Source: a virus
Lineage: Duplodnaviria; Caudoviricetes
Length of the DNA: 64,000 nt
IMG/VR virus record: IMGVR_UViG_3300029288_000082
Location: 64,001 to 128,000 of that record
Direction: 5' to 3' (one strand)
How positions within the stretch are numbered: position 1 is the stretch's first letter; the number at the start of each line of letters is the position of its first letter. Under the pieces are notes generated by a model. That model was not told the origin of the DNA, ran no database searches, and saw nothing but the letters and a program-made list of their open reading frames with translations. Made by a program: the position numbers and the translations under genes. Of the stretch, positions 1-64,000 are shown in pieces.

Positions 1-416
1 ACGGCGTAGTCGCTGCCGACCAGGGTACGCGCGTAGTCGGCCTGCGCGTGCACGGCGTGCTCCGCCGCGTCGAACAGCGCCGTCATGCCGCCGCACGACA
101 GGCAGCCGCGGTAGTCGTCGAGGTTGCAGTTGGCGAGCAGCTTGAAGCCGTGCACCTCCCGCATGTGGTCGTTGAAGGTGATCATCCGCAGCATCAGGTT
201 GTCGGCCCGGGGAGACAGCTTGCAGGCGTTGACCACCTCGCGGATGGCCTGCTCCATATCCGCAGCGTAGGGCCCCACGGACCCGCTCACGTCCACGGCC
301 AGCGTGACCAGGGTGTACTCGGCCGCCCCCAGGGCGTCCAGGCGCGTGGCGCTGTACCCGAACGCGGTGGTCGGGAGCGCGCGCTCCTCCATGGACAGGT
401 CGTTGATCTTCGGCAT
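1..416 (-). CDS. vWA domain protein (TerY-like), 3' end runs off the window
   Basis: Not in ORF track. Manual translation from ATG at 416 gives MPKINDLSMEERALPTTAFGYSATRLDALGAAEYTLVTLAVDVSGSV...GGMTALFDA, with the MIDAS DxSxS motif and a GGxT motif. Confidence 0.8.
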   Translation of the reverse strand, partial: MPKINDLSMEERALPTTAFGYSATRLDALGAAEYTLVTLAVDVSGSVGPYAADMEQAIREVVNACKLSPRADNLMLRMITFNDHMREVHGFKLLANCNLDDYRGCLSCGGMTALFDAAEHAVHAQADYARTLVGSDYA

Positions 417-448
417 CGGTTCCCTCGCCTTCCTGCTAGCGCACCGCG

Positions 449-1252
449 CTAGCGCAGCACGTCCACCGTGGTCGACGTCTGCATCCCCTTCGCCGTCATT
501 TCGGCGACGAAGTCCTCTTGGAGCTTCTCGAACCCGGGCACCGGGCTGAGAGCGTCGGTGAGCAGCACGAACTTCTGGACGTAGTCCGCGCTGCTGAACC
601 CGGCCGCCACGTCCCGGATCGTGTTGGCGACGCAGTGGCTGCCCGCCTCGCCCGCGATCAGGATCAGGTCCGCCTCCTCCAGCGCCTGGATGAGGCGCAG
701 GTTGATCTGGGTCGACGGATCTGCCGGGTCCGGCACCTCGGCCTTCACCCCGGAGTAGTGCTCCGTGAACAGGTTGCTGCCCTTGCTCACGAAGTCGATC
801 ACGCCCGGGCCCGCGGCCGCCCAAGCGTTGAGCGCCTCCAGCACGGCCGGCACCAGGGTGGCGCCCGGGCTACCGATCAGGCAGTGCGGGGGCCAGATGC
901 ACAGCGGGTACCGGTGTCCGGCCTCCAGCGCGCGCACGTAGTCGAGCATGCGGCGCGTGAGGCTGGGGATGCACGGCGTCCAGGCGCCGCTCTCCACGTC
1001 CTGTGGCGTGATGATCGTGAACGGCGTCGGCGGCTGGCCGTCGGGCCCGCGCCACATGGCCGGGTGCGCCACGTCCAGCAGGTGATGCTGGTCGAGCGTC
1101 GCGTGGATGTCGTGCAGCCGCGCCCCCAACCGCTGGACCATGGCGGCCACGCGCTGCATGTCCTCCGCGGCGCCAGGCACGAACAGCGCCCCAGTAGGGT
1201 CGCAGAAGTCGTGCTGCGCGTCGATCAGGAACAGGTCCACCTTCTTCGTCAT
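449..1252 (-). CDS. pncA: Nicotinamidase (cysteine hydrolase/isochorismatase family)
   Basis: IDAQHDF, DQHH, WPPHCLIG, KG and GEAGSHCV catalytic/metal motifs; adjacent to nadE and pncB. Confidence 0.88.
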   Translation of the reverse strand: MTKKVDLFLIDAQHDFCDPTGALFVPGAAEDMQRVAAMVQRLGARLHDIHATLDQHHLLDVAHPAMWRGPDGQPPTPFTIITPQDVESGAWTPCIPSLTRRMLDYVRALEAGHRYPLCIWPPHCLIGSPGATLVPAVLEALNAWAAAGPGVIDFVSKGSNLFTEHYSGVKAEVPDPADPSTQINLRLIQALEEADLILIAGEAGSHCVANTIRDVAAGFSSADYVQKFVLLTDALSPVPGFEKLQEDFVAEMTAKGMQTSTTVDVLR

Positions 1253-1264
1253 CGGATCCTCCTC

Positions 1265-2020
1265 TCAGGCCGGCTCCCGCCGGAAATGCGGCGGCACGCA
1301 ACGCTTGTGCGCGCTCACCGTGTGCAACTCGTCGATCTTCCGCGCCACCTCCACCTCGATGGCCTCCCCGCGCAGGTAGGCGTCGATGGCGCCGTACACG
1401 TTGGACGTTCCCAGGATGCCCCCCAACTCTTCTTGGTCGGTCTGGCCGATCCAGAGGCCAGCCGTCGGGGGACGATCTACCAGCGCCTCCGGCAGCCCAA
1501 GCAGCCGCCCCAGCTGGCGCACCTCGCCCTTGTCGAACGCGAGGAGCGGCTCCAGGTCCACCCCGTGATCGCCGTACTTCGTGGCGTACCCAATGTACGC
1601 CTCGGCCGCGTTGGTCGTGCCCACCACGAGGCCACCACGGTGGTTCGCCACCGCGTAGAGGGCCACCATGCGCAGGCGCGCCTGCATGTTGCCGCAGGTC
1701 AACGCGTTCAGCAGGGGATCACCTGTTGCGAAGCGCAGCTCCTTCTCCATCGCCTCGTATGCGCTGCGGATGTTCACCGGGAGCGCGTCCGCGGTGCACC
1801 CCAGGTGCTTCACCAGCGTGTTCGTCCACCGCACATCCGGGTCGGCCCCACACGGCATCCGGACCAGGACCGTGTGATCGCGGCCTACCGCGCGCACACA
1901 CAACGCAGCCACCACGGAGGAGTCCACCCCCCCGCTGATGCCCACCACGGCGCGGTGTAGGCCGCTTAGCAGATGCTCCCGCAGCCAGCCGCACAGGGCA
2001 TCCACGTCGCCCATCGTCAC
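1265..2020 (-). CDS. nadE: NH3-dependent NAD+ synthetase (single domain)
   Basis: GISGGVDS PP-loop, NMQARLRM, GYATKYGD, PPTAGLW..QTDQEELG, HKR. Start is GTG 2020 (overlaps pncB stop) or ATG 2014, not 2953. Confidence 0.93.
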   Translation of the reverse strand: MTMGDVDALCGWLREHLLSGLHRAVVGISGGVDSSVVAALCVRAVGRDHTVLVRMPCGADPDVRWTNTLVKHLGCTADALPVNIRSAYEAMEKELRFATGDPLLNALTCGNMQARLRMVALYAVANHRGGLVVGTTNAAEAYIGYATKYGDHGVDLEPLLAFDKGEVRQLGRLLGLPEALVDRPPTAGLWIGQTDQEELGGILGTSNVYGAIDAYLRGEAIEVEVARKIDELHTVSAHKRCVPPHFRREPA

Positions 2021-3189
2021 GCACCCACGAGTCCCAGCGCCTGCTTGCATCGCTCCACCTCCTCTGGATCTCCCGAGTGCTTCGTGGGCACATCGGACAG
2101 CTTGACCGCGGGGCGCCACGGATTGGTCGGCCACGCCCGCGCCCGCGTCATCTTGATAACCATGTTGAGGGGCCGCACCCCCGGGACGTCGCAGGTCAGC
2201 GACGTGCCAAGGAGGAACCGCGCCCCGATGCGTCCCTCCATCGCTGACCGAATCGCCTGGACGTCGTCCAGGCCCAGGCCGTCGGAGAAGACCATGACCT
2301 TCGACCGTGGGTCGATGCCGAGCCGCTCGTAGTGGGCGATCACCTGCTGCGCGCACAGGAGCGGATCCCCAGAGTCCTGCCGCACGCCGTCGTAGATCCG
2401 CGCCCGGAGCCCGTTGAAGGCCCGCAAGAACACCGGCGTCGTGTAGGTGTCCAGGAGCCCGATCCCGAGCGCTCCCCGGTAGGTCTCCACCCAGCGGTCG
2501 AGCGCGATCGCCGTCGCCTCCTCGTAGCCGAGGATTGCGCCATGGTACATGGTCCACTCGTGCGCCACGGTGCCCACGCAGGGGAGCCCCATCTCCAGTG
2601 CCATGCCCACGTTGCTGGTGGGGATGTTCAGGGCCGCGAGGACCCGCTGGTGTATCTCCCGCGAGAAGCGGCGCCGCGTGCCGCCCTCGACCACCGGCAG
2701 TTGATCCCGGCGGATGAGCAAGCCCTTGGCCGCCGCCCGGTTCACTACGTCCGCGTCGCGGGCGGGCAGGCTGCCCCCGTGCGACAGCAGGTGGTAGCGC
2801 TCGGAGATCAGCGCCATCAGCGGAACCTCCCAGAGCACGGTGCGCAGCCATGGACCGCGCACGATCAGACGCAGACGGCGCTCCTCGTCCAAGCTGCACT
2901 CCACGATCTCGGACGGGTCGAAGCGGTAGCGCGCCAAGAAGGAGCGGTACCACGGCTGCACCGGCAGGACGCGCCCCAGGCCGTCAACCTCGGACTCGGT
3001 GAGCGCTGGAGCCGCGACCAGCTCCTCATCGATCCAGCTGCGCAGCTGGGCAAAGGCGGCAGGCCACGCCACAGGCGTCCGCACGATCAGCTCGTACTCC
3101 GCCTCCGCCTGGGGGTAGTGCTGCCCGATGGCTTGCTGCATCGAAAACTTGTAGAGGTCGGTATCGAGCAAGTGCATCACACGCTCCAT
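2017..3189 (-). CDS. pncB: Nicotinate phosphoribosyltransferase
   Basis: LLDTDLYKFSM, GTRRRFS, TSNV, GTVAHEW (phospho-His), DTYTT, RQDSGDP, FSDGL, KLSD motifs. Confidence 0.93.
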   Translation of the reverse strand: MERVMHLLDTDLYKFSMQQAIGQHYPQAEAEYELIVRTPVAWPAAFAQLRSWIDEELVAAPALTESEVDGLGRVLPVQPWYRSFLARYRFDPSEIVECSLDEERRLRLIVRGPWLRTVLWEVPLMALISERYHLLSHGGSLPARDADVVNRAAAKGLLIRRDQLPVVEGGTRRRFSREIHQRVLAALNIPTSNVGMALEMGLPCVGTVAHEWTMYHGAILGYEEATAIALDRWVETYRGALGIGLLDTYTTPVFLRAFNGLRARIYDGVRQDSGDPLLCAQQVIAHYERLGIDPRSKVMVFSDGLGLDDVQAIRSAMEGRIGARFLLGTSLTCDVPGVRPLNMVIKMTRARAWPTNPWRPAVKLSDVPTKHSGDPEEVERCKQALGLVGA

Positions 3190-3218
3190 TCCCGTTCGTT
3201 CATGCCTCTACGCCTGAT

Positions 3219-3764
3219 TCACCTGATGGACGCCGTGGCCCCGGCCTCGGCCAGGAGCCTCACCGCCCGATCCGCCTCCTCCTTCGACACGCCCATCATC
3301 ACCGTCGAAGGGGCGCAGTCGGTGAGGTCTTTGGAGTCCTTCAGCCCCAGGCCGGTCAACTCCCGGATCTCCTTGATGACGTTGATCTTCCTTTCGCCCA
3401 CCATCTGCAAGATCACGTCGTACTTCTGCTCGGCAGATCCCGGGTGCAACCCCGCGTCCACCTCTTTCAGGAACGCAGGCACATCGACAACGCTGCCACG
3501 CAGGTCGGCGATGGCCGCGAGGAGGCGCAGGTGATCGATCGGATCCGGCATTCGCAACCTGTCGAGGATGTCGGCGACACGCTCCCTCTGCTCGTCATCC
3601 TCCATCGCCTCCTTGGCGAGGATGCTTCTCTGTTCCTCCAAATCGTAGATTTTCTCGCGGAACGCATCGTTCTCCGCCCGGAGTTGCGGGAGATGCTCCC
3701 GGAGGGTCGCGATCTCCGCTTCCATCTCGTCCGCCGTCTGCTGCTTCTTCTTCTTCTCGGCCAT
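3219..3764 (-). CDS. Coiled-coil protein with C-terminal ribosomal protein bL12 (L7/L12) CTD
   Basis: C-terminus KYDVIL...KINVIKEIRELTGLGLKDSKDL...GVSKEEA...LAEAGA matches the bL12 CTD; AGGAGG RBS before ATG 3764. Confidence 0.85.
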   Translation of the reverse strand: MAEKKKKQQTADEMEAEIATLREHLPQLRAENDAFREKIYDLEEQRSILAKEAMEDDEQRERVADILDRLRMPDPIDHLRLLAAIADLRGSVVDVPAFLKEVDAGLHPGSAEQKYDVILQMVGERKINVIKEIRELTGLGLKDSKDLTDCAPSTVMMGVSKEEADRAVRLLAEAGATASIR

Positions 3765-3789
3765 GGCATCCTCCTGTTTCGTTGTTTTG

Positions 3790-4260
3790 CTACCCACGCG
3801 CCCCGTCGTCCGCCAGCTCCCCGTCGCGGTCCTCGGACGCGCGCAGGCAGTCCTCGCAGATATCGCCTACTGCGCCGAACGGGATCGGCTCCCCGCAGTC
3901 GTAGCACTCCCGGTCGAGCTGCCCGGCCTCCCGCGCCGCATCGAAGGCGCCCTCGGTGGGCGGGAAGACCAGGTCCGGGTCGTCGATCCGCATCATCATC
4001 ACCTTCACCGGCACGTAGCGCTGGAGCGCGCGCCAGACCGCGCGCTGCAGGTCCGTCGCTCGCGTCTCCGGCGCGCACCCCCCGGTGAGGTAGCCGTCCC
4101 CGTGGCCGTGGACGCTGAAGCGGACCGGCTGGCCCGGTGGCGCCCACATGTCGCACTCCAGGGACAGGTTCCACTCCTCCTCCAGCGCCTCCTGCGCCAT
4201 CCGCTGCTCCCGCTGGGATGCCACCTCCACGTCCACCCACACACGGTATTCTCGGCTCAT
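3790..4260 (-). CDS. Hypothetical protein with C-terminal CxxC...CxxC zinc finger
   Basis: CYDC...CEDC; start overlaps upstream stop (ATGA). Confidence 0.65.
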   Translation of the reverse strand: MSREYRVWVDVEVASQREQRMAQEALEEEWNLSLECDMWAPPGQPVRFSVHGHGDGYLTGGCAPETRATDLQRAVWRALQRYVPVKVMMMRIDDPDLVFPPTEGAFDAAREAGQLDRECYDCGEPIPFGAVGDICEDCLRASEDRDGELADDGARG

Positions 4261-4532
4261 GCGTCCTCCTTGCCGAACAACTTGGCGAGCAGCATGGACG
4301 CCGCCGCGTGCCAGCCCGCACGCTCCAGCGCGGCGCACACCTCGCCCTGCACGGCCGTCACGCCGCTGTCCCAGCCGCTCTCCCAGGCCGCCCGAACCAG
4401 CGCCCCCCGGGCATCCTCCGGCCAGCGCCCGCGAGTCTCTGGCACCAGGCGCGCCAGGCAGAGATCCCGCTCGGATCCGTGCTGCCGCTCAGCGATCTCG
4501 CTATCCTCGGTCCACCTGACGGTCTTGCTCAT
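4257..4532 (-). CDS. Hypothetical protein
   Basis: 91-aa ORF tightly packed in the operon, RBS-like AGGAG upstream. Confidence 0.6.
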   Translation of the reverse strand: MSKTVRWTEDSEIAERQHGSERDLCLARLVPETRGRWPEDARGALVRAAWESGWDSGVTAVQGEVCAALERAGWHAAASMLLAKLFGKEDA

Positions 4533-4541
4533 GGTCGACTC

Positions 4542-4805
4542 CTAGAACGCCACGCACGCGCCCTGGTCGCATGGAGACCTGGGCAGCGACACCGCGCGCG
4601 CCAGATCCGCCACCGCGATCTCCAGGGCGTGGCGCACGTCCGCGTAGCACGCCTGCATCTCCACAGCCAGCTTGTCCCACGCCCACAGGCGCGCGTACAC
4701 TGCATCGACGTGCTCCTCCGCCACCGCGAAGGCGTTCTCCAGTCCGCGCTCCTCCGCCACGGCCCGGGCCGTGGCCACCACCCGCTCCCTCACCTGCCGG
4801 TTCAC
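4542..4805 (-). CDS. Hypothetical protein
   Basis: GTG start overlapping upstream TGA (VNRQVRERVVATARAV...). Confidence 0.55.
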   Translation of the reverse strand: MNRQVRERVVATARAVAEERGLENAFAVAEEHVDAVYARLWAWDKLAVEMQACYADVRHALEIAVADLARAVSLPRSPCDQGACVAF

Positions 4806-5026
4806 CGGACCACCGCCCGCAGGAGGTACTGGGCGGCCGCGATCACCGCGATCATTCTCTCCCGCACCTCCGGGGGCGCCCCCAGTACCTCCTCGGCCGT
4901 CACGTGGGCCGCGTACTCCTCCATGTCGGAAGACACGCGGCGGAGGCGCACACGCAGATCCTGCGCGCGCTCCAGAGCTGCCGCCTGCGAATGCTGCTGC
5001 ACATTGGCGCCATCGGTGTTCTTCAT
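4802..5026 (-). CDS. Hypothetical protein, first gene after promoter P1
   Basis: GGAGG RBS, 74 aa. Confidence 0.6.
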   Translation of the reverse strand: MKNTDGANVQQHSQAAALERAQDLRVRLRRVSSDMEEYAAHVTAEEVLGAPPEVRERMIAVIAAAQYLLRAVVR

Positions 5027-5072
5027 CGCTTCCTCCCGGGCAGGGCATCTTCGACCCTGCCACCGTGAGGAT

Positions 5073-5102
5073 AGCTTAACCCGTTGTTATGCGTTTGTCA
5101 AC
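5073..5102 (-). promoter_or_regulatory. Sigma70-type promoter P1 (GTTGACAAACGC family)
   Basis: TTGACA-17 nt-TAAGCT in an AT-rich intergenic gap. Confidence 0.75.
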
Positions 5103-5119
5103 AGAGAAAAAAGAAAAAA

Positions 5120-5135
5120 GCGCACACGTGTTCGC
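5120..5135. repeat. 16-bp palindromic site, copy 1
   Basis: GCGCACACGTGTTCGC. Confidence 0.9.
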
Positions 5136-5142
5136 GCGCGGA

Positions 5143-5451
5143 TCAGGCGAACTTCTTGGCCACGGCCTCGGCCATGCGGTTGACCTCGTCGGCGTACTTG
5201 CGGAGGGCGGGCACGAGGATGCTGTTGAACAGGTCCGGGGCCGCGCGGGTGGGCAAGCCAATGCGCGAGTAGCCGTCCAGCTTCCGCTTTGCATTCGCGA
5301 ACGCCGGCTGCAGGATCCGCTCCGCCTTGCTCTCCAGGGTATCGTACAGCTGCTTCGGATGCTCGATCATGCGACGCGCCTCGTCCTGCGGGTCCGGCGC
5401 ATCCGGATCGACGGACGTCGCTTCCATCAACTGCTCGATCAGATGTCGCAT
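5143..5451 (-). CDS. Putative internal head protein (leader family)
   Basis: N-terminus MRHLIEQLME-A. Confidence 0.6.
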   Translation of the reverse strand: MRHLIEQLMEATSVDPDAPDPQDEARRMIEHPKQLYDTLESKAERILQPAFANAKRKLDGYSRIGLPTRAAPDLFNSILVPALRKYADEVNRMAEAVAKKFA

Positions 5452-5460
5452 GTGGTCCTC

Positions 5461-5793
5461 CTACGAGCGTCCAAGCGCCATCTTCGCTGCGTCGGTCCCG
5501 GGGGCGCGCAGCCTCTTCCCCACCTGTCTCCAGAGCACCTTCCAGGCCAGGTCCAGGACGGCGTCGGACCGCGGGCTGTCTATGCCTCCAGGAACAAGAG
5601 AAAAGATCTCTCCCTCCATGTCGCCCTCGAACTCCTCCATCGCGTTCTCGATGGCCGCCACCAGCTTGTCCGCGAAGGGGCCCACCAGCCCCACCAGGTC
5701 CTTGGCCAACACGGTGCTGCTCGCCATCCCCTCGACCACGGAGGCGCTACCGTCGCGCATCACGAAGTCGATCTGCTCGATCAGCCGTCTCAC
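5461..5793 (-). CDS. Putative internal head protein (leader family)
   Basis: GTG start overlapping upstream stop; N-terminus MRRLIEQID. Confidence 0.55.
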   Translation of the reverse strand: MRRLIEQIDFVMRDGSASVVEGMASSTVLAKDLVGLVGPFADKLVAAIENAMEEFEGDMEGEIFSLVPGGIDSPRSDAVLDLAWKVLWRQVGKRLRAPGTDAAKMALGRS

Positions 5794-6155
5794 GACGCCA
5801 CCATGCGCACGATCACGGGGTTGGCCGGGGCCACGACGCCCGCGGTGCCCGGGCTGGTCACGCAGGCGAACGACAGGTGCGCGAAGCCCCACCCCTCGGG
5901 GACCACCACGCTGCGGCGCTGGTTGGCCGGCACGCGCACGACCAGCTCGGGCGCCGTCGTGCCCACGGTGGGCGCCGCGCTGTCGTACACCTTCAGGCAC
6001 GCCTGATCAGCCGGGTTGCCCGTGTTGTCCACGTCGATCATGTAGAGGGTGCCCGCGCCGCCGGTCACGTCCGTGTCCGGCGTGACGCCCGCGCCCGTCT
6101 CCACGATCAGCTTGCTCCCCACCGGGGAGACCTGAGTCGAAACCGAAAGTGCCAT
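5790..6155 (-). CDS. Small beta-rich putative virion protein
   Basis: 121 aa, T/V/G/A-rich; directly downstream of promoter P2. Confidence 0.55.
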   Translation of the reverse strand: MALSVSTQVSPVGSKLIVETGAGVTPDTDVTGGAGTLYMIDVDNTGNPADQACLKVYDSAAPTVGTTAPELVVRVPANQRRSVVVPEGWGFAHLSFACVTSPGTAGVVAPANPVIVRMVAS

Positions 6156-6176
6156 TTTTCAATCCTTCTCGCACCC

Positions 6177-6206
6177 ACATTATCATATGGGTTTGCGTTT
6201 GTCAAC
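6177..6206 (-). promoter_or_regulatory. Sigma70-type promoter P2
   Basis: GTTGACAAACGC; TTGACA-17 nt-TAATGT. Confidence 0.7.
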
Positions 6207-6837
6207 CATCCTGGCGCCACATGACGGCCTCGACGTCCAGGGTGGCGGGGACCCAGACCTCCCAGCGGGCGCTCGCCCAGGTGGTGCCGCGGGCCTCCTC
6301 GACCCAGGGCGCCCCCAGGGCCATCCGCGCCACCTCCGCGCCCCCCAGCCGCCACGCGCCGCGGTGGCCCCAGCCCACCAGCCGCCACAGGAAGTCCTCG
6401 GGGGTCAGCAGCCGCGTGAACGCGCTCCGCACCCGCTCCGCCCGCTCCTCGCCAACGGCCCGCAGCGCGGCCCCCAGGGCGAACCGCGCGCCGTCGTCGC
6501 AGGGGCTCGGGGCCGCCTGCGCCATGAACATCTCCGTCACCGCGCCGTCCACGCTCACGCCCGCGCCCCCGGCCCGGCTGGGGTGCACGTCGAACCGCGC
6601 CTCGCAGCGCACGCTGCCGTCCGCCTGGGGCGCCTGGCTGATGCGCTGGAGCACGCACGCCTCGGCGTCCCCCAGGGTCACCCGCAGCGGCGGCGGCCCG
6701 TCCGCCCAGCGCTCCCCATTGGGCAGCACGCCCTCGCGCAGCAGCCGGAGCGCCGCGCGGTAGGCCGGCGTCTCCACGAGGTCGGGCGTGCCGACCACCC
6801 GGAGCGCTGCCTCGCCCAACCGCCGAAGTCGTCCCAC
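6202..6837 (-). CDS. Hypothetical protein
   Basis: 211-aa ORF filling the gap between neighbours. Confidence 0.55.
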   Translation of the reverse strand: MGRLRRLGEAALRVVGTPDLVETPAYRAALRLLREGVLPNGERWADGPPPLRVTLGDAEACVLQRISQAPQADGSVRCEARFDVHPSRAGGAGVSVDGAVTEMFMAQAAPSPCDDGARFALGAALRAVGEERAERVRSAFTRLLTPEDFLWRLVGWGHRGAWRLGGAEVARMALGAPWVEEARGTTWASARWEVWVPATLDVEAVMWRQDG

Positions 6838-6839
6838 GG

Positions 6840-7481
6840 CTACGCCTCCCCTTCCAGCATGGCCAGCAGGCGTCCCATAGATCCCGCGTTGCTCTCCGCC
6901 ACGTTCTTGCCCGCCGTGCTGATGCTCAGCGCGCCGCTCTTGGATCGCTTCAGCAACCCACGCCGCACCAGCGCGTCCACCTCCGCAGGCTGCACGCGCT
7001 CGTGATCGAACACCTCCTTGCGCGCCGACGAGATGAGGCTCCGGATCGTGCGCAGGATCATCTGCTCCCGGGGCGTCACCTCAGCGCCGGCCGGCAGCAG
7101 CGGCGCCAGGGCGTCCGGGTGCACGTAGACCGTGGCCATGGTCCGCGGGTGGCCCTGCGTGCCGACGACGATGGCGCCCCCAGGCGGGATGCGCACCGGC
7201 TTGTTGGCGAAGTCGATCTCCTGCGGGTCGTCCGGCCGCGCGCCCCCCCATCCGCCCCCGAGGTCGCGCGCGCGCCCGCTGGCGAGGTCCACCACCAGCA
7301 CGAACCCCTTCTGGCCCTCCCCCGCGTAGGGGTTGGGCACCACGCTCTCCTGCGGCACCACCGCGATGTCCGCCGCGCGGTACTCCACGCGCTTCAGCGC
7401 CGCCCGCAGGCTCGCTGGCAGATCACGCAGGGGCAGGTGTACCTGCCGCGCTTCCGTCATCCGCTGTAGCAAGTCCCGCAT
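6840..7481 (-). CDS. Putative internal head protein (leader family), possible C-terminal winged helix
   Basis: N-terminus MRDLLQRMTE-A; C-terminus LVRRGLLKRSKSGALSISTAG. Confidence 0.6.
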   Translation of the reverse strand: MRDLLQRMTEARQVHLPLRDLPASLRAALKRVEYRAADIAVVPQESVVPNPYAGEGQKGFVLVVDLASGRARDLGGGWGGARPDDPQEIDFANKPVRIPPGGAIVVGTQGHPRTMATVYVHPDALAPLLPAGAEVTPREQMILRTIRSLISSARKEVFDHERVQPAEVDALVRRGLLKRSKSGALSISTAGKNVAESNAGSMGRLLAMLEGEA

Positions 7482-7503
7482 GTCCGATCTCGCCTCCGTG
7501 CTG

Positions 7504-7519
7504 GCGAACACGTGTTCGC
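7504..7519. repeat. 16-bp palindromic site, copy 2
   Basis: GCGAACACGTGTTCGC, perfect, abutting a stop codon. Confidence 0.9.
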
Positions 7520-8007
7520 TACGCCCTCACCTCGCCCGCGATATCCTTCAGCTCGCCCGCCGCCTGCTCCAGGTCCCGCGCGAACGACGCTGCCATGTCC
7601 CGCGTGAACCGCGATCTGCCCACGTTGTCGGCGTAGGCCCGCGCCTTCTCGATGGCCCGCTCCAGCGTGGCCCGGATGCCCGCCGCCGTGATCGCCTCGT
7701 CCAGTCCCTCGGCCGCCAGCCGCCCCCGCACCGGGGGCGTGATGTCCACCACGGCCAGCTCGGTGTCGAAGATGGCCTTGGCCAGCCGGTCCAGGGCGTC
7801 CAGGGCGACCCGGAGCGCCCGCTTCACCTGCGGGCTGGCGGAGGCCACCTCCTCCTCCGGCTCCCCCTTGGCGATGGCCCGCATGGCCAGATCCCCCGCG
7901 AAGTTGCGCACCCGGCTCCCGAAGTCGTACACCTGCGCCTTGCGCACGTCGCGCGGGCCCAGCCGCTTGAATGCCGCCTCTTCCAACTGGCGTAGCAGTG
8001 ATCGCAT
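7519..8007 (-). CDS. Putative internal head protein (leader family)
   Basis: N-terminus MRSLLRQLEE-A. Confidence 0.6.
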   Translation of the reverse strand: MRSLLRQLEEAAFKRLGPRDVRKAQVYDFGSRVRNFAGDLAMRAIAKGEPEEEVASASPQVKRALRVALDALDRLAKAIFDTELAVVDITPPVRGRLAAEGLDEAITAAGIRATLERAIEKARAYADNVGRSRFTRDMAASFARDLEQAAGELKDIAGEVRA

Positions 8008-8020
8008 GGTACAACCTACC

Positions 8021-8305
8021 TCATTCGAAGGGCGCCCCATGGTCGAATTCCTTGGACCACACCTTCTCCGCGAAGACTGGGAGCGCCTTGCAGGCAAACA
8101 TCAGGTGCTCCTGGAGCGCGTCCAGCTCCTTCTCCGGCAGATCGGCCTCCACGATCCGGTCGATCAGGTCCCGCACCTGCCCCTCGATCTCGGCCCGCAG
8201 GTCGCGGACCGCCTTGGCCAGCGTGCGGAAGTTGTCGCGCCCCTCCGCCAGCGCCCCGGGGCGCCCGGTCACGGCCTCGTTGAGTTGATCGACCAGGTGT
8301 CGCAT
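8021..8305 (-). CDS. Putative internal head protein (leader family)
   Basis: N-terminus MRHLVDQLNE-A, GGAGGAG RBS. Confidence 0.6.
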   Translation of the reverse strand: MRHLVDQLNEAVTGRPGALAEGRDNFRTLAKAVRDLRAEIEGQVRDLIDRIVEADLPEKELDALQEHLMFACKALPVFAEKVWSKEFDHGAPFE

Positions 8306-8307
8306 CG

Positions 8308-8904
8308 CTACTCCTCCCATCCGTGAGCTTTGTTCCATTTGGTGGCTGCGTCCATGGCAACGTCCCAGATCCAGTGCGTATCGTCATCCAGCCACTCGTC
8401 ATGCCCCAGATCGTGCGCGACGTTCTCCGCGATCTGCGTCGCGTTGGCTTCCTCGTCATCTTCCAGGTCGCGCAGCTCGCGGGTCGCAGCCGCCTGCGCC
8501 TTGCGGATCAACGCGAACTGCTTCTGCTTCCACGCCTCCTGGTCCTTCTTAAAGCGCAAGCCGTCCGCGGCGCCCCACCCGCGCGGCAGAGTCAGGAAAC
8601 GCTCCAGCGTTCCCTCCTCCAGCCGCCGCAGTAACTGATCCATGCTCTCTTCTTTCCCCTTCCGGCCGCGCTGCACGGCCCGCTCGAAGGCGCCCGCCTT
8701 CGCCCCCATGTCATCCTGGCCCTTGAAGTGCTTCTCGCGAGCGGCCCCCCGGGGCGTCTGCGTGCGCGCCCCCGGCTGGCTGTACCCGCTCTTCTGGCTC
8801 TGCGCCGTGCAGATGGCGAAGGCCGCGCCCAGGTCCTTCCCCTGACCGCTGACGTCCGCCACGCACCGCTGCATGAACCGTGATTGCTTGCGGGGACCGG
8901 GCAT
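8308..8904 (-). CDS. Putative internal head protein with internal leader-like motif
   Basis: Basic N-terminal half, then EESMDQLLRRLEE-G. Confidence 0.55.
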   Translation of the reverse strand: MPGPRKQSRFMQRCVADVSGQGKDLGAAFAICTAQSQKSGYSQPGARTQTPRGAAREKHFKGQDDMGAKAGAFERAVQRGRKGKEESMDQLLRRLEEGTLERFLTLPRGWGAADGLRFKKDQEAWKQKQFALIRKAQAAATRELRDLEDDEEANATQIAENVAHDLGHDEWLDDDTHWIWDVAMDAATKWNKAHGWEE

Positions 8905-8925
8905 GGGCGACCTCCTCCGAGGAGG

Positions 8926-9432
8926 TTACAGCAACCCGAAGATTTTCACAAGGAACAGCCCGACCACCACCGCGACAGCGATCACTGACCCTACCACCCA
9001 CGCCACCCACGGCACCCCACGCGGCGCCAACTCACCCGAAGCCCGCTCGCGCTCCGCTCGCAGGTCCACCACCTTGCTGATCTCTCGACCCACGTCGATG
9101 TCACCGCTGTCCGACTCCGCTTTCTTCTTGGCCCGCCAGTGCGCAGGACACGACTCGACGTGGGCCTCGATAGCCTTGCCGATCTCCTCATGCACCGTCT
9201 TGATGTCCGGCTGCACATCGGCGCGGATCGTGTGCCACAAGCTCTTGATGCTAGACCCGTGCTCGCCCTGCTCGCGGATGAACGTCTTCACGTCCTTTCG
9301 CAGCTCGCGCACCTCCCCCAGCAACGTCGCGTTCTGCTGGGTCAGCATGGCGAACATCCGCGAGCACCCGGGGCGAATATCATCTGGAATTGAAAGATCT
9401 GGGGCCGGAGCGTAGCTGGATCCGTTTCCCAC
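8926..9432 (-). CDS. Coiled-coil protein with C-terminal transmembrane helix (holin-like?)
   Basis: WVAWVVGSVIAVAVVVGLFLVKIFGLL at C-terminus. Confidence 0.55.
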   Translation of the reverse strand: MGNGSSYAPAPDLSIPDDIRPGCSRMFAMLTQQNATLLGEVRELRKDVKTFIREQGEHGSSIKSLWHTIRADVQPDIKTVHEEIGKAIEAHVESCPAHWRAKKKAESDSGDIDVGREISKVVDLRAERERASGELAPRGVPWVAWVVGSVIAVAVVVGLFLVKIFGLL

Positions 9433-9495
9433 TTGTGACTCCTATGCAGATGCCGTCAGTAGGCTCATGCAAGGCACGGAACAAATGGCTACAGC

Positions 9496-9936
9496 CTACG
9501 TCAGGCGCCAGCCGATGGAGTGGAACAGGTCGGCCGAGGTCGGACCACCAGCGTCGGCCTGCGTCCAGATCACCGTGATCAGGTCGCCCGCCACGAAGTC
9601 GTCCGCCGCCGGGTCCACGGCGCCCTGCTCCACGCCAGTGCCAGAAGCCGCGTTGATCACGTACGGCGCCGTCAGGCAGCTCACGCCGCCGATCTGCACG
9701 TCGATCGTGACCGTCTCGCCAGCCGCACACCCGGTTCCGAGCGCCGCAGCCGCAGACAGGATGGTCCCGGCCGCGGGGGCGATGAAGCTGTTGACGGTAG
9801 TCGGGCCACCGACGAGAGCGCCCGCCACGATGTCCGACTTGGCGCCAGGTCCACGGCCAGCGGCGATGTCCGCAACCGCTGCAGCAGCATCGACGATCGC
9901 ATCACGCACATCGTGGGAAACAAGTTGTCCAATCAT
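9496..9936 (-). CDS. Virion structural protein, paralogous to C-terminal domain of 10026..11183
   Basis: AAGTI..GETVTIDVQIGGVS..FVAGDLITV vs AAGTI..GESMTFDVQIAGVS..FAAGELITV. Confidence 0.65.
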   Translation of the reverse strand: MIGQLVSHDVRDAIVDAAAAVADIAAGRGPGAKSDIVAGALVGGPTTVNSFIAPAAGTILSAAAALGTGCAAGETVTIDVQIGGVSCLTAPYVINAASGTGVEQGAVDPAADDFVAGDLITVIWTQADAGGPTSADLFHSIGWRLT

Positions 9937-10025
9937 TTCTTCCTCCATCCGTGGTCGCTACGTGCGCCACGATCGATCCAGTTGTTGCACTAGGGGCGAC
10001 CGCAGCCGCCCCAGATCACGATCCG

Positions 10026-11183
10026 CTAGTCGAACTGAACTTCGATGTCGCACACCGTGTCGCGCATCGGAGTCGGGCCACCGCCAGCGACGTAGGTCCG
10101 CACAACCGTGATCAGCTCGCCAGCCGCGAAGGCGTTCGCGGCCGCGTCCACGACGCCCGCCACCGGAGTGTCGATGACCGTGGTGTCATCGACCGTGATG
10201 ACGCCCGTCAGGGCCGACACGCCCGCGATCTGCACGTCGAAGGTCATCGACTCGCCAGCCGCAGCTGCTGTGCCGGTCTCCGCCGAGCAGGCCACGATGG
10301 TCCCAGCCGCCAGGGCCCGGAACACCCGCATGGTCTCCGTGGCCGCCGCCAGCTGCCGCGAGTCGGCCTGGCTGCGCCCGGCGTCGATAGCCGCGAGCCG
10401 CGCCGTCGCGGTCTGCATCTCGGTCCGGTTGGCCACGATCACCCACACCCATGTCCCGGCACCGGTCTGCGCAGCCTCCAGCAGCGCCCCGCCGTAGTTC
10501 GTGTTGAGCACGAGCGTCGCGGCGCCGTTGATCGTGTTCGCGCCGTTCGGCGTGATCGTGATCGGGTTCGTCCCACCAGCACCCTGCGAATCGACGACCA
10601 GCACCTGCTTGCCGAGGATGGCCGCGGACAGCGCGGGCAGGTTCACGACGGACGGAGCACCGATGGTCGTGGTGGCCACCTCGACGATGGCCAGATCACC
10701 ACCGCCCACGGCCACGGGGGTCGCGACCGCGTACTGCCGGTACACGCCCTTGTCGGTCTGCGTGTAGTTGACGCCGTTCCAGGAGATGACCGCGCCCGCC
10801 AGGAACGCCTGCCCGGTGTTCGTGCGTGTCGGATCGTTGTCGGTCACGTCCGCCGTGACGAAGTACGTCCAGCCGTTCACGACAGCCGCTGGGGTCGGGA
10901 AGTCGGCCGCGGCCGCGATGTCCCCCTGGTAGGGGAACGCGCCCACCGGGTTCAGCAGCCGATCCGTCAGGTTCAGCTCGACGCCCGCCTGGCTCTTCAT
11001 CCGGATCGAGTCGTCGGCCGCCATCGCGTACAGCAGGCTGGACGGCTTGTCCGTGGTGGACGTCGGGGCCGCAGCCTGGTGGACCAGCTCCACGAACGGC
11101 GTCTCCACGTCGCCCGCGAACTGCGCCTCGGTGTCGCTGATCACGGACTGGTTCAAGCGGATGGTCTTGTCTTCGTCGGTCAT
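10026..11183 (-). CDS. Virion structural / fibre-associated protein
   Basis: 385 aa, T/A/G/V-rich modules, one shared with 22491..22823. Confidence 0.65.
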   Translation of the reverse strand: MTDEDKTIRLNQSVISDTEAQFAGDVETPFVELVHQAAAPTSTTDKPSSLLYAMAADDSIRMKSQAGVELNLTDRLLNPVGAFPYQGDIAAAADFPTPAAVVNGWTYFVTADVTDNDPTRTNTGQAFLAGAVISWNGVNYTQTDKGVYRQYAVATPVAVGGGDLAIVEVATTTIGAPSVVNLPALSAAILGKQVLVVDSQGAGGTNPITITPNGANTINGAATLVLNTNYGGALLEAAQTGAGTWVWVIVANRTEMQTATARLAAIDAGRSQADSRQLAAATETMRVFRALAAGTIVACSAETGTAAAAGESMTFDVQIAGVSALTGVITVDDTTVIDTPVAGVVDAAANAFAAGELITVVRTYVAGGGPTPMRDTVCDIEVQFD

Positions 11184-11251
11184 CGTTCTACTCCTTGTTG
11201 CTCACGGCCATCAGGATCCCACGTGGATCCCACACTGACACCCCCACGCTA

Positions 11252-12193
11252 TCACCCACTTATGCCTGCGTCAAGAACCTGGGGTGCGCGCACGAACAGC
11301 ACGCCCTCGTTGGACGCCGTCTCAGCGATCTCGTTCCACCGCTTCCGGTTCTTCTCCCACGACATCTCGCCCATGAACCGCAGCGCCTCACCGAAGTTTG
11401 GGTTGATCCCAATGGCCTGGAGGCAACTCTGCCGCGCCTCCTGCCCGCGTCGGAGCATCCACAGGCACCGGGCTTTCATCAGACACGCGTCCGCGATCTC
11501 CGGCGCCCACTTGGCCCTAGACAGGTAGTCGTCGTACCAGCGCACGGCCGTCTCGTACTTCCGCCTGTACCAGTACTCCCTGGCCAGGTAGTACGCCTCG
11601 CGCACGAGAGTCGGATCGCGCGCCATCTCCTTCTCCAAGATCCGCAACGCCCTATCCGGGTCGTTCTTGTGCGCCTCGCTGTAGCCGTAGGTGACCACGA
11701 CATCGCTCTCGTATTCAGCCAGCGCGCTCAGGTGGTTGTGAATCGCCCCCTGCCAGTACACCTCGGGGCAACGCCGGAAGGCTCGGACGGATCGATGTTC
11801 CTGCCCCGACGATTTCGCCACGGTTCGGAAACTGATGGTTCTACGCACGTCGCTAGCGAAGAAGACCGGACGAGCACTGACGTCTGCAATTACACCTCTT
11901 AACTTATCTATACCACCCGGTTCTAGCACCTCGTCTGCGTCGATCACGAGCACCCAGTCCCCTGTGCACTGGGCCAGCGCGTAGTTCCGCGCCGCCGCGA
12001 AATCGTCACGCCATGGGAAGGAGAACACCCGTGCGCCTGCGTCCAGCGCAATCTCCCGCGTTCGGTCTGGCGGATCCCCCGGTAGGCTCGTGTCCACGAC
12101 CACCAGCTCGTCCGCCCCAGCCACCGAGGCCAGGCACGCAGAGAGACAGGACTCCTCGCCCCGGACGATCATGCTCACGCTCAGCCGCATCAT
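11252..12193 (-). CDS. GT2 glycosyltransferase with TPR repeats
   Basis: LSVSMIVRGEE, ELVVVDT, DFAAARN, DADE (DxD); TPR-like helical C-terminus. Confidence 0.88.
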   Translation of the reverse strand: MMRLSVSMIVRGEESCLSACLASVAGADELVVVDTSLPGDPPDRTREIALDAGARVFSFPWRDDFAAARNYALAQCTGDWVLVIDADEVLEPGGIDKLRGVIADVSARPVFFASDVRRTISFRTVAKSSGQEHRSVRAFRRCPEVYWQGAIHNHLSALAEYESDVVVTYGYSEAHKNDPDRALRILEKEMARDPTLVREAYYLAREYWYRRKYETAVRWYDDYLSRAKWAPEIADACLMKARCLWMLRRGQEARQSCLQAIGINPNFGEALRFMGEMSWEKNRKRWNEIAETASNEGVLFVRAPQVLDAGISG

Positions 12194-12199
12194 CCCCTC

Positions 12200-15064
12200 C
12201 TACTTCGACAACACCAGCGCACAGGCGTCATCCGCCTTGCTCTCCGCCGCCTTCAACTTCTCACCCATCGTGTTGGCCCCGTAGTCCACCGCCGCCGACG
12301 CCGTCCACACGTCCAGCGCCGACGCCAGCGTGGCAATCGGGGGCGTCACCGGGAGAGCCGCGTCCCAGATATCCAAGCCTCCCAGGTTGAGCGCCACGCC
12401 CGCCGGGTAGAACACCGAAGCGTCGTCCCAGTAGAAGTACCGGTCCGTTCCCGTCGCGTCCGTCTGCCCGCTCAACGTGACCGTGATCTTGCCCGTGGCC
12501 GTCGCAGGCGTGAACGTCACCGAAAGCAACTGCCAAGCCGTCGTCTGCGCCGCCGCCGCGTACACCTCCGTCCCCCCGTCGTACTCCACCGTCAGCCGGG
12601 GCATCTCATGCGTCCCCGCCCAGTACGCAGCGTTGTTCAGCTTGCACCAGATGGCGATCACCATCGTCTTGGTCTGGATATTTCCGGTGGGCACATCGAA
12701 CGCCCACTCGAACGTCTCCCCAGCAGTTGTCGGCTCGAACCGCATCGCGCTGCCCCCCGCCGTGTGCACCGTGGTGTCGGCCAGCGCGGCGTTCGTCCGC
12801 TGCGTCTTGCCCAGCGTGTAGATCCGCCGGTCGTCCGTGGCCGTGTCGTCGTAGTCCGCGAACCCGACGCTGAACCCCTCGACCATGTCGGGCACGTTCC
12901 CCTCCGAGAGCGTGAGCGCCCCGGTGGGCGAGTCGAACGTGTAGGAGGGCATGCACCCGCTGTCGAACCCGATGTCCACCGTGTTGGCCGCCTCCGCGCC
13001 GAACTCGCTGTCCACGTCTACCGCGTTCCGCTGCGTGTTGGGGTAGAACACGACGGCGCAGAGGCAGTTGTCGTAGTGGTTCCGGGCGACCTCGATGGGG
13101 TTGATCAGCTGCCCCACGCCGACCGCCCCGCCCGTGCTCGGACTGTCCACGTTCTCGTCCTGGGCGCTCCCCCAGACGTAGTTATCGGTGAACTGCGACT
13201 CCGTGCCGCAGATGCAGAACGCCCCGTAGGCCGCGGTCGCATGGGCCCGCATGTTGTGGGAGTAGTTGCCGGTAAAGGTCTTCCGCAGCGCACCGTCCGT
13301 CCCGGGGTGGTAGCCGTAGATCGCCGCTTCTACGCTGTCGCGCAGCGTGAAGCGCCCCGAGACGTGCCCCAGCTTGTTGAAGGCGGTGGTGCTATGTGTC
13401 GCGTGCCGGTTCCAGCCGTAGTAGCGCTCCACCAGCAGGCCGTCCGGCGGTACGCGCGGGGTGACCAAAAAGTAGCCGTTCGCCGCGCCCGTGACCCACG
13501 ACACCACGTCCCGGATGAGGTACTGGCTTCGACAGGCGGCGTCCAGCGCGGCCAGATGTGGCTGATACGAGAGGCTCCCAGCTGCCCGGAATACAGCGGT
13601 ATCCACGTCCACCCCCTGCAACTGGTAGTTCGCGGCAGTCCACAGGTTGTTATCGACCGTCGCCACTGCGTTCTTGATCTTCACCCCGCAGCGGTCCAGG
13701 CGGATGACCCAGCCGCCCGCGATCCGGTCGTAGTTCGCCACGTTGCCCGTGAGCGTGATGTCCGCCCCGGCAACGCCCTGGACCGTGTACGACGCGTAGG
13801 AGCCCTGTCCCTGCACGTCCTGCTTGGTCATCACCACGGTGTCGCCGTTGACCCAGTCCACCGCGTCGGCAACGAGCAAATGCGCCTGTCCGACCACCGC
13901 ATCGTTGGTCAGCTGCGTCGCCATGTAGCGCGGGATCTGGCCGTAGGCGAACAGGCTGTTCCGCCCCGCCCAGTCGTAGGCGTTACTCGTGCGCTGCGTA
14001 ATGCTGGGGGCCGCCGTCCCGGCCGCCGCCGCGACGAAGTCCAGGATAGCGCGCTCGGCGTAGGGGATGTTCCCCCAGACCAGCGTGTGCGTGCCGTCGC
14101 CGTCCGAGGTCGTGTCGATGGCTGCGCCGCCCGAGGTCGCCGACACCGTGAACGTGTCCGCCGTGGGCGTGCTCTCCACGTAGTAGTAGACCCCCCGCGT
14201 GTCATCAAGCGGCGCCGGTAGCGTGCCCGTCGTCCGGAACGCGATCAGTTGCCCGACCGCCAGCCCGTGGCCAACCTTCGTCACCACGCCGGGGCTCGCG
14301 TGCGAGATGGTACACGTAGACGTCTCCTCGGACCCGATCCGTATCCCGGTGAGCCCACCCAGCACCAGCTTGCCCTTGACCGTCAGCGTGTACGCCGCCG
14401 CCGGGGGATTCTCCCACTCCAGCAGCGCTACCGTGGCGATCTCCGGGGCCGCCACGTTCGAGCACACGACGCATGCTATACCGTTCACCGCGTCGCCCGT
14501 CCCCAGGACGGCCCCGAACGACGTGGTGGCGTCCACCGTTACCTTGTCCTTGCAAACCAGTACATCGTCGGCGTTCCAGGACAGCGCGTTGTCGCACCAC
14601 GTCGCGTAGAACGGCGCCGTGCCGTTGCTCGTAGCGAGGTTCCACGTGCCCACGCCCGCACCGTGGCTGATCTCGAACCGCCACTTGCCCGCCGCGACGT
14701 CCACCGCGTAGGGTGCGCCGAACACGCACGGCGTGACGTACTCGCCCCTATACTGGTAGGTGCCGCTCGTGCACGTGCCTGCGATGTCGGTTGTGGACAT
14801 CGTGACCGAGGCGCGGTCCGTCCACACCGCCCCCACCAGCTCCTGGAGCTTCACCACGACCTCGCGGTCGGTCATCGAATTGGTCAGCAGGCCGAGCACC
14901 ACGCCCTGGCAGTTGCCCGCGTTGGCGAACGTCACGGCGATGGTCCGCGTGGTCGTCAGCGCGAGGTTAGTTGTGCCGAACCACGACAGGTTGTGGGCTT
15001 CCACCCGGTAGAAACCGTTGACTGTAGATAGGCTGGTCGGTCCGTTGCTGATGATCACGCTCAT
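12200..15064 (-). CDS. Large tail fibre/spike-like protein
   Basis: 954 aa beta-rich; contains ASPGVVT..HGL..G..YYV...TFTVS module common in phage structural proteins. Confidence 0.65.
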   Translation of the reverse strand: MSVIISNGPTSLSTVNGFYRVEAHNLSWFGTTNLALTTTRTIAVTFANAGNCQGVVLGLLTNSMTDREVVVKLQELVGAVWTDRASVTMSTTDIAGTCTSGTYQYRGEYVTPCVFGAPYAVDVAAGKWRFEISHGAGVGTWNLATSNGTAPFYATWCDNALSWNADDVLVCKDKVTVDATTSFGAVLGTGDAVNGIACVVCSNVAAPEIATVALLEWENPPAAAYTLTVKGKLVLGGLTGIRIGSEETSTCTISHASPGVVTKVGHGLAVGQLIAFRTTGTLPAPLDDTRGVYYYVESTPTADTFTVSATSGGAAIDTTSDGDGTHTLVWGNIPYAERAILDFVAAAAGTAAPSITQRTSNAYDWAGRNSLFAYGQIPRYMATQLTNDAVVGQAHLLVADAVDWVNGDTVVMTKQDVQGQGSYASYTVQGVAGADITLTGNVANYDRIAGGWVIRLDRCGVKIKNAVATVDNNLWTAANYQLQGVDVDTAVFRAAGSLSYQPHLAALDAACRSQYLIRDVVSWVTGAANGYFLVTPRVPPDGLLVERYYGWNRHATHSTTAFNKLGHVSGRFTLRDSVEAAIYGYHPGTDGALRKTFTGNYSHNMRAHATAAYGAFCICGTESQFTDNYVWGSAQDENVDSPSTGGAVGVGQLINPIEVARNHYDNCLCAVVFYPNTQRNAVDVDSEFGAEAANTVDIGFDSGCMPSYTFDSPTGALTLSEGNVPDMVEGFSVGFADYDDTATDDRRIYTLGKTQRTNAALADTTVHTAGGSAMRFEPTTAGETFEWAFDVPTGNIQTKTMVIAIWCKLNNAAYWAGTHEMPRLTVEYDGGTEVYAAAAQTTAWQLLSVTFTPATATGKITVTLSGQTDATGTDRYFYWDDASVFYPAGVALNLGGLDIWDAALPVTPPIATLASALDVWTASAAVDYGANTMGEKLKAAESKADDACALVLSK

Positions 15065-15210
15065 GGCTCTTCCTCAACGGGCGCTTCCTGCTCCCGCTCC
15101 AGCGCCGCCAGTTCCAGCAGCTTCACCCGCGCCGCGAACTCGTCCTCAGTCCGGCACCAGATCGTGTACCGCCGCCCGCCGATCTCCACCGTGCGCTCGA
15201 TGTGCGTCAT
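15061..15210 (-). CDS. Small hypothetical protein
   Basis: [18 protein letters not shown]..., ATGA overlaps at both ends. Confidence 0.5.
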
Positions 15211-15800
15211 GCCACGCTCCAGCTCGTGATGCGGTTGTTCGCGTCCCGCGTGAAGGTCCACACCCGCGTCCCATCGTCGGCCTCGATCAGGTAGTGGGCC
15301 GCGTTGCGCGTCAGCGTCACCGTCCGCCCCGCCGTCACCGCCACCTCCTCGATGTACCCGTCCCCGTCCCGCGTCACCGCCCCTGCGTTCACCGCCACCA
15401 GCTCGCGGGCGAAGACTGCGCCACCCACGGCCAAATCCTGGGCCACCTTGTCGTAGGTCAGGCCCGCGTCTCCCGCCGCGGCTCCACCATCGTTGAAGAC
15501 GATCTGGGTGTCGATGCCCGCCACTGGGCCAGTCGGACCAGTCGCGCCGGTCGGGCCTGTTGGACCGGTAGGACCAATCGGACCTGCTGGTCCTGGAGGG
15601 CCCGTTGGACCTGTTGGACCGGTGGGACCAACAGCAGCTGGGTCGTTGTTGTGGGCCTCGGCGATGGCCCGTGCCAGCTCATCCACCCCAGCCGCGTCAC
15701 GCGCCAGGTTGTAAGCCGGCCCGTACGCCTCGCGGCGGTAGCGCGCGATCAGGCCGGCTAGTCCGGTCCCTCGGACCGCATCACCCTCATCAATCGCCAC
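15207..15800 (-). CDS. Collagen-like (GPT)n fibre protein
   Basis: About 12 Gly-X-Y triplets, mostly GPT; C-terminal TRD/TRN beta-hairpin repeats. Confidence 0.8.
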
Positions 15801-15930
15801 GGGCCTGCTCCTCGTCCACGCGCGCGCGCAGCAGCTTCAGGGCCGCCCCCAGGGCCTCCGGCGGCGCCACCCCCAGGTCACGCGCCAGCGCCAGCACGGC
15901 GTCCCAGGCGTCCCGGGGGAACAGGACCAT
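15790..15930 (-). CDS. Small protein, possibly RHH-like; start uncertain
   Basis: [34 protein letters not shown]. Confidence 0.4.
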
Positions 15931-15986
15931 GACCAGGCCATCGTCTTGCGCCGGATCTGATGTGCGGGCCGCCCGGCCTGATCCCA

Positions 15987-16002
15987 GCGAACACGTGTGC
16001 GC
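15987..16002. repeat. 16-bp palindromic site, copy 3
   Basis: GCGAACACGTGTGCGC. Confidence 0.9.
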
Positions 16003-16034
16003 TTTCCCGTGGACGATCTGTGCGCGCATCGCCA

Positions 16035-16868
16035 CTAGGACACTTCTCCAGGATTCACGCCTCTTGGTTTACGACCAGCGCCCGGGGCGGGAACCTTGGA
16101 GCCAGCAGCGCGCCCAGCACTCTCATAGTTGGATGGCTGAACGTACGAGGTGTCCGGCGTGCGCAGCGCATACATGGATGGCGACCCGATGCTCAGCCCG
16201 CGATACAACACCCCCCTATCCTTGGTCTGCACGATCTGCCGGAAGGTCAGCGCCACCGTGGCGTTCCGCGGCACGCCGTTGGGGAACAGCAGGTTGTAGG
16301 TCACGTCGCAGCCCGTCATCACGGCGTAGATCACGTCGCCACCGGTTTCGTTCAACCCCACCCCAGGCACGCACAGGCATGCCACCGGCGGCGGGTACGA
16401 CACCGTGCTGCCATCCGCCACGTCGTAGCCGTAGCTGGGGTAGCAGTAGGCCCGCAGGTAGCGGATCTCCGCATCCACGTCCACGTTGTGGGGCCGCATG
16501 TCCTTCAGGTACTCGTTGCCGGGCGCCGTGAGCCCGAACGGGTCCAGGATCTTCTCGAAGACCGTGCGGTCCTCCACCGGCTTCATGAACCGGTGCAGGC
16601 GCACTTCGAAGCTGATCGTGCGCCCCCCGTTGCTGTTCCACTGCGCCAGCGCGTGCGACGCCCCCGGGATCTCCTTGAAGTTCCACCCCACCTCGATGCT
16701 GTCCTGGATGCTCTCCGGCCAGAACTGGAACGCGCGCTCCGGTAGCAGCACCGCGCTGCCCGCCGGGTCCGTCGGGTCGATGCCCACGATGGACATGGAG
16801 GCGCTCTCCATGCCCTCCGGGCCGTTCATGATGGCCTCGACCAGCTGCCCAATGAACCCGCCAGCCAT
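16035..16868 (-). CDS. Tube-initiator / CIS tube-like baseplate protein
   Basis: FQFWPESIQDS..W..IPG..QW..GGRTISF and LFPNGVPRNATVALTF pattern. Confidence 0.7.
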   Translation of the reverse strand: MAGGFIGQLVEAIMNGPEGMESASMSIVGIDPTDPAGSAVLLPERAFQFWPESIQDSIEVGWNFKEIPGASHALAQWNSNGGRTISFEVRLHRFMKPVEDRTVFEKILDPFGLTAPGNEYLKDMRPHNVDVDAEIRYLRAYCYPSYGYDVADGSTVSYPPPVACLCVPGVGLNETGGDVIYAVMTGCDVTYNLLFPNGVPRNATVALTFRQIVQTKDRGVLYRGLSIGSPSMYALRTPDTSYVQPSNYESAGRAAGSKVPAPGAGRKPRGVNPGEVS

Positions 16869-16871
16869 CTC

Positions 16872-17216
16872 CTACTCCCGTCTCTTCCTAGAATGATCCT
16901 CCACTACATCTTCATCGCACGCCAACACGTGCATTGATGCATCCATATCGGTTGCGGTGCTCCCATCTGCGTGCAACCCAAGATCGTGCAAACGCTTGTG
17001 TAGTGTCTGGATAGCCCGATAGCGCGCCAGCAGTCGAGGTGGAACATCAACACATGTCACGCATTGCACAAATAAGTAGACACTGCGGCATGTCGGGCAT
17101 ATTGGAAACTCCACAACGCGACCGCGCACACGCAAGTCGGATAATGGAAACGAGTGATCGTGCCCACACCCAAACACGACACTTGCCGTATCTCTTGTAA
17201 CTCTATATAGGCCCAT
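16872..17216 (-). CDS. Small Cys-rich protein, possible fibre chaperone
   Basis: CGH, CPTC, CVTC; lower GC; follows the fibre gene. Confidence 0.5.
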   Translation of the reverse strand: MGLYRVTRDTASVVFGCGHDHSFPLSDLRVRGRVVEFPICPTCRSVYLFVQCVTCVDVPPRLLARYRAIQTLHKRLHDLGLHADGSTATDMDASMHVLACDEDVVEDHSRKRRE

Positions 17217-17221
17217 AGTTC

Positions 17222-19459
17222 CTAATCCTCCACTGTCAAGTGCCCGTGGCACCACAGAACATCTCCTTGTGTCCATGTCCGAATTTTCGAGACTGCCTGC
17301 ACATGGCATCCCCATTCATCTGGCAATGTAGCCAAAACACTTCCGGTTGACCAATCCGGATTACCCGGAGGATTTTCTGACTCCGAGTCAATGAACACGT
17401 TGATTGTGCTCGGAGTGGTAGCATAGTGAGAATGCCACGTCACACCCTGGCAAGCAGTCTGGACTCCAGGTGCTCCCATGGTAAAAGGAGCTAAAAGAGC
17501 CCACCCGAATTTCACCTCCTCGTATGTGTCCCCATCCACCTCCATGCAAGAGAACGACTCCGGGCCAGCACCACTGGTTTGCCCAATCTTCCACTCAGTC
17601 GTCCAATCATCATCTGCCCACGGCACTGCCGTTTCGTCCAAGTGCTTCTTGCACACGATCATCCCAAACGGATAAATTTTAACCTTGATGGCATCGAACC
17701 CAGCAAGATCCCTGGTCCACAGTCCGCTGACCCCTACACTCGGGTCCCAGGAGCAATTGGAAGCAAAGTACGTTCCGTATTGTGACATATACCGACGAAA
17801 GCGAGGAATGCCAGCGCCGAGTGGCGTTGCCTGTTCGTATAGCCCCATCTCGCTCGCATCCGCCGCCATCGGCTGGATCTGGTGATGAACATCATCGCCT
17901 GTGTCAAGGTTCCATCGCAACGGGGTACCACCAAGAACAGAATAGTTGTTCCCCACGCCAAAGGTCGAATCCCACCCCGTCACGATATCCCACGTGGTCG
18001 GTGACGCCGCGATCTTGCTAGCGCAGATGATCGCCCCGCTGGACGTTCCTCCCCGCAGGAAGAAGGCCAGCGTCGTGAACGCAGCTGCTCCAGTCCCAGC
18101 CCGCACCGTCAAGCCCCCCGCCTCGATGTAGCCGCCGACCAGGATGGCGAGCCCCTGCGTGTTGTGCCAATAGATGGAGCATGTGCCCTTGGTCACGTTG
18201 GCGTCCAGCGTGACATTGTGCGACCGCCACAGCAGCACCCAGTCCGCTGGGGCCGCCGTCGGGTGGATCGTGCGAATGCGATCATTGATGAACCCGAGGA
18301 GCGCCGCCAGCTGGGTCTCCAACACCCCCCCAGCCAGCGCCGACGGCGTCCCCGCCGCTGCGCGCGCCGCTACCTGCACCGCATGCCCCACCACCTCGAT
18401 ATCGCCCACCGGGAACGCCCCCGCTGGCGCGTTGTCCAGCGTGAGCAGCGTCTGCTTCTTGTAGCAGAGCAAGCGCAGCGTCCCCGTGAACGCCACGTCC
18501 ACAGTCGCCGCGAAGCTGATCTCGACCCACGGATCCTCGTAGAACCCCTCCGCGTCCGCGTCGGCCGACGGCGTCAGCAGCGTGATGCCGTCCGTCTGGT
18601 ACACGTCCCCCACGCGTAGCAGCCCCGCATCAGATCCCAGCAGCGGAGCGTTCTGCGTCGCCGTGCTGTGCAGCAGGCGGAAGTGCTTCGCCGCCGTGCC
18701 CACCGCCCCGGTCCCCACGAAGTACAGCCCGCTGAGCTGGAACTGAGTCACGCCTACCAGCCCCGCATAGGTCTCCACCGTGGGCTCTGCGAACGACCGC
18801 ACATCTTCACCGCTGGCTGCCCCAGTTCCCAGGCACCACTTGGACACGCTGTCGAGCAGACCCCAGAACTCGTCGCCTTCCACCAGATCACCTGGCGTCT
18901 GCCGCGCCGTCGGCGATGGCAGCGACCGCCGCTCATACATGCCCGCCAGCGGCCACAACGCGAAGTCCGGGAAGATCGTCGATCCCATGGGCATCGGGAT
19001 CGCGCACAGGATAACCGCGTAGGGATCGTAGTTCAGCTGAGCAATATCGTGAGGGTCCGTGTTCTCCACGCGGTAGTGGGCCGTGGTCGTGTTGTAGGCA
19101 GAGTAGTCCGCCACGATGTAGACGTACCACGTCTCATCGGCGGGCAGCCCCATCGGAGGGAACAGCGCCGCGCAGTCGATCTCCACGTCCATGGTCTCGC
19201 GCACCGACACAGCGAAGCCCCGATCCCGATTGGCGTAGACCGCGAACTGGTCCTCGTCCACGTGGTGGGGGGGCGTGTATGGGTCGATCTGCAACCGCAG
19301 CACGGTGTCCGCCACCAGCCGAGGAAAGACCCAGTATCCGCGGTAAGCCCCGCGCGGGTGCGCCAGCGCGCGCTCGTTGGCGCCATCCGTGACGTACTTC
19401 TCGCGCCACGCCAACTTGATCTTGCCCTCGTCGATCAGCACGGGGATAATTCCAGCCAT
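17222..19459 (-). CDS. Tail fibre / baseplate-attached protein
   Basis: 745 aa in baseplate cluster, lower-GC 3' third. Confidence 0.6.
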   Translation of the reverse strand: MAGIIPVLIDEGKIKLAWREKYVTDGANERALAHPRGAYRGYWVFPRLVADTVLRLQIDPYTPPHHVDEDQFAVYANRDRGFAVSVRETMDVEIDCAALFPPMGLPADETWYVYIVADYSAYNTTTAHYRVENTDPHDIAQLNYDPYAVILCAIPMPMGSTIFPDFALWPLAGMYERRSLPSPTARQTPGDLVEGDEFWGLLDSVSKWCLGTGAASGEDVRSFAEPTVETYAGLVGVTQFQLSGLYFVGTGAVGTAAKHFRLLHSTATQNAPLLGSDAGLLRVGDVYQTDGITLLTPSADADAEGFYEDPWVEISFAATVDVAFTGTLRLLCYKKQTLLTLDNAPAGAFPVGDIEVVGHAVQVAARAAAGTPSALAGGVLETQLAALLGFINDRIRTIHPTAAPADWVLLWRSHNVTLDANVTKGTCSIYWHNTQGLAILVGGYIEAGGLTVRAGTGAAAFTTLAFFLRGGTSSGAIICASKIAASPTTWDIVTGWDSTFGVGNNYSVLGGTPLRWNLDTGDDVHHQIQPMAADASEMGLYEQATPLGAGIPRFRRYMSQYGTYFASNCSWDPSVGVSGLWTRDLAGFDAIKVKIYPFGMIVCKKHLDETAVPWADDDWTTEWKIGQTSGAGPESFSCMEVDGDTYEEVKFGWALLAPFTMGAPGVQTACQGVTWHSHYATTPSTINVFIDSESENPPGNPDWSTGSVLATLPDEWGCHVQAVSKIRTWTQGDVLWCHGHLTVED

Positions 19460-19469
19460 GGTTCTGCTC

Positions 19470-21917
19470 CTAGCCTAGCGTACTGCGCGTCACGCGGAAC
19501 GTCCAGCGCACGTCGCCGTAGGTGATAGCCCCAAACCCCTCGGCGCGCACGCGCACCCCGTCCACCTCGTCGTCCACGGAATCCGTGATGTCGCGATCAA
19601 CCCACCCCGCGACTGGATACCACGTCACGGGATCGTTCACCCCGCTCTGCACCGGCAGCGCGCCCGTGTCCACCGTCGGGAAGACGGCCCCGCCCCCGAT
19701 CTGGAGGATGCGCAGCCGATGGCCGTTCCCGGGCGCAGCCAGCTCGCCGCGCTGCTCCATGGTCAGCAGCACGCGCCCAGAGATCCCAAGATCCAGGAAC
19801 TCCCCGCCCGTGAGCACCTTCTCGGAGAGCCGCCCCGCCAGCATGTCCAGCATGGTCAGGTCCCACTCTGTGGTGACCACCCACTCGGCCACGCGCGCAT
19901 GGATGGGCAGCAGCTTGTCCTCGATCTTGGCCTGCAGCCGGGCAATGGCCACCTGCATCTCCGCATCGGTCCCGTAGTGGTCATACGCCTGGGCCTTGGG
20001 CTCGATGAGCACGCGCACGCGGTACGACCGGCAGTAGCAGCAATCCCCCTTGTCCACCTCGGGCCAGTACCGCACCGCCACGTGCGCCCCAGGCCCCGGC
20101 ACCGTCGCGCCCACGCCCGTGCCCACGATGACCGTCCAGCGCCCCACGTCCTGGTCCGGGAATCCCGGCACAGGCGCCGTCACGGTCCACGCCGCATCCT
20201 CGTAGTCGATCCAGTACACCTGATCGTCCAAGGCGGGCGGCGTCACCCCGTGCTCGTAGACCGTCAGGCCGAAGTTGCCCCGGCGGAAGCTGAACGCATC
20301 CGCCTGGCAGCGCATCATCTCCACGGTCACGCGGTAGCCCGCTGCCAGGTTCATCGACGCTGCCTCGGTCGCGGAGAGCGCATCCGCCGCGATGATGATC
20401 GCGGGCGTGCGCGGCAGCGGGTCCACCTCCGACACCTGGCCGTAGTATCCCTGCGTCACGTCCAGCGCGAAGGCCAGCCCCACCGACATGCCGTCGGTCA
20501 TCGCCGCGTCCTCGTACAGGTAGGCCCGGTCCGCCAGCGTCAGCCACGCCGGAGAGGGGAAGAGGATGGGGTCGTGGTCGAACGTGTCGTAGTACTGCTC
20601 GTCGCCACGGATGTCGTCAAACCGCAGCGACCGTGGCTCCAGGTCGGTGTACCACGTGCCCCCGTACTCGAACACGTGCGCCGCGGGCAGCATGGCGGCC
20701 AGGTCCGCGTCGCAGATGTGCCAGAGCCCCTGCACGACCACGTCGAACAGGCTGATCTCTCCACGGATGCGATAGGCGTCCTGCGCCCCCTTGCATCCGA
20801 AGTACTGCCACAAGTGCGCGATGGCCGCCCGCTGCCTATCCTCCGGGTCGTTGCGGTCGTTGTCGAAGCCGTAGTCCTTGGCTAGGTGATCCAGCACCCG
20901 CGGAGGCATGAACTGGAGGTAATACCCCCGCGCCAGCCAGTGCGCGGTCATCGGCACGTCGTAGATCGAGTAGACGCCAAGCAGGCCCAGATCGGGCACC
21001 AGGGTCCCCCCCAGGTAGTCCACGGTCCCCAGCGGATTGACCAGATCAAGAGCAACTGGGTTCATTGGATCCACCGCGCGGTAAAGCGTCCCAGTATCAG
21101 GCGTCGGATCGGGAACGTCGTAGAGCCGCAGCGGGCCTGCATCCGTGAGGATATCGAGCACGATGGCAGCACCCAGAGCGGTGCCCGTGGTGTTCGACCG
21201 CAGCCGCACCAGCGGCCCTGGCAGCGTCACCGGGGGCACTGCCGTCCCGTCCCCACGCCCCACCGGGACGCCAGATCCGAAGACACCAGCGTCCGTGGCC
21301 GCGTTGCCAGTCACAACCCACCCCGCCGGCCGCTGGAATGGCAGCGCCAGCTCGCCCCCCTGCACCCACACCTCGTTCGCCAGCGAGCGCCCCGCCGCGT
21401 AGATGGCCGCCTGATCGAAGCTCCGCGTCCGCACCAGAGCGACCTTGTACTCGGTCGGATCCTCCGCCCCCGTCACATCGTCAACCGCTGGGATCGTAGT
21501 GCGCCACCAGCGCGCCGTGCTGCTGATCGGAGCGTAGGGGTACCATGGGTAGCGGTCAGCAGGCCCGACCGGCGCAGCCAGCGGGTCGCCCGTGTTGGGC
21601 ATCTGGGAAAAGTCCGCCTCCCCGATCAGCCTCGTCACGCTGCCCCACACGTCCGACGCCCAGGCCCGCGCCTCCCCCACGTAGAACCACTCGGACTCCG
21701 TGCTGTCCGCCCGGGCCTCGTAGGGGTCCCGCTGGATCGGCAGCTGCCCGATGGCCCCCAGGAACGCCTCCAGCTCGTCGCCGTAGATGCCCAGGAGCTG
21801 CTCCAGGTAGCCATGCGCGTCCAGCTCCCGCTGCTGGATGGGCACGTTGTCCCAGAGCACCCGGCGGCCCCAGAACCCCTTCCCGAAGAACCCGAACCCT
21901 GGCTCGCTCCAGCTCAA
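19470..21917 (-). CDS. Baseplate wedge protein (gpI/gp7-like)
   Basis: LDHLAKDYG..RQRAAIAHLWQYFGCKG and KLLPIH motifs; position after J-like gene. Confidence 0.6.
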   Translation of the reverse strand: MSWSEPGFGFFGKGFWGRRVLWDNVPIQQRELDAHGYLEQLLGIYGDELEAFLGAIGQLPIQRDPYEARADSTESEWFYVGEARAWASDVWGSVTRLIGEADFSQMPNTGDPLAAPVGPADRYPWYPYAPISSTARWWRTTIPAVDDVTGAEDPTEYKVALVRTRSFDQAAIYAAGRSLANEVWVQGGELALPFQRPAGWVVTGNAATDAGVFGSGVPVGRGDGTAVPPVTLPGPLVRLRSNTTGTALGAAIVLDILTDAGPLRLYDVPDPTPDTGTLYRAVDPMNPVALDLVNPLGTVDYLGGTLVPDLGLLGVYSIYDVPMTAHWLARGYYLQFMPPRVLDHLAKDYGFDNDRNDPEDRQRAAIAHLWQYFGCKGAQDAYRIRGEISLFDVVVQGLWHICDADLAAMLPAAHVFEYGGTWYTDLEPRSLRFDDIRGDEQYYDTFDHDPILFPSPAWLTLADRAYLYEDAAMTDGMSVGLAFALDVTQGYYGQVSEVDPLPRTPAIIIAADALSATEAASMNLAAGYRVTVEMMRCQADAFSFRRGNFGLTVYEHGVTPPALDDQVYWIDYEDAAWTVTAPVPGFPDQDVGRWTVIVGTGVGATVPGPGAHVAVRYWPEVDKGDCCYCRSYRVRVLIEPKAQAYDHYGTDAEMQVAIARLQAKIEDKLLPIHARVAEWVVTTEWDLTMLDMLAGRLSEKVLTGGEFLDLGISGRVLLTMEQRGELAAPGNGHRLRILQIGGGAVFPTVDTGALPVQSGVNDPVTWYPVAGWVDRDITDSVDDEVDGVRVRAEGFGAITYGDVRWTFRVTRSTLG

Positions 21918-21930
21918 TAGTCACCTCACA

Positions 21931-21950
21931 CAGCGAACACGTGTTCGCTG
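21931..21950. repeat. Palindromic site, copy 4 (20-bp perfect)
   Basis: CAGCGAACACGTGTTCGCTG directly after a stop codon. Confidence 0.9.
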
Positions 21951-22478
21951 CTACACTCCGCCACGGGTGTTCCCTGACCCAGGCGTCACACTGGCATCCG
22001 ATGATCTCTTCTTCCACAGACAGAAAAACTCGATCTCGCAATCCGTATCCGCGTCCACTGTCACGTGGAACCCAATGGTCGCACTCGCCTCCTTCTTCGG
22101 AGAAGCCAAAACAGGACAAAGGACAGACGCAGGAACCGTCACGTCTATCACGTCATACCCAGCCTTGTCCGCCAACGATGCTGCTACGCCGGTCAGGTCC
22201 GTCTTGGCAAGAATAGACCCCGCCAGCACGCCGCTACAATCCGTGCCAACTGCCGTATCTGTCAGATCCGCCGTACCGCCAAGACCACCGATATCCCATC
22301 CACACCCAGAAACGGTAACAACCTGCGAAGTATTCGTAAACACTCCCCACAACCCAACGATTTCCACAGACCCGACTATATCAAAGCACTCATAAATGAG
22401 CGCCCCGCCGATAGCATCCCCTACCGCAACCGTTTTCGTTGACTTGTAGACAGGATCCGCTTCTGGATAGTACGTCAT
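21951..22478 (-). CDS. Hypothetical structural protein
   Basis: 175 aa, GAGG RBS, lower GC. Confidence 0.55.
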   Translation of the reverse strand: MTYYPEADPVYKSTKTVAVGDAIGGALIYECFDIVGSVEIVGLWGVFTNTSQVVTVSGCGWDIGGLGGTADLTDTAVGTDCSGVLAGSILAKTDLTGVAASLADKAGYDVIDVTVPASVLCPVLASPKKEASATIGFHVTVDADTDCEIEFFCLWKKRSSDASVTPGSGNTRGGV

Positions 22479-22490
22479 GGCTCTACCTCG

Positions 22491-22823
22491 CTAGATGATG
22501 AATACATCTGACCCGTCGGTCTGCAATGTCACCGACGCTCCGTCCACGTTGATGACCAAATCCAAGGCGGACCCCTCTATCAATTCCCCAGCCTCGGTCG
22601 CTACTGTAATGTTGTTCAACGACGCATTCATCCCGCTGTCCTTAACGGTGATCGTGTTCCCGCCCTTAGCAATCCACGCGGACTTCAGGTTGATCGTCAC
22701 CGGAGCCGTTGCCGTATGGCTAACCAACAGCGTGGCCATGCGGTCATCCGCCAACACGTCATAGGAAACCGCTGCAACATCGTAGTGCTCGTTGCGGATA
22801 TATCGCTGTCCACCTCGCTCCAT
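22491..22823 (-). CDS. Small fibre-module protein
   Basis: VTINL...ITVKD..G.AS.NNITV...IEG...LVIN module also seen in 10026..11183. Confidence 0.6.
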   Translation of the reverse strand: MERGGQRYIRNEHYDVAAVSYDVLADDRMATLLVSHTATAPVTINLKSAWIAKGGNTITVKDSGMNASLNNITVATEAGELIEGSALDLVINVDGASVTLQTDGSDVFII

Positions 22824-25800
22824 TAGAACGCCTCCACTTCTGGGTCAATCACGTTATATCCGTCCACAATCAGATTCGTCACCGTAGCACCAATGTCGAT
22901 GCCCAACCGGCAATGCGCCATCTTGATGTCCATCCCACCACCACCGGAATCGGTTATAGATGGGTTAGCACCAGGGGTAGTTTTCCGAATCGTGCAATCG
23001 TATAGCACGGCGGGTGCGGTGTCGTCGTACAAATCAATCACTGGAAAATCACCCAGCATGATAAGTGTACACCCAGATAGCTTATTGGAACTACCAAGGT
23101 GCCAGACATCTGTACCAGTACGAGTTGAACGGTAACATCTGATAAAGGTACACTTTTCAGCGCCACCAACCCCTCCAACCCGCGAACCCCAGCAATCCTC
23201 CCCGCCAACACAATCAGTGTACACCCCGTTGCATGAACCTGGGACAGCCGCACCGCCAGAACCGAAGGAACGTTCACCCGCAGTACACCGAGTAACGCTG
23301 CCTTTGACCGTACAACACGCAACAGAATCAGCGGTAACGATGCACGATCCAAACGACCTAACCCCGGCGTGACAATCAGTGGCGACCCCCTGGAACGCAG
23401 CCGTAACACCAGCAGGGGGGTTATTAGTCACACCAAAGCACCCGTCACCCCCTGTAACCCTATTCAGAATAGCGTCACATAGCGCGTTGTTATCAACCGA
23501 CGTACCGAAACATCCGTCCCCTCCAATGGTGTCCTCTATCGTCCCGCTGCAAGTTCCAGGGCTACTTGCACCATATCCAAAGGAATAATCCCCAGACTCG
23601 CAATGCTTGGCAGTTCCAGTAAACGACGCTGATGCGGGTTGCACAGTAGCAGCACCAAAGGAATAAATCCCAGCAACACAATGATCCAAATCGCCGCTAC
23701 AAAGCATATCATACATCGTAGAATCATCAGCACCGCACCCAAAGCAACGCTCCGTTCCGATGCAGTCAGACGCCTCTCCGCTGAAAGTGCTATGCCCATG
23801 TTCCGCATATCCGTAACTGTAGCCACGGGCCTCACAATCTACCATTGTCGCGGAGCACTCCGCGTTTCCACCAGTTCCAGGAGGAGCGCCGGTCAACACA
23901 GAAACACCAAACGCATAGTTGCCTGGAACAACACATCGAGTCAGCGTCCCAGCACACAACACATTTCCACCATTGCTCGCAACACCAAAACTACATGTGC
24001 CAGCAACACAGTCCATTGCTGTACCATCAAACGTTGCCCCCACATCTGGACCTGAAGACGCGCCAAAGCTCAATGAACCCGCTGTACAATTCTTGTAAAG
24101 CCCAGTAGCAGAACCACCATAAATGAACCCGTTCAAGTCCGTGTGGCAATCGTACCATGCAGATGAACACGACACCCCCATAAGCATCACCGCATAAGGC
24201 GGCGATACACCGGTCCCACGGAAGAACAACTCCTTGAACACACTACTAGGACTATCCTTCCGCATCAACAAACAAGCCTGTCCAGGAGTAGTAGCTATTT
24301 TCAAAATGCCGATCCGCTCCATGCGACCGCTATCAGCATCCCACCCCAGATCTATCCCATCAGGCACCAAGATCCTGGTCGAAGGTGTGCGAGCATCCCC
24401 GGACGCCTCCAGCACAGGAGAACTCCCCGCGCCGACAACCGACACATACTCCTGATCCAGATCCTTGCTGGCACCCATAACATAGGTTCCGCTCTGCAAC
24501 TCAATGGTGAGCATGTTCGACGCGCTAAGTGCGACGCCTAACGAAACCCAGTTTGGAGCACAATCATACGTGTGCTCGAACAGCCTCCACCCTGCTGTCG
24601 GATCGGAGGACAAATCCAACGACGCAGGAATCCTGACGCAATCGTGCGCTGAACGGTATTCGCTTTCCCCATTCCACCAGCCGCGACCGTAGGCTCCAAG
24701 ATTATCCAACGTGAAACCGACGAAAGACAGCCCACCGAGATCGGGACACGCCATCGCCATGGTTACGAGTGACGACTCATCGAAGACGATCGCGTTGCAA
24801 GTCGTGTGGTACTGTGCATTGACACTAGGATCCGGACCCATCCCAAAGTAACTGTCGATCAGAGCCTTCGACCGATGGATCACCGCGCCCCTGACGTTTC
24901 CGTACCCGCCATCAACCCTACCGTAAGCGTACGGATTCCCAAAGATGTCCCTGTCAAAGTTTGCGAAGTACTCGCAGTCCTCCATCCAGTTGATCCTGCA
25001 CACCCCACACATGAACACTGACGACCTCGCGGCATAGATATCGATACGGTTATCCTGAAACCACCCACCAGGAACGTCACTGGTGTCAACGTGCGCACAG
25101 ATCCACGAATGGTTCCCACCGTCATCTTGCGCTGGGCTGTCCTTCAAATAGAGTTTCATGACCCTGGTGGCGTCCAACTCATCGGCAGTTCCGCTGGCGT
25201 CGTTGAAAACATAGAAGCTCTCACGGACAGCGCCATTGATCTCCACGACATGAAAATCCGGCATCGGGAAACCGCAGCCTGCGTTCGCGTTCTGAACCTG
25301 TATACTGCCATCAACCAGCCTGAACCCTTGCGGGTAATTGTCATCATGAATCTTCAACCCCGGTTCCCATCCCACAGATGGCTTGCGCACAAATCTGACC
25401 GTTGGCGCATCCTTGTCCGTAGCCAGCCCGTAGGTATTCCACAGCTGAGGATCAATCGTCCACATGATGGCATTTGGCGTGGACAGCCGACAGTTGTCCC
25501 CCGTTATCGTGATGTGCATCCTCTGCGGAAGATACGTTGCCATCCCCTCGGCGTACACTCCGGGAGCAAGGTGGAACGTGAGGGGCTGCAAGAACACTGC
25601 AACATCCAACGGCCCAGGAATCGGTTGCGCATCACACGCCGCTTTGAACGTCTGGTACGGCTTCCCGATGGACCCGTCCCCCGTCACATCATTCCCGTCC
25701 ACAGCGTCCACGTAGATCTCGCCGTTGCCGGTGATGGCCACGCTGCCTGTGATCGGCACCCACGCACCGTTCATCCGCCCCACGAACTCGTTCGTCGTGG

Positions 25801-25948
25801 TGCTGTAGTACCATGTCCCATCGACGGGCACGCCGAGGCCGTCCTGCGTCGAGTCCCAGCGGTTGGCCAACACGAACGCCGTCGCCGCAGCGTCATCCAC
25901 GAGGTTGCCGAGGAAGTTCTTGTTGCCGTAGGGATCTTGAAACGCCAT
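22823..25948 (-). CDS. Tailspike-like beta-helix protein with Cys-rich repeats
   Basis: IYVDAVDGNDVTGDGSIGKPYQT motif, then many C-x-(A/G)G-x-x-(S/C)FG repeats. Confidence 0.7.
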   Translation of the reverse strand: MAFQDPYGNKNFLGNLVDDAAATAFVLANRWDSTQDGLGVPVDGTWYYSTTTNEFVGRMNGAWVPITGSVAITGNGEIYVDAVDGNDVTGDGSIGKPYQTFKAACDAQPIPGPLDVAVFLQPLTFHLAPGVYAEGMATYLPQRMHITITGDNCRLSTPNAIMWTIDPQLWNTYGLATDKDAPTVRFVRKPSVGWEPGLKIHDDNYPQGFRLVDGSIQVQNANAGCGFPMPDFHVVEINGAVRESFYVFNDASGTADELDATRVMKLYLKDSPAQDDGGNHSWICAHVDTSDVPGGWFQDNRIDIYAARSSVFMCGVCRINWMEDCEYFANFDRDIFGNPYAYGRVDGGYGNVRGAVIHRSKALIDSYFGMGPDPSVNAQYHTTCNAIVFDESSLVTMAMACPDLGGLSFVGFTLDNLGAYGRGWWNGESEYRSAHDCVRIPASLDLSSDPTAGWRLFEHTYDCAPNWVSLGVALSASNMLTIELQSGTYVMGASKDLDQEYVSVVGAGSSPVLEASGDARTPSTRILVPDGIDLGWDADSGRMERIGILKIATTPGQACLLMRKDSPSSVFKELFFRGTGVSPPYAVMLMGVSCSSAWYDCHTDLNGFIYGGSATGLYKNCTAGSLSFGASSGPDVGATFDGTAMDCVAGTCSFGVASNGGNVLCAGTLTRCVVPGNYAFGVSVLTGAPPGTGGNAECSATMVDCEARGYSYGYAEHGHSTFSGEASDCIGTERCFGCGADDSTMYDMLCSGDLDHCVAGIYSFGAATVQPASASFTGTAKHCESGDYSFGYGASSPGTCSGTIEDTIGGDGCFGTSVDNNALCDAILNRVTGGDGCFGVTNNPPAGVTAAFQGVATDCHAGVRSFGSCIVTADSVACCTVKGSVTRCTAGERSFGSGGAAVPGSCNGVYTDCVGGEDCWGSRVGGVGGAEKCTFIRCYRSTRTGTDVWHLGSSNKLSGCTLIMLGDFPVIDLYDDTAPAVLYDCTIRKTTPGANPSITDSGGGGMDIKMAHCRLGIDIGATVTNLIVDGYNVIDPEVEAF

Positions 25949-25965
25949 AGCGTCGTCCTCCTAAA

Positions 25966-26586
25966 TCAGATCACGCTCCAGGTCATCGCGCCGTCGATGT
26001 TCATGTAGATGACCCCGGTCAATGTATCACGGTAGGGCGTGCCCGCCAGGGCCGTCACCACCCCGTTCGGGTTCCCCGCGCCCGTCATCCAGCCTGATCC
26101 ACCCGTCGCCGGGAAGGCGAACAGGGTTGTAGGCGTCAGCAAGTCCAGCCGCGCACCGTTGAACCACTGGATGGTGTAGTCGTCGTTGACCACGCCGAAG
26201 ACCATGCGCGAGGAAGAGATTTCCGTCTGGCTCACGTCCAGCTCCCACTGGACGGCCTGGGGACCCACGGCACCGGGCTGCAGGTCGGCGCAGATGAGAC
26301 CACCCCGCACCAGCGTGAGGTCGTTGGGCCCAACTGAGATCTCGACCTGCAGCGTGCGCGAGATGAAGATGGCAGAGTCCACCTGGGTGAACGTCCAAGC
26401 TCCCGGCGCGTTCGTGACCTCGACGGTCGGAAGCTGCCGATGGATCAGTGTGAGGTGCTCCAGCAGCGCAAACGCCGTCGCATCCGCCCCCTGGGCGAAG
26501 GTGCCGAACAGCTGCTGCCACTTCTGCCAGTCCGCGTTCCACGGCGGGATCGGCCACTGGAAGCGTCCTGTGTACTCGTTGGCCAT
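25966..26586 (-). CDS. Baseplate/fibre-associated protein
   Basis: C-terminal GAGNPNGVVTA..GT.YRDT..G..Y motif typical of fibre connectors. Confidence 0.6.
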   Translation of the reverse strand: MANEYTGRFQWPIPPWNADWQKWQQLFGTFAQGADATAFALLEHLTLIHRQLPTVEVTNAPGAWTFTQVDSAIFISRTLQVEISVGPNDLTLVRGGLICADLQPGAVGPQAVQWELDVSQTEISSSRMVFGVVNDDYTIQWFNGARLDLLTPTTLFAFPATGGSGWMTGAGNPNGVVTALAGTPYRDTLTGVIYMNIDGAMTWSVI

Positions 26587-26596
26587 CCTCGTCCTC

Positions 26597-28816
26597 CTAC
26601 GCCGCCAGGTTGCTGATCGCCAGCGACCCCAGCGTGATGATCCGGTTGGCGGCCGGCACGAGGTTGCCCTCCGGATCGATATCCGAGGGCCCCGTGATGG
26701 CGATGTTCGTGTAGACCATGCCGACCGCGGCCTCCTCCACCACTCGGTGCAGGTCCGACAGGTACAGCGGCTCGTTGAAGTCGCGGCCCTTCAGCAGCTC
26801 CACGATGGCCGCCCGCGCCTTGGCCGCCTCCTCCTCGTACACGTAGGCTGGCCCAACGAGCAGCTCGACCTCGATCTGGGCCGGCACCAGCGCAGCGGCA
26901 CCGTTTACCACCTGCACCTGCTGCGTGACCTCCTTGATGCCGTCCAGGTACGCCTGGAGTCCCATGATGAGCCCAACCGATGGCGCCACGTAGTTGCCAT
27001 CGGCGTCCAGCGACAGGATGGGCACCTGCACGTAGTTGCTCAGGCAGTCGTCGCTGAACATCTGGGCGATGCGGACGCGCATCGCATCGGTCTTGACCAC
27101 GATGTTGGCCTGCAGATCCTCCGCTTTGCCGTCGATATCCGCTGCCTCAGCGCCCAGCGTGATCACCAGCGTCTGCAAGCTCGTGGCTGCCGCATCCACG
27201 GCCACCTTGATCGCCGGGATCGAGGTGTCCGGCGCCACTGGCGCGTCGTTCGTGAGGGCGTCCAGCGTGGGGTTGAGCAGGGTGCTGACCGTCAAGTCCA
27301 GCATGCCCCCCGCCGCCTGGACCGCGGCCAGGGCCGTCGCCCCCTGCCCCGTAATGCCAGTCGCCTGGCCGATGGCCGACGTCAGCTCATCAAGTACGTG
27401 CGTGCGCGCCGCGCTCGGCGCGAAATTCGCATCATCACTGACGTACGCGTACAAAACCTCCAACGCCGTCTTCTGGTTCGCTGACGTATCGTTGACGACG
27501 GCGATGGCTGTCTCGGCCGTCGTTCCCTGCGCCCGGGCAGCCTGCACGTTGACCTTGGCGCTCGTAACCCATCCCACGAGGCTGTCCGCCCCCAAAGCCC
27601 GCAGATTCTCCAGGGCAGCCATCTGCGCCTGGATCGTGGCCACGTACGTGCTCATGGTGGTGGCCCCGGTGGCCAGATCCGCCTCCAGGGCAGCCACAGC
27701 CGCGACGTACGCTACCAAGTACGCCTCCACATCCTCGACCAGGTTGTTGAAGGTCAGGTCCGCGTAGGTGCCGCGGGGGTTGAACGCGTACGCCTTGGCC
27801 ACCGACCCGTACAATGGGTCCACGAAGCTATTGGACAGGGCGTCGTAGTCCAGGGCCGTGATGGCCGCGCCGCGCGCAGCGAACGACAGCGGGGCCAGGC
27901 GCCGGGCGTGGTCGGTCTCCTCGGGGTCCGTGCCGCCCGTAGGGGCCACCTCGTGGTCCACCTCGAACGTGACCTCGGCCCCGCCAATGGAGAGCACGTC
28001 GATGCTGCTGCTGATGCTGTGCGCCTTGGGCTCGTTGCCCTTGATCCCGTCGATCACGACGAAGCGGAGCTTGACCTCCGCACCCGTAGGCGGGATGGCG
28101 CCCGCGATGCCATCGCCGAACCGCACGAGGGGCGGCTGCGCCGTGTAGTCCACCTCGAACTGCTCGTCGTTGGCGTAGGTGAGGAAGGTGCGCTCCTCCC
28201 ACTCCAAGCCGTCCACCCAGGCTTCCACGCTCAGATCAGCCAGGTAGCGATCCTCGGGCACGCTCGACAGCGGGTAGGTCTGGTTGGCCGCCCCGTTCGC
28301 CGTGAACGTCAGCAGGAACGTGTCGCCCTGGCGCACGCTCACTGTCCGCTGGGTTCCTGGAGCCAACGCCAGGGGCTCAACGAGCGCCGCGTAGGACTCG
28401 TAGACGAGCCCCGCCGGCCCCTGGTACCGCCACCGCGCGGGCATCGTGAAGGGCCCCGTGGTGCCATCGGGGAAGGTCAGCGAGAGTTCCACGCTGGCCG
28501 CCGCGGCCGGACGCATCTTGTAGCCCAGCTGCCGCACGATCCTGTTCGCGGCGCTCGGCGTGCGGGCTGTCTCCAGGAAGCAGTCCGACGCCGTCCGGTC
28601 CAGGTACCACTGGAGCTGCGCCGTGGCGTAGGCCATCATCTCGATGAGCATGATGCCCTGCGTCGTAGTGGCGTAGTCGTTGTACACCGTGGTATAGACC
28701 GCCTTCAGCCGCCGCAGCAAGTCGTCGAAGATCGACGCGTAGTCGCGGGCCGCGTACTTCACCGTGTTGAGCGGCGCCCGGTCAGCTACCAGCGGCTCGT
28801 ATGGATCGGTTGCCAT
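26597..28816 (-). CDS. Baseplate J-like / T4 gp6-like wedge protein
   Basis: YAARDY, FLETART, LGYK, FGDG..G.IP, GG.DPE, AIT..DY motifs. Confidence 0.85.
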   Translation of the reverse strand: MATDPYEPLVADRAPLNTVKYAARDYASIFDDLLRRLKAVYTTVYNDYATTTQGIMLIEMMAYATAQLQWYLDRTASDCFLETARTPSAANRIVRQLGYKMRPAAAASVELSLTFPDGTTGPFTMPARWRYQGPAGLVYESYAALVEPLALAPGTQRTVSVRQGDTFLLTFTANGAANQTYPLSSVPEDRYLADLSVEAWVDGLEWEERTFLTYANDEQFEVDYTAQPPLVRFGDGIAGAIPPTGAEVKLRFVVIDGIKGNEPKAHSISSSIDVLSIGGAEVTFEVDHEVAPTGGTDPEETDHARRLAPLSFAARGAAITALDYDALSNSFVDPLYGSVAKAYAFNPRGTYADLTFNNLVEDVEAYLVAYVAAVAALEADLATGATTMSTYVATIQAQMAALENLRALGADSLVGWVTSAKVNVQAARAQGTTAETAIAVVNDTSANQKTALEVLYAYVSDDANFAPSAARTHVLDELTSAIGQATGITGQGATALAAVQAAGGMLDLTVSTLLNPTLDALTNDAPVAPDTSIPAIKVAVDAAATSLQTLVITLGAEAADIDGKAEDLQANIVVKTDAMRVRIAQMFSDDCLSNYVQVPILSLDADGNYVAPSVGLIMGLQAYLDGIKEVTQQVQVVNGAAALVPAQIEVELLVGPAYVYEEEAAKARAAIVELLKGRDFNEPLYLSDLHRVVEEAAVGMVYTNIAITGPSDIDPEGNLVPAANRIITLGSLAISNLAA

Positions 28817-28854
28817 GGCGATCTTACCATTTCACAAACAGGACGAGATGCCGC

Positions 28855-28883
28855 TTGACATTCGCCCCAACGTGACCCATATT
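28855..28883 (+). promoter_or_regulatory. Promoter of RHH-tnpB element, probably leaderless
   Basis: TTGACA-17 nt-CATATT, 7 nt before ATG 28891. Confidence 0.6.
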
Positions 28884-28890
28884 GTCTCCT

Positions 28891-29025
28891 ATGAGACGCG
28901 AAAACTTCAAGGTCAACCTGGATCCCGACTTGGCCGCCTGGCTCCGCGCCGAGGCCGCCCGCCGCCGCTGCTCCTTCTCGCAGGTCGTGCGGGAACTCAT
29001 CGCCGCCGCCATGGCCCAAAAATGA
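28891..29025 (+). CDS. Ribbon-helix-helix (CopG-like) protein, 44 aa
   Basis: Manual translation MRRENFKVNLDPDLAAWLRAEAARRRCSFSQVVRELIAAAMAQK; stop overlaps tnpB ATG. Confidence 0.75.
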   Translation: MRRENFKVNLDPDLAAWLRAEAARRRCSFSQVVRELIAAAMAQK

Positions 29026-30218
29026 TCCTGGCCCAGCGCATCCGGCTCGCCCCCAACAACGTCCAGGCGAGCTTCCTGGAGCGCTGCGCCGGTGCGGCCC
29101 GCTTCACCTACAACTGGGGCCTGGCCCGCTGGCAGGAAATCCACGCCGTCGGCGGCACGCCCTCCTGGCGCACCCTCAACGCCGAGATCAACGCCCGGAA
29201 GGACCGCGACCTGGGGTGGCTCCGCGATCTTCCATGGGCCGTCCCCAACACCGCCCTCGCCGACCTCGGGCGCGCCTTCGGCCACTTCTTCCGGCGGGTG
29301 AAGGCCGGCCAGCGCCCCGGCTACCCGCGCTTCAAGGCCAAGAAACGCTGCACCCCCGCCTTCGCCATCGAGGGCCGCGCGATCCACTTCGACGGCCGCC
29401 GCGTGCACCTCCCCAAGCTCGGCTGGGTGCGTACCCGCCAGCCCCCCCGCTTCCCCGGCCGCGTGCTGAGCGCACGCTTCTCGAAACACGCCGGCCACTG
29501 GGACCTCGCTATCCAAGTCGAGATCGACGAAACCCGCTGGACCTACCCCCACCGCTGCGAAACCCAAGCAGCGGTCGGCGTGGACCTCGGCGTGGTCGAC
29601 CTCGCCGTGCTCTCCACCGGCGAACACGTCCCGGCCCCCCGCAGCCTGCGGCACCACGCCGCCCAACTCCGGAGGTTGAACAAGGAACTGTCCCGCCGCA
29701 CCCGCGGCGGCCAGAACTGGCAGAAAACGAAGGCGAAGCTCGGGCTCCTGCACGAGCACATTGCCCACGTGCGGCACGCCGCCACCCACGCGCTGACCGC
29801 CTCCCTCGTCCACCACTTCCGCTGGATCGGCATCGAGGACCTGCACGTCGCCGCGATGATGCGAGGAAGGCTCGCCACCTCCCTCCAGGATGCCGCGATG
29901 GCCGAGGTTCGCCGTCAACTCGCTTACAAGGCGCCCCTCGCCGGGAGCACCGTGGTCGTCGCCGACCGCTTCTACCCGAGCAGCAAGACGTGCGCCACCT
30001 GCGGCGTCATCTACGCCGACCTCGCCCTGAACGAGCGCCGGTGGACCTGCGAAAGCTGCGGGGCCGAGCACGACCGCGACGAGAACGCCGCCGAGAACCT
30101 GTACCAATTGGCCGCCGCCCAGGCGGTGACAGCCTGCCGCCACGAGAGCGCTGGCGCCCTTCGGGACGCGCAACTCTCGCTTGGGCAGGAATCGGGCCAC
30201 GCTGTTAGCTTCGGTTAG
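29022..30218 (+). CDS. tnpB: RNA-guided nuclease TnpB
   Basis: GVDLG, IEDL, DRDENAA RuvC triad; CATC/CESC zinc finger; N-terminal ARFTYNW. Confidence 0.93.
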   Translation: MILAQRIRLAPNNVQASFLERCAGAARFTYNWGLARWQEIHAVGGTPSWRTLNAEINARKDRDLGWLRDLPWAVPNTALADLGRAFGHFFRRVKAGQRPGYPRFKAKKRCTPAFAIEGRAIHFDGRRVHLPKLGWVRTRQPPRFPGRVLSARFSKHAGHWDLAIQVEIDETRWTYPHRCETQAAVGVDLGVVDLAVLSTGEHVPAPRSLRHHAAQLRRLNKELSRRTRGGQNWQKTKAKLGLLHEHIAHVRHAATHALTASLVHHFRWIGIEDLHVAAMMRGRLATSLQDAAMAEVRRQLAYKAPLAGSTVVVADRFYPSSKTCATCGVIYADLALNERRWTCESCGAEHDRDENAAENLYQLAAAQAVTACRHESAGALRDAQLSLGQESGHAVSFG

Positions 30219-30243
30219 CATCGTTTTAGTCCCGAATGGGATG

Positions 30244-30672
30244 TCATCCACCTGCCAGCGGCAGCGTCACCTGCGTCTGCTGGGTCTGCGGCTGTCCCAC
30301 CCTGCGGTACAGCACGTCCACGATGATCGCTGTCTCTACCCCGTCCGCCTTCTCGCTCAGGCGCGAGTCCACGGCCAGCACCTCCGCCTGCGGCACGAAG
30401 GTCTCGATCGCCTGCGTCACCTCGCTGGCGACGCGCGCTTGCAACAGCGGAGTCATGTTGTTGAAGATCAGCCGGTGGATGTTCACCCCCATGTCCGCAT
30501 GCATCAGCCGCTCGTTCGTCCCCGTCAGCATCAGCGCCACGATCGAGCAGAACAGCGCCGCATCCGGGTCCGCCAGCGCCGGGAACCCCTCCTTCCCCAA
30601 CTGGAAGGGGAACGCGAAGGTCTTGACGACCTGCGCATCGGAGACGGGCGGTGGCGCGTTGACCGTCGGCAT
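30244..30672 (-). CDS. Baseplate wedge protein gp25/gpW-like
   Basis: FAFPF, T..NERLM..DMG, AIETFVP pattern. Confidence 0.8.
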   Translation of the reverse strand: MPTVNAPPPVSDAQVVKTFAFPFQLGKEGFPALADPDAALFCSIVALMLTGTNERLMHADMGVNIHRLIFNNMTPLLQARVASEVTQAIETFVPQAEVLAVDSRLSEKADGVETAIIVDVLYRRVGQPQTQQTQVTLPLAGG

Positions 30673-30719
30673 CTTCCTACCCTATCACGCCAGCGCGCGA
30701 AAGGCACGCTGCTGGACCA

Positions 30720-30735
30720 GCGAACACGTGTGCGC
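30720..30735. repeat. 16-bp palindromic site, copy 5
   Basis: GCGAACACGTGTGCGC. Confidence 0.9.
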
Positions 30736-30738
30736 CGA

Positions 30739-31080
30739 TCAGTCGAGGGGGCATCCTGGCATCTCCGGTAGGCCCGGCAGCCCCGGGATCGCCGGGATCG
30801 GCAACCCGGGGATGGGAATCGCCAGCTTCAGCGTCGGCAACCCCAGCGACAGCCCCACACTTGGGAGCCCTGGCAGCCCTGGCAGCCCCGGGGGGGACGG
30901 GAGCGCGAACGGCAGCCCCGGCACCGGGATCGCCAGCGTCAGGGAGGGCAGCCCCAGCGACACGCCAAAGGACGGGAGGCTGGGCAGCCCTGGCAGCCCC
31001 GGGATCGCCGGGATCGGTAGCCCGGGCACGGGGATCGCCAGCGCCAGCGTGGGCGGCGTCGGGATCCGGCAGTTCGACAT
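30739..31080 (-). CDS. Pro/Leu/Gly-rich triple-repeat protein after the spike gene
   Basis: Three L.LAIP.PGLP...PGLPGLP units, Cys near each terminus, AAGGAG RBS. Confidence 0.65.
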   Translation of the reverse strand: MSNCRIPTPPTLALAIPVPGLPIPAIPGLPGLPSLPSFGVSLGLPSLTLAIPVPGLPFALPSPPGLPGLPGLPSVGLSLGLPTLKLAIPIPGLPIPAIPGLPGLPEMPGCPLD

Positions 31081-31095
31081 GGATGCGCTCCTTCG

Positions 31096-32076
31096 TCATG
31101 CGACGTACACCTTGGTCGACAGCTCCTTGCCCATCGTAGGCGGTGGCTGCGCCCCGGGGGCCACCGGGCTCCCCGGCGTTGGCGTCCCGATGAGGTGGCC
31201 CGCTGCGCCATGGGTGATGGCCCAGATCATGAGCTTAGTCCCCAGCACAGCGGGCTCGCTCGCCCCCTTGCCCAACATGACCGTGCCCGCGTTAGCCGCG
31301 AACTGCTGCGAGCAGTCGGCGACCACGTTGTCCCCCGTGATCGTGATGTTCTTGCCGTCGATGCCGATGGCCCCGCCGCTCTTCGTGGCCAGCGTGATCT
31401 TGTCGTCGCCCAGCATCAGCAGCGACGTGACCTCCTGCTGGTCGTTGGCGGTCATGATGCTGGTCTCCGCCTTCGTAGCGCTCATGAAGATCGTGCTACC
31501 GTTCTGGTTTTCGATCTGCACCGCGCCGTCCTTGTCCATCGCCAGGAAGACCGGGCTGGGCGCCCCCGCCCCGTCGCCCTTGCACAGCATGATGTGGAGA
31601 TCCTCGGGGTCGTCCGACATGCGCAGGAAGTGACCCGCGCGCGTGCGGATGCCCTTCCGCAACGCACCCTCCGCATCAAAGGTGTCGCTGGCTTTCTCCG
31701 CGATGAGGTAGCCCCCCATGTAGACGGGAAATTCCGGGTCGCCGTGCTGGAACTGCATCCATACCGCCGCGCCGACATCCGGCGGGTGGAACAGTCCGCT
31801 CACCTGCTTGGTTTCCGGGTCCACCGCCAGCCCCGGCATGCATGGCCAGGCCCACCACCCCTTCCCCACCTGATCGGGGCGCCGCACGCCAACGGCGGGG
31901 CACAGCGCTTGAATGCGGCCCCGGTTGTCCGGGTCGGCGTTGTTCACCACCGTGCCGGGGTAGATGCCGTAGTAGCGCTTGGCGAACCCCTCGATTCCAA
32001 TGCGCGCCAGCGTATCACACAGCCACCCGATCGGGTCCAACCGGCGCCTGTTCGCATCTGGGCGGTTCCCTAACAT
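31096..32076 (-). CDS. Baseplate central spike (gp5/gpV/VgrG-like OB fold)
   Basis: YYGIYPGTVVNNADPDNRGR, WAWPC, PDVGAAVWMQFQHGDPEFP. Confidence 0.85.
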   Translation of the reverse strand: MLGNRPDANRRRLDPIGWLCDTLARIGIEGFAKRYYGIYPGTVVNNADPDNRGRIQALCPAVGVRRPDQVGKGWWAWPCMPGLAVDPETKQVSGLFHPPDVGAAVWMQFQHGDPEFPVYMGGYLIAEKASDTFDAEGALRKGIRTRAGHFLRMSDDPEDLHIMLCKGDGAGAPSPVFLAMDKDGAVQIENQNGSTIFMSATKAETSIMTANDQQEVTSLLMLGDDKITLATKSGGAIGIDGKNITITGDNVVADCSQQFAANAGTVMLGKGASEPAVLGTKLMIWAITHGAAGHLIGTPTPGSPVAPGAQPPPTMGKELSTKVYVA

Positions 32077-32079
32077 GAT

Positions 32080-33456
32080 CTACTCCGGCACCTGTCCCGC
32101 GGGCGTCGTCTTCTTTTCGCCCTCTGGATCTACGCCGCCAGCCCCCTGGCGCATGACGGTCAGGCTCATCTCGTAGCTGCCCGGCCCCCACGTGTGGGTC
32201 GCCTTCTGCACAAGGTAGGGGCCGTTGTAGATCTCGCCGGCCCCCGCGAGGTTGACGTACATGCCCGGGATCACCCAGGGCAAGCCCAGCGACGTGATGA
32301 CGCCCTGCTGCGCTGGGTTCCCAGCCGTTTGCCGCCAATCCGCAACGTTCTGAGCGCGGCTCGCTCCTGCTGCTCCAGGAGGCATGGGCTCACTCGCGTA
32401 AACAGCTGGCGTGCCATCCTGCTTGACGCCGTCTCCGATCAGTTCTCCACCTCCCTCATCTGCGAGGGACAAATCCTGCTGGATCGCCGGCAACGACCCA
32501 GCCGTCGCCACCTGCTGCTCCTCTGGCAGCGCAACCTTCTCCACAACCTTTCCCGTGTCCTGATCGATGTAGGCGATCAGCACACCCTTGCCTGCTTGAT
32601 CATCCCCACCAACCAGCCACGTCGCGCTCGCCCCTCCCCCTTCCGGGGCCCAACTCAGGCACGGGAAGGTGGACGTAGACAAGTCCACGACCCCGCGCAA
32701 GCGAAATGTCGGCCGCGGCAACGTAGACGGATCCGCCTTAGATCCGGTCGCAGCCTGCTTGATGAACCCGAGCGACACCTCCAGCTCAGTAGCAACGTAG
32801 ACCGTGTTGATCCGCGAGCTAGGATCTGTTACGTCCGGCCCGATCCAGTAGGTCAGGTTCATGAGAGCGCAGATCCGCTTGATCGCTTCCCAAGCCGTCA
32901 GCCTCGCATACGCCAGCGGGTGCCACATCGTTTTGAACGATGCGAAGGAGTCCGGGTCATATGACGCAGCAATCTGACACGCATCCAGCGCCCCAGGAGA
33001 AAGCGCGGGCAGCAGACCCATCGCCGCGATGCACTTCTCCAGCATGCTCTTCGGCGACTGGTCCAGCACGACCAGCTCCTTCGAGATTGTGTAGTGCGCC
33101 CCCTCCGCTGTCACCTGCACGGTGATCTGGCCCGACAGGCCGTTCGCGTCCAACGTGAGGCCATCGCCCCCAGCCTTCAGGAATCCCCCGAACCACGGCG
33201 TCCACCAGTCGGGCCGCGATGCGTACCCGATGCGCGCCTGCGCGTGCATGCCAATGGCAAACGGCGTGTCGCTCCCCAGCATCGCGATCGCCTCGTCGTA
33301 CGGCGCATCGAACGTGAGCTGCAAGGTGGCCGTCCGGCCAAACTCGTACAGCATCGCGACGCCCGTCAGGAACGGCGCGCTCGGGGGCGCAAAGATCCAC
33401 TCCCTGCCCGATTTTGGGCTCTTGAACCGAACCTGCGCCACGGGATCGGTGAACAT
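32080..33456 (-). CDS. Baseplate hub protein (gp27/gpD-like)
   Basis: C-terminal G.P...PG..V...G.G..YNG.Y.V....H motif; synteny. Confidence 0.7.
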   Translation of the reverse strand: MFTDPVAQVRFKSPKSGREWIFAPPSAPFLTGVAMLYEFGRTATLQLTFDAPYDEAIAMLGSDTPFAIGMHAQARIGYASRPDWWTPWFGGFLKAGGDGLTLDANGLSGQITVQVTAEGAHYTISKELVVLDQSPKSMLEKCIAAMGLLPALSPGALDACQIAASYDPDSFASFKTMWHPLAYARLTAWEAIKRICALMNLTYWIGPDVTDPSSRINTVYVATELEVSLGFIKQAATGSKADPSTLPRPTFRLRGVVDLSTSTFPCLSWAPEGGGASATWLVGGDDQAGKGVLIAYIDQDTGKVVEKVALPEEQQVATAGSLPAIQQDLSLADEGGGELIGDGVKQDGTPAVYASEPMPPGAAGASRAQNVADWRQTAGNPAQQGVITSLGLPWVIPGMYVNLAGAGEIYNGPYLVQKATHTWGPGSYEMSLTVMRQGAGGVDPEGEKKTTPAGQVPE

Positions 33457-33459
33457 GCG

Positions 33460-33825
33460 TCAGCTTCCCTGCGGGAGGAGCTTGCGCTCCACCCACTCCC
33501 GCCGAGGGATCTTCAGGAGGCGCCCCACGTACAACTGCACGTCCGGCAGGTCCATGCCGTTGCGTGCCGCGATGACCCACCCGCGATCGCTGCGGCTGTA
33601 GTAGCGCAGCGACAGGATGTCCAGCCGCATGCTGGGGCTGTCCACGACGTAGTCGTCCTCGTTCTCGGTCACCCCCTCCCAGGAAGGCATGACGAACGGC
33701 TCGCGGAACCGCACGGGGGATCCCACCTCCAGGTCCCACACCACCGCCTCCGCCATGAAGCGCATCGGCGATCCAGCGTCCGCCGTGAGCACGCGCGCGG
33801 GGATGGTCGGGGTCGGCGCAGGCAT
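33460..33825 (-). CDS. LysM-like baseplate protein (gp53/tail X-like)
   Basis: RLDILSLRYY...WVIAARN...G..LKIP. Confidence 0.75.
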   Translation of the reverse strand: MPAPTPTIPARVLTADAGSPMRFMAEAVVWDLEVGSPVRFREPFVMPSWEGVTENEDDYVVDSPSMRLDILSLRYYSRSDRGWVIAARNGMDLPDVQLYVGRLLKIPRREWVERKLLPQGS

Positions 33826-33828
33826 TGA

Positions 33829-36800
33829 TCAGCCTCCCAGTACAACCTCTCCACCCGACCCAACCTTGCCGCGGGTGATGAGGTCGCTCTTCGCGATGGT
33901 TTCCGTGTTCGCGCGGATCTTGTCCAGGATCGCGCGCTGCTTCGCGCTCTCGTTGATGATGGCCATGGTCACCCCGGCCATCCCGGGGATGTTCAGCATG
34001 GCGCGCATCTGGGCCTTCACGTCCTCGGTTTTTCCCTCCACCGTCACCGTGCTCTGGAGCGACCCGCCGAAGTCGCGCATCATCATGTTCGCCACGTCTG
34101 CCAGCAAGCTCTTCTTCCGCGCCAACTCCTCCATCTTGGCCTTGTAGGCGTCGAACGTCGCGTACACCGAGGCGTCCAGGGTGTCGTTCACCGCCTGGGT
34201 CACCAGATCCACGCTCGTCGTGATCCCGCTAGCGAAAGACTCCATCAGCGCCATGCCAGCGTTGAACGCCGGATCAGCCGGTCCTCCAGCTCCAACGTTT
34301 GCCAATGGTCCGTCCAGAATCGGAGAATGTGACGTCAGGCGATCCGCCACCGTCTGCGCAGCGATATCCGCTCCCTTTACCATCGCATCAATGCTCGGCT
34401 GTTCAGTCATGCCACCGGCGAACCCCAGGCTGACTTCTGCACCGGCATTCATCGCGCCCACCGCTGCCTGCCCGAACGCCTCGCTCACCTTCTGCGCGGC
34501 AGCCTGCGCTGCAAGCTGCGCCTGCGATTCCACGTTGGTCAACCGCTGCTGGGCCTCCTCCATCTGGATCTTCGCCTCGGCCCGGACCTCTTCCTGGCGG
34601 ATGATCAAGTCCATGGCCTTCTTCACACCGACCGTCAGCGCATCGTCCTTGATGCCAGCAGCACCGGCTGACTTCGTGATCTGCGCCTGTACCCCCTTCA
34701 AGACGGCAGACGCCTTCGCTGCCTCCGTCTCGGCTTGCGTCAGCGCCGATAGCCCTTCTGGTGTAGTAATGTCCTTCCCCTGCAACCCCGACAGGGCCTT
34801 CTTGGCTTCCGCTTCCTGGTGAGCAGCCACTGACAACTTGTCCGCCTGCGCCTGCCACCCAGCCATCCACTTCTGTTCACGCTCGACCTGTTTCTTACCC
34901 TTCTTCTCGCCCGCGATGTCCGCGCCAGTGCCGATGCCAAACGCCTCCAGCGCGCCCGTTGCAGCCACCCCCTGCCCTTCCACCATCGCTGTCCAATTCT
35001 TCTTGTGCTTTTCAAACCCTTCCTTCACCTGCGCAAGACGGTCTTGCATATCCTTGGCCCGCTCTGATGCAAGTTTCGCTTCTAATTCTTTTCCCTTCTT
35101 CTCTGCGTACTCTGGATATGCCAACTGCAATACAATATCCTGCAACCCAACAGACACTTCCTGGATGAACTTCTGCACCTTCAGCGCGAACCCGTGGATG
35201 TAGTTGCGCATCGACTCCAGCATGTTGGAGAAGTACCGCGAGATCGAGACATCGCCTTCCTGGGATGCCTGATCCATTCCGCTTCCAAACATACCAGCAA
35301 TGGTCTGTGTCAACCCTACTGTGCTCACTCCGGCGATCCGGATTGCTCCCTCTCCAGCGGTCATGATGCTATCACGAGCACGTCCAATCCATTTGGCCGT
35401 GGTCGTTGCCCACGATGTATCCAATTCAGCCGAATCGAACGTCGCCAGTTCATTCAAAGCCGCTTTGCGGTACTCTACGCTCTGAAGCGCGATCTGCTGC
35501 GACACCGCCGTAGACGCGCGGATACCGTTGGCGATGCCACTCACCAGCGATGATCCAGCGTCCTCCCCGGCACCCTCCAGGTTTATGTCTTTTACCAAAG
35601 ACTTCGACTTTTTTACCGCATGCTCCATCCCATCATCGAAGTTATTCTTGAAGTTGTACCACCAGTCTTCGATGGCCCATCCTGCGTCCTGCAACCCCTC
35701 CTTCACGTTGAGTTTGAACTCGCTGAACTCGGGGTCCTTCTGCAACCCATCCCACCACCCCTTGATGCTGTCGCCCATCCCGGAGAAGCTGTCCTTCACG
35801 TCCTCCCACGTCCATGAGTCCCACCACTCCGAAACGCTGTCCACGACCTCCTTGCCCAGCCCCCACAGCATCTTGCCCAGGCCCTTGGCCGCCTCCCAGA
35901 TGGCGCCCCCCAGGTTCTCGATGAACTTGGTCCCAGCCTTCCCAAGCTCCCCTTCTGCTTCCTTGCCAGTGATCCACCCCCAGATGGCCTTGGGGATGAA
36001 CGTGAGTGCATTCCACACGAAGCTACCGATGCTCTTTCCCACCTGCGCCCAATCGATCTTGGCCAGAAAATCGCGGATCTTTCCCGCAAGTCCTCCCACC
36101 CAATCGAGTGCTTTGGAAAAGACCTTACCCAGGTCCATCCCCCTCTTGGAAAGCATCTTTATGCCGACCACGACGCCGCCAATCACTAACCCGATGAGTC
36201 CTAGCTTTCCAATGAATCCACCCAGTCCCCGTGTGAGCAATCCACCCGGCCCAGTCAGGATGGACAACTGGCCGAACAACGACATGACTGGCCCCGCCGA
36301 CGTTGCCACCGACCCCAACGCCGATCCTGCCAGCTCAACGATGGCCGAGAACTTGGCCATCTCCTTGTTGGACCCCTCCAAGTCCATGATCAACCCTCTG
36401 AACCCCAGCTGGTTCGCCGCCGACAGCCGCTTGATCAGCGGCCCCCATGTCTCGTCCGACGCCAGCTGCTTGGTCTGCGCTGCCACCTCGTTGTAGGCCC
36501 GCCCCATGTCTCCCACGAACCGCACCACGTCCTTGCGGGCGATAGCCCGGAACTTGGTCTCGAAGCTGGACTTCATGAGGTCCATCGACTCCTGGAGCGT
36601 GCGGCCCGTGCTGAACGCCTGGTTGGCGTAGTCCTTCAGCGAGAACTTGCCATCCGACGTGATCTTGCTGACCCGCTCCAGCGCCTTGGCGCCAGAATCC
36701 CCGCGCTGCGCGAGGTACCCCAGCCCGTTCGCCGCCTCGCCCAGCGCCCCGCTGAGTTCAGACAGCATGGCCTGCTGCTGCGCACCACCCGTGCCGAAGC

Positions 36801-37791
36801 GATCGAACACCCCCTGGAGCAACTGCGTGCCCTTCACCGCGTCGCGCGACCCCACCTCGATGATGTTCACCGCCTCGTCCATCCCCACGCCCAGCTTGGT
36901 CATCCATTGGAACAGCGGAGAGTCATCAAGGGACCCGATGCCGTACTTCATCGCCCGCTCAATCGCAACCGCCTGATCCGCGAACATCTGGGCCGTCTGC
37001 TGGCCCAACTGGACCGCCTCCTCCTCGCTGCTGCCCATGGACCGGAACGCGCCCGAGAGGCGCACGGTGGACTCGGTGAGCGCCATCATCTCGTCGCCGC
37101 TACGCCGCATCTCCGGGGGCACCTTCTCGAACGTCTTGGCCAGGCCCTCCAGGTTGCCCTTGAGCTTCTTGAGCGGTTCCACGCCCACGCCCGCCTTGCG
37201 TCCCAAGTCGGTCAAGCGATTGATGTACTTGACCTCGTCCGCCGCGCTGGCCTGCCACCACGCCCCCAGGCCGCCCATGGCGTCGGTCAGCTGGTCCATC
37301 TCGATCCCGGTCGTCTCCGTGATCTTCACCCAGTCCTTGGCCGAGTACCCCAGCGCGTCCAGCGCCTCCTTGGCAGGCCCCGTCGCCTGGTTCATCCCCT
37401 TGAACACCTTCGCCACCGTCTCCGCGCCGACGTTCAGCGAGATCGCCATCGACGAGATCTGGCCCGTCATCCGCCGGGCTTCCTTGCCCGTCAGGTTCAG
37501 GGATGCCACAAACGGCTTGGCCGCCTTGGCGTTGGCCACGGCCATCGCCTCCAGGCTGTTGGTCAGGTTGCCCGTGTCGCCCGTCAGGGAGCGCACATCC
37601 GACGCGATGGAGGCGATGTTGAACTGCTTGATGCTCTCGAAGAACCCCGGGACGTCCGACTTCTTGGCGATCTTGGACTGGGTCTCCATCGTGTCGTTGA
37701 GCTTGTCCATGCTGGACTGCGCCGACGACATGGCGGCCTTCATCCCCACGTCCCGCGCCCCCATGCCCCATGAGATGCCCAGCAGGTTCAC
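33829..37791 (-). CDS. Tape measure protein
   Basis: 1320 aa helical, Trp-periodic repeats, hydrophobic segment; follows chaperone genes. Confidence 0.85.
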   Translation of the reverse strand: MNLLGISWGMGARDVGMKAAMSSAQSSMDKLNDTMETQSKIAKKSDVPGFFESIKQFNIASIASDVRSLTGDTGNLTNSLEAMAVANAKAAKPFVASLNLTGKEARRMTGQISSMAISLNVGAETVAKVFKGMNQATGPAKEALDALGYSAKDWVKITETTGIEMDQLTDAMGGLGAWWQASAADEVKYINRLTDLGRKAGVGVEPLKKLKGNLEGLAKTFEKVPPEMRRSGDEMMALTESTVRLSGAFRSMGSSEEEAVQLGQQTAQMFADQAVAIERAMKYGIGSLDDSPLFQWMTKLGVGMDEAVNIIEVGSRDAVKGTQLLQGVFDRFGTGGAQQQAMLSELSGALGEAANGLGYLAQRGDSGAKALERVSKITSDGKFSLKDYANQAFSTGRTLQESMDLMKSSFETKFRAIARKDVVRFVGDMGRAYNEVAAQTKQLASDETWGPLIKRLSAANQLGFRGLIMDLEGSNKEMAKFSAIVELAGSALGSVATSAGPVMSLFGQLSILTGPGGLLTRGLGGFIGKLGLIGLVIGGVVVGIKMLSKRGMDLGKVFSKALDWVGGLAGKIRDFLAKIDWAQVGKSIGSFVWNALTFIPKAIWGWITGKEAEGELGKAGTKFIENLGGAIWEAAKGLGKMLWGLGKEVVDSVSEWWDSWTWEDVKDSFSGMGDSIKGWWDGLQKDPEFSEFKLNVKEGLQDAGWAIEDWWYNFKNNFDDGMEHAVKKSKSLVKDINLEGAGEDAGSSLVSGIANGIRASTAVSQQIALQSVEYRKAALNELATFDSAELDTSWATTTAKWIGRARDSIMTAGEGAIRIAGVSTVGLTQTIAGMFGSGMDQASQEGDVSISRYFSNMLESMRNYIHGFALKVQKFIQEVSVGLQDIVLQLAYPEYAEKKGKELEAKLASERAKDMQDRLAQVKEGFEKHKKNWTAMVEGQGVAATGALEAFGIGTGADIAGEKKGKKQVEREQKWMAGWQAQADKLSVAAHQEAEAKKALSGLQGKDITTPEGLSALTQAETEAAKASAVLKGVQAQITKSAGAAGIKDDALTVGVKKAMDLIIRQEEVRAEAKIQMEEAQQRLTNVESQAQLAAQAAAQKVSEAFGQAAVGAMNAGAEVSLGFAGGMTEQPSIDAMVKGADIAAQTVADRLTSHSPILDGPLANVGAGGPADPAFNAGMALMESFASGITTSVDLVTQAVNDTLDASVYATFDAYKAKMEELARKKSLLADVANMMMRDFGGSLQSTVTVEGKTEDVKAQMRAMLNIPGMAGVTMAIINESAKQRAILDKIRANTETIAKSDLITRGKVGSGGEVVLGG

Positions 37792-37806
37792 CGATGCCTC
37801 CTACCA

Positions 37807-37822
37807 GCGAACACGTGTGCGC
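37807..37822. repeat. 16-bp palindromic site, copy 6
   Basis: GCGAACACGTGTGCGC. Confidence 0.9.
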
Positions 37823-37824
37823 TC

Positions 37825-38037
37825 CTACCTTCGCCTGCGCGCATGCCGCCGCGCGGATGCCGCCTGCTGCTCCGCCTGGGAGCGCCGCGACTCTTCGAGG
37901 CGCCCCTTCTGCTCCACGAACCGCTTGCGGCGGCTGTATGGCATGCCCATGATGCTGTCGTAGGTGCCACCTTGCAGCTCCATGAGGAAGAACACCTCGC
38001 TCTCCTGCGCCGCTAGGGCGCCGAGGGGAAGAAAAAA
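37825..38037 (-). CDS. Tail assembly chaperone, -1 frameshift extension
   Basis: Open -1 frame after the slippery site: FLPLGALAAQESEVFFLME...IMGMPYSRRKRF. Confidence 0.7.
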   Translation of the reverse strand, partial: FFLPLGALAAQESEVFFLMELQGGTYDSIMGMPYSRRKRFVEQKGRLEESRRSQAEQQAASARRHARRRR

Positions 38038-38870
38038 CTGGGCTGCCCCAGGTTCAAGTCGTCCCGCCACTCATGCTGACACGACGGACACGCAAAGTCT
38101 ACTACCGTGTCCACGTGGCCTTCGTACTGCTCGAAGAGGGCCCGGATCTCGTTGCGGTCCCGCGTGGGGAGCCCCTTCAGGCACGCCATGGCCTCCTTGT
38201 GCTTCCGATCGCGCTCGACGGGCACGCCGTCGATGGCCTCCACGCGCGTCAGCAGCCCCAGCGTCAGCGTGTCCTCCTTGCGCTTGCCCTTCGCGCTCAG
38301 CCACTCCTCGTCCGCCGCGGTCATGACGTGCCAGCGCACCACGCGCCCGGAGGACAGCGTGTGCTCCCACACCCGCTGCGTCCGATCCTGCATCGGCCGG
38401 ATCTCGACCTGCGCGAGGTCCAGCGTGTAGCGCACCTCGTCGCGGCATTCCGGGCTGGGGCACTGCACCTTGACCTCGTACTGGTCGCCCAGTGACACGC
38501 GCCGGATGGCCAGGAGGGCCACCATGCGATCGCTGGCCGTCAGCGCCGCCACCGCTGCGTTGAGCGCCGCCCGATCATCGATGTTGCCAAGCCGGTGCGT
38601 GCAGTTCAGGATGATCTGGTTGAGCCGCTGAAGCACCGGGCCCTTCGCCGTCAGCAGGTCCTCCTCGTACCCCGTCATCTCGCCCACCACCAGCTCGCTG
38701 TGCACGCTCCCCTCCCGGTCCAGGTAGCCGCACGGCAGCTCCACCGTCAGCACGGTGGGGCGGATATCGGACCGATCCCAGTCCTGCTGCACCGCTGCCA
38801 GCTTCTCCTTGGTCGGCACGATCGGCGCCTCCGGCGCCCCCTGCTCGCCCTTCTGATCCTGATCCGTCAT
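38013..38870 (-). CDS. Tail assembly chaperone (gp26-like, two CxxC-type motifs)
   Basis: ELPCG, GYEED, CPSPEC, CPSC, ends SFFFP; upstream of tape measure. Confidence 0.75.
   Translation of the reverse strand: MTDQDQKGEQGAPEAPIVPTKEKLAAVQQDWDRSDIRPTVLTVELPCGYLDREGSVHSELVVGEMTGYEEDLLTAKGPVLQRLNQIILNCTHRLGNIDDRAALNAAVAALTASDRMVALLAIRRVSLGDQYEVKVQCPSPECRDEVRYTLDLAQVEIRPMQDRTQRVWEHTLSSGRVVRWHVMTAADEEWLSAKGKRKEDTLTLGLLTRVEAIDGVPVERDRKHKEAMACLKGLPTRDRNEIRALFEQYEGHVDTVVDFACPSCQHEWRDDLNLGQPSFFFPSAP
38031..38037 (-). other. Programmed -1 frameshift heptamer T TTT TTC
   Basis: In-frame X XXY YYZ heptamer just before the chaperone stop; downstream ORF is in the -1 frame. Confidence 0.75.
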
Positions 38871-39061
38871 TGCTCTTGCACCTTTCTATGTGCCCGCTGC
38901 GCATCCAGCGACAGCAGCTCTGCTTCGGCGCGGCGCTCCTGCCGCACCCAGCCGACGATCAACTCGCGCACCACGTCCGAGAGCGACCGCCCCAGGCGAT
39001 CCGCGCGATCCCGGAACTCCACCAGCACGTCCTCTTGGATTTCCATATTGAGCCTCGACAT
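38867..39061 (-). CDS. Ribbon-helix-helix DNA-binding protein
   Basis: MSRLNMEIQEDVLVEFRDRADRLGRSLSDVVRELI; GGAGG RBS. Confidence 0.75.
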   Translation of the reverse strand: MSRLNMEIQEDVLVEFRDRADRLGRSLSDVVRELIVGWVRQERRAEAELLSLDAQRAHRKVQEQ

Positions 39062-39138
39062 GCTACCTCCTGCGCACAGTCTACGCATGATCTGCGCACG
39101 CGGTCAACCATCCGGCCCCAAAAAAGTGCAGGCATAGG

Positions 39139-39170
39139 GTTGACAAACGCAATGGAGGCATTATTATAGT
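39139..39170 (+). promoter_or_regulatory. Sigma70-type promoter P3
   Basis: GTTGACAAACGC; TATTAT at 16 nt or TATAGT at 19 nt spacing. Confidence 0.7.
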
Positions 39171-39215
39171 CCCAAGATGCCGGGCGCTAAGCCCAGGCCA
39201 ACCGAGGAGGATCCA

Positions 39216-39353
39216 ATGAAGATCGAACGCATCCGACGCCGGGTCATGCAGATCACCTACGACGGCCGCTCCCCGGAGATGGAGGCCCGGGCCAGCGCGC
39301 TCGCGCTCGCGCTGGGCGCGCGCGGCTACACCGTGACGCTGGTGAAAGCGTAG
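39216..39353 (+). CDS. Small hypothetical protein, 45 aa
   Basis: GAGGAGG RBS; MKIERIRRRVMQITYDG... Confidence 0.6.
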   Translation: MKIERIRRRVMQITYDGRSPEMEARASALALALGARGYTVTLVKA

Positions 39354-39363
39354 GGAACTGGAC

Positions 39364-39379
39364 GCGCACACGTGTGCGC
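39364..39379. repeat. 16-bp palindromic site, copy 7
   Basis: GCGCACACGTGTGCGC, perfect. Confidence 0.9.
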
Positions 39380-39430
39380 ATGATCGTGCCCACAACGGTG
39401 CCACGCACCGTTCAACCAGGAGGAGAAGCC

Positions 39431-40219
39431 ATGAACGAGACCGAGACCCCCAAGACGATCGACGGGCTGATCGTGGAGCTGCAGGAGGCCGAGGAGCGCC
39501 GCGACGACGCCCTGGCCGACTACGGCCGCGTGCTCCAGGAGAAGCTGGCGCTGGAGGCGACCTGCGAGACCCTGCAGGTGCTCGTGGCCTCCGCCGAGGG
39601 GGCCGCCACGGGGTACAAGGCCGCGGTCGCCGACCTCGCGGCCCGGCTCCAGCTGGCCGAGGCCGAGCGCGACGCGCGCGCCCTGGACGAGGAGTGGCGG
39701 GCCAAGCGCATCGAGATCCAGAAGCTCCGCGACAAGTGCGAGCAGATGCGCAAGAACCTGATCGCCGTGGACGCCCGGGCGGACGAGCGGTACGAGGCGC
39801 GCGTCGTCGAGATCTGCGCCGAGCGCGACCGGGCCATCGCCGCCGCCCAGGCCGACGCAGCTGCCCAGATCGCCACCGCGGAGGCCGGCGTCGCGGAGCG
39901 CATCGCCACGATCCGGGCCGAGGCCGCCCAGACCATCACCGAGCGCTGCGCCCAGTCCGATGCCGCCGCGCGGCTGGCCACGGTCGCGCACGGGGAGGCC
40001 GACGCCCGGGCCGCCGCCGCCACGCAGCGGGCCGAGATCGCGGAGCGCAACCTGGCCATGGTCCGCCAGGCCAACGTCCACCGGGTCGATGCCCTTCGGG
40101 ACGCGGTGGCCCTGACGTTCGCCTGGGAGCGGCGCGACACGCGAAAGGTCAAGTCGGCGGACGACCTGATGCAGCAGCTCCAGAAGACGCTGTACCAGGC
40201 GATCGCCGTGGCGCGGTAG
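39431..40219 (+). CDS. Long coiled-coil protein
   Basis: AGGAGGAG RBS; A/E/R-rich helical sequence. Confidence 0.75.
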   Translation: MNETETPKTIDGLIVELQEAEERRDDALADYGRVLQEKLALEATCETLQVLVASAEGAATGYKAAVADLAARLQLAEAERDARALDEEWRAKRIEIQKLRDKCEQMRKNLIAVDARADERYEARVVEICAERDRAIAAAQADAAAQIATAEAGVAERIATIRAEAAQTITERCAQSDAAARLATVAHGEADARAAAATQRAEIAERNLAMVRQANVHRVDALRDAVALTFAWERRDTRKVKSADDLMQQLQKTLYQAIAVAR

Positions 40220-40290
40220 GTGCGGAGGATCCCCCCTCCCCCTGGGCAGAACCTGCGAGGTCCGGCATGGCCGGGCGAAGGAGAAGAAAG

Positions 40291-40512
40291 ATGGACCGCA
40301 GCGACTTGGGAACCGACACGACCCTGGTGATCAACCTCGACGCCGAGATCTGGGCGGCCTGCCCCGACGAGCCCCTCAGCGCGGCCCCCCCGCTGCGCCT
40401 GGCGCCCGACCTGCGCTGGCGCGACCTCTACGACGAGGACGAGCCGGGATGCCTGTTCGACCGCTACCCGCGCACCGGCCGGGCCCGCAGCCGCCGGCGG
40501 CACGCCGCGTAA
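40291..40512 (+). CDS. Small hypothetical protein
   Basis: AAGGAG RBS; MDRSDLGTD... Confidence 0.55.
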   Translation: MDRSDLGTDTTLVINLDAEIWAACPDEPLSAAPPLRLAPDLRWRDLYDEDEPGCLFDRYPRTGRARSRRRHAA

Positions 40513-40515
40513 CCA

Positions 40516-40920
40516 CTACTGCGCAGGAGACAGCACGGGATCGGCGGCTGGATCGACGGTGGGATCGGGGGCGGGCCCGGGCGCCTCCTCGGCCTGGGCC
40601 ATGCCCCGCAGGGCGGTCCGCACGGACGCGGCGCTGGCGCCGCTCACCTTGCCGCCCACCCGCTGGAGGCAGTTCACGATCACGGGGTAGAGCGCCTGCC
40701 GCAGCTCCGCCAGGACGGCCCCCGCGTCCCCCTCCTTGCCCACCACGGCCTGGAGGCGGGGCTTGACCTGGCTCCCTCCCAGCAGCGCCTCCAGGAGGCG
40801 CTCCACCTCCGCCTGGCTGGTGCGGAACGCGGGCGCGCCCTCCTCCAAGGACTCCTGGCGGGGCTCCCGAGTGGACTCCCGCATGAGCTGCCGCAACTGC
40901 CGTGCCTTCTCCGTCAACAT
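40516..40920 (-). CDS. Putative internal head protein
   Basis: LRQLMRE-S and SLEE-G motifs near N-terminus. Confidence 0.5.
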   Translation of the reverse strand: MLTEKARQLRQLMRESTREPRQESLEEGAPAFRTSQAEVERLLEALLGGSQVKPRLQAVVGKEGDAGAVLAELRQALYPVIVNCLQRVGGKVSGASAASVRTALRGMAQAEEAPGPAPDPTVDPAADPVLSPAQ

Positions 40921-40942
40921 CGTCGCACCGTCCTTTCGTTCA

Positions 40943-41686
40943 CTAGCTGCGGGCCGCGCCCTTCAGCTCGCGCGCGCCCTTGGAGAGCACCCCTGCCGAC
41001 ACCGTGGCCCCGGCCGCCGCCAGCGCCTTGGCCACCAGCGCCTCCAGCGGGCCCTGGATCATGCCCGCGAACATCTGCGCCTGCCCCTCGTCGTCGAAGG
41101 TCCGGGTGAGCAGCACCTCCAGCTTGGGCGCCCCCAGCATGGCCTCCGCCATCCGCCCCACGACGCCCGCGCTGACCGCCTCGTCCACGCCATCCAGCTC
41201 GCGCAGGATGTCCTCGAAGCGAACCCCCATTGGGGCGCGCGCCGGAGCGGATGGCGCAGCAGCACCGGGCCTCTGGGCAACTGTCTTCTTCTCTGCCTTC
41301 CTCTTTTTCTCCCGAGCCTTGTTCACTTTGAGCAAGGTATTTTTTTGCCCCCGTTCAAAGTGACCGACCACACTGGCCTTCACACACTTCCCGAAGACCA
41401 TCTTCATTCCAGGCGGACACCCGCGCCCCAGCGCCTCGTCCATCTCCTCCTGCGTCGCCCCCGGAGCCGCCCCCTTGGCCCGGGCGATCTTGGCGCACAG
41501 CGCCTCCGGGTCGTCCACGCCGCCCTTACAGCGCATAAACTCGACGCAGCTCTGGAAGCGCTCCCCCTTCTCCCCCTTGAACCGGCCCGTCTCCGAGTCG
41601 ATGTACTTGGCCTTGCACGGCTCGTCGGCCTCGGCCATCAGCACTTCCACCTCGACCTGCTCCAGGATCTCTCGCATGCTTCCCAT
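40943..41686 (-). CDS. Putative internal head protein
   Basis: MREILEQVE..LMAE-A; several E-A motifs separating basic modules. Confidence 0.55.
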   Translation of the reverse strand: MGSMREILEQVEVEVLMAEADEPCKAKYIDSETGRFKGEKGERFQSCVEFMRCKGGVDDPEALCAKIARAKGAAPGATQEEMDEALGRGCPPGMKMVFGKCVKASVVGHFERGQKNTLLKVNKAREKKRKAEKKTVAQRPGAAAPSAPARAPMGVRFEDILRELDGVDEAVSAGVVGRMAEAMLGAPKLEVLLTRTFDDEGQAQMFAGMIQGPLEALVAKALAAAGATVSAGVLSKGARELKGAARS

Positions 41687-41851
41687 GATCCATTCCTCCA
41701 GATCCCTACGGGGATCCCGTAGGCGAAACCGCGGGCAGCGGCGCGCCGGTGCTCACCGACACGGGCAGCGGGACAATCCCGCTGGTCTGACGTAAGCGCG
41801 GGTCCCGCCGACGGCGCCGACGTTTTCCCTGCTGCATGTCCACGATACCCT

Positions 41852-42202
41852 TCACCGACCTCGCTCCCGTGGCCGCAGGGCCACCTCCGCTCCGCGATCC
41901 GTGCGCTGCGCATCCGCGCGATCAACATCTTCCACCATCGCGAAGATCTTGGCAAGCTGCTGGGCTACCATCATGGCGTGGCGCCCCTCGATCTGCATCG
42001 TGATCGCCATGGGTCCCGCCGGCGTGGGGCGCGCTGCAAACCTATAACTGGACACCAGCCGCCCCCGCACCGCGCGCTCCCCACGCATGCGCAGGAAGCT
42101 CAGCAACCGGCTCTCCGTGCGCGTGAGGGCGCGCTCCTTTGCTGCCGCGACCGGGGGAACCTCGTCCAGGAGCGCCCGCAGGCGCTCGCTCTCGCGGGCC
42201 AT
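41852..42202 (-). CDS. Hypothetical protein
   Basis: MARESERLRALLDE-V; follows the amidase. Confidence 0.5.
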   Translation of the reverse strand: MARESERLRALLDEVPPVAAAKERALTRTESRLLSFLRMRGERAVRGRLVSSYRFAARPTPAGPMAITMQIEGRHAMMVAQQLAKIFAMVEDVDRADAQRTDRGAEVALRPRERGR

Positions 42203-42204
42203 GC

Positions 42205-42885
42205 TCACGGGATCGCATCCATGAGATGGTCCAGCAGGTAGCGGCCATCTGCATGCCCAGCGAAGTCGCGGTGCGCCACGATGCCAGGGCCCGGCTTCGC
42301 GGACCACCCCAGTGGGGGCTTGCGCCACCCCCGGATCCGCGGCTGGGGCGCCCCCAGGTCGCGCGTGGGGAACACCACGGGGATCCCCAGGTGGTCGCAC
42401 AGCCAGGGCACCAGGACCACCGTCACCGCCAGCTGGATCGGCAGCGGAGTCACGTAGAGGCGCTTGGCCCCCTTGGGCACCCAGCACCACCACGGCGCCG
42501 ACACGATGATGCCGTGCGGCTCCCGCGCCAGCTCCGGCCGGTACGGGTTCACCACCTCCAGGCCCACCGACACCTTGTTGACCTGCCCCGCGTGCCAGCA
42601 CACCTCCGTCGCCAAGTCCGCGTGGTTGTGGATCACGCCGTCCTTCCCCAGCACGAGGTGGATGCCCAGCTTGCGGCGCCGGATCGTGTCCGCGCAGCCC
42701 GTCGCCGAGTTGCCCGCCGTCTCGTGCAGCACGAAGGTGGTCAGCAGCTTCAGGCGCTCGGCGTTGGCCAGGTGCGGCTCGCCGTCGTCCTTCCAGTTGC
42801 GCGCCGTGCCCCCCGCCTCCAGCACGATCCGTGGCAGCGGCAAGCGCTCGCCACGCACGATGAGGTTGTTCGATGGCTCGCTCAA
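42205..42885 (-). CDS. N-acetylmuramoyl-L-alanine amidase (Amidase_2), likely endolysin
   Basis: VLHETAG, IHLVL..DG, WHAG..N..SVGLE, VAHRD; TTG start after AGGAGG. Confidence 0.85.
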   Translation of the reverse strand: MSEPSNNLIVRGERLPLPRIVLEAGGTARNWKDDGEPHLANAERLKLLTTFVLHETAGNSATGCADTIRRRKLGIHLVLGKDGVIHNHADLATEVCWHAGQVNKVSVGLEVVNPYRPELAREPHGIIVSAPWWCWVPKGAKRLYVTPLPIQLAVTVVLVPWLCDHLGIPVVFPTRDLGAPQPRIRGWRKPPLGWSAKPGPGIVAHRDFAGHADGRYLLDHLMDAIP

Positions 42886-43313
42886 ATGACACCTCCTGCC
42901 TTCCGGATGCGCCGGAACGCCCGGACCATGGACCGCAGCGGCACGCTGCCCTCCGCCGTCCACTGGACCGCCGTCAGGACCATGCCCACGCCCACGAGGT
43001 CGGCATCCTCGGGCGCCTCCACGGCCCCGAGCTTCCCCTCCTTCTCGAACCAGAATCCGTAGGCGTCCCGCGTCCAACGCACGGTCGCCGTTGCGGGCCC
43101 CGCCGGATCGTGGGGCACCAGGACGACCACGCGCAGGTCGCCCACCTCCTTGCCCTTGGGCCCCCGCAGGCGCGAGGCGAAGCGCGCCGTCGCCCGGGCC
43201 ACCCCGTCGGACGGCCGCTGTGGCAGGCGCGCCCGGGCCGCCAGGCGGCGGTCGAAGATCGCCTCCATGATGCGGTCAAGAATGCCCGCCGCTACTGCCG
43301 TCCGCGCATCCAC
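42882..43313 (-). CDS. Hypothetical protein
   Basis: 143-aa ORF packed in the operon. Confidence 0.55.
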   Translation of the reverse strand: MDARTAVAAGILDRIMEAIFDRRLAARARLPQRPSDGVARATARFASRLRGPKGKEVGDLRVVVLVPHDPAGPATATVRWTRDAYGFWFEKEGKLGAVEAPEDADLVGVGMVLTAVQWTAEGSVPLRSMVRAFRRIRKAGGVI

Positions 43314-43314
43314 G

Positions 43315-43620
43315 TCAGATCTTCCCGGCCTTGCGCTTCGCGCTCAGCTCCCGCCGCAGCCCCTCCGGACTGGTGTCCTTCTTCCGGGCCTTCTTCATGG
43401 CCTTCGGCATGCCAAGTGGCTCCCCGCCGTCGTCCGGGAAGAAGATCTCGCTGCCGTTCACCGTGCGCCAGTGCCCCTTCTTGCCCTGGAACTCCCACGT
43501 GTCGTCGCCGACCTTCTTGGAGACCGTCCTGCGCTTGGCCTTCCGCAGCGCATTCCAGAGCTTCTCCGCGCCCCCCGCCTCCTCCAGCGCCTCGAACACC
43601 TGCTCCATCGTCACCGACAT
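43315..43620 (-). CDS. Putative internal head protein, basic
   Basis: MEQVFEALEE-A leader; GHWRTVNGSEIF motif. Confidence 0.6.
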   Translation of the reverse strand: MSVTMEQVFEALEEAGGAEKLWNALRKAKRRTVSKKVGDDTWEFQGKKGHWRTVNGSEIFFPDDGGEPLGMPKAMKKARKKDTSPEGLRRELSAKRKAGKI

Positions 43621-43624
43621 GGCA

Positions 43625-44539
43625 TCACCCTGCTTTCCAGGAGGCGAAGAGCTTCTGGGCCTGCTTCAGCATGGCCTCCAGCGCGTCCACCTCCTCGTCG
43701 TGCTGCTTGTTCAGCTCCTCGCGCTCGCGCTTGTCCTTGGCATCCATCGGCGTCCCAGCCCCGTAGATGCGCGCCCGCAGATGCTGGATCTCCTGCCAGT
43801 GCCGCTGCAGCTCGGACAGCGCAAGCGAGAACCGCGCCCCCTCCCGGCTCTCCTCCATCAGCGCCCGCTTGGGATCGGCCGCCGCCGCCTCTGGGATCGT
43901 CACGCGCACGGTCTTCCCCGCGCTGTGCTTCACCGGGTAGGTCGGCACCCGGCCCGAGTTGCTGAACCACGCCCGCACGCCGTCCAGCAACGCCTGGGCC
44001 TTGTCCTCCAGCGCGTGCATGGCAGCCTCGTGCTGCTTCCAGTTCTTTTTGGCCTCCTGCAGCGCGACCTCCTTCCACGCATCGCCCAACCCATTCACGA
44101 TGCTAGCCAGTGCGGCCTGGGACCCGTGCGACGCTTCTGGCGCTGGCACGCCAGCCAGCGATGCCAGATCCTTGGCGATCCACTTGCCGTCCCGCGCGCT
44201 GTCAAGCACCCTTCGAACAGCCCGGTCGATCTTGAACTTGTCGATGGGCTTGTCAGACGGAAGCTCGTCGATCACGGCATCCGCGAAGTGGCGGCCGCCC
44301 TTCCCATCCAGGAACTCCCGGATGGCCTTGGATGGGATGCCCTGATACTTCTGCACGAACACCCGGAACGCTCCGTTCCACGCCTCATCCGGAGGTACAG
44401 ATCCAGACGGAGCGTCTGATAGTCTGCTCGACATTGTCCCGAAGAACCCCCACGACGTGTTCTCCGTGGGCAACACCTGCCCCTGCCGCTTCCCTACCGC
44501 TTCGCAGATCTGCTGCCCCAGCTGCCGCAACGTTCCCAT
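43625..44539 (-). CDS. Putative internal head protein, multi-module
   Basis: LRQLGQQICE-A leader; internal LQE-A and LMEE-S. Confidence 0.6.
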   Translation of the reverse strand: MGTLRQLGQQICEAVGKRQGQVLPTENTSWGFFGTMSSRLSDAPSGSVPPDEAWNGAFRVFVQKYQGIPSKAIREFLDGKGGRHFADAVIDELPSDKPIDKFKIDRAVRRVLDSARDGKWIAKDLASLAGVPAPEASHGSQAALASIVNGLGDAWKEVALQEAKKNWKQHEAAMHALEDKAQALLDGVRAWFSNSGRVPTYPVKHSAGKTVRVTIPEAAAADPKRALMEESREGARFSLALSELQRHWQEIQHLRARIYGAGTPMDAKDKREREELNKQHDEEVDALEAMLKQAQKLFASWKAG

Positions 44540-44558
44540 CAGCTTCTCCTTTTTCTCA

Positions 44559-44574
44559 GCGAACACGTGTTCGC
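44559..44574. repeat. 16-bp palindromic site, copy 8
   Basis: GCGAACACGTGTTCGC, perfect. Confidence 0.9.
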
Positions 44575-44580
44575 CATCTA

Positions 44581-45417
44581 CTACGCGCGCTCCTCCAGCA
44601 CACGGAACACGTCCTCCATCGACTCCTTGCGGACCCGCGCCTTCCCCTTGCTCCTCCCCTTGGGCGCCGCCCCGCGCTTGGGCGCCACGGCCGGCGCACC
44701 CTTCTTCTTGCCCGGGGCCGCCCCCTTCTTAGCGGGGGCCTTCCGGGCGCCCTTCGCGGGCGCCGCAGCGGCCTGGGGAGCCCGCTTCTTGGCCGGCGCC
44801 TTCGCCGCGCCGCCCGGGCCGTACGACGCCGCCCGGGCTCCCTTGCCCGCTCGCTCCTGCGCGCGCGCGGCCTGCCCGGACGCGAACGCGTGCGTCTCGC
44901 CTGCCCGGGACGCCGCTTGGTAGGTCCCCTTGGCCGCCGCGTAGGACGCCTTGCCAGCGGCCCGCCCCTTCACGTCGCGCACCTTCTTGGCCGCCTGCCG
45001 GGCCTGCTTGCCCGCCTGTGTGAAGCGGAAGCTGTGCGCCTGCACCCCCCGCTTGGCCGTGACGGCCGCCTTGCCCACGGCCTTGGCCGCGCCCGCGACC
45101 CCCTTGCCCACCTTCACGATCTTGCCGAAGACCATCTTGGTCCCGGGCGGCAGCTTCTTCTTGACGGCCGCCGCCTTGCCCTTGAGCCAGCTGCCCAGCC
45201 CCTCCAGCGCCAGCTCCTGCTGCGCCGTCAGCGGGCCATCCGCAGCCGCCTCCAGCAGGTCCGCCAGGAAGTCCAGCCGATCCGCGTCCGCCTCCTCGAA
45301 GAGATCTGCCAGCATGTCGCCGTCCGCCTCCATGAGGAGCGCCAGCGCCTCCTCCCCCTCGACCTCGAACAGCGGCCCCCCCTCGATTCCCTCAAACACG
45401 TCCTGCATCGTCCTCAT
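44581..45417 (-). CDS. Histone H1-like Lys/Ala-rich protein with acidic N-terminal region
   Basis: About 70 acidic N-terminal residues, then AKAPAKK/APAKKGAAP-type repeats. Confidence 0.7.
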   Translation of the reverse strand: MRTMQDVFEGIEGGPLFEVEGEEALALLMEADGDMLADLFEEADADRLDFLADLLEAAADGPLTAQQELALEGLGSWLKGKAAAVKKKLPPGTKMVFGKIVKVGKGVAGAAKAVGKAAVTAKRGVQAHSFRFTQAGKQARQAAKKVRDVKGRAAGKASYAAAKGTYQAASRAGETHAFASGQAARAQERAGKGARAASYGPGGAAKAPAKKRAPQAAAAPAKGARKAPAKKGAAPGKKKGAPAVAPKRGAAPKGRSKGKARVRKESMEDVFRVLEERA

Positions 45418-45427
45418 GGCGACCCTC

Positions 45428-45895
45428 CTACTCTGCTTCCTCTTGTAGCGCACGCGCCGCTAGCTGGTCCAGATCCTTCGGCAACGAAGCCGCGCGCGCT
45501 GGCATGGGCGCAGCAGTCACGGGCACTACCTCCACCACCGGAGGAACCGCTCCCCCCTGGCCAGCCCCGGCCACCATGGGCATCCGCATGTAGCCCGTGC
45601 TCACAGACGCACGCTGGAGCAACATCGCGTTCACCGTCTCGCGCAATGCAGTTTCCGCAGCATCCATCCGCTCCATGCGCTCGCACATCGACTCTATGCG
45701 CGCCTTCAGCAGCTGGTACGCCACATCCGCCTTGGCCTCCGCCTTGTCATCCGTGTCGTCCAAGAATTCCCAGAACCCTGGCACCCCCATGGCCGCCACA
45801 AGAAGGACTGCAACCGTAGGGAGCCCAGCACGCTTCAACATGGAAGCCTTCTCCGCGATCTCGGAAATTCCACTCTGCTTGTCGGTCTTCGCCAC
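45428..45895 (-). CDS. Membrane protein with coiled coil
   Basis: Hydrophobic segment LPTVAVLLVAAMGVPGFW. Confidence 0.55.
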   Translation of the reverse strand: MAKTDKQSGISEIAEKASMLKRAGLPTVAVLLVAAMGVPGFWEFLDDTDDKAEAKADVAYQLLKARIESMCERMERMDAAETALRETVNAMLLQRASVSTGYMRMPMVAGAGQGGAVPPVVEVVPVTAAPMPARAASLPKDLDQLAARALQEEAE

Positions 45896-45907
45896 GGTAC
45901 ACCTCTC

Positions 45908-46387
45908 CTAAACTTCGTCTGGCTCGGTATCGTATCCACCGCACTTCGGACACTTCACCTCGAACGTGCTCTTGCCCAGCTTCTTCCGAAAGCGCGCGCC
46001 ACACTCGTTGCACAGCATCCGCGTGCCAACAGCCTCGGCAACGATGTCCTCGCTGACAACCTTGGTCGCGCCAATGACCACCGTCGTCTCGTCGCTCAGG
46101 AAGCCGCCCGTGATGCGGAACAGCACGCCGTCCCCCTGCCGCTCCCACCGCACCTGCACCGGCCGGTACGCCGGGTCTCCACCCTCCTTCCGGTGGTGGA
46201 ACTCCGCCACCTCGCGCTCCCGCAGCGGCCCCCGGCCGTTCCACCACTCGCCCCCCAGGCCGATCTCCAGTGCCCCGTCCAGGGGGTGCCAGATGAAGTC
46301 CAGCAGCCCCTTCGTGGCCGCGATGCGCAGCGTCGAGGCGAAGCCCTCGTTCACCGCTCGGTCCAACTGCTCGATCAAGTGCCTCAT
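45908..46387 (-). CDS. Putative internal head protein with zinc ribbon
   Basis: MRHLIEQLDRAVNE-G; CNEC...CPKC. Confidence 0.6.
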   Translation of the reverse strand: MRHLIEQLDRAVNEGFASTLRIAATKGLLDFIWHPLDGALEIGLGGEWWNGRGPLREREVAEFHHRKEGGDPAYRPVQVRWERQGDGVLFRITGGFLSDETTVVIGATKVVSEDIVAEAVGTRMLCNECGARFRKKLGKSTFEVKCPKCGGYDTEPDEV

Positions 46388-46390
46388 GAT

Positions 46391-46975
46391 TTAGAACCTC
46401 CCAGCTAATCCCTCTCTCGCAGAGAAGATCCGCAGTTCGGTGAACGCTTCAACTTGAACATCGAGTTCCATGATGCTGACCTCGCCAGAGGTGGCATCCA
46501 TATCAGACCCTGGCTTGTACCTGGTCGGAATTGCGTTCCACAATAACCAAACTCTACCTGGAAGAAACTGCGATGATTCCCATGCCTCAATAGCAATCGG
46601 AAGCATAACTTCCAAATCGTCCTTGTTCTTTGTGTTGATGTTCGTGAACTGGATCAGCAGCAGGTTGCGCGGCACCATGTCGATACCGCGGAGCGCGCGC
46701 GTGATCCACTGGTAGAACGTGTCGTCGTAGCAGCGCGCGCCGCGCATCAGCGTGATCGCGCCCACGCTCCCCCCGCTGTACACGTACTTTTTGTACATGG
46801 AGTTGACCTGCTTGACCTCGTCCACCTCCAGCGTCAGCTCGGGCATCGTGATGCTCTGGTAGCCCATGATGGGCGACCCCAGCACGAAGAAGGGGAACGT
46901 GGACGAGGGCACCAGGTCCAGCAGCCAGAAGCGGTGACTTTGGAGGAGGTCCTCCAGCGGGTGACGATTCGGCAT
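46391..46975 (-). CDS. Tail tube protein, gp19-like paralog
   Basis: YQSITMPE, ITLMRG, FYQW, W..A.P..Y...DMDATSGEVSIMEL. Confidence 0.85.
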   Translation of the reverse strand: MPNRHPLEDLLQSHRFWLLDLVPSSTFPFFVLGSPIMGYQSITMPELTLEVDEVKQVNSMYKKYVYSGGSVGAITLMRGARCYDDTFYQWITRALRGIDMVPRNLLLIQFTNINTKNKDDLEVMLPIAIEAWESSQFLPGRVWLLWNAIPTRYKPGSDMDATSGEVSIMELDVQVEAFTELRIFSAREGLAGRF

Positions 46976-47002
46976 CTTGGGCGCCTCCTCGCCCGCCGGG
47001 GA

Positions 47003-47536
47003 CTAGGAGTTGAGCAGCTCGACCTTCTCCAGGGCGAAGTCCACCTCGGCCAGCGACACCTCGCCAGACATCGAGTCGAAGTCCGCGGACGGCTTCACGC
47101 GCATGGGGATGCAGTTGTGGCACACGACGCGCCGGAAATCCGTGCTCTGCGCAGATTGCGCTGCATCGGCCATTTCCGCGCGCTGGTAGTGCCAGATGGT
47201 CACGTCAGACCGGAACTTCTCGCCAGTGACAGCCCGCATCACCCAGTCGTAGAACGCCATATCCCGCTTCGCCACGCCCCGCATCAGCGTGCAGTCGGAC
47301 ACGGTGGGAGGCCCCGCGTACTTCTGCGTCCAGGTCCAGGTGCCCTCCCTGTACTCCGACGCCTCCAGCGAGATCTCGGGGATGGTCACCGACTGGAAGC
47401 CCGCCTGGCCGCCACCCTCGAACGGTTCGAGGCTTGCCCCACGCTCGGGCGTCTGGAGCAGATCTGTCCCATCCTCGTTCACCGCCGAAGCGTGGAACCG
47501 GAAGCCCTGCATGAGATCGTCTACCGTCGCGCGCAT
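47003..47536 (-). CDS. Tail tube protein, gp19-like
   Basis: FRF, GFQSV, EYREG, TLMRGV, FYDW. Confidence 0.9.
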   Translation of the reverse strand: MRATVDDLMQGFRFHASAVNEDGTDLLQTPERGASLEPFEGGGQAGFQSVTIPEISLEASEYREGTWTWTQKYAGPPTVSDCTLMRGVAKRDMAFYDWVMRAVTGEKFRSDVTIWHYQRAEMADAAQSAQSTDFRRVVCHNCIPMRVKPSADFDSMSGEVSLAEVDFALEKVELLNS

Positions 47537-47556
47537 GTCACTCTCCTTCGCTCGCG

Positions 47557-48039
47557 CTACCGCCCGGGCGGGTAGCTCTCCGCGCCCAGGATGGGCGCCA
47601 TGTCAAACGTGTTCTGGCTCCAACCCGGCCCCGTGAACACGACCACCCGGCCGTTGCCCGGCGCCATCACTGCCGCCGAGGTCACCTGGATCGCCCATCC
47701 CGGCGGCACCAGGATTCCGCCCCCCTCGCGCGACACGTACTCGCCCGACGCCGCCGCCACCTGGTTCAACTGGTAGATCACGCCGTCCGGGTCCACCAAG
47801 TTGATCGTGATGTTGCCGCCGCCGTTCAGGTTCCACACCACCCGCTCCAGGCGCCACCCGTTCCCGAAGCCCACCGGCAGCTGGAACAGGCCCGCCACCG
47901 TGCACGCCATCCAGCGCCGGTAGCCGCCCCGGAACAGCGTCTCCTCGCTGTCGGTCCCGTCGGGGGCCACCCCCGTGAGCTGGTTGCCCGCCGCGATCTC
48001 GTGGACCATCACCTGCGGGATGCGCCGGATCTCAGCCAT
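47557..48039 (-). CDS. Hypothetical structural protein
   Basis: 160 aa between sheath and tube genes. Confidence 0.55.
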   Translation of the reverse strand: MAEIRRIPQVMVHEIAAGNQLTGVAPDGTDSEETLFRGGYRRWMACTVAGLFQLPVGFGNGWRLERVVWNLNGGGNITINLVDPDGVIYQLNQVAAASGEYVSREGGGILVPPGWAIQVTSAAVMAPGNGRVVVFTGPGWSQNTFDMAPILGAESYPPGR

Positions 48040-48080
48040 GCTCCACCTCGAACCTATTTACACATCTTCCAGTCATGTGC

Positions 48081-51000
48081 CTAACCAATCGAACGTTGGC
48101 TGAACCGGAAACAAATATATTCCGCCGGCTTGTTGCAGGCGATGCCCACGTCGCAGTAGACGATGCCCTGGTCGACTGTGTTCTGCGGGTTGTTGGACCG
48201 GTTGCAGATCACGAAGAAGGCCTCCTCGGGGGTGCTGCCGGCGAAGTAGCCGCCCTGGTAGAGGCCGGACAGGAAGTTGGTCAGCTGGGTGGTGATCGCG
48301 TTCCAGAGCGGCGGCCCGTTGTTCTTGAAGACGTGGATGTGGGTGGCGTTGAACACGCTCTTCTCGACGAACATGAACAGCCGCCGCATCTGGATGTAGG
48401 GCCACTCGCCACCGGCCACGTCCAGGGAGCGCACGCCCCAGACCACGCGGCCAGTGATGGGCCACTCTACGAGGCAGTTGATCTTGTTCTCGGTGCAGTA
48501 GCCCACCTGGGCCTGCGTGAGCGTGTACTCCAGGCCCTGCGACCAGGACAGGGATCCGTCCTCCATGCCGCCGGGCGCCTTGCCCACGTTCTTGTTGCTG
48601 TCCGTGCGCGCGTACACGCCCGCGACGTGGCCGCCCGGGGGCACGTCCACCACGGTGGAGGTGATCGGGTCGCGCACCTTGATGTGCGGGTAGTAGATGG
48701 CGCCGAAGGAGCTGTAGCGGTTGAGCGTGAAGCGCTTCCAGGTCACGGCCTCCTGGTACTCCAGGCCGAACGGCACCGCGCAGATGACGAACTTGTCCTT
48801 CATCAGCTCAGCGTAGGTGAGCAGCGCGTCGATGACGTAGGGGTCGGTCTGGAAGTCGGCCGCCACCAGCTGCATCAGCTCGTCCACCTTGCCGAAGGCG
48901 TACAGGCCGCGCATGTCGGCCGCCAGCAGCGGGCTCACGATGTCGTCGCTGTCGGTAGCGGATCCATCCAAGCCGCCGGTCAGCAGACCCTCGATGGACG
49001 AATCCGGCTCGGCGTAGTAGTCCGCCAGCTCGCCGCCCGTGAGGGAATCGGCACCGAACACGTCCAGCGGCGCCGTGATGCCCAACGCGGTGAGCGTACC
49101 CGCGGGCACCGGGTTGGAGAAGGTCAGCTCGGCTGTCGCCCCGGTCAGCAGCGTGCGGGTGGTCTGCGTGCCGTCGCCGTTGTCATCCACCACCACGACC
49201 CCGGGCAACCCGGCCTCGACCAGCGCCTCGTATTCATCCGCGCGCACCGCTTCGATGTCGTCCACGTCGCCGGTGCCATTCACGGGCGGGTTAAGCCAAT
49301 CCAGCAGCGCGTCCGCCGTCCCGCCAGCGACGTGGGCCACGGTGGAGTTGAGCCCCCACACGTCGGACGTGACGCGCATGTTGACGCCGTCCAGGGACGC
49401 GAACGCCCCGGGCACCTGCGCGTTGACCGCGTTGATCGCATCCGCAACCGCCCACACGCCACCCAGCGGCGGCGTGAACGTCACCGTGCGCTGCGTCCCG
49501 CCGATGTCCAGGATCGTCGTCAGGCCATCCAGCAAGAGGCCCGCACCCCACACCGTCGACTCGGTGAGGTACCCCTGCGTGGCGTTGAACGTGATCGTGG
49601 CGGGGGCGCCCAGGCCGTTTGCGTCGAGATCGAAGCTGCAGCCAGGAGTGAGGACCCACGGCCCCGCCGTCGAGGTCTTCGATGCGGCCGTGGCCGTGGT
49701 GAACGTGCCGGCCGGCCCGGCCGCGGGGTCGCCCGCGATCTTCCAGGTCAGCACGATCTCGCCGGTGTCGTAGTCGATCGTGTTGGTGCCCGACGTGTTC
49801 AGCTCGAACTTGGTCGGGGATCCCACCACCGGAGGCGTCAGCGTGGCCGGGTCGGCGATGCTCAGCACGCCGTTGCCATCGTCGATCACCGTCACGGGCT
49901 GCGCATAGGTGCAATCGATCAGCACCGCGGAGTCCACCACGAATGTGTCAGCCGCTGGCGTGAGGTCGATCGCGATGGCGCCGGTGGTGTAGGTGATGGT
50001 GCCGACGCCGAACCCGCCATAGGTCAGGTTTCCAGCGCCGTCGTCTACCAGCACGCTGCCAGGGCCGCCGCCCGTGAGGTTGGCGGTGATCAGCACGCTG
50101 CCCGCCACCAGCGCCGCCGGGGTCCACGTCAGGTTGGGCACCGCCGTGATCGGGTTGGTGCCCGTGCCGATGCGGGTGAGGTGCTCGATGAAGCGGAACT
50201 CGGCCACGAACGTGGTCGGGAACACGTCGTGCGCGAGCTGGTACTGCCAGCCCTTCCAGACGCCATCGTACGGGTCTGGCACGACCAGCGAGGACCCGTC
50301 GCTGTGCTGCTGGTAGGTGTAAAGGTTCTCGTTGAGGTACGCGGTACCAGCCAGCTCAGGCGGGTTCTGGGCGTTGCCGTAGTCCGTGACGGTGACGTAC
50401 TGCGACCCGTTGATGGCGTCGTTCATCACGGTCACGATGTAGTTCTTGCTGGTCTCGTCGTCGAACACGACATCGGAGAAGGTCTCCAGCGTGCTCCACG
50501 CGCGGTCGGTCGGATCCTGGTTGAGATCCTCCTGGATGGTGATCGTGAACCGCGACCAGCTGGCTGTCGAGGAGGTGAGATAGTCGTCGCTGCCCGGCGT
50601 GATCAGGACGCGGAAGTAGTTGCCCACGAGGCCCGGCCACTGCATCTCGAACCGCAGCACGCGGTAGGTGTAGTCGGCCAGGATGCGCCGCGGCGTGCCC
50701 GTGTACTCTCCGGGCACCGCCAGGTCGATGGTGATCTCGCCCGAGTCGTAGTCGATGCTGCCCGCGCCGCCCGTGCCCGTGCCGAGGACGTGCACCATGG
50801 TGCCCGCGCCATCGTCCGCGAACGCGTTCACCAGCGCCGGGTTGGCGTTCTCGAACGTCACCGTCGCGGTTCCGGGCGTCACCGGCACGTGGTCGACCTG
50901 CAGCTCGTAGTGGCCCGCCGGGTCGGCGGTCACGCTCAGCTGCTCGTCCACGGCGTCCAGCTCGTAGTCCCAGGAGGCGTTGTCCGCGTCGTCGTGCGTG

Positions 51001-51254
51001 GCGCGCACCACGTACAGGCGCTGGCCGCCATTCTGGAAGAAGGCGTACGCCATGGTGGGCAGCAGCCCCTTCTCGGTGAAGCTGCCGAACTTGGTGACGA
51101 ACTCGGTGAACGACGTGCACAGGACCGGATAGTCCACCTCGCCCCGCGTGGTGAAGCCGATCAGGCCCAGGTTGGAAGTCGTCACGCCCGAGATCGGGCC
51201 GGGTCCGCTGGAGACCTCCTTGATGTAGACGCCCGGGTAAGTGAATTCAGACAC
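48081..51254 (-). CDS. Contractile tail sheath protein
   Basis: YPGVYIKE, AFFQNGG, YYPHI, PPGGHVAGVYARTD, VWGVRSL, RRL, KPAEYI. Confidence 0.95.
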   Translation of the reverse strand: MSEFTYPGVYIKEVSSGPGPISGVTTSNLGLIGFTTRGEVDYPVLCTSFTEFVTKFGSFTEKGLLPTMAYAFFQNGGQRLYVVRATHDDADNASWDYELDAVDEQLSVTADPAGHYELQVDHVPVTPGTATVTFENANPALVNAFADDGAGTMVHVLGTGTGGAGSIDYDSGEITIDLAVPGEYTGTPRRILADYTYRVLRFEMQWPGLVGNYFRVLITPGSDDYLTSSTASWSRFTITIQEDLNQDPTDRAWSTLETFSDVVFDDETSKNYIVTVMNDAINGSQYVTVTDYGNAQNPPELAGTAYLNENLYTYQQHSDGSSLVVPDPYDGVWKGWQYQLAHDVFPTTFVAEFRFIEHLTRIGTGTNPITAVPNLTWTPAALVAGSVLITANLTGGGPGSVLVDDGAGNLTYGGFGVGTITYTTGAIAIDLTPAADTFVVDSAVLIDCTYAQPVTVIDDGNGVLSIADPATLTPPVVGSPTKFELNTSGTNTIDYDTGEIVLTWKIAGDPAAGPAGTFTTATAASKTSTAGPWVLTPGCSFDLDANGLGAPATITFNATQGYLTESTVWGAGLLLDGLTTILDIGGTQRTVTFTPPLGGVWAVADAINAVNAQVPGAFASLDGVNMRVTSDVWGLNSTVAHVAGGTADALLDWLNPPVNGTGDVDDIEAVRADEYEALVEAGLPGVVVVDDNGDGTQTTRTLLTGATAELTFSNPVPAGTLTALGITAPLDVFGADSLTGGELADYYAEPDSSIEGLLTGGLDGSATDSDDIVSPLLAADMRGLYAFGKVDELMQLVAADFQTDPYVIDALLTYAELMKDKFVICAVPFGLEYQEAVTWKRFTLNRYSSFGAIYYPHIKVRDPITSTVVDVPPGGHVAGVYARTDSNKNVGKAPGGMEDGSLSWSQGLEYTLTQAQVGYCTENKINCLVEWPITGRVVWGVRSLDVAGGEWPYIQMRRLFMFVEKSVFNATHIHVFKNNGPPLWNAITTQLTNFLSGLYQGGYFAGSTPEEAFFVICNRSNNPQNTVDQGIVYCDVGIACNKPAEYICFRFSQRSIG

Positions 51255-51352
51255 GGATTGCCTCCTTGTTCGGCTCGGAGAATTTTCTCGCGTGCATCAT
51301 GACCGGTCCTCAGTCGTCGAGGATTTCAGGCCACCTCGCTGGCCTTGCTAGA

Positions 51353-51817
51353 TCAGAAGTGGCGCCGCCGCTTGCTGCCCCGCCGCTCGCCGTCCTTGTG
51401 ATCCACCGCCTCCGCGCCGGCTTCTTCCACCGGCGCATCAGATCCATGTGCGACCGGCGCCGCAGCAGCTTCCCCCGCCACCACCGCCAGCTCGTGCTCC
51501 GTGAACTCCGGCTTGCCCACCGGCTTCTTGGGGGGCATCTCCTTGGACTTCGTGACGCCCTTCTCCGCGAAGTACCGGGCCAGAGCGGACTTCGGCACCA
51601 CGTCCGCCACCTTCTGGTCGGTGACCGCCACGTTGGTGCGGAGGGGCGCCCCCGCGGGCCGCCCCGTGCGCCGCAGCACGCCCCGGCGCAGGAGAGCCTG
51701 CGCCGCAGGCGTCATATCCACGATCTCCACCTTGGTGTGCGGCGCCACAGCCACGGACTTGGTGCGGCTCACTGGGATCCCTGTCGGAACGCTACCGGAG
51801 TAGTAGTACCAGCTCAT
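51353..51817 (-). CDS. Hypothetical protein
   Basis: 154-aa ORF upstream of sheath. Confidence 0.6.
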   Translation of the reverse strand: MSWYYYSGSVPTGIPVSRTKSVAVAPHTKVEIVDMTPAAQALLRRGVLRRTGRPAGAPLRTNVAVTDQKVADVVPKSALARYFAEKGVTKSKEMPPKKPVGKPEFTEHELAVVAGEAAAAPVAHGSDAPVEEAGAEAVDHKDGERRGSKRRRHF

Positions 51818-51909
51818 GCAGTCCTGCTATCTTTCTGGCGCGCAACGGTGCGCACCGGCGTCGAGGTTTTCAGGCCACCTCGCTGGCATTGCAAACTCAA
51901 AAGTTGCAC

Positions 51910-51925
51910 GCGCACACGTGTGCGC
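51910..51925. repeat. 16-bp palindromic site, copy 9
   Basis: GCGCACACGTGTGCGC, perfect. Confidence 0.9.
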
Positions 51926-51989
51926 GCCAGCGCTCCCCTCTCCACAGGCGTCACTTCTCCAATGTCCTCTGGAAGCTGTTGCGGATTCA

Positions 51990-52685
51990 TCATGACGGAC
52001 GGTACCTGGCGTAGGTCACGTCGGACACCACCTGTTGCACGGCCGGCATCTCCACGGGATCGTGAAGGTCGATTTCTGCGCGTACCGTGAAAGAAATGGT
52101 CCATGCCGCTGTCCTGTCTGCGATGTCAGCAAGTTCGGATGTCTCCGACACGCTGATCTCTCCTGCGTCATATTCTCGCACATCGCCTAAGCTGTCAATC
52201 ACCCGGAAGATGAACCAGGGGGGCAGGCAGCGCCGCAACACGTAGTGCAGGATAAGGTGAGCCTCCTGGCGACGCCGCGCCATGACCTGAAGATCGTAGG
52301 CCAGGTCCATCGGGGTGCCCCGCCACTGATTCTCGTAGCGGTCGTAGCCCACCGTCCCATCGGGAAGCGTGATTTTCTGGGCCCCCTTCGCGGGCGCCCG
52401 GGCCACCCACTGGTACCACGGGTGCCGATCAAAGGCCGGGGTCATGGATGTCATCTTGAAGGTGACGCAGGGCAGCACGAACGACTGGTAAGCATCCTCG
52501 GGCTCCAGGTACAGCAGGGGGACCCGATCGTCCAGGTGGGCCAGCTCGGAGCGCACGCCCGGGACCGCCAGCACGTTGACCCCGCGAAGGTCACCGTCCA
52601 CCTCGTAGGTGGCCACCTCCGCGCCCAGCGTCAGCGGCACGCCGGCATCCCAGCTCCGGGCGTTCAGCGTGCCGAGGATGGTCAT
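51990..52685 (-). CDS. Tail terminator / sheath-stabiliser-like protein
   Basis: LPCVTF, P.DL.YDLQV.AR, WTISFTVRAEID; synteny. Confidence 0.6.
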   Translation of the reverse strand: MTILGTLNARSWDAGVPLTLGAEVATYEVDGDLRGVNVLAVPGVRSELAHLDDRVPLLYLEPEDAYQSFVLPCVTFKMTSMTPAFDRHPWYQWVARAPAKGAQKITLPDGTVGYDRYENQWRGTPMDLAYDLQVMARRRQEAHLILHYVLRRCLPPWFIFRVIDSLGDVREYDAGEISVSETSELADIADRTAAWTISFTVRAEIDLHDPVEMPAVQQVVSDVTYARYRPS

Positions 52686-52732
52686 ATCGTGTTCCTATCG
52701 ATGCGCACCGCAGCCTTCACGCAATGGGCTTA

Positions 52733-52748
52733 GCGAACACGTGTTCGC
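52733..52748. repeat. 16-bp palindromic site, copy 10
   Basis: GCGAACACGTGTTCGC, perfect. Confidence 0.9.
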
Positions 52749-52765
52749 TGCTGGGCAACCCTGGG

Positions 52766-52945
52766 CTATTCGCCCTCGCAGGGGCAGATGTCCACGTGGC
52801 CCTGGGCCGCGAGATCGTTGATCACGTCCACGGCATCGTCCAGGTCGGCCTCGCGGGAGGCCAGCCGCCGGTGCAACAGCTCGTTCTCGATGGCCCCCAG
52901 CGAGTGGTTCAGCGTCCGCAGCTTCTCATCCTGTGTCGTCGGCAT
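52766..52945 (-). CDS. Small hypothetical protein, 59 aa
   Basis: Manual translation MPTTQDEKLRTL...CPCEGE; GAGGAGG RBS. Confidence 0.55.
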   Translation of the reverse strand: MPTTQDEKLRTLNHSLGAIENELLHRRLASREADLDDAVDVINDLAAQGHVDICPCEGE

Positions 52946-52972
52946 CCTAGAACCTCCTCTGTGTCTTCTGCG

Positions 52973-53797
52973 CTACCGTCTCGGTACGAAGGGCGCCAGC
53001 TCCGCCATGAAGGGCGCACCCGCGCGCAACTGGTCCATACTAATCCGGTCTTCGACATCTGGCAAGACGAAGACGTTCTCGCGCCCCGTTTCCACATAGC
53101 GCTCCAAGCGCCGGAGAGCATCCGGCACGGCGTTCAGCGTCTCCACGATGGCCGGCCGCCAGTGCGCGCGGGGCGCGTCGCCGTCCAGGCCGAACTCCCG
53201 GCGCAGCACGGCATGGGCCAGGTCCTGCTGCACCTCGATGCGCTGGCCGCCCACCGTGCGCTCCAGCTTGGGGCTCTTCGCCCCCGCCTCCAGCAGCTCC
53301 GCCAGGATGCGCTCGCGCTGGCCCTGGATCCGGCGCGTCAACGCCTGGATCTCGTCGGGACGCGCCGTCCGCAGGATCACCCGGGCGTCATTGGGCGCCA
53401 GCTGCACCGGCAGCAGCTCCGCAGGCCAGGGCCCCCAGCGCGTCAGCACGCTCACCCAGCCGGGCGACGCCGAGTGCGGCCGCACGTAGAGGGCGCTCCG
53501 GGGCGCCTGCCCCTCCGCCAGCACGGCCGTCTGGTGGGCGAAGTAGATCGCCACCGCGTCCTCGTCCTGGTCACCGCCCTGCACCAGGGCGATGCGCAGG
53601 TCCTCCGCGTAGCGCTGGTCCGTGCCGTTGAGGTGCACCTCGGGCGCGTGCGCCCGCAGGCGATCGCGCAGGAAGCCGGCCAGGGACAGCAGGAAGAGGT
53701 AGCGCCCCCGATCCACGCGCTCGGGCAGGTGCGCCACCACCCGGTTGTAGGTCTCCACCGTCTCCCGTAGCGGGTAGACCGCGGGCGCCGTGGACAT
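52973..53797 (-). CDS. Putative neck/tail-completion protein
   Basis: RREFG...PRAHWRPA resembles HK97 gp10-like motif; first gene of the tail module. Confidence 0.45.
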   Translation of the reverse strand: MSTAPAVYPLRETVETYNRVVAHLPERVDRGRYLFLLSLAGFLRDRLRAHAPEVHLNGTDQRYAEDLRIALVQGGDQDEDAVAIYFAHQTAVLAEGQAPRSALYVRPHSASPGWVSVLTRWGPWPAELLPVQLAPNDARVILRTARPDEIQALTRRIQGQRERILAELLEAGAKSPKLERTVGGQRIEVQQDLAHAVLRREFGLDGDAPRAHWRPAIVETLNAVPDALRRLERYVETGRENVFVLPDVEDRISMDQLRAGAPFMAELAPFVPRR

Positions 53798-53873
53798 CGT
53801 AGCCAGCGGGGGGCGGCGGTAGCGGACACGCTGCATGCCCCCAGGATAGCACGGGGGCGCGCTGCTGGCGACT

Positions 53874-54272
53874 CTACTTGAGGGCGGCGCGGGACAGCTC
53901 CTCGATATCCCGCAGGTGCCCGATGATGATCTGGTCGTCCGTCTCGATGGACTGCACGACCGCCGCGTGCGCGTGCGCGTTCACCTCGCGCAGCGCCACC
54001 ATCAACCGCTCGACCTCGGCCCGCAGTTGCCCGGCGTCTTCGAACGAGGCGGCTTCAAGGTCACTCTCACTTTTCAGCGCCTCGTCGCGTTCGGCGGTCA
54101 GGCGGGCAACCTCGGCCTCCAGTTCGGCGATGCGCTTCGCCTGACGACTTTCCTGGACCCGCTCCAGACTTTCCTCACGCGCCTTCCGGCTTTCCTCGCC
54201 GGCTTGAGACGCGGCTAACCTGCCGTATTTCCAGGGCTTCAATCCTCGGCACGGTCGTTGCTCTGCGCTCAT
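53874..54272 (-). CDS. Hypothetical coiled-coil protein
   Basis: ATGA-coupled; RIAELEAEVARL. Confidence 0.55.
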   Translation of the reverse strand: MSAEQRPCRGLKPWKYGRLAASQAGEESRKAREESLERVQESRQAKRIAELEAEVARLTAERDEALKSESDLEAASFEDAGQLRAEVERLMVALREVNAHAHAAVVQSIETDDQIIIGHLRDIEELSRAALK

Positions 54273-54967
54273 CTCGACCTCCATACCGCTTCGGCCGCCG
54301 CCGCGTCGTACTGGGCACACTCCGCGCACCGGTACCAGCCCGTGCCTGCGCAATTGCGAGCAATGCCCACGGCTTCGACGCGCCCAGCTGGGACGAAGCA
54401 CGGCTCGCCCTCCTCCCCCTTCCCCGCGAGGGCGGCGCGGGCCCATCCCGCTGCGTCTTCACACTTGGTTTCGCACTCGATCACGGTTAGCGTTTTTCTC
54501 AGCCGCTCGTTCTCGGCCAGCGCCTCGTCGCGCTCGCGGATCAACTGCGGCACCATCTTACCAATAAACCGTCGGCAATGGTCTCCAGGTGCGGCGCCAA
54601 GCATCTTGGCAAGCGCCTGTATATTCCACTCGCGTTCGACTCGCAGCGCCTCCCCCTTCCATCTATCAAGCCGGTCTACCTCTGCTACCGCCCGCCGTGC
54701 CGCGTCCTCGGCGTCCATCGGACCCTCGGCCCCCACCGCCCCGATCAGGATCTGCGCCGTCGTCCGGAGGCGTTCCCGCAGTTGATCGATCTGCCCCAGC
54801 AGGCACGCCTCGCAGGCGTAGTACGGATCGCCTTCGCCCATCGGCACCCCGTTCACGTGCGGGACGTTGCTGCGCTTGTGCAGCGCGACGAGCATGTGGT
54901 CCTTCCCGTGCCGGGCGCACTCGTTTGGCGGGGTGATCACCTGGATGAAGTTGATCTCGTCGCTCAT
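54269..54967 (-). CDS. Hypothetical protein
   Basis: 232 aa, Cys motifs and coiled coil. Confidence 0.6.
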   Translation of the reverse strand: MSDEINFIQVITPPNECARHGKDHMLVALHKRSNVPHVNGVPMGEGDPYYACEACLLGQIDQLRERLRTTAQILIGAVGAEGPMDAEDAARRAVAEVDRLDRWKGEALRVEREWNIQALAKMLGAAPGDHCRRFIGKMVPQLIRERDEALAENERLRKTLTVIECETKCEDAAGWARAALAGKGEEGEPCFVPAGRVEAVGIARNCAGTGWYRCAECAQYDAAAAEAVWRSR

Positions 54968-55527
54968 GGCATTCCTCCCTCATCCTCAACCAGCCCGCGC
55001 TGGCGCAGTTCTTCCCACGCCGGCTTGCACACGACAGGATCACCGGACCGCGGCCCGCGCGGCACCGGCTGGTGCGCGCAGGTGCTCCCCCGCGCTGGGG
55101 CCCACGAGAAGTGGGGGCACTTGTTGGGCGCGATCCCCTGCACCAGCGCCATGCAGCCCTCCCCGCTGTGCTCCCGGATCAGCAGATCCTGCTCGCGGCG
55201 GAGATCATCGATGCGCCTCTGTAGCTCGCGCAGGCGCGCCTCGCGCGACGACTCCCATCGGTGCTGGAGGGCCGCGCCCTTCAGCTCCCGTCTCTTCCGC
55301 TTCGGGGTCTTCCCCGCGCGTCCCCGCCGCAGCATCCAATAGCGAACGGCATCGCTCGGATCCCCCCAGTCCTCAAACGCGGCCAACCGGCTGTCCCGTG
55401 TCGTGGCACGCCAGCACCGCCGCACCGCCGCAACGATCTCCGCCTGGTGGTCGGGCCCCTCATCGCCGTCCCCCCAGCGCCGATAGTAGGCGGCCAGGAT
55501 CTCTGCATCAGTCACTTTGGCTTCCAT
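54964..55527 (-). CDS. Hypothetical protein, Cys-rich C-terminus
   Basis: MEAKVTDAEIL..., GAGG RBS. Confidence 0.55.
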   Translation of the reverse strand: MEAKVTDAEILAAYYRRWGDGDEGPDHQAEIVAAVRRCWRATTRDSRLAAFEDWGDPSDAVRYWMLRRGRAGKTPKRKRRELKGAALQHRWESSREARLRELQRRIDDLRREQDLLIREHSGEGCMALVQGIAPNKCPHFSWAPARGSTCAHQPVPRGPRSGDPVVCKPAWEELRQRGLVEDEGGMP

Positions 55528-55547
55528 GCTTCCTCTTGTTCCTTTGA

Positions 55548-55563
55548 GCGCACACGTGTTCGC
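55548..55563. repeat. 16-bp palindromic site, copy 11
   Basis: GCGCACACGTGTTCGC; 24 bp identical (inverted) to the copy at 15980-16003. Confidence 0.9.
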
Positions 55564-55679
55564 TGGGATCGACGATCTGGCGCTGGGCCTCGCGGGCCTT
55601 CCGCGCCAGCTCGGCCCGGGCATCATCCAGGGCGCGGCACTTGCCGCAGGCCCCGCAAGCGCGCCCGTCGTCCCGCACA

Positions 55680-55913
55680 TCAGCCCTCCTGCTCGAACCG
55701 ATCCGCCTGTTCCCGGAGCGCGCCCGCGATCGTGCGCCGCTCCGACGTGTTCAGCGCCGCCGGGGCCACCGCGCGGAGCACCTGGATCGCATGCACGGCC
55801 ATGCGCGCGGGAGCTTCGCGCGCCCCCGGCTCCGCCAGGATCTGCGCGACATCCTCGGGCCCCACCTCCACCTCCACCTCGTGGTCGATCGTCACCCACC
55901 GGCGCACCTTCAT
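55680..55913 (-). CDS. Hypothetical protein
   Basis: MKVRRWVTIDHEVEV..., GGAGG RBS. Confidence 0.55.
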   Translation of the reverse strand: MKVRRWVTIDHEVEVEVGPEDVAQILAEPGAREAPARMAVHAIQVLRAVAPAALNTSERRTIAGALREQADRFEQEG

Positions 55914-56203
55914 GGAGCCCTCCTTCCTATCCGCGCCCTGTCCGCCTCCGTGACGAGCCGCGCACACTGCCCCGACACGAGGTACCGCATCACCAGCAGA
56001 TCCCGCTGGCGCGCCGACAGCCGCGCCGGGCAGTCCCCCGATCCGCCCACACAGGGGGCCACTGGGTAGAAGCAGTCCGCCCGGGCCTCAGCCAGATCCG
56101 CTGCGCGCGCGTCCCCAGAGGCCAGCGCCGACACGTCCGCGGCCTCGGGGGCACACCCGAGCAGCAGCGCCCCGAAAATCCACGCGATCGTCCGCATCTT
56201 CAT
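55910..56203 (-). CDS. Putative lipoprotein
   Basis: MKMRTIAWIFGALLLG-C lipobox. Confidence 0.65.
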   Translation of the reverse strand: MKMRTIAWIFGALLLGCAPEAADVSALASGDARAADLAEARADCFYPVAPCVGGSGDCPARLSARQRDLLVMRYLVSGQCARLVTEADRARIGRRAP

Positions 56204-56649
56204 CCCTCCTGTAAGTTGGGGTGCGCCAGATCCCCCCATCCTCGGCAATCCGGGCACACCGTGATCGGCCGGTTGCCCCACGCGCTCCCGCCCGGCAGCA
56301 GGTGGTGGCCATCGTCCGGGTAGCCCAGCTCCCCGTGGGCGTCGCAGCGCGAGCACGGGCGCACCTTGCCTTCCCGGCGCAGCAGAGCCTGCGCGGCAGG
56401 CTGGTAGTGCAGCAACTGGATCGCCACCGTGCGCAGCGCCAGGATGCGCTCGGGGGGCACGGGCTCCGGGCAGATCCACTCCCAGCAGCGTGGCGCCTCG
56501 CCATCCAGTACTACGCTGAACACGTAGTTGCCACCCATCAGCACCGCCGAGTCGAACTGGGCGGTGAAGTAGGTGCCGGCCCGAAAGCCATCCCGCAGGA
56601 TCAGATCGGCCGCCTCCGCAGATGTCCCGTGATGCAGTATGTGCATCAC
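56200..56649 (-). CDS. Putative ADP-ribosyltransferase-fold protein with CxxCxxxG zinc finger
   Basis: LHHGT..A..I...GF..GTYFT and WEW...PVPPERI; CSRC/CPDC. Confidence 0.5.
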   Translation of the reverse strand: MMHILHHGTSAEAADLILRDGFRAGTYFTAQFDSAVLMGGNYVFSVVLDGEAPRCWEWICPEPVPPERILALRTVAIQLLHYQPAAQALLRREGKVRPCSRCDAHGELGYPDDGHHLLPGGSAWGNRPITVCPDCRGWGDLAHPNLQEG

Positions 56650-57027
56650 TCACTTCTCCACTGCGAGGGCGACGCTGGCGATGCTGATCGCCTTCTTTTT
56701 TCCCATCGCGTAGTTCCAGTCGGGATCATCGCATGGCGAATCCAGCATTGCCAGGCCCTTGCTCGGCGCGTATCTGTCCACCACTTTCTGATCCATGTCC
56801 GTCCAGGTTGCGACAATATGGTTTAGTGCAGCTGTCAGCCGCTCGACCTTTTCCCGCGTTGTGCTGGCCTTCCCGGCGGTGATGCTGAGATTGTCCTCCA
56901 ACTCGACCACCCGAGCCTTCATCCGCTCGACCTCGGCACGGAGCGAGGCACGTTCCTCGTCCATCCGATCCACCTCGTCTGCGGACATGATGCATTCGCA
57001 CCTGATTGGACTCATTTTTTCGCTCAT
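56650..57027 (-). CDS. Hypothetical coiled-coil protein
   Basis: 125-aa packed ORF. Confidence 0.55.
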   Translation of the reverse strand: MSEKMSPIRCECIMSADEVDRMDEERASLRAEVERMKARVVELEDNLSITAGKASTTREKVERLTAALNHIVATWTDMDQKVVDRYAPSKGLAMLDSPCDDPDWNYAMGKKKAISIASVALAVEK

Positions 57028-57030
57028 CTC

Positions 57031-57246
57031 TCACTCCTTCCCCGCAAAGTCGGCAACACCTTCCGCTGCTATAATTCGCAGCACACCGTACTCGCCCAAC
57101 CCCTCGATGCGCTGCACGATGCATGCGCCACACAGCATCCCCGCGCCAGGTTCCTTGCCCGCGGGCCGGATGCGATCCCACAGCACATCGGGCAGGTCGA
57201 TGTCCACCCGATAGCGATGCCCGCACTCCTGACATGTGCAGCTCAC
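57031..57246 (-). CDS. Small zinc-finger protein
   Basis: CQEC...W...LCGAC. Confidence 0.55.
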   Translation of the reverse strand: MSCTCQECGHRYRVDIDLPDVLWDRIRPAGKEPGAGMLCGACIVQRIEGLGEYGVLRIIAAEGVADFAGKE

Positions 57247-57635
57247 GGTCTATCCTTCCCCGCGAGGGCGGCTCGGACCAGTCGCCCGATGTGCTCGTCG
57301 CTGTACCGGCCGTCGTTGATCTTGGCGGAAAGATCCCCAAGTACCTCGCTCACCGTGCCACGCAGCACCACGTCCAGATCCTCTTTCAGCCGTTCGAGGA
57401 ACTGCTCGGGGCCATCGTCGCTCGACAGCAGATAGTCGATGCGCCGGACGAACACGTGTGCGCAGCGAAGGCACGCCACGCCCTCCCTGAACCGCGCGAG
57501 GACCTCCGCCGGATAGTGGCGCCCCTTGTGATCCCCGTACCGGTTCACCTCCGTCGAGTCGTTCTCCGCGATCACCTGCTCGATCTCGTCGGCGATCAGG
57601 TAGTAAGGCGTGTCGCCAAAGTGGCCCCCGCTCAT
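57243..57635 (-). CDS. Hypothetical phage protein
   Basis: MSGGHF...RIDYLLSSDDG motif. Confidence 0.6.
   Translation of the reverse strand: MSGGHFGDTPYYLIADEIEQVIAENDSTEVNRYGDHKGRHYPAEVLARFREGVACLRCAHVFVRRIDYLLSSDDGPEQFLERLKEDLDVVLRGTVSEVLGDLSAKINDGRYSDEHIGRLVRAALAGKDRP
57448..57463. repeat. 16-bp palindromic site, copy 12 (one mismatch, intragenic)
   Basis: ACGAACACGTGTGCGC. Confidence 0.7.
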
Positions 57636-57931
57636 CGGCGCACCTCCGTCCCGTACCGCACGAGGTAGTCCGCCTCGTTGTCCGCGCGCCCCTGCGGGTA
57701 CGTCGAGGATCCGTGGTTGTCGAAGATCCGGTCCTTGCGGTTGATCCGCCCGCGCAGCTCGTACCCGCTCCGGAACGTGTGATGCCAGTTCTGGGCCGCC
57801 TCGGGGTCGGCGTGCGTGTACTCGCCGCTGCGCTGATCCATCCACTGCAGCAGTTCCTTGCGACTCAGGAATTTTTTGACGACCGTCTGCGGGTTGCGCA
57901 GGTCCGTTGATTTCTCAACTCCGTACAGCAT
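57632..57931 (-). CDS. Hypothetical protein
   Basis: MLYGVEKS..., GGAGGAG RBS. Confidence 0.6.
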   Translation of the reverse strand: MLYGVEKSTDLRNPQTVVKKFLSRKELLQWMDQRSGEYTHADPEAAQNWHHTFRSGYELRGRINRKDRIFDNHGSSTYPQGRADNEADYLVRYGTEVRR

Positions 57932-57939
57932 CTCTCCTC

Positions 57940-58314
57940 CTACTCCTCCGGGGTAGCAGACGGTCCACCTCGAACACAACGAGCATGGCTGCGTCGCGTC
58001 TTGTCGTAGAAGTCCACGCTGCCGTTGTTGAAGTGCACGTACCAAGCGTAGGACGTGGACGCAGCACGGGGCAGCGACGACGACCAGAACCACTCGGACG
58101 GTTGGTCCGGAAACTCAGATGCAGGAGCGACTTGCTTGAAGTCGATCAGCGTGACCAGCTCCTCGATGGTCGGCAGTCGCCATCCGTCTCCGAGCTTCGC
58201 GGCATAGGTCATGGCCTCGTCCCACGACAGATCCGTGGCGTAGTCCGTGCGCCATTCGAGGCCGGTACTCGTGTCCCTGATCGTAGCATGGGTGGTCGCC
58301 TGGAATCGCTCCAT
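57940..58314 (-). CDS. DUF1566 / Lcl C-terminal (CLec-fold) protein
   Basis: D..TGLEW, W.EA, WRLPT.EEL, FWSSS, AW.V.F..G, RCVR. Confidence 0.85.
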   Translation of the reverse strand: MERFQATTHATIRDTSTGLEWRTDYATDLSWDEAMTYAAKLGDGWRLPTIEELVTLIDFKQVAPASEFPDQPSEWFWSSSLPRAASTSYAWYVHFNNGSVDFYDKTRRSHARCVRGGPSATPEE

Positions 58315-58318
58315 CGTC

Positions 58319-58510
58319 CTACTCCTCTCTCGGCTCGCGCCGCCGCTCCGTCGTCCACGTTGCCTCGGTCGCGGGCAGCACCTCGCCCGCCTTGCGCTCC
58401 GTCACGAACGGGCACCAGTGCGGCGGGTTTGCGGTTTCAGCGCACTGGATCATGCACGGGCCGCTAACCATGCCGAAATCATCGCACTGGTAGCAAAAAA
58501 ACGTCCGCAT
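58319..58510 (-). CDS. Small Cys-rich protein
   Basis: MRTFFCYQC..., GGAGGAGG RBS. Confidence 0.5.
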   Translation of the reverse strand: MRTFFCYQCDDFGMVSGPCMIQCAETANPPHWCPFVTERKAGEVLPATEATWTTERRREPREE

Positions 58511-58521
58511 CGCGCCTCCTC

Positions 58522-58812
58522 CTACGTGGTCGCGGGGGTCAGCGGCCCCCGCCACAGCACCAGCACGCGGTTCATGCCCCGGAAGCTGGCCGGGGACAAG
58601 CCCGGCCCCGACGCCGTCCGGTAGATGCGCCGGTCGCACGCCTCGATCGCGCCGGTCACGCGGACCACCTCCGGCTCGCGCGCCGTGACGATGCCCCCGT
58701 AGGCGTCCAGAGCATCCTCGACCACCCACGCCCAGAAGTAGCCCTGCGCCCCCTCCTCCACGTCGGGCACCGCCGCCAGACGCCACCCCGCGATGCCAAC
58801 CTTCGTCTCCAT
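58522..58812 (-). CDS. Hypothetical protein, first gene after promoter P4
   Basis: METKVGIAGW..., GGAG RBS. Confidence 0.55.
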   Translation of the reverse strand: METKVGIAGWRLAAVPDVEEGAQGYFWAWVVEDALDAYGGIVTAREPEVVRVTGAIEACDRRIYRTASGPGLSPASFRGMNRVLVLWRGPLTPATT

Positions 58813-58879
58813 GCGTTCTCCCCTTCCGCGCGTCCCACCGCGCTGCCTCGCCCGGCCCCCACGCCGCGCGAGCACCCCC

Positions 58880-58909
58880 ATCTTAGCACACACGATCGCG
58901 TTTGTCAAC
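58880..58909 (-). promoter_or_regulatory. Sigma70-type promoter P4
   Basis: GTTGACAAACGC; TTGACA-17 nt-TAAGAT with extended TG. Confidence 0.75.
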
Positions 58910-59300
58910 CCTCGGGATCCTCCCCCTCGGGGTCCCGGTCCCGGCCCAGCCCCCGCAACGGCATCTGCCGCACGCCCACAACCCGCTTCCTGTCCCGCAA
59001 CGCCAGCTGCATCTGCAGCCGCGCGATGGCCCGGTCCCGGTCCGCCAACGCCGCCTCCAGCTCCCGCACCCGCTCCCGCAGCGTCGGCGCCCGCGCCGCC
59101 CCCACCGCCGCGTCCACCACCACCCGCGGCGCCACCAGCACCTCCGCCCCCCGCCCGCTCCCCGTCTTCCGCCGCGCCCCCGTCGCCACCACCAGCCCCA
59201 GCCGCTTCAGCTCCCAGATCCGCGGGCTCGCCGTCTGGTGCGACAGCTTCAGCGCCTGCTCCACCTCCCAACACGTCGCCCCCCCCCCACACCCGTGCAC
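58905..59300 (-). CDS. Winged-helix DNA-binding protein with coiled coil; start uncertain
   Basis: GATCWEVEQALKLSHQTASPRIWEL...GLV...G.RR.T.SGR. Confidence 0.7.
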   Translation of the reverse strand: MHGCGGGATCWEVEQALKLSHQTASPRIWELKRLGLVVATGARRKTGSGRGAEVLVAPRVVVDAAVGAARAPTLRERVRELEAALADRDRAIARLQMQLALRDRKRVVGVRQMPLRGLGRDRDPEGEDPEG

Positions 59301-59365
59301 GTGCCGGGTAGTGGCCTGTTTTGAAGCGCCGTGCGCCCTGCGAACAGTGTGGTCCGTTCCTGGGC

Positions 59366-60517
59366 TCACGACTCGGCCTTCGCGGATCCTGGCCGTCCTC
59401 CAGACCGAGGCGCGGCTCCCCGCTGGCTCCTACCGAGCCATACGATGTTCCTTGCTGCATTCAGGTCCCGATCCAGGACCAGCCCGCATGATGGGCACCG
59501 GTGCACGCGCGTCGCCAATGACTTCGGCACCAGAGCGCCGCACCCGCTGCACCCCTGTGACGTCCCACGTGGGTCCACTCCCACCACCTCGCGCCCAGCC
59601 TCTTCCGCTTTGACGCGAAGCCAGTGTAGGAAGGAACCCCACCCGGCGTCATGTACAGATCGCGCTAGCCGCCCCGTGGCCATCCCGCGAATGTTCAGAT
59701 CCTCCACGCAGATCACCCCATACGTCGCTACCAGCTCCCGCGCCACCTTGATGTGCCCCTCCCGCCGCACGTTGGCCACGTGCTCGTAGCGCCGCGCCAG
59801 CAGCAGCACCGCCGCCCGGCGCCGCTGGCTACCCCGCTTCCGGCGCGCCACCCGCCGCTGTGCTCGGGCAAGCGCCCGCTGTGCTGCCTCCAGCGGCCGC
59901 GGGTTCTCGAACACCTCGCCATCGCTGGTCACCGCGAAGTGCGCCAACCCCAGGTCCACCCCCACGTCGATGGAGGAGGGCGGCAGCGCCTTTCGCGGCA
60001 CTTCCACGCACGCGAATGTCACGAACCACCGCCCCCCCGCATCCCGCGTGAGACGCATAGCCTTCGGCACGCCCTCCAGTGGCCGATGCTGCCGGAACTT
60101 CACCTTGCCCAGCAACGGAACCTGCACCCGCTTGCCGCCCCCGCAGATCGGCACGCGGCCCCCCAGATCCTCGATCATCAACGTGTCCCAGCGATGCGCT
60201 CCCCGAAAGCGCGGATACCCTGGTCGGCCCCCCTGCTTGCACCGCCGGAAGAACCCATGGAACGCCCGCTCTAACCGCACCAGCGCCCCCCGGAGGACCA
60301 TCACGGGCACCCCCGCAAACTCCGGGCACTCCAGGCGCAGCGCGGGCAGCTCCCCCATCTGCGCATAGCAGGAAAGCCCGCGCCGCTGCCGATCCCATGC
60401 CTCCCGCCGCTGCTGCAACGCAGCGTTGTACAACGCCCGCGTGAGGGCCAACCACGTCTTTAGGATGCGCTGCTGGGCCTGCGTCGGCGCAAGCCGGTAT
60501 CGGTAGGAACGGACCAC
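59366..60517 (-). CDS. tnpB: RNA-guided nuclease TnpB (IS200/IS605-related)
   Basis: GVDLG, VEDL, DRDLNAA triad; CSGC/CPSC zinc finger; start GTG 60517 or ATG 60538. Confidence 0.93.
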   Translation of the reverse strand: MVRSYRYRLAPTQAQQRILKTWLALTRALYNAALQQRREAWDRQRRGLSCYAQMGELPALRLECPEFAGVPVMVLRGALVRLERAFHGFFRRCKQGGRPGYPRFRGAHRWDTLMIEDLGGRVPICGGGKRVQVPLLGKVKFRQHRPLEGVPKAMRLTRDAGGRWFVTFACVEVPRKALPPSSIDVGVDLGLAHFAVTSDGEVFENPRPLEAAQRALARAQRRVARRKRGSQRRRAAVLLLARRYEHVANVRREGHIKVARELVATYGVICVEDLNIRGMATGRLARSVHDAGWGSFLHWLRVKAEEAGREVVGVDPRGTSQGCSGCGALVPKSLATRVHRCPSCGLVLDRDLNAARNIVWLGRSQRGAAPRSGGRPGSAKAES

Positions 60518-60523
60518 GCTGGT

Positions 60524-60552
60524 AACATAAGACCGCATTGCTGCGTGTCAAC
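60524..60552 (-). promoter_or_regulatory. Internal tnpB promoter, probably leaderless
   Basis: TTGACA-16 nt-TATGTT, 6 nt before GTG 60517. Confidence 0.55.
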
Positions 60553-60573
60553 CTCTAAACCCTGCCACTACCC

Positions 60574-60604
60574 ATCCTAGCACACCTATTGCGCGTTTGT
60601 CAAC
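60574..60604 (-). promoter_or_regulatory. Sigma70-type promoter P5
   Basis: GTTGACAAACGC; TTGACA-18 nt-TAGGAT with extended TG. Confidence 0.7.
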
Positions 60605-60862
60605 AGGTCCAGGCCCGGGCCCGCGGAAAATCCGGCGTTTGCGTCCGCCCTGCCCGGCAACGTTTTCGGATGGGAGTCGCACCAAGGGGGGTGGCGCGTG
60701 TTCTGGTCATTGGTGCGGGGGAAGGCACGTTTGGGCGTGGGGGGCTTCTGTTCAGGGCGCTGGGGGGGTGGATGCATGGGGCGCGTCCGGCCGCCAGCGT
60801 GCCCCGTGGGCGTCCCCTGGGGGGCACGGAGGCGGGGGCTCGGTCAACGGGGGGCGCGCTCG

Positions 60863-61615
60863 CTAGGGCGTGGGATCGGACGGGGCGCCCTGGGAGAGCG
60901 CCGTTCGGCGGCGTCCGTAGGCGGGGATACCCAGGGCGCGGCGCAGGCGGAACACGACCAGCGGGTGCACGCCAGCGATTCTGGCCACGGCGGAGTCAGA
61001 CATGGTGCCCAGCAGGGGCGTGGCCACGGCGCGCCAGAGATGCCAGTACGGGGGGATACCCAGCCGGCGACGCTGCTTGCTGATCACGCTCGCGGACACG
61101 CCCTGCTGCTGCGCAAGGTCTACATCCAGCACCTGGCCGTAGGGCAGGTCCGGCGGCAGATTCGAGGCTAAGGGGCCAGCGCTACCTGGGGGCCAACACG
61201 CCGGGATGCCCATGCGCTTGCGCACCTGGTGCACAGCCTGGCGCGTCACGCCCAGCCGGCGCGCGATCTCCGTGTCCGACACCTGCCCGAGGGGCTGATC
61301 ATCCCACGGTGGAAGCAGTATTGCAGATCGCTTGCAGCGGGGCAGGCCCAGACGCCGCCGGAAGCAGCCCACGGTGCTCACGGACACCCCCACGCGACAC
61401 GCCACGTCGACATCAGTCATCGTGCCGAGCAGAGGCTCCACCTTCGCCTGCCAGGGGGGCACCACCTTCTTCTTCGGATGGTAGCAACGGCGAATGCCCA
61501 GCCGGCGCCGGTGGTGGCCCACGGTGGCACTCGTGCAGCCCAGCTCCCGCGCGATCTCGCGGTCCGGCAGCACGCCCAGGGTCGGCAGCGCCGCCCAGTC
61601 CACGGGCACCGTCAT
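60863..61615 (-). CDS. Tandem HTH-repeat protein
   Basis: Five (L/Y)G..(P/T/S/L)D..(I/V/L)A...G.....V...R..LG repeats. Confidence 0.8.
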   Translation of the reverse strand: MTVPVDWAALPTLGVLPDREIARELGCTSATVGHHRRRLGIRRCYHPKKKVVPPWQAKVEPLLGTMTDVDVACRVGVSVSTVGCFRRRLGLPRCKRSAILLPPWDDQPLGQVSDTEIARRLGVTRQAVHQVRKRMGIPACWPPGSAGPLASNLPPDLPYGQVLDVDLAQQQGVSASVISKQRRRLGIPPYWHLWRAVATPLLGTMSDSAVARIAGVHPLVVFRLRRALGIPAYGRRRTALSQGAPSDPTP

Positions 61616-61875
61616 GGCGCGTCCCCCTCCAGCACGCGGATCATCTGCTGGCGGGAGGGGGTGAAGTCCCAGTCTGGCGCGCCCAGCCCGAAGAAGCCGC
61701 CAGGGCGGGGCTGGATGCGGTCGAAGCAGATGTGGACGAGGGACCCCGCGGCCTCGGGGGGCGGCGTCACCGCCACGGTGCCGCGGTGGCCGGCGCGGAT
61801 GGGGGCGGCGTGGGCAGCCCAGCGCTCGTCCTGCAGCAGCTCCACGCGCTTGCCCACCAAGTCGCGCAGCGTCAT
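61612..61875 (-). CDS. Hypothetical protein
   Basis: ATGA-coupled ORF. Confidence 0.55.
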   Translation of the reverse strand: MTLRDLVGKRVELLQDERWAAHAAPIRAGHRGTVAVTPPPEAAGSLVHICFDRIQPRPGGFFGLGAPDWDFTPSRQQMIRVLEGDAP

Positions 61876-62087
61876 GACTGGCCCCCCTCCTCCAAGATCA
61901 CGTAGTCGGTGCTCCGGGCCTTGGCACGCGGGCGAATGCGGCTCTTCTTGACCCGGGTCGTGCGCCCACGCGGGAACCACTTCACCAAGACCCTCTCCTC
62001 CGAAAGGATCTCAATCACCTTGCCCTCCCGGTAGACCGTGCACCGGGGGTCGTTATCGTGAATCCTCGTTCCAACCTTGATCTCCAT
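61872..62087 (-). CDS. Small SH3/KOW-like hypothetical protein
   Basis: IKVG.RI.DNDPR...GKVIEI...VLVKW. Confidence 0.55.
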   Translation of the reverse strand: MEIKVGTRIHDNDPRCTVYREGKVIEILSEERVLVKWFPRGRTTRVKKSRIRPRAKARSTDYVILEEGGQS

Positions 62088-62090
62088 CTC

Positions 62091-62348
62091 CTACTCCTTC
62101 CTAGTGAGGAAGGCGCACTTGCGGGCACATGGTGCCTTGTATCCGCATACAGGACACCGACACTCGTGGTCATCGACCACCTGCCGCAGCCGCTCGTTCT
62201 CCTCCCGCGCCTCGTCACGTTCGTCTGTCAGGCGCTTCGCCGTCCATGCGAGAGAGTCGTACTTTACAAGGATCTCAGCTACGAGAGTCGATTGATCGCC
62301 GCCAGCAGCAACCACCGCCTCCGCTCTGTTGCGCAGGTCTGTTCGCAT
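62091..62348 (-). CDS. Hypothetical protein (coiled coil plus Cys cluster)
   Basis: 85-aa ORF with RBS. Confidence 0.55.
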   Translation of the reverse strand: MRTDLRNRAEAVVAAGGDQSTLVAEILVKYDSLAWTAKRLTDERDEAREENERLRQVVDDHECRCPVCGYKAPCARKCAFLTRKE

Positions 62349-62376
62349 CTCACTACCTCTTCCCGGCGAGTGAAAC

Positions 62377-62682
62377 TCAGCATCCGATCATCCTGTTGAT
62401 GGCCTGCATTCTCAGGTTGTCCGCTACCCATGTTGCCGCCTTCAGGCACTTACTCGATCTCTGCGCGGCCTGGCGTGCGTTCTCGTCATCCTGGTCACCC
62501 TTCCGCTTCCTCGGCGGCAGCAGCTCCACCGGATCGAAGGCGTTGAGGTAGCACGTCCGCACCTTCTTGCGCCCATGTCTGTTAATCGCAAGGTGCGGGC
62601 ATCCCCAGCCACAATCGCGGATCTCAGCAGTCGAGACCTTGATCACGGTGACCGCGTACACCTTTCCGTCTTGCAAGGTCAT
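62377..62682 (-). CDS. Hypothetical Cys-containing protein
   Basis: MTLQDGK..., GGAGG RBS. Confidence 0.5.
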   Translation of the reverse strand: MTLQDGKVYAVTVIKVSTAEIRDCGWGCPHLAINRHGRKKVRTCYLNAFDPVELLPPRKRKGDQDDENARQAAQRSSKCLKAATWVADNLRMQAINRMIGC

Positions 62683-62870
62683 GGCTTCACCTCCCGAACG
62701 ATGCACTTCCGACATCGCAGCGGGCGTCCTCGGCTGTCCTTCGATATGGGCCACCCGAACAGATCGCAAAAGTCCTGCTCGAACGATGACCTCCAGACCC
62801 ACCAGGAACAGCGACCGCACCGCTTCCGATCCAACGAGACACTCGCCTCCACCGCGACTTTCACCTTCAT
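62679..62870 (-). CDS. Small Cys-rich protein
   Basis: CGRC, C.LF, RCRKC. Confidence 0.5.
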   Translation of the reverse strand: MKVKVAVEASVSLDRKRCGRCSWWVWRSSFEQDFCDLFGWPISKDSRGRPLRCRKCIVREVKP

Positions 62871-63130
62871 GGCGCTCCCTCCAGCATCCGTGCCAGCCGT
62901 GCCGCGCGCTTCCGCGCCACCCGCTCGCGCACCTCCGCAAGCGTCGGCTGGGACCTGGCCCACTCAAGGTGTAGTTCGTTCAGACGCTCAAACTCCTCCC
63001 TCGATAACCACTCTGACTCCGACATGTGCAACCCTCGGATGCACGGATCTTTCGAAGCCTCCATTCTCGCACGGCCAACCGCCACGAGAGCATCCAACTC
63101 AGCTACAATCTCCTCCGGTGACCGGGCCAT
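62867..63130 (-). CDS. Hypothetical protein
   Basis: MARSPEEI..., coupled ORF. Confidence 0.5.
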   Translation of the reverse strand: MARSPEEIVAELDALVAVGRARMEASKDPCIRGLHMSESEWLSREEFERLNELHLEWARSQPTLAEVRERVARKRAARLARMLEGAP

Positions 63131-63132
63131 CG

Positions 63133-63351
63133 TCACTCCCATCCGCCGAATGGCAGCCATGCCTCCTCGCCGGTCCCGCCCTGCACTGTGCAGTTGACAC
63201 AGTTGCGCCGGTTGAACGCGTACAGGCAGTGCTCGCACTCTGGCTGCTGTTTCGGGTCGCGCTGCGCAATCAAGTGCGCGAGCTGCTCCTCGGTCATGCG
63301 CGTCTCGGTGTCCATCAATAAACTCCCATCATCTTCGCAATTGCATCCCAT
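63133..63351 (-). CDS. Small Cys-rich protein
   Basis: CEHC...CVNC. Confidence 0.45.
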   Translation of the reverse strand: MGCNCEDDGSLLMDTETRMTEEQLAHLIAQRDPKQQPECEHCLYAFNRRNCVNCTVQGGTGEEAWLPFGGWE

Positions 63352-63928
63352 TTTCAGCGAGCAACCCTTTGATTTCTTTTAGGCTTTTTCGCCCAAGCAT
63401 CTTTGATGCAACCAGATCCTCCTCGGTACAAAGGATCAGCTCGCTGATCATTTCGATGCCCATTCCCTGCAAGCCATTCATCGAGCGAACGGACAACTCC
63501 AGATCCTCGACACGACCGCCCGGCAACTCCTTGACCTCGGCAGCACGGTCCCTGCGCCTCTCGGCTCTCTTCCGGCGAACAGACACAGTCGTTGAAGTAA
63601 CACCATGCTCCCTGGCGACCTGCGATTGGGTCTTTGTGCGCAGCTCATCCAGTAGCTCTTCGTCGGTCAGCCACATCTTCCTGGAAGAGCAGCCTCTATG
63701 GCAGAACCGCGCGTTTGGATTGGTCGTCGTGAACGTCTTTCCGCACCGACAAACGACCGTCCTGATCTTCGGCCCAGCGAGCTTCCATGCCAGACGCACC
63801 AGGCCATTCGCCTGATCCACGGCGATCTTCCCTTGCTCCTCGAAGCCCGCCACCTCGACGGCGCGGATCGCCCCCTCGCACGCCTCGGCCCACACTTCGA
63901 TGGGCGTTCTTTCTTCGTCGTTTGTCAT
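63329..63928 (-). CDS. Zinc ribbon-HTH-RNA polymerase alpha-CTD fusion protein
   Basis: CRCGKTF..FCHRGC; TQSQVAREHGVTSTTVS; VEDLELSVRSMNGL...I.EL...TEEDL...LGRKSLKEIK. Confidence 0.85.
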   Translation of the reverse strand: MTNDEERTPIEVWAEACEGAIRAVEVAGFEEQGKIAVDQANGLVRLAWKLAGPKIRTVVCRCGKTFTTTNPNARFCHRGCSSRKMWLTDEELLDELRTKTQSQVAREHGVTSTTVSVRRKRAERRRDRAAEVKELPGGRVEDLELSVRSMNGLQGMGIEMISELILCTEEDLVASKMLGRKSLKEIKGLLAENGMQLRR

Positions 63929-64000
63929 GCTACCCGCCTCCTTGCCTGCCGCTCCTCCCAGAGCTGCCTGAGCCACCCAACCGCCTCCGCGTGCGTGTTG

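Follow-up and report, generated by a model that had tools for sequence, protein, structure and literature searches.

Dispersed copies of a 16-bp palindrome in an uncultured T4-like myovirus are candidate operators for a phage-encoded DNA-binding protein

The 64,000-nt stretch of DNA analyzed here (the window) belongs to a contig from an uncultured T4-like myovirus and carries 11 exact matches to the palindrome GCGMACACGTGTKCGC and one further copy with a single mismatch. Six of these sites are perfect palindromes, of an A..T or a C..G type, and six are mixed, the same split given in the first-pass annotation. Site 1 (5120..5135; GCGCAC..GTTCGC, mixed) lies 7 nt past a stop codon and is followed on the transcribed (−) strand by a T-run and then by an early promoter (5073..5101, − strand; TTGACA-N17-TAAGCT), a member of the GTTGACAAACGC family that begins 18 nt downstream of the site. 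Site 2 (7504..7519, perfect A..T) adjoins the upstream stop codon, 22 nt from the next ATG, and site 3 (15987..16002, mixed) lies either at the 5′ end of a small gene that is conserved in the clade or slightly downstream of that end, the start codon being uncertain. At site 4 (21933..21948, perfect A..T), a stop codon ends 2 nt before and an 815-aa structural gene starts 15 nt after; the relative G001 also has a site there. Site 5 (30720..30735, mixed), 3 nt past a stop codon and upstream of a 142-aa gene, is kept in this genome (C2) and in the relatives G001 and G002. Site 6 (37807..37822, mixed), with a stop codon 2 nt before it and the GTG of a 1,320-aa gene 15 nt after it, is also kept in contig L032 and G001. 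Site 7 (39364..39379, perfect C..G) falls between two genes of a small + strand module (39216-40509), and site 8 (44559..44574, perfect A..T) is 6 nt past a stop codon and 19 nt ahead of an ATG; its orthologue in contig L034 has the exact 16-mer with diverged flanks. Site 9 (51910..51925, perfect C..G) lies within a composite repeat of ~150 nt, a second copy of which stands upstream of the tail-sheath block (contig position 13750). Site 10 (52733..52748, perfect A..T), 17 nt past a stop codon and 47 nt ahead of a 231-aa gene, is another position kept in C2, G001, and G002, while 20 nt separate the end of site 11 (55548..55563, mixed) from an ATG. The twelfth copy (57448..57463), ACGAACACGTGTGCGC, has A as its first base, its one mismatch to the consensus first given for these sites, and is located inside a 130-aa gene.

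As first described, the copies are dispersed 0.8 to 8.8 kb apart and most lie just after a stop codon, with the next ribosome-binding site shortly downstream. The array is real: GCGMACACGTGTKCGC was absent from 100 dinucleotide-preserving shuffles of the window, and allowing up to two mismatches still returned 12 matches compared to 0.34 expected. It also reaches far past the window. The whole 161,119-bp contig holds 42 copies, recurring about every 4 kb, while the remaining 204 contigs of the assembly (3.4 Mb) hold none. On the contig the sites are either present almost intact or absent: 39 are exact, 3 differ at one position, and from two mismatches on only background remains. Isolated half-sites are not enriched, and the sequence flanking the sites is unconserved and carries no information.

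Lineage-specific versions of the site were found across the whole clade of related phages, whose proteins are 40 to 70% identical, and by sequence the palindrome represents, in this phage, a site shared by the clade, (R)CGAAC-N4-GTTCG(Y). Each relative has ~13 to 34 copies (30 in G001 and 22 in G002, both complete, 28 in G003, 13 in G004, ~33 in G006, 25 in G007, and 18 in G008), compared to 0 to 4 matches for reversed-pattern controls. The arms are conserved clade-wide, and contig L134 mixes both arm variants. The central 4 bases are constant inside a lineage but not from one lineage to the next; the CACGTG core is lineage specific, and the centers in relatives are CCAG, TCCA, or TCAA. These genomes are transcribed almost entirely one way, and the asymmetric centers occur in both orientations relative to that single direction (13:7 in G001 and 11:8 in G002). 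A simple homodimer does not explain the strong preference of the relatives for asymmetric centers. Contigs that are ~72% identical in DNA retain the exact 16-mer at orthologous gaps with diverged flanks, and five site positions are common to C2, G001, and G002; site positions also turn over between relatives. Among the 42 sites of this phage, variation is confined to mirror positions 4 and 13, which assort independently (AG 12, CG 10, AT 10, and CT 10), and the C variant (GCAC, not GAAC) makes up 42 of the 84 half-sites. The palindromes are thus phage specific, conserved, symmetric, and orientation free.

Between 25 and 30 of the 42 sites are intergenic, a strong bias (at least 25 of 42, P ~1e-16) in a genome that is 8.5% noncoding. 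Six sites lie 6 to 24 nt upstream of canonical early promoters, compared to 1.1 expected for random noncoding positions, and the site-to-promoter distance ranges from 6 to 39 nt. Most sites have no recognizable promoter nearby, and sites are found outside promoter spacers, unlike classical MerR operators. Early and structural regions are covered alike, and in four genomes the spacing is more even than random (coefficient of variation [CV] of 0.55 to 0.76 versus 0.95; P = 0.05, 0.005, 0.018, and 0.0004). Such regularity is no less compatible with a structural function than with a transcriptional one.

The most likely binder of the palindrome appears to be a clade-restricted MerR/RacA-like winged-helix protein encoded outside the window, on the − strand at contig positions 32331-32873 (locus L002:12334-12873), within a replication block that also encodes a DnaC-like loader, a DnaB-like helicase, an SF2 helicase, and UvsX. 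The protein (169 to 180 aa) is basic and helical in its N-terminal half and has a C-terminal winged-helix domain of the MerR/RacA type; it matches Pfam MerR_1 above the curated cutoff (E = 7e-8), and Foldseek matched its AlphaFold model (pLDDT of 88) best to protein-DNA complexes of the MerR family, HiNmlR, MtaN, and RacA among them. Its homologues form only 27 clusters, all of metagenomic entries, some on contigs of 130 to 170 kb, and all motif-bearing genomes for which enough sequence is available carry the gene (C2, G001 to G004, and G006 to G008). The recognition-helix and wing residues are invariant, like the site arms. In the helix segment after R-S, the C2 protein has N (RSKN) where all other aligned homologues have D (RSKD, RSVD, or RSRD); correspondingly, the C arm variant is common in C2 and was seen once in G008, whose protein keeps D, in a comparison that left out the protein of contig L134, which has both arms. 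The first-pass annotation had named three other candidates. Its ribbon-helix-helix (RHH) protein (ParG/Arc-like, 64 aa; 38870..39061, − strand) stays plausible and would fit the palindrome about equally well: the gene stands just before the T4_baseplate gene here and in G001 and G002, the protein is also present in G006 and G007, and among solved structures its profile significantly matches the partition protein ParG alone (E = 3.5e-6). The winged helix-turn-helix (HTH) protein at 58905 and the HTH-repeat protein at 60863 are not conserved: neither has a counterpart in the two complete relatives. No site overlies the promoter of either the MerR-like or the RHH gene.

The identity of the binder and the effect of its binding are what we infer from the observed properties of the sites, which may serve to punctuate transcription or to organize the genome. 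The reading that we favor, with middling confidence, is that a DNA-binding protein of two-fold symmetry, encoded by the phage and most likely the MerR-like one, uses the palindrome as a double-stranded DNA operator to punctuate transcription. Dimers would occupy the ~42 high-affinity sites along a nearly unidirectional transcription program, where they could block or insulate read-through between gene blocks and tune adjacent early promoters, in a manner resembling stoperators, KorB operators, or the D29 Gp36 repressor. A possible but clearly less probable role is that of a genome-organizing array, in which transcription is not the main target and the protein-bound sites resemble centromeres or anchor or condense phage DNA during replication or packaging, comparable to RacA ram sites, ParG/omega centromeres, or KorB/ParB loading sites. 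The even spacing in four genomes, the presence of sites in early and structural regions alike, the match of the MerR-like model to the RacA-DNA complex 5i44, and the ParG match of the RHH profile all point that way, whereas the strong preference for intergenic positions and the overrepresentation of sites immediately ahead of promoters point to transcription, and neither a ParA/ParF-type ATPase, a true ParB, an integrase, nor plasmid-type maintenance genes were found on the contig. The even spacing, along with the replication genes neighboring the MerR-like gene, would also suit dispersed entry sites for replication or recombination, at which that protein marks points for helicase loading or strand invasion; these are the sole pointers to such a role, the flanks of the sites have no AT-rich unwinding element, and we think it improbable.

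The first-pass annotation had argued that independent half-site assortment favors a dimeric double-stranded DNA-binding protein over an RNA hairpin, an argument that gains strength on all 42 sites and from the two orientations of the asymmetric centers in relatives. Because positions 4 and 13 assort independently, half of the sites would fold weakly as RNA: 22 of 42 contain an uncompensated A.G or C.U mismatch, and mixed sites have a predicted folding energy of −2.7 kcal/mol, compared to −7.2 and −9.4 kcal/mol for perfect palindromes. We therefore consider it unlikely that a transcribed 6-bp stem and tetraloop works in transcription termination, in RNA processing or stability, or in translational control as an operator beside the ribosome-binding site, even though many sites finish 13 to 22 nt ahead of a start codon, two with T-runs resemble intrinsic terminators (contig positions 69120, which is window position 5120, and 141530), the invariant arms of relatives would always form the stem, and the clade encodes a conserved KH-domain protein. 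An Rfam search of the window returned no family matches, and a stem of identical sequence across lineages this diverged is not required of a plain stability hairpin. In relatives the loop reads as either of two complementary sequences, also beside ribosome-binding sites (8:6 in G001), and a loop-specific RNA binder is therefore excluded. The arms also have the shape of CGAACRNRYGTTYG, which we take to be the consensus of the Gram-positive (Cheo-type) LexA box, and this shape matches all sites in relatives and the 10 A..T sites of this phage, as if host LexA bound them or were titrated by them. Such a hijack is very unlikely: a host SOS box would not impose central bases that are essentially invariant within a lineage and different between lineages, half of the arms in this phage read GCAC, and the box occurs only at background frequency elsewhere in the assembly (3.4 Mb; 7 copies versus 7 for the reversed control) and is absent upstream of the lexA and recA genes of that assembly, which may not be the host, since binning of the phage contig with it does not prove that it is. 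Equally doubtful is a role as recombination cassettes like the PeSLs of T4-type phages (PMC4122927), in which the short repeat at gene borders would serve as a homologous exchange point for shuffling gene modules. Both the PeSLs and the present sites occur within the T4-like superfamily, a few sites form a PeSL-like composite of hairpin, T-run, and early promoter, and site positions turn over between relatives. However, the present element is a fixed 14- to 16-bp sequence, few bases beside PeSL-type composites that include a whole promoter; it also occurs inside genes and within structural blocks that are conserved, and junctions where conserved genes meet lineage-specific ones show no enrichment for it (9/31 versus 75/244; odds ratio, 0.91; P = 1.0).

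Assignment to parS/ParB, L5-type stoperators, host LexA boxes, or PeSL cassettes was rejected, each failing a defining feature. Of the first-pass interpretation, neither parS/partition nor stoperator membership was supported. The parS/ParB and KorB operators are 13- to 16-bp palindromes bound by dimers at several dispersed places, and KorB is a global repressor that acts from promoter-proximal and distal sites. The center of parS is the CACGTG of this phage's sites, but sister lineages lack it, and searches of the contig for ParA and for a ParB or KorB with an HTH came back negative, returning only a ParB_N-methyltransferase fusion and, for ParA, a weak match to the DnaC-like helicase loader. 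In Cluster A mycobacteriophages, a single phage protein (L5 gp71) binds stoperators, short sites of almost identical sequence that occur by the dozen in short intergenic gaps genome-wide; they offer a plausible model for sites acting as transcription roadblocks. Stoperators are asymmetric, aligned with transcription, and serve prophage silencing (PMC4351075), whereas the present sites are symmetric and orientation free, and neither an integrase nor a partition system was found on the contig. For the favored operator reading, D29 Gp36 is a precedent for a phage MerR-type repressor as binder: according to its abstract, this protein, small, MerR-like, and encoded by a lytic phage, represses the genes that lie downstream of the site it binds, although its targets are GC-rich direct repeats and the abstract mentions no array of identical sites across the genome (PMC12266134). 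RacA of B. subtilis (PDB 5i44) likewise combines a MerR-type winged helix with a helical oligomerization region and binds a GC-rich 14-bp palindrome (ram) at 25 dispersed chromosomal regions (PMC4914108); it is a cellular sporulation protein with the opposite domain order, and its sequence similarity to the MerR-like candidate is at the fold level only. The closest published analogue is the 17-bp dyad repeat TGTTCGGNNNCCGAACA of Cluster O mycobacteriophages, present in 34 copies in Corndog, the role of which was left unexplained (PMC4351075). It too is dispersed in over 30 copies per genome, with inverted arms that do not vary and an asymmetric center in both orientations relative to transcription; many copies are intergenic and about one-third are in coding sequence, and its phages are also not obviously temperate. 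Those phages are unrelated Mycobacterium siphoviruses with ~70-kb genomes, and their arms run the other way round (GTTCGG..CCGAAC) about a 3-nt center. No binder candidate was proposed for that repeat, whereas the present phage encodes two that are clade conserved.

Eleven of the twelve dispersed 16-bp palindromes that the first-pass annotation had described in the window, those at 5120, 7504, 15987, 21933, 30720, 37807, 39364, 44559, 51910, 52733 and 55548, are exact matches to GCGMACACGTGTKCGC, a sequence that did not occur in 100 dinucleotide-preserving shuffles. The twelfth copy, at 57448, is present but carries one mismatch to GCGMACACGTGTKCGC, and allowing two mismatches added nothing in the window to these 12. 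Over the whole contig C2 (161,119 bp, 66.4% G+C), 39 copies are exact and 3 have one mismatch; they extend from position 1866 to position 159966. The other 204 contigs of the assembly (3.57 Mb in 205 contigs, mean 60.6% G+C) contain no copy, and the 10-mer core MACACGTGTK occurs once in the assembly outside C2. Because the flanks of the 42 sites hold no information, the element is exactly 16 bp long. Variation is limited to position 4 (A or C) and position 13 (T or G), which assort independently of each other (AG 12, CG 10, AT 10, CT 10). The element is also all-or-none: windows with 0, 1, 2 and 3 mismatches number 39, 3, 2 and 5 in C2, compared to 0, 0, 0.8 and 9 in simulated sequence, and isolated half-sites are not enriched in C2. 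In four genomes, the sites are spaced more evenly than expected at random (CV of 0.76, 0.63, 0.63 and 0.55 versus ~0.95; P values of 0.05, 0.005, 0.018 and 0.0004, respectively).

Pfam and PHROG matches on C2 include tail sheath, T4_baseplate, gp19 tube, gp9/10 and GroES, along with a gp23-like capsid protein, UvsX, and DnaB- and DnaC-like proteins. The sheath and capsid proteins are just 25-37% identical to those of cultured phages, and no match to 24 kb of the window turned up in a megablast search of the phage collection. Judged by these comparisons, C2 is a distant, uncultured T4-type myovirus. The same 16-mer is found in IMG/VR contigs with ~70-75% DNA identity to C2, often in orthologous gaps whose flanks have diverged past alignment. 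More distant relatives, retrieved with a 913-aa head-region protein (42-71% protein identity, 38-68% G+C), keep the arms and have a changed centre. The form GCGAAC-ACGT-GTTCGC is used by the C2 phage and the relative G008, CGCGAAC-CYRG-GTTCGCG by G004, G006, G007 and others, CGAAC-TCCA-GTTCG by G001, CGAAC-TCAA-GTTCG by G002 and G003, and CCGCAC-NCGY-GTGCGG by four short contigs (L154, L155, L160 and L161). Related phages carry 13 to ~33 sites per record, compared to 0-4 for a reversed-pattern control: 30 in G001 (194.9 kb, complete, with terminal repeats), 22 in G002 (176.3 kb, complete), ~33 in G006 (168.7 kb), and 28, 25, 18 and 13 in the partial records G003, G007, G008 and G004, respectively. 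An array of this kind is conserved over the whole clade of 160-195-kb T4-like phages, and its sequence drifts lineage by lineage. Five site positions are common to C2, G001 and G002: one inside the gene at contig 152984-154000 and one upstream of each of the genes at contig 11891-12313, 39118-39423, 94244-94672 and 115990-116685. At 39118-39423, the site is followed in all three genomes by a TTGACAAC element at a spacing of exactly 22 nt (hand count).

We called genes with our own simple codon-bias caller, the start codons of which are approximate. C2 has 245 genes, 240 of them on the minus strand, and is 91.5% coding; G001 and G002 are likewise transcribed in one direction (282 of 286 and 240 of 246 genes on one strand) and follow the same placement rules. 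At least 25 of the 42 sites are intergenic, in a contig that is 8.5% non-coding (P ~1e-16), and the usual order is a stop codon, 1-9 nt, the site, 13-22 nt including the ribosome-binding site, and a start codon. C2 also has ~28 early promoters of a very uniform family (GTTGACAAACGC, then ~11-12 nt and TAnnnT). These are limited to contig 1-61 kb, 69-70 kb and 122-146 kb, and those in the window lie at 5073-5101, ~6205, ~58908, ~60551 and ~60603; the T4-type late motif TATAAATA was found nowhere on C2. At six sites, a canonical early promoter lies 6-24 nt downstream, compared to 1.1 such sites expected for random non-coding positions. Overall, between six and nine sites are followed by an early promoter, and 4 or 5 have a -35 element 46-92 nt upstream of them.

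Some intragenic sites are read in frame as E-R-T-R-V-R, with the A/C and T/G variants at synonymous third positions; those at contig 153527, 131237 and 151098 have orthologues in relatives. These sites use CGA and GTT, which is unexpected with third codon positions that are ~85-90% G+C, and one of them holds its position across genomes in which the orthologous protein has just ~40% identity. This codon usage and the retention of the site at such divergence point to selection on DNA, not on the peptide.

Several properties of the sites bear on whether they act as DNA or as RNA. Perfect palindromes fold as RNA with -7.2 or -9.4 kcal/mol, while the 22 mixed sites among the 42 reach just -2.7 kcal/mol. 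The 42 sites show no compensatory covariation at positions 4 and 13, and an Rfam search of the window returned no match. In the relatives with asymmetric centres, both orientations occur against a single direction of transcription (TCCA 13 and TGGA 7 in G001; TCAA 11 and TTGA 8 in G002), and sites adjoining a ribosome-binding site are no exception (8:6 in G001). To judge from these sequences, an orientation-free element with two-fold symmetry is what a dimeric double-stranded DNA-binding protein would read, unlike a promoter or an RNA operator. We rejected the palindrome as a promoter because it is orientation-free and start codons lie too near. Intrinsic terminators consist of a stable hairpin followed by a U-run, and this reading was also rejected, given the weak folding of the mixed sites and a terminator-like T-run after only 2 of the 42 sites.

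We then looked for proteins that could bind the array by scanning the proteome in bulk and subsequently candidate by candidate. Within this partial Pfam survey, only two clade-conserved, sequence-specific DNA-binding proteins were found, a MerR-like protein and a ribbon-helix-helix (RHH) protein. The MerR-like protein (169-180 aa) is encoded on the minus strand at contig 32331-32873 (L002:12334-12873), within a replication block that includes a DnaC-like loader, a DnaB-like helicase, an SF2 helicase and UvsX. It matches Pfam MerR_1 (E = 7e-8; 32.9 bits, with a curated cutoff of 21.6). Its AlphaFold model (pLDDT of 88) has three helices at the N terminus and then a winged helix, and the top Foldseek matches are MerR-family protein-DNA complexes: HiNmlR, MtaN, RacA, CueR (probability of 1.0 for these four) and BldC, with the best superpositions at 2.5-3.1 Å rmsd over ~70 residues. 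There are matches to viral MerR-type proteins as well. The predicted fold of this candidate binder is the MerR-type winged helix-turn-helix. Homologues form only 27 clusters, all of them metagenomic entries and some on 130-170 kb contigs; the protein is ~51% identical in G001 and G002 and is also present in G003, G004, G006, G007 and G008. Residues of its recognition helix and wing are invariant, in parallel to the invariant arms of the site. In the helix segment after R-S, C2 alone has N (RSKN), whereas all other aligned homologues have D (RSKD, RSVD or RSRD). The C arm variant is common in C2 (42 of 84 half-sites) and appears in one arm in G008, whose protein keeps D; contig L134, compared for its arms only, mixes both variants too. 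The N-for-D change tracks the C arm variant as a single-lineage correlation that is only suggestive.

The second candidate, at 38870-39061 on the minus strand (the true start adds MSRLN), is one of three binders proposed in the first-pass annotation. It is conserved in the clade: G001 and G002 have it in synteny, immediately ahead of the T4_baseplate gene, and G006 and G007 also encode it. Among PHROG families, it matches "Arc-like repressor" (E = 4e-6), a profile of three orthologues matches ParG (E = 3.5e-6), and conservation extends to the strand residues R-x-N-x-(D/E)-I. The AlphaFold monomer model is all-helical, and the ribbon is therefore not confirmed by the model. The other two proposed binders, the winged helix-turn-helix (wHTH) protein at 58905 and the HTH-repeat protein at 60863, lack counterparts in both G001 and G002; the HTH-repeat protein is similar to homing-endonuclease-associated DNA-binding modules. 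Streptomyces phage BRock has a weak wHTH match in common and no site at all. We also considered the 96-101-aa protein at contig 39118 to 39423/39501 (L002:19121-19501), which was set aside as more like a small helical factor. It has an invariant C-terminal NDLGF tail and is followed by a KH-domain (KhpA-like) gene; by analogy with T4 gp33/gp55, which use such a peptide for the sliding clamp, the tail could serve to bind a partner.

We compared the array with known multi-site systems. A classical MerR operator is a dyad within a 19-20-bp spacer between -35 and -10 elements, and our sites lie upstream or downstream of promoters, not in spacers, with no -35 or -10 signal in their flanks. The parS consensus is TGTTNCACGTGAAACA, and ParABS replicons encode an HTH-bearing ParB and a ParA ATPase. 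The resemblance to parS raised earlier does not extend beyond the central CACGTG, which sister lineages replace; the sole ParB_N match on C2 is the N terminus of an N6/N4 methyltransferase, with no true ParB, and a weak CbiA match that might have indicated ParA belongs to the DnaC/IstB-like loader. The Cheo-type LexA box, CGAAC-N4-GTTCG, has a variable centre and lies upstream of host SOS genes. The arms of our sites match it in part, but their centre is invariant within each phage lineage. The box is absent upstream of lexA and recA in the assembly and at background frequency in its other 3.4 Mb, although the assembly may not be the host's; host LexA is an unlikely binder. The RecA of the assembly gives no pointer to host taxonomy, being at most 74% identical to others, from many phyla, and no CRISPR-spacer-like matches were found between C2 and the rest of the assembly. 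Cluster A stoperators belong to temperate phages that encode an immunity repressor together with an integration or partition system, and on C2 a Phage_integrase search gave no match and neither a true ParB nor ParA was found. Stoperator sites are asymmetric and oriented with the direction of transcription (PMC4351075). The suggested likeness to stoperators holds for the many copies in short gaps (42, at least 25 of them intergenic) and fails in that ours are palindromic, with centres in both orientations (13:7 and 11:8). PeSL cassettes combine a composite stem-loop with an early promoter at the borders of variable gene modules (PMC4122927); module shuffling of this type gains no support, as the sites are not enriched at junctions of conserved and lineage-specific genes (odds ratio of 0.91).

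A role as punctuation, in which dimer-bound sites would act as roadblocks or insulators and tune neighbouring promoters, is favoured by three features: the surplus of sites immediately ahead of early promoters, their position at gene borders, and a genome transcribed in one direction. Such a role would explain how a genome read in one direction is cut into timed units. KorB provides a precedent, as do stoperators (PMC4351075) and the phage MerR-type repressor D29 Gp36 (PMC12266134). A genome-organising role is kept alive by the even spacing and by the RacA-like and ParG-like folds of the candidates (PMC4914108), and would add a new element to phage chromosome biology. We consider it improbable, on present evidence, that evenly placed sites work with a RacA-like and/or ParG-like protein as a system for organising the chromosome, or for loading helicase at multiple sites, in a virulent T4-like phage; if they did, a large uncultured clade would share a genome architecture of which we found no description. 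The clade conservation, the sequence drift and the presence of only two candidates in the partial Pfam survey make the function of the array directly testable.

A literature search for the core sequence returned no relevant match. To our knowledge, dispersed near-perfect palindromes have been reported before in lytic phage genomes and never explained. The nearest published parallel, itself unexplained, is the 17-bp dyad repeat of Cluster O mycobacteriophages, which shares with our sites a copy number above 30, invariant arms, a centre in both orientations and an apparently non-temperate phage (PMC4351075). This resemblance is a likeness of kind, not homology. What we add here are counts over the whole contig and clade, an orientation test, a spacing statistic, rejection tests and two named candidate binders.

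Other features of C2 were recorded alongside the array. The ParB_N domain fused to the N6/N4 DNA methyltransferase (L002:9087-10547, contig 29087-30547) is part of a protein with ten consecutive Met codons; the gene is kept in G001 and G002, preceded there by a palindrome and a promoter. A 287-aa protein at contig 436-1299 (L001:439-1299) contains a sigma-70 region 4 domain (E = 1e-10), has no counterpart in G001 or G002, and may be a lineage-specific sigma-like factor. Two TnpB (IS605 OrfB/Cas12f-like) genes lie at window 28891-30215 (plus strand) and 59369-60538 (minus strand), and the bulk Pfam scan gave three matches to a Cas12f1-like TNB domain; the first TnpB gene is preceded by an adjoining gene, at 28891 on a plus strand with few other genes, for a 44-aa FitA-like RHH protein that is presumably part of a mobile element. 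A plus-strand module at window 39216-40509, divergent from the RHH candidate gene, has its own canonical early promoter and three genes (45, 262 and 73 aa) with no family match except a weak wHTH; a palindrome separates the first two. Finally, a ~150-nt composite repeat surrounds two palindromes, at window 51790-51990 and L001:13630-13830. Blocks within the repeat are conserved, it may form a long-range stem (CTGGCGCGCA ... TGCGCGCCAG), and a related hairpin (GCCAGCGAGGTGGCC) is found again directly upstream of the tail-sheath gene; the repeat may be a structured RNA or leader.
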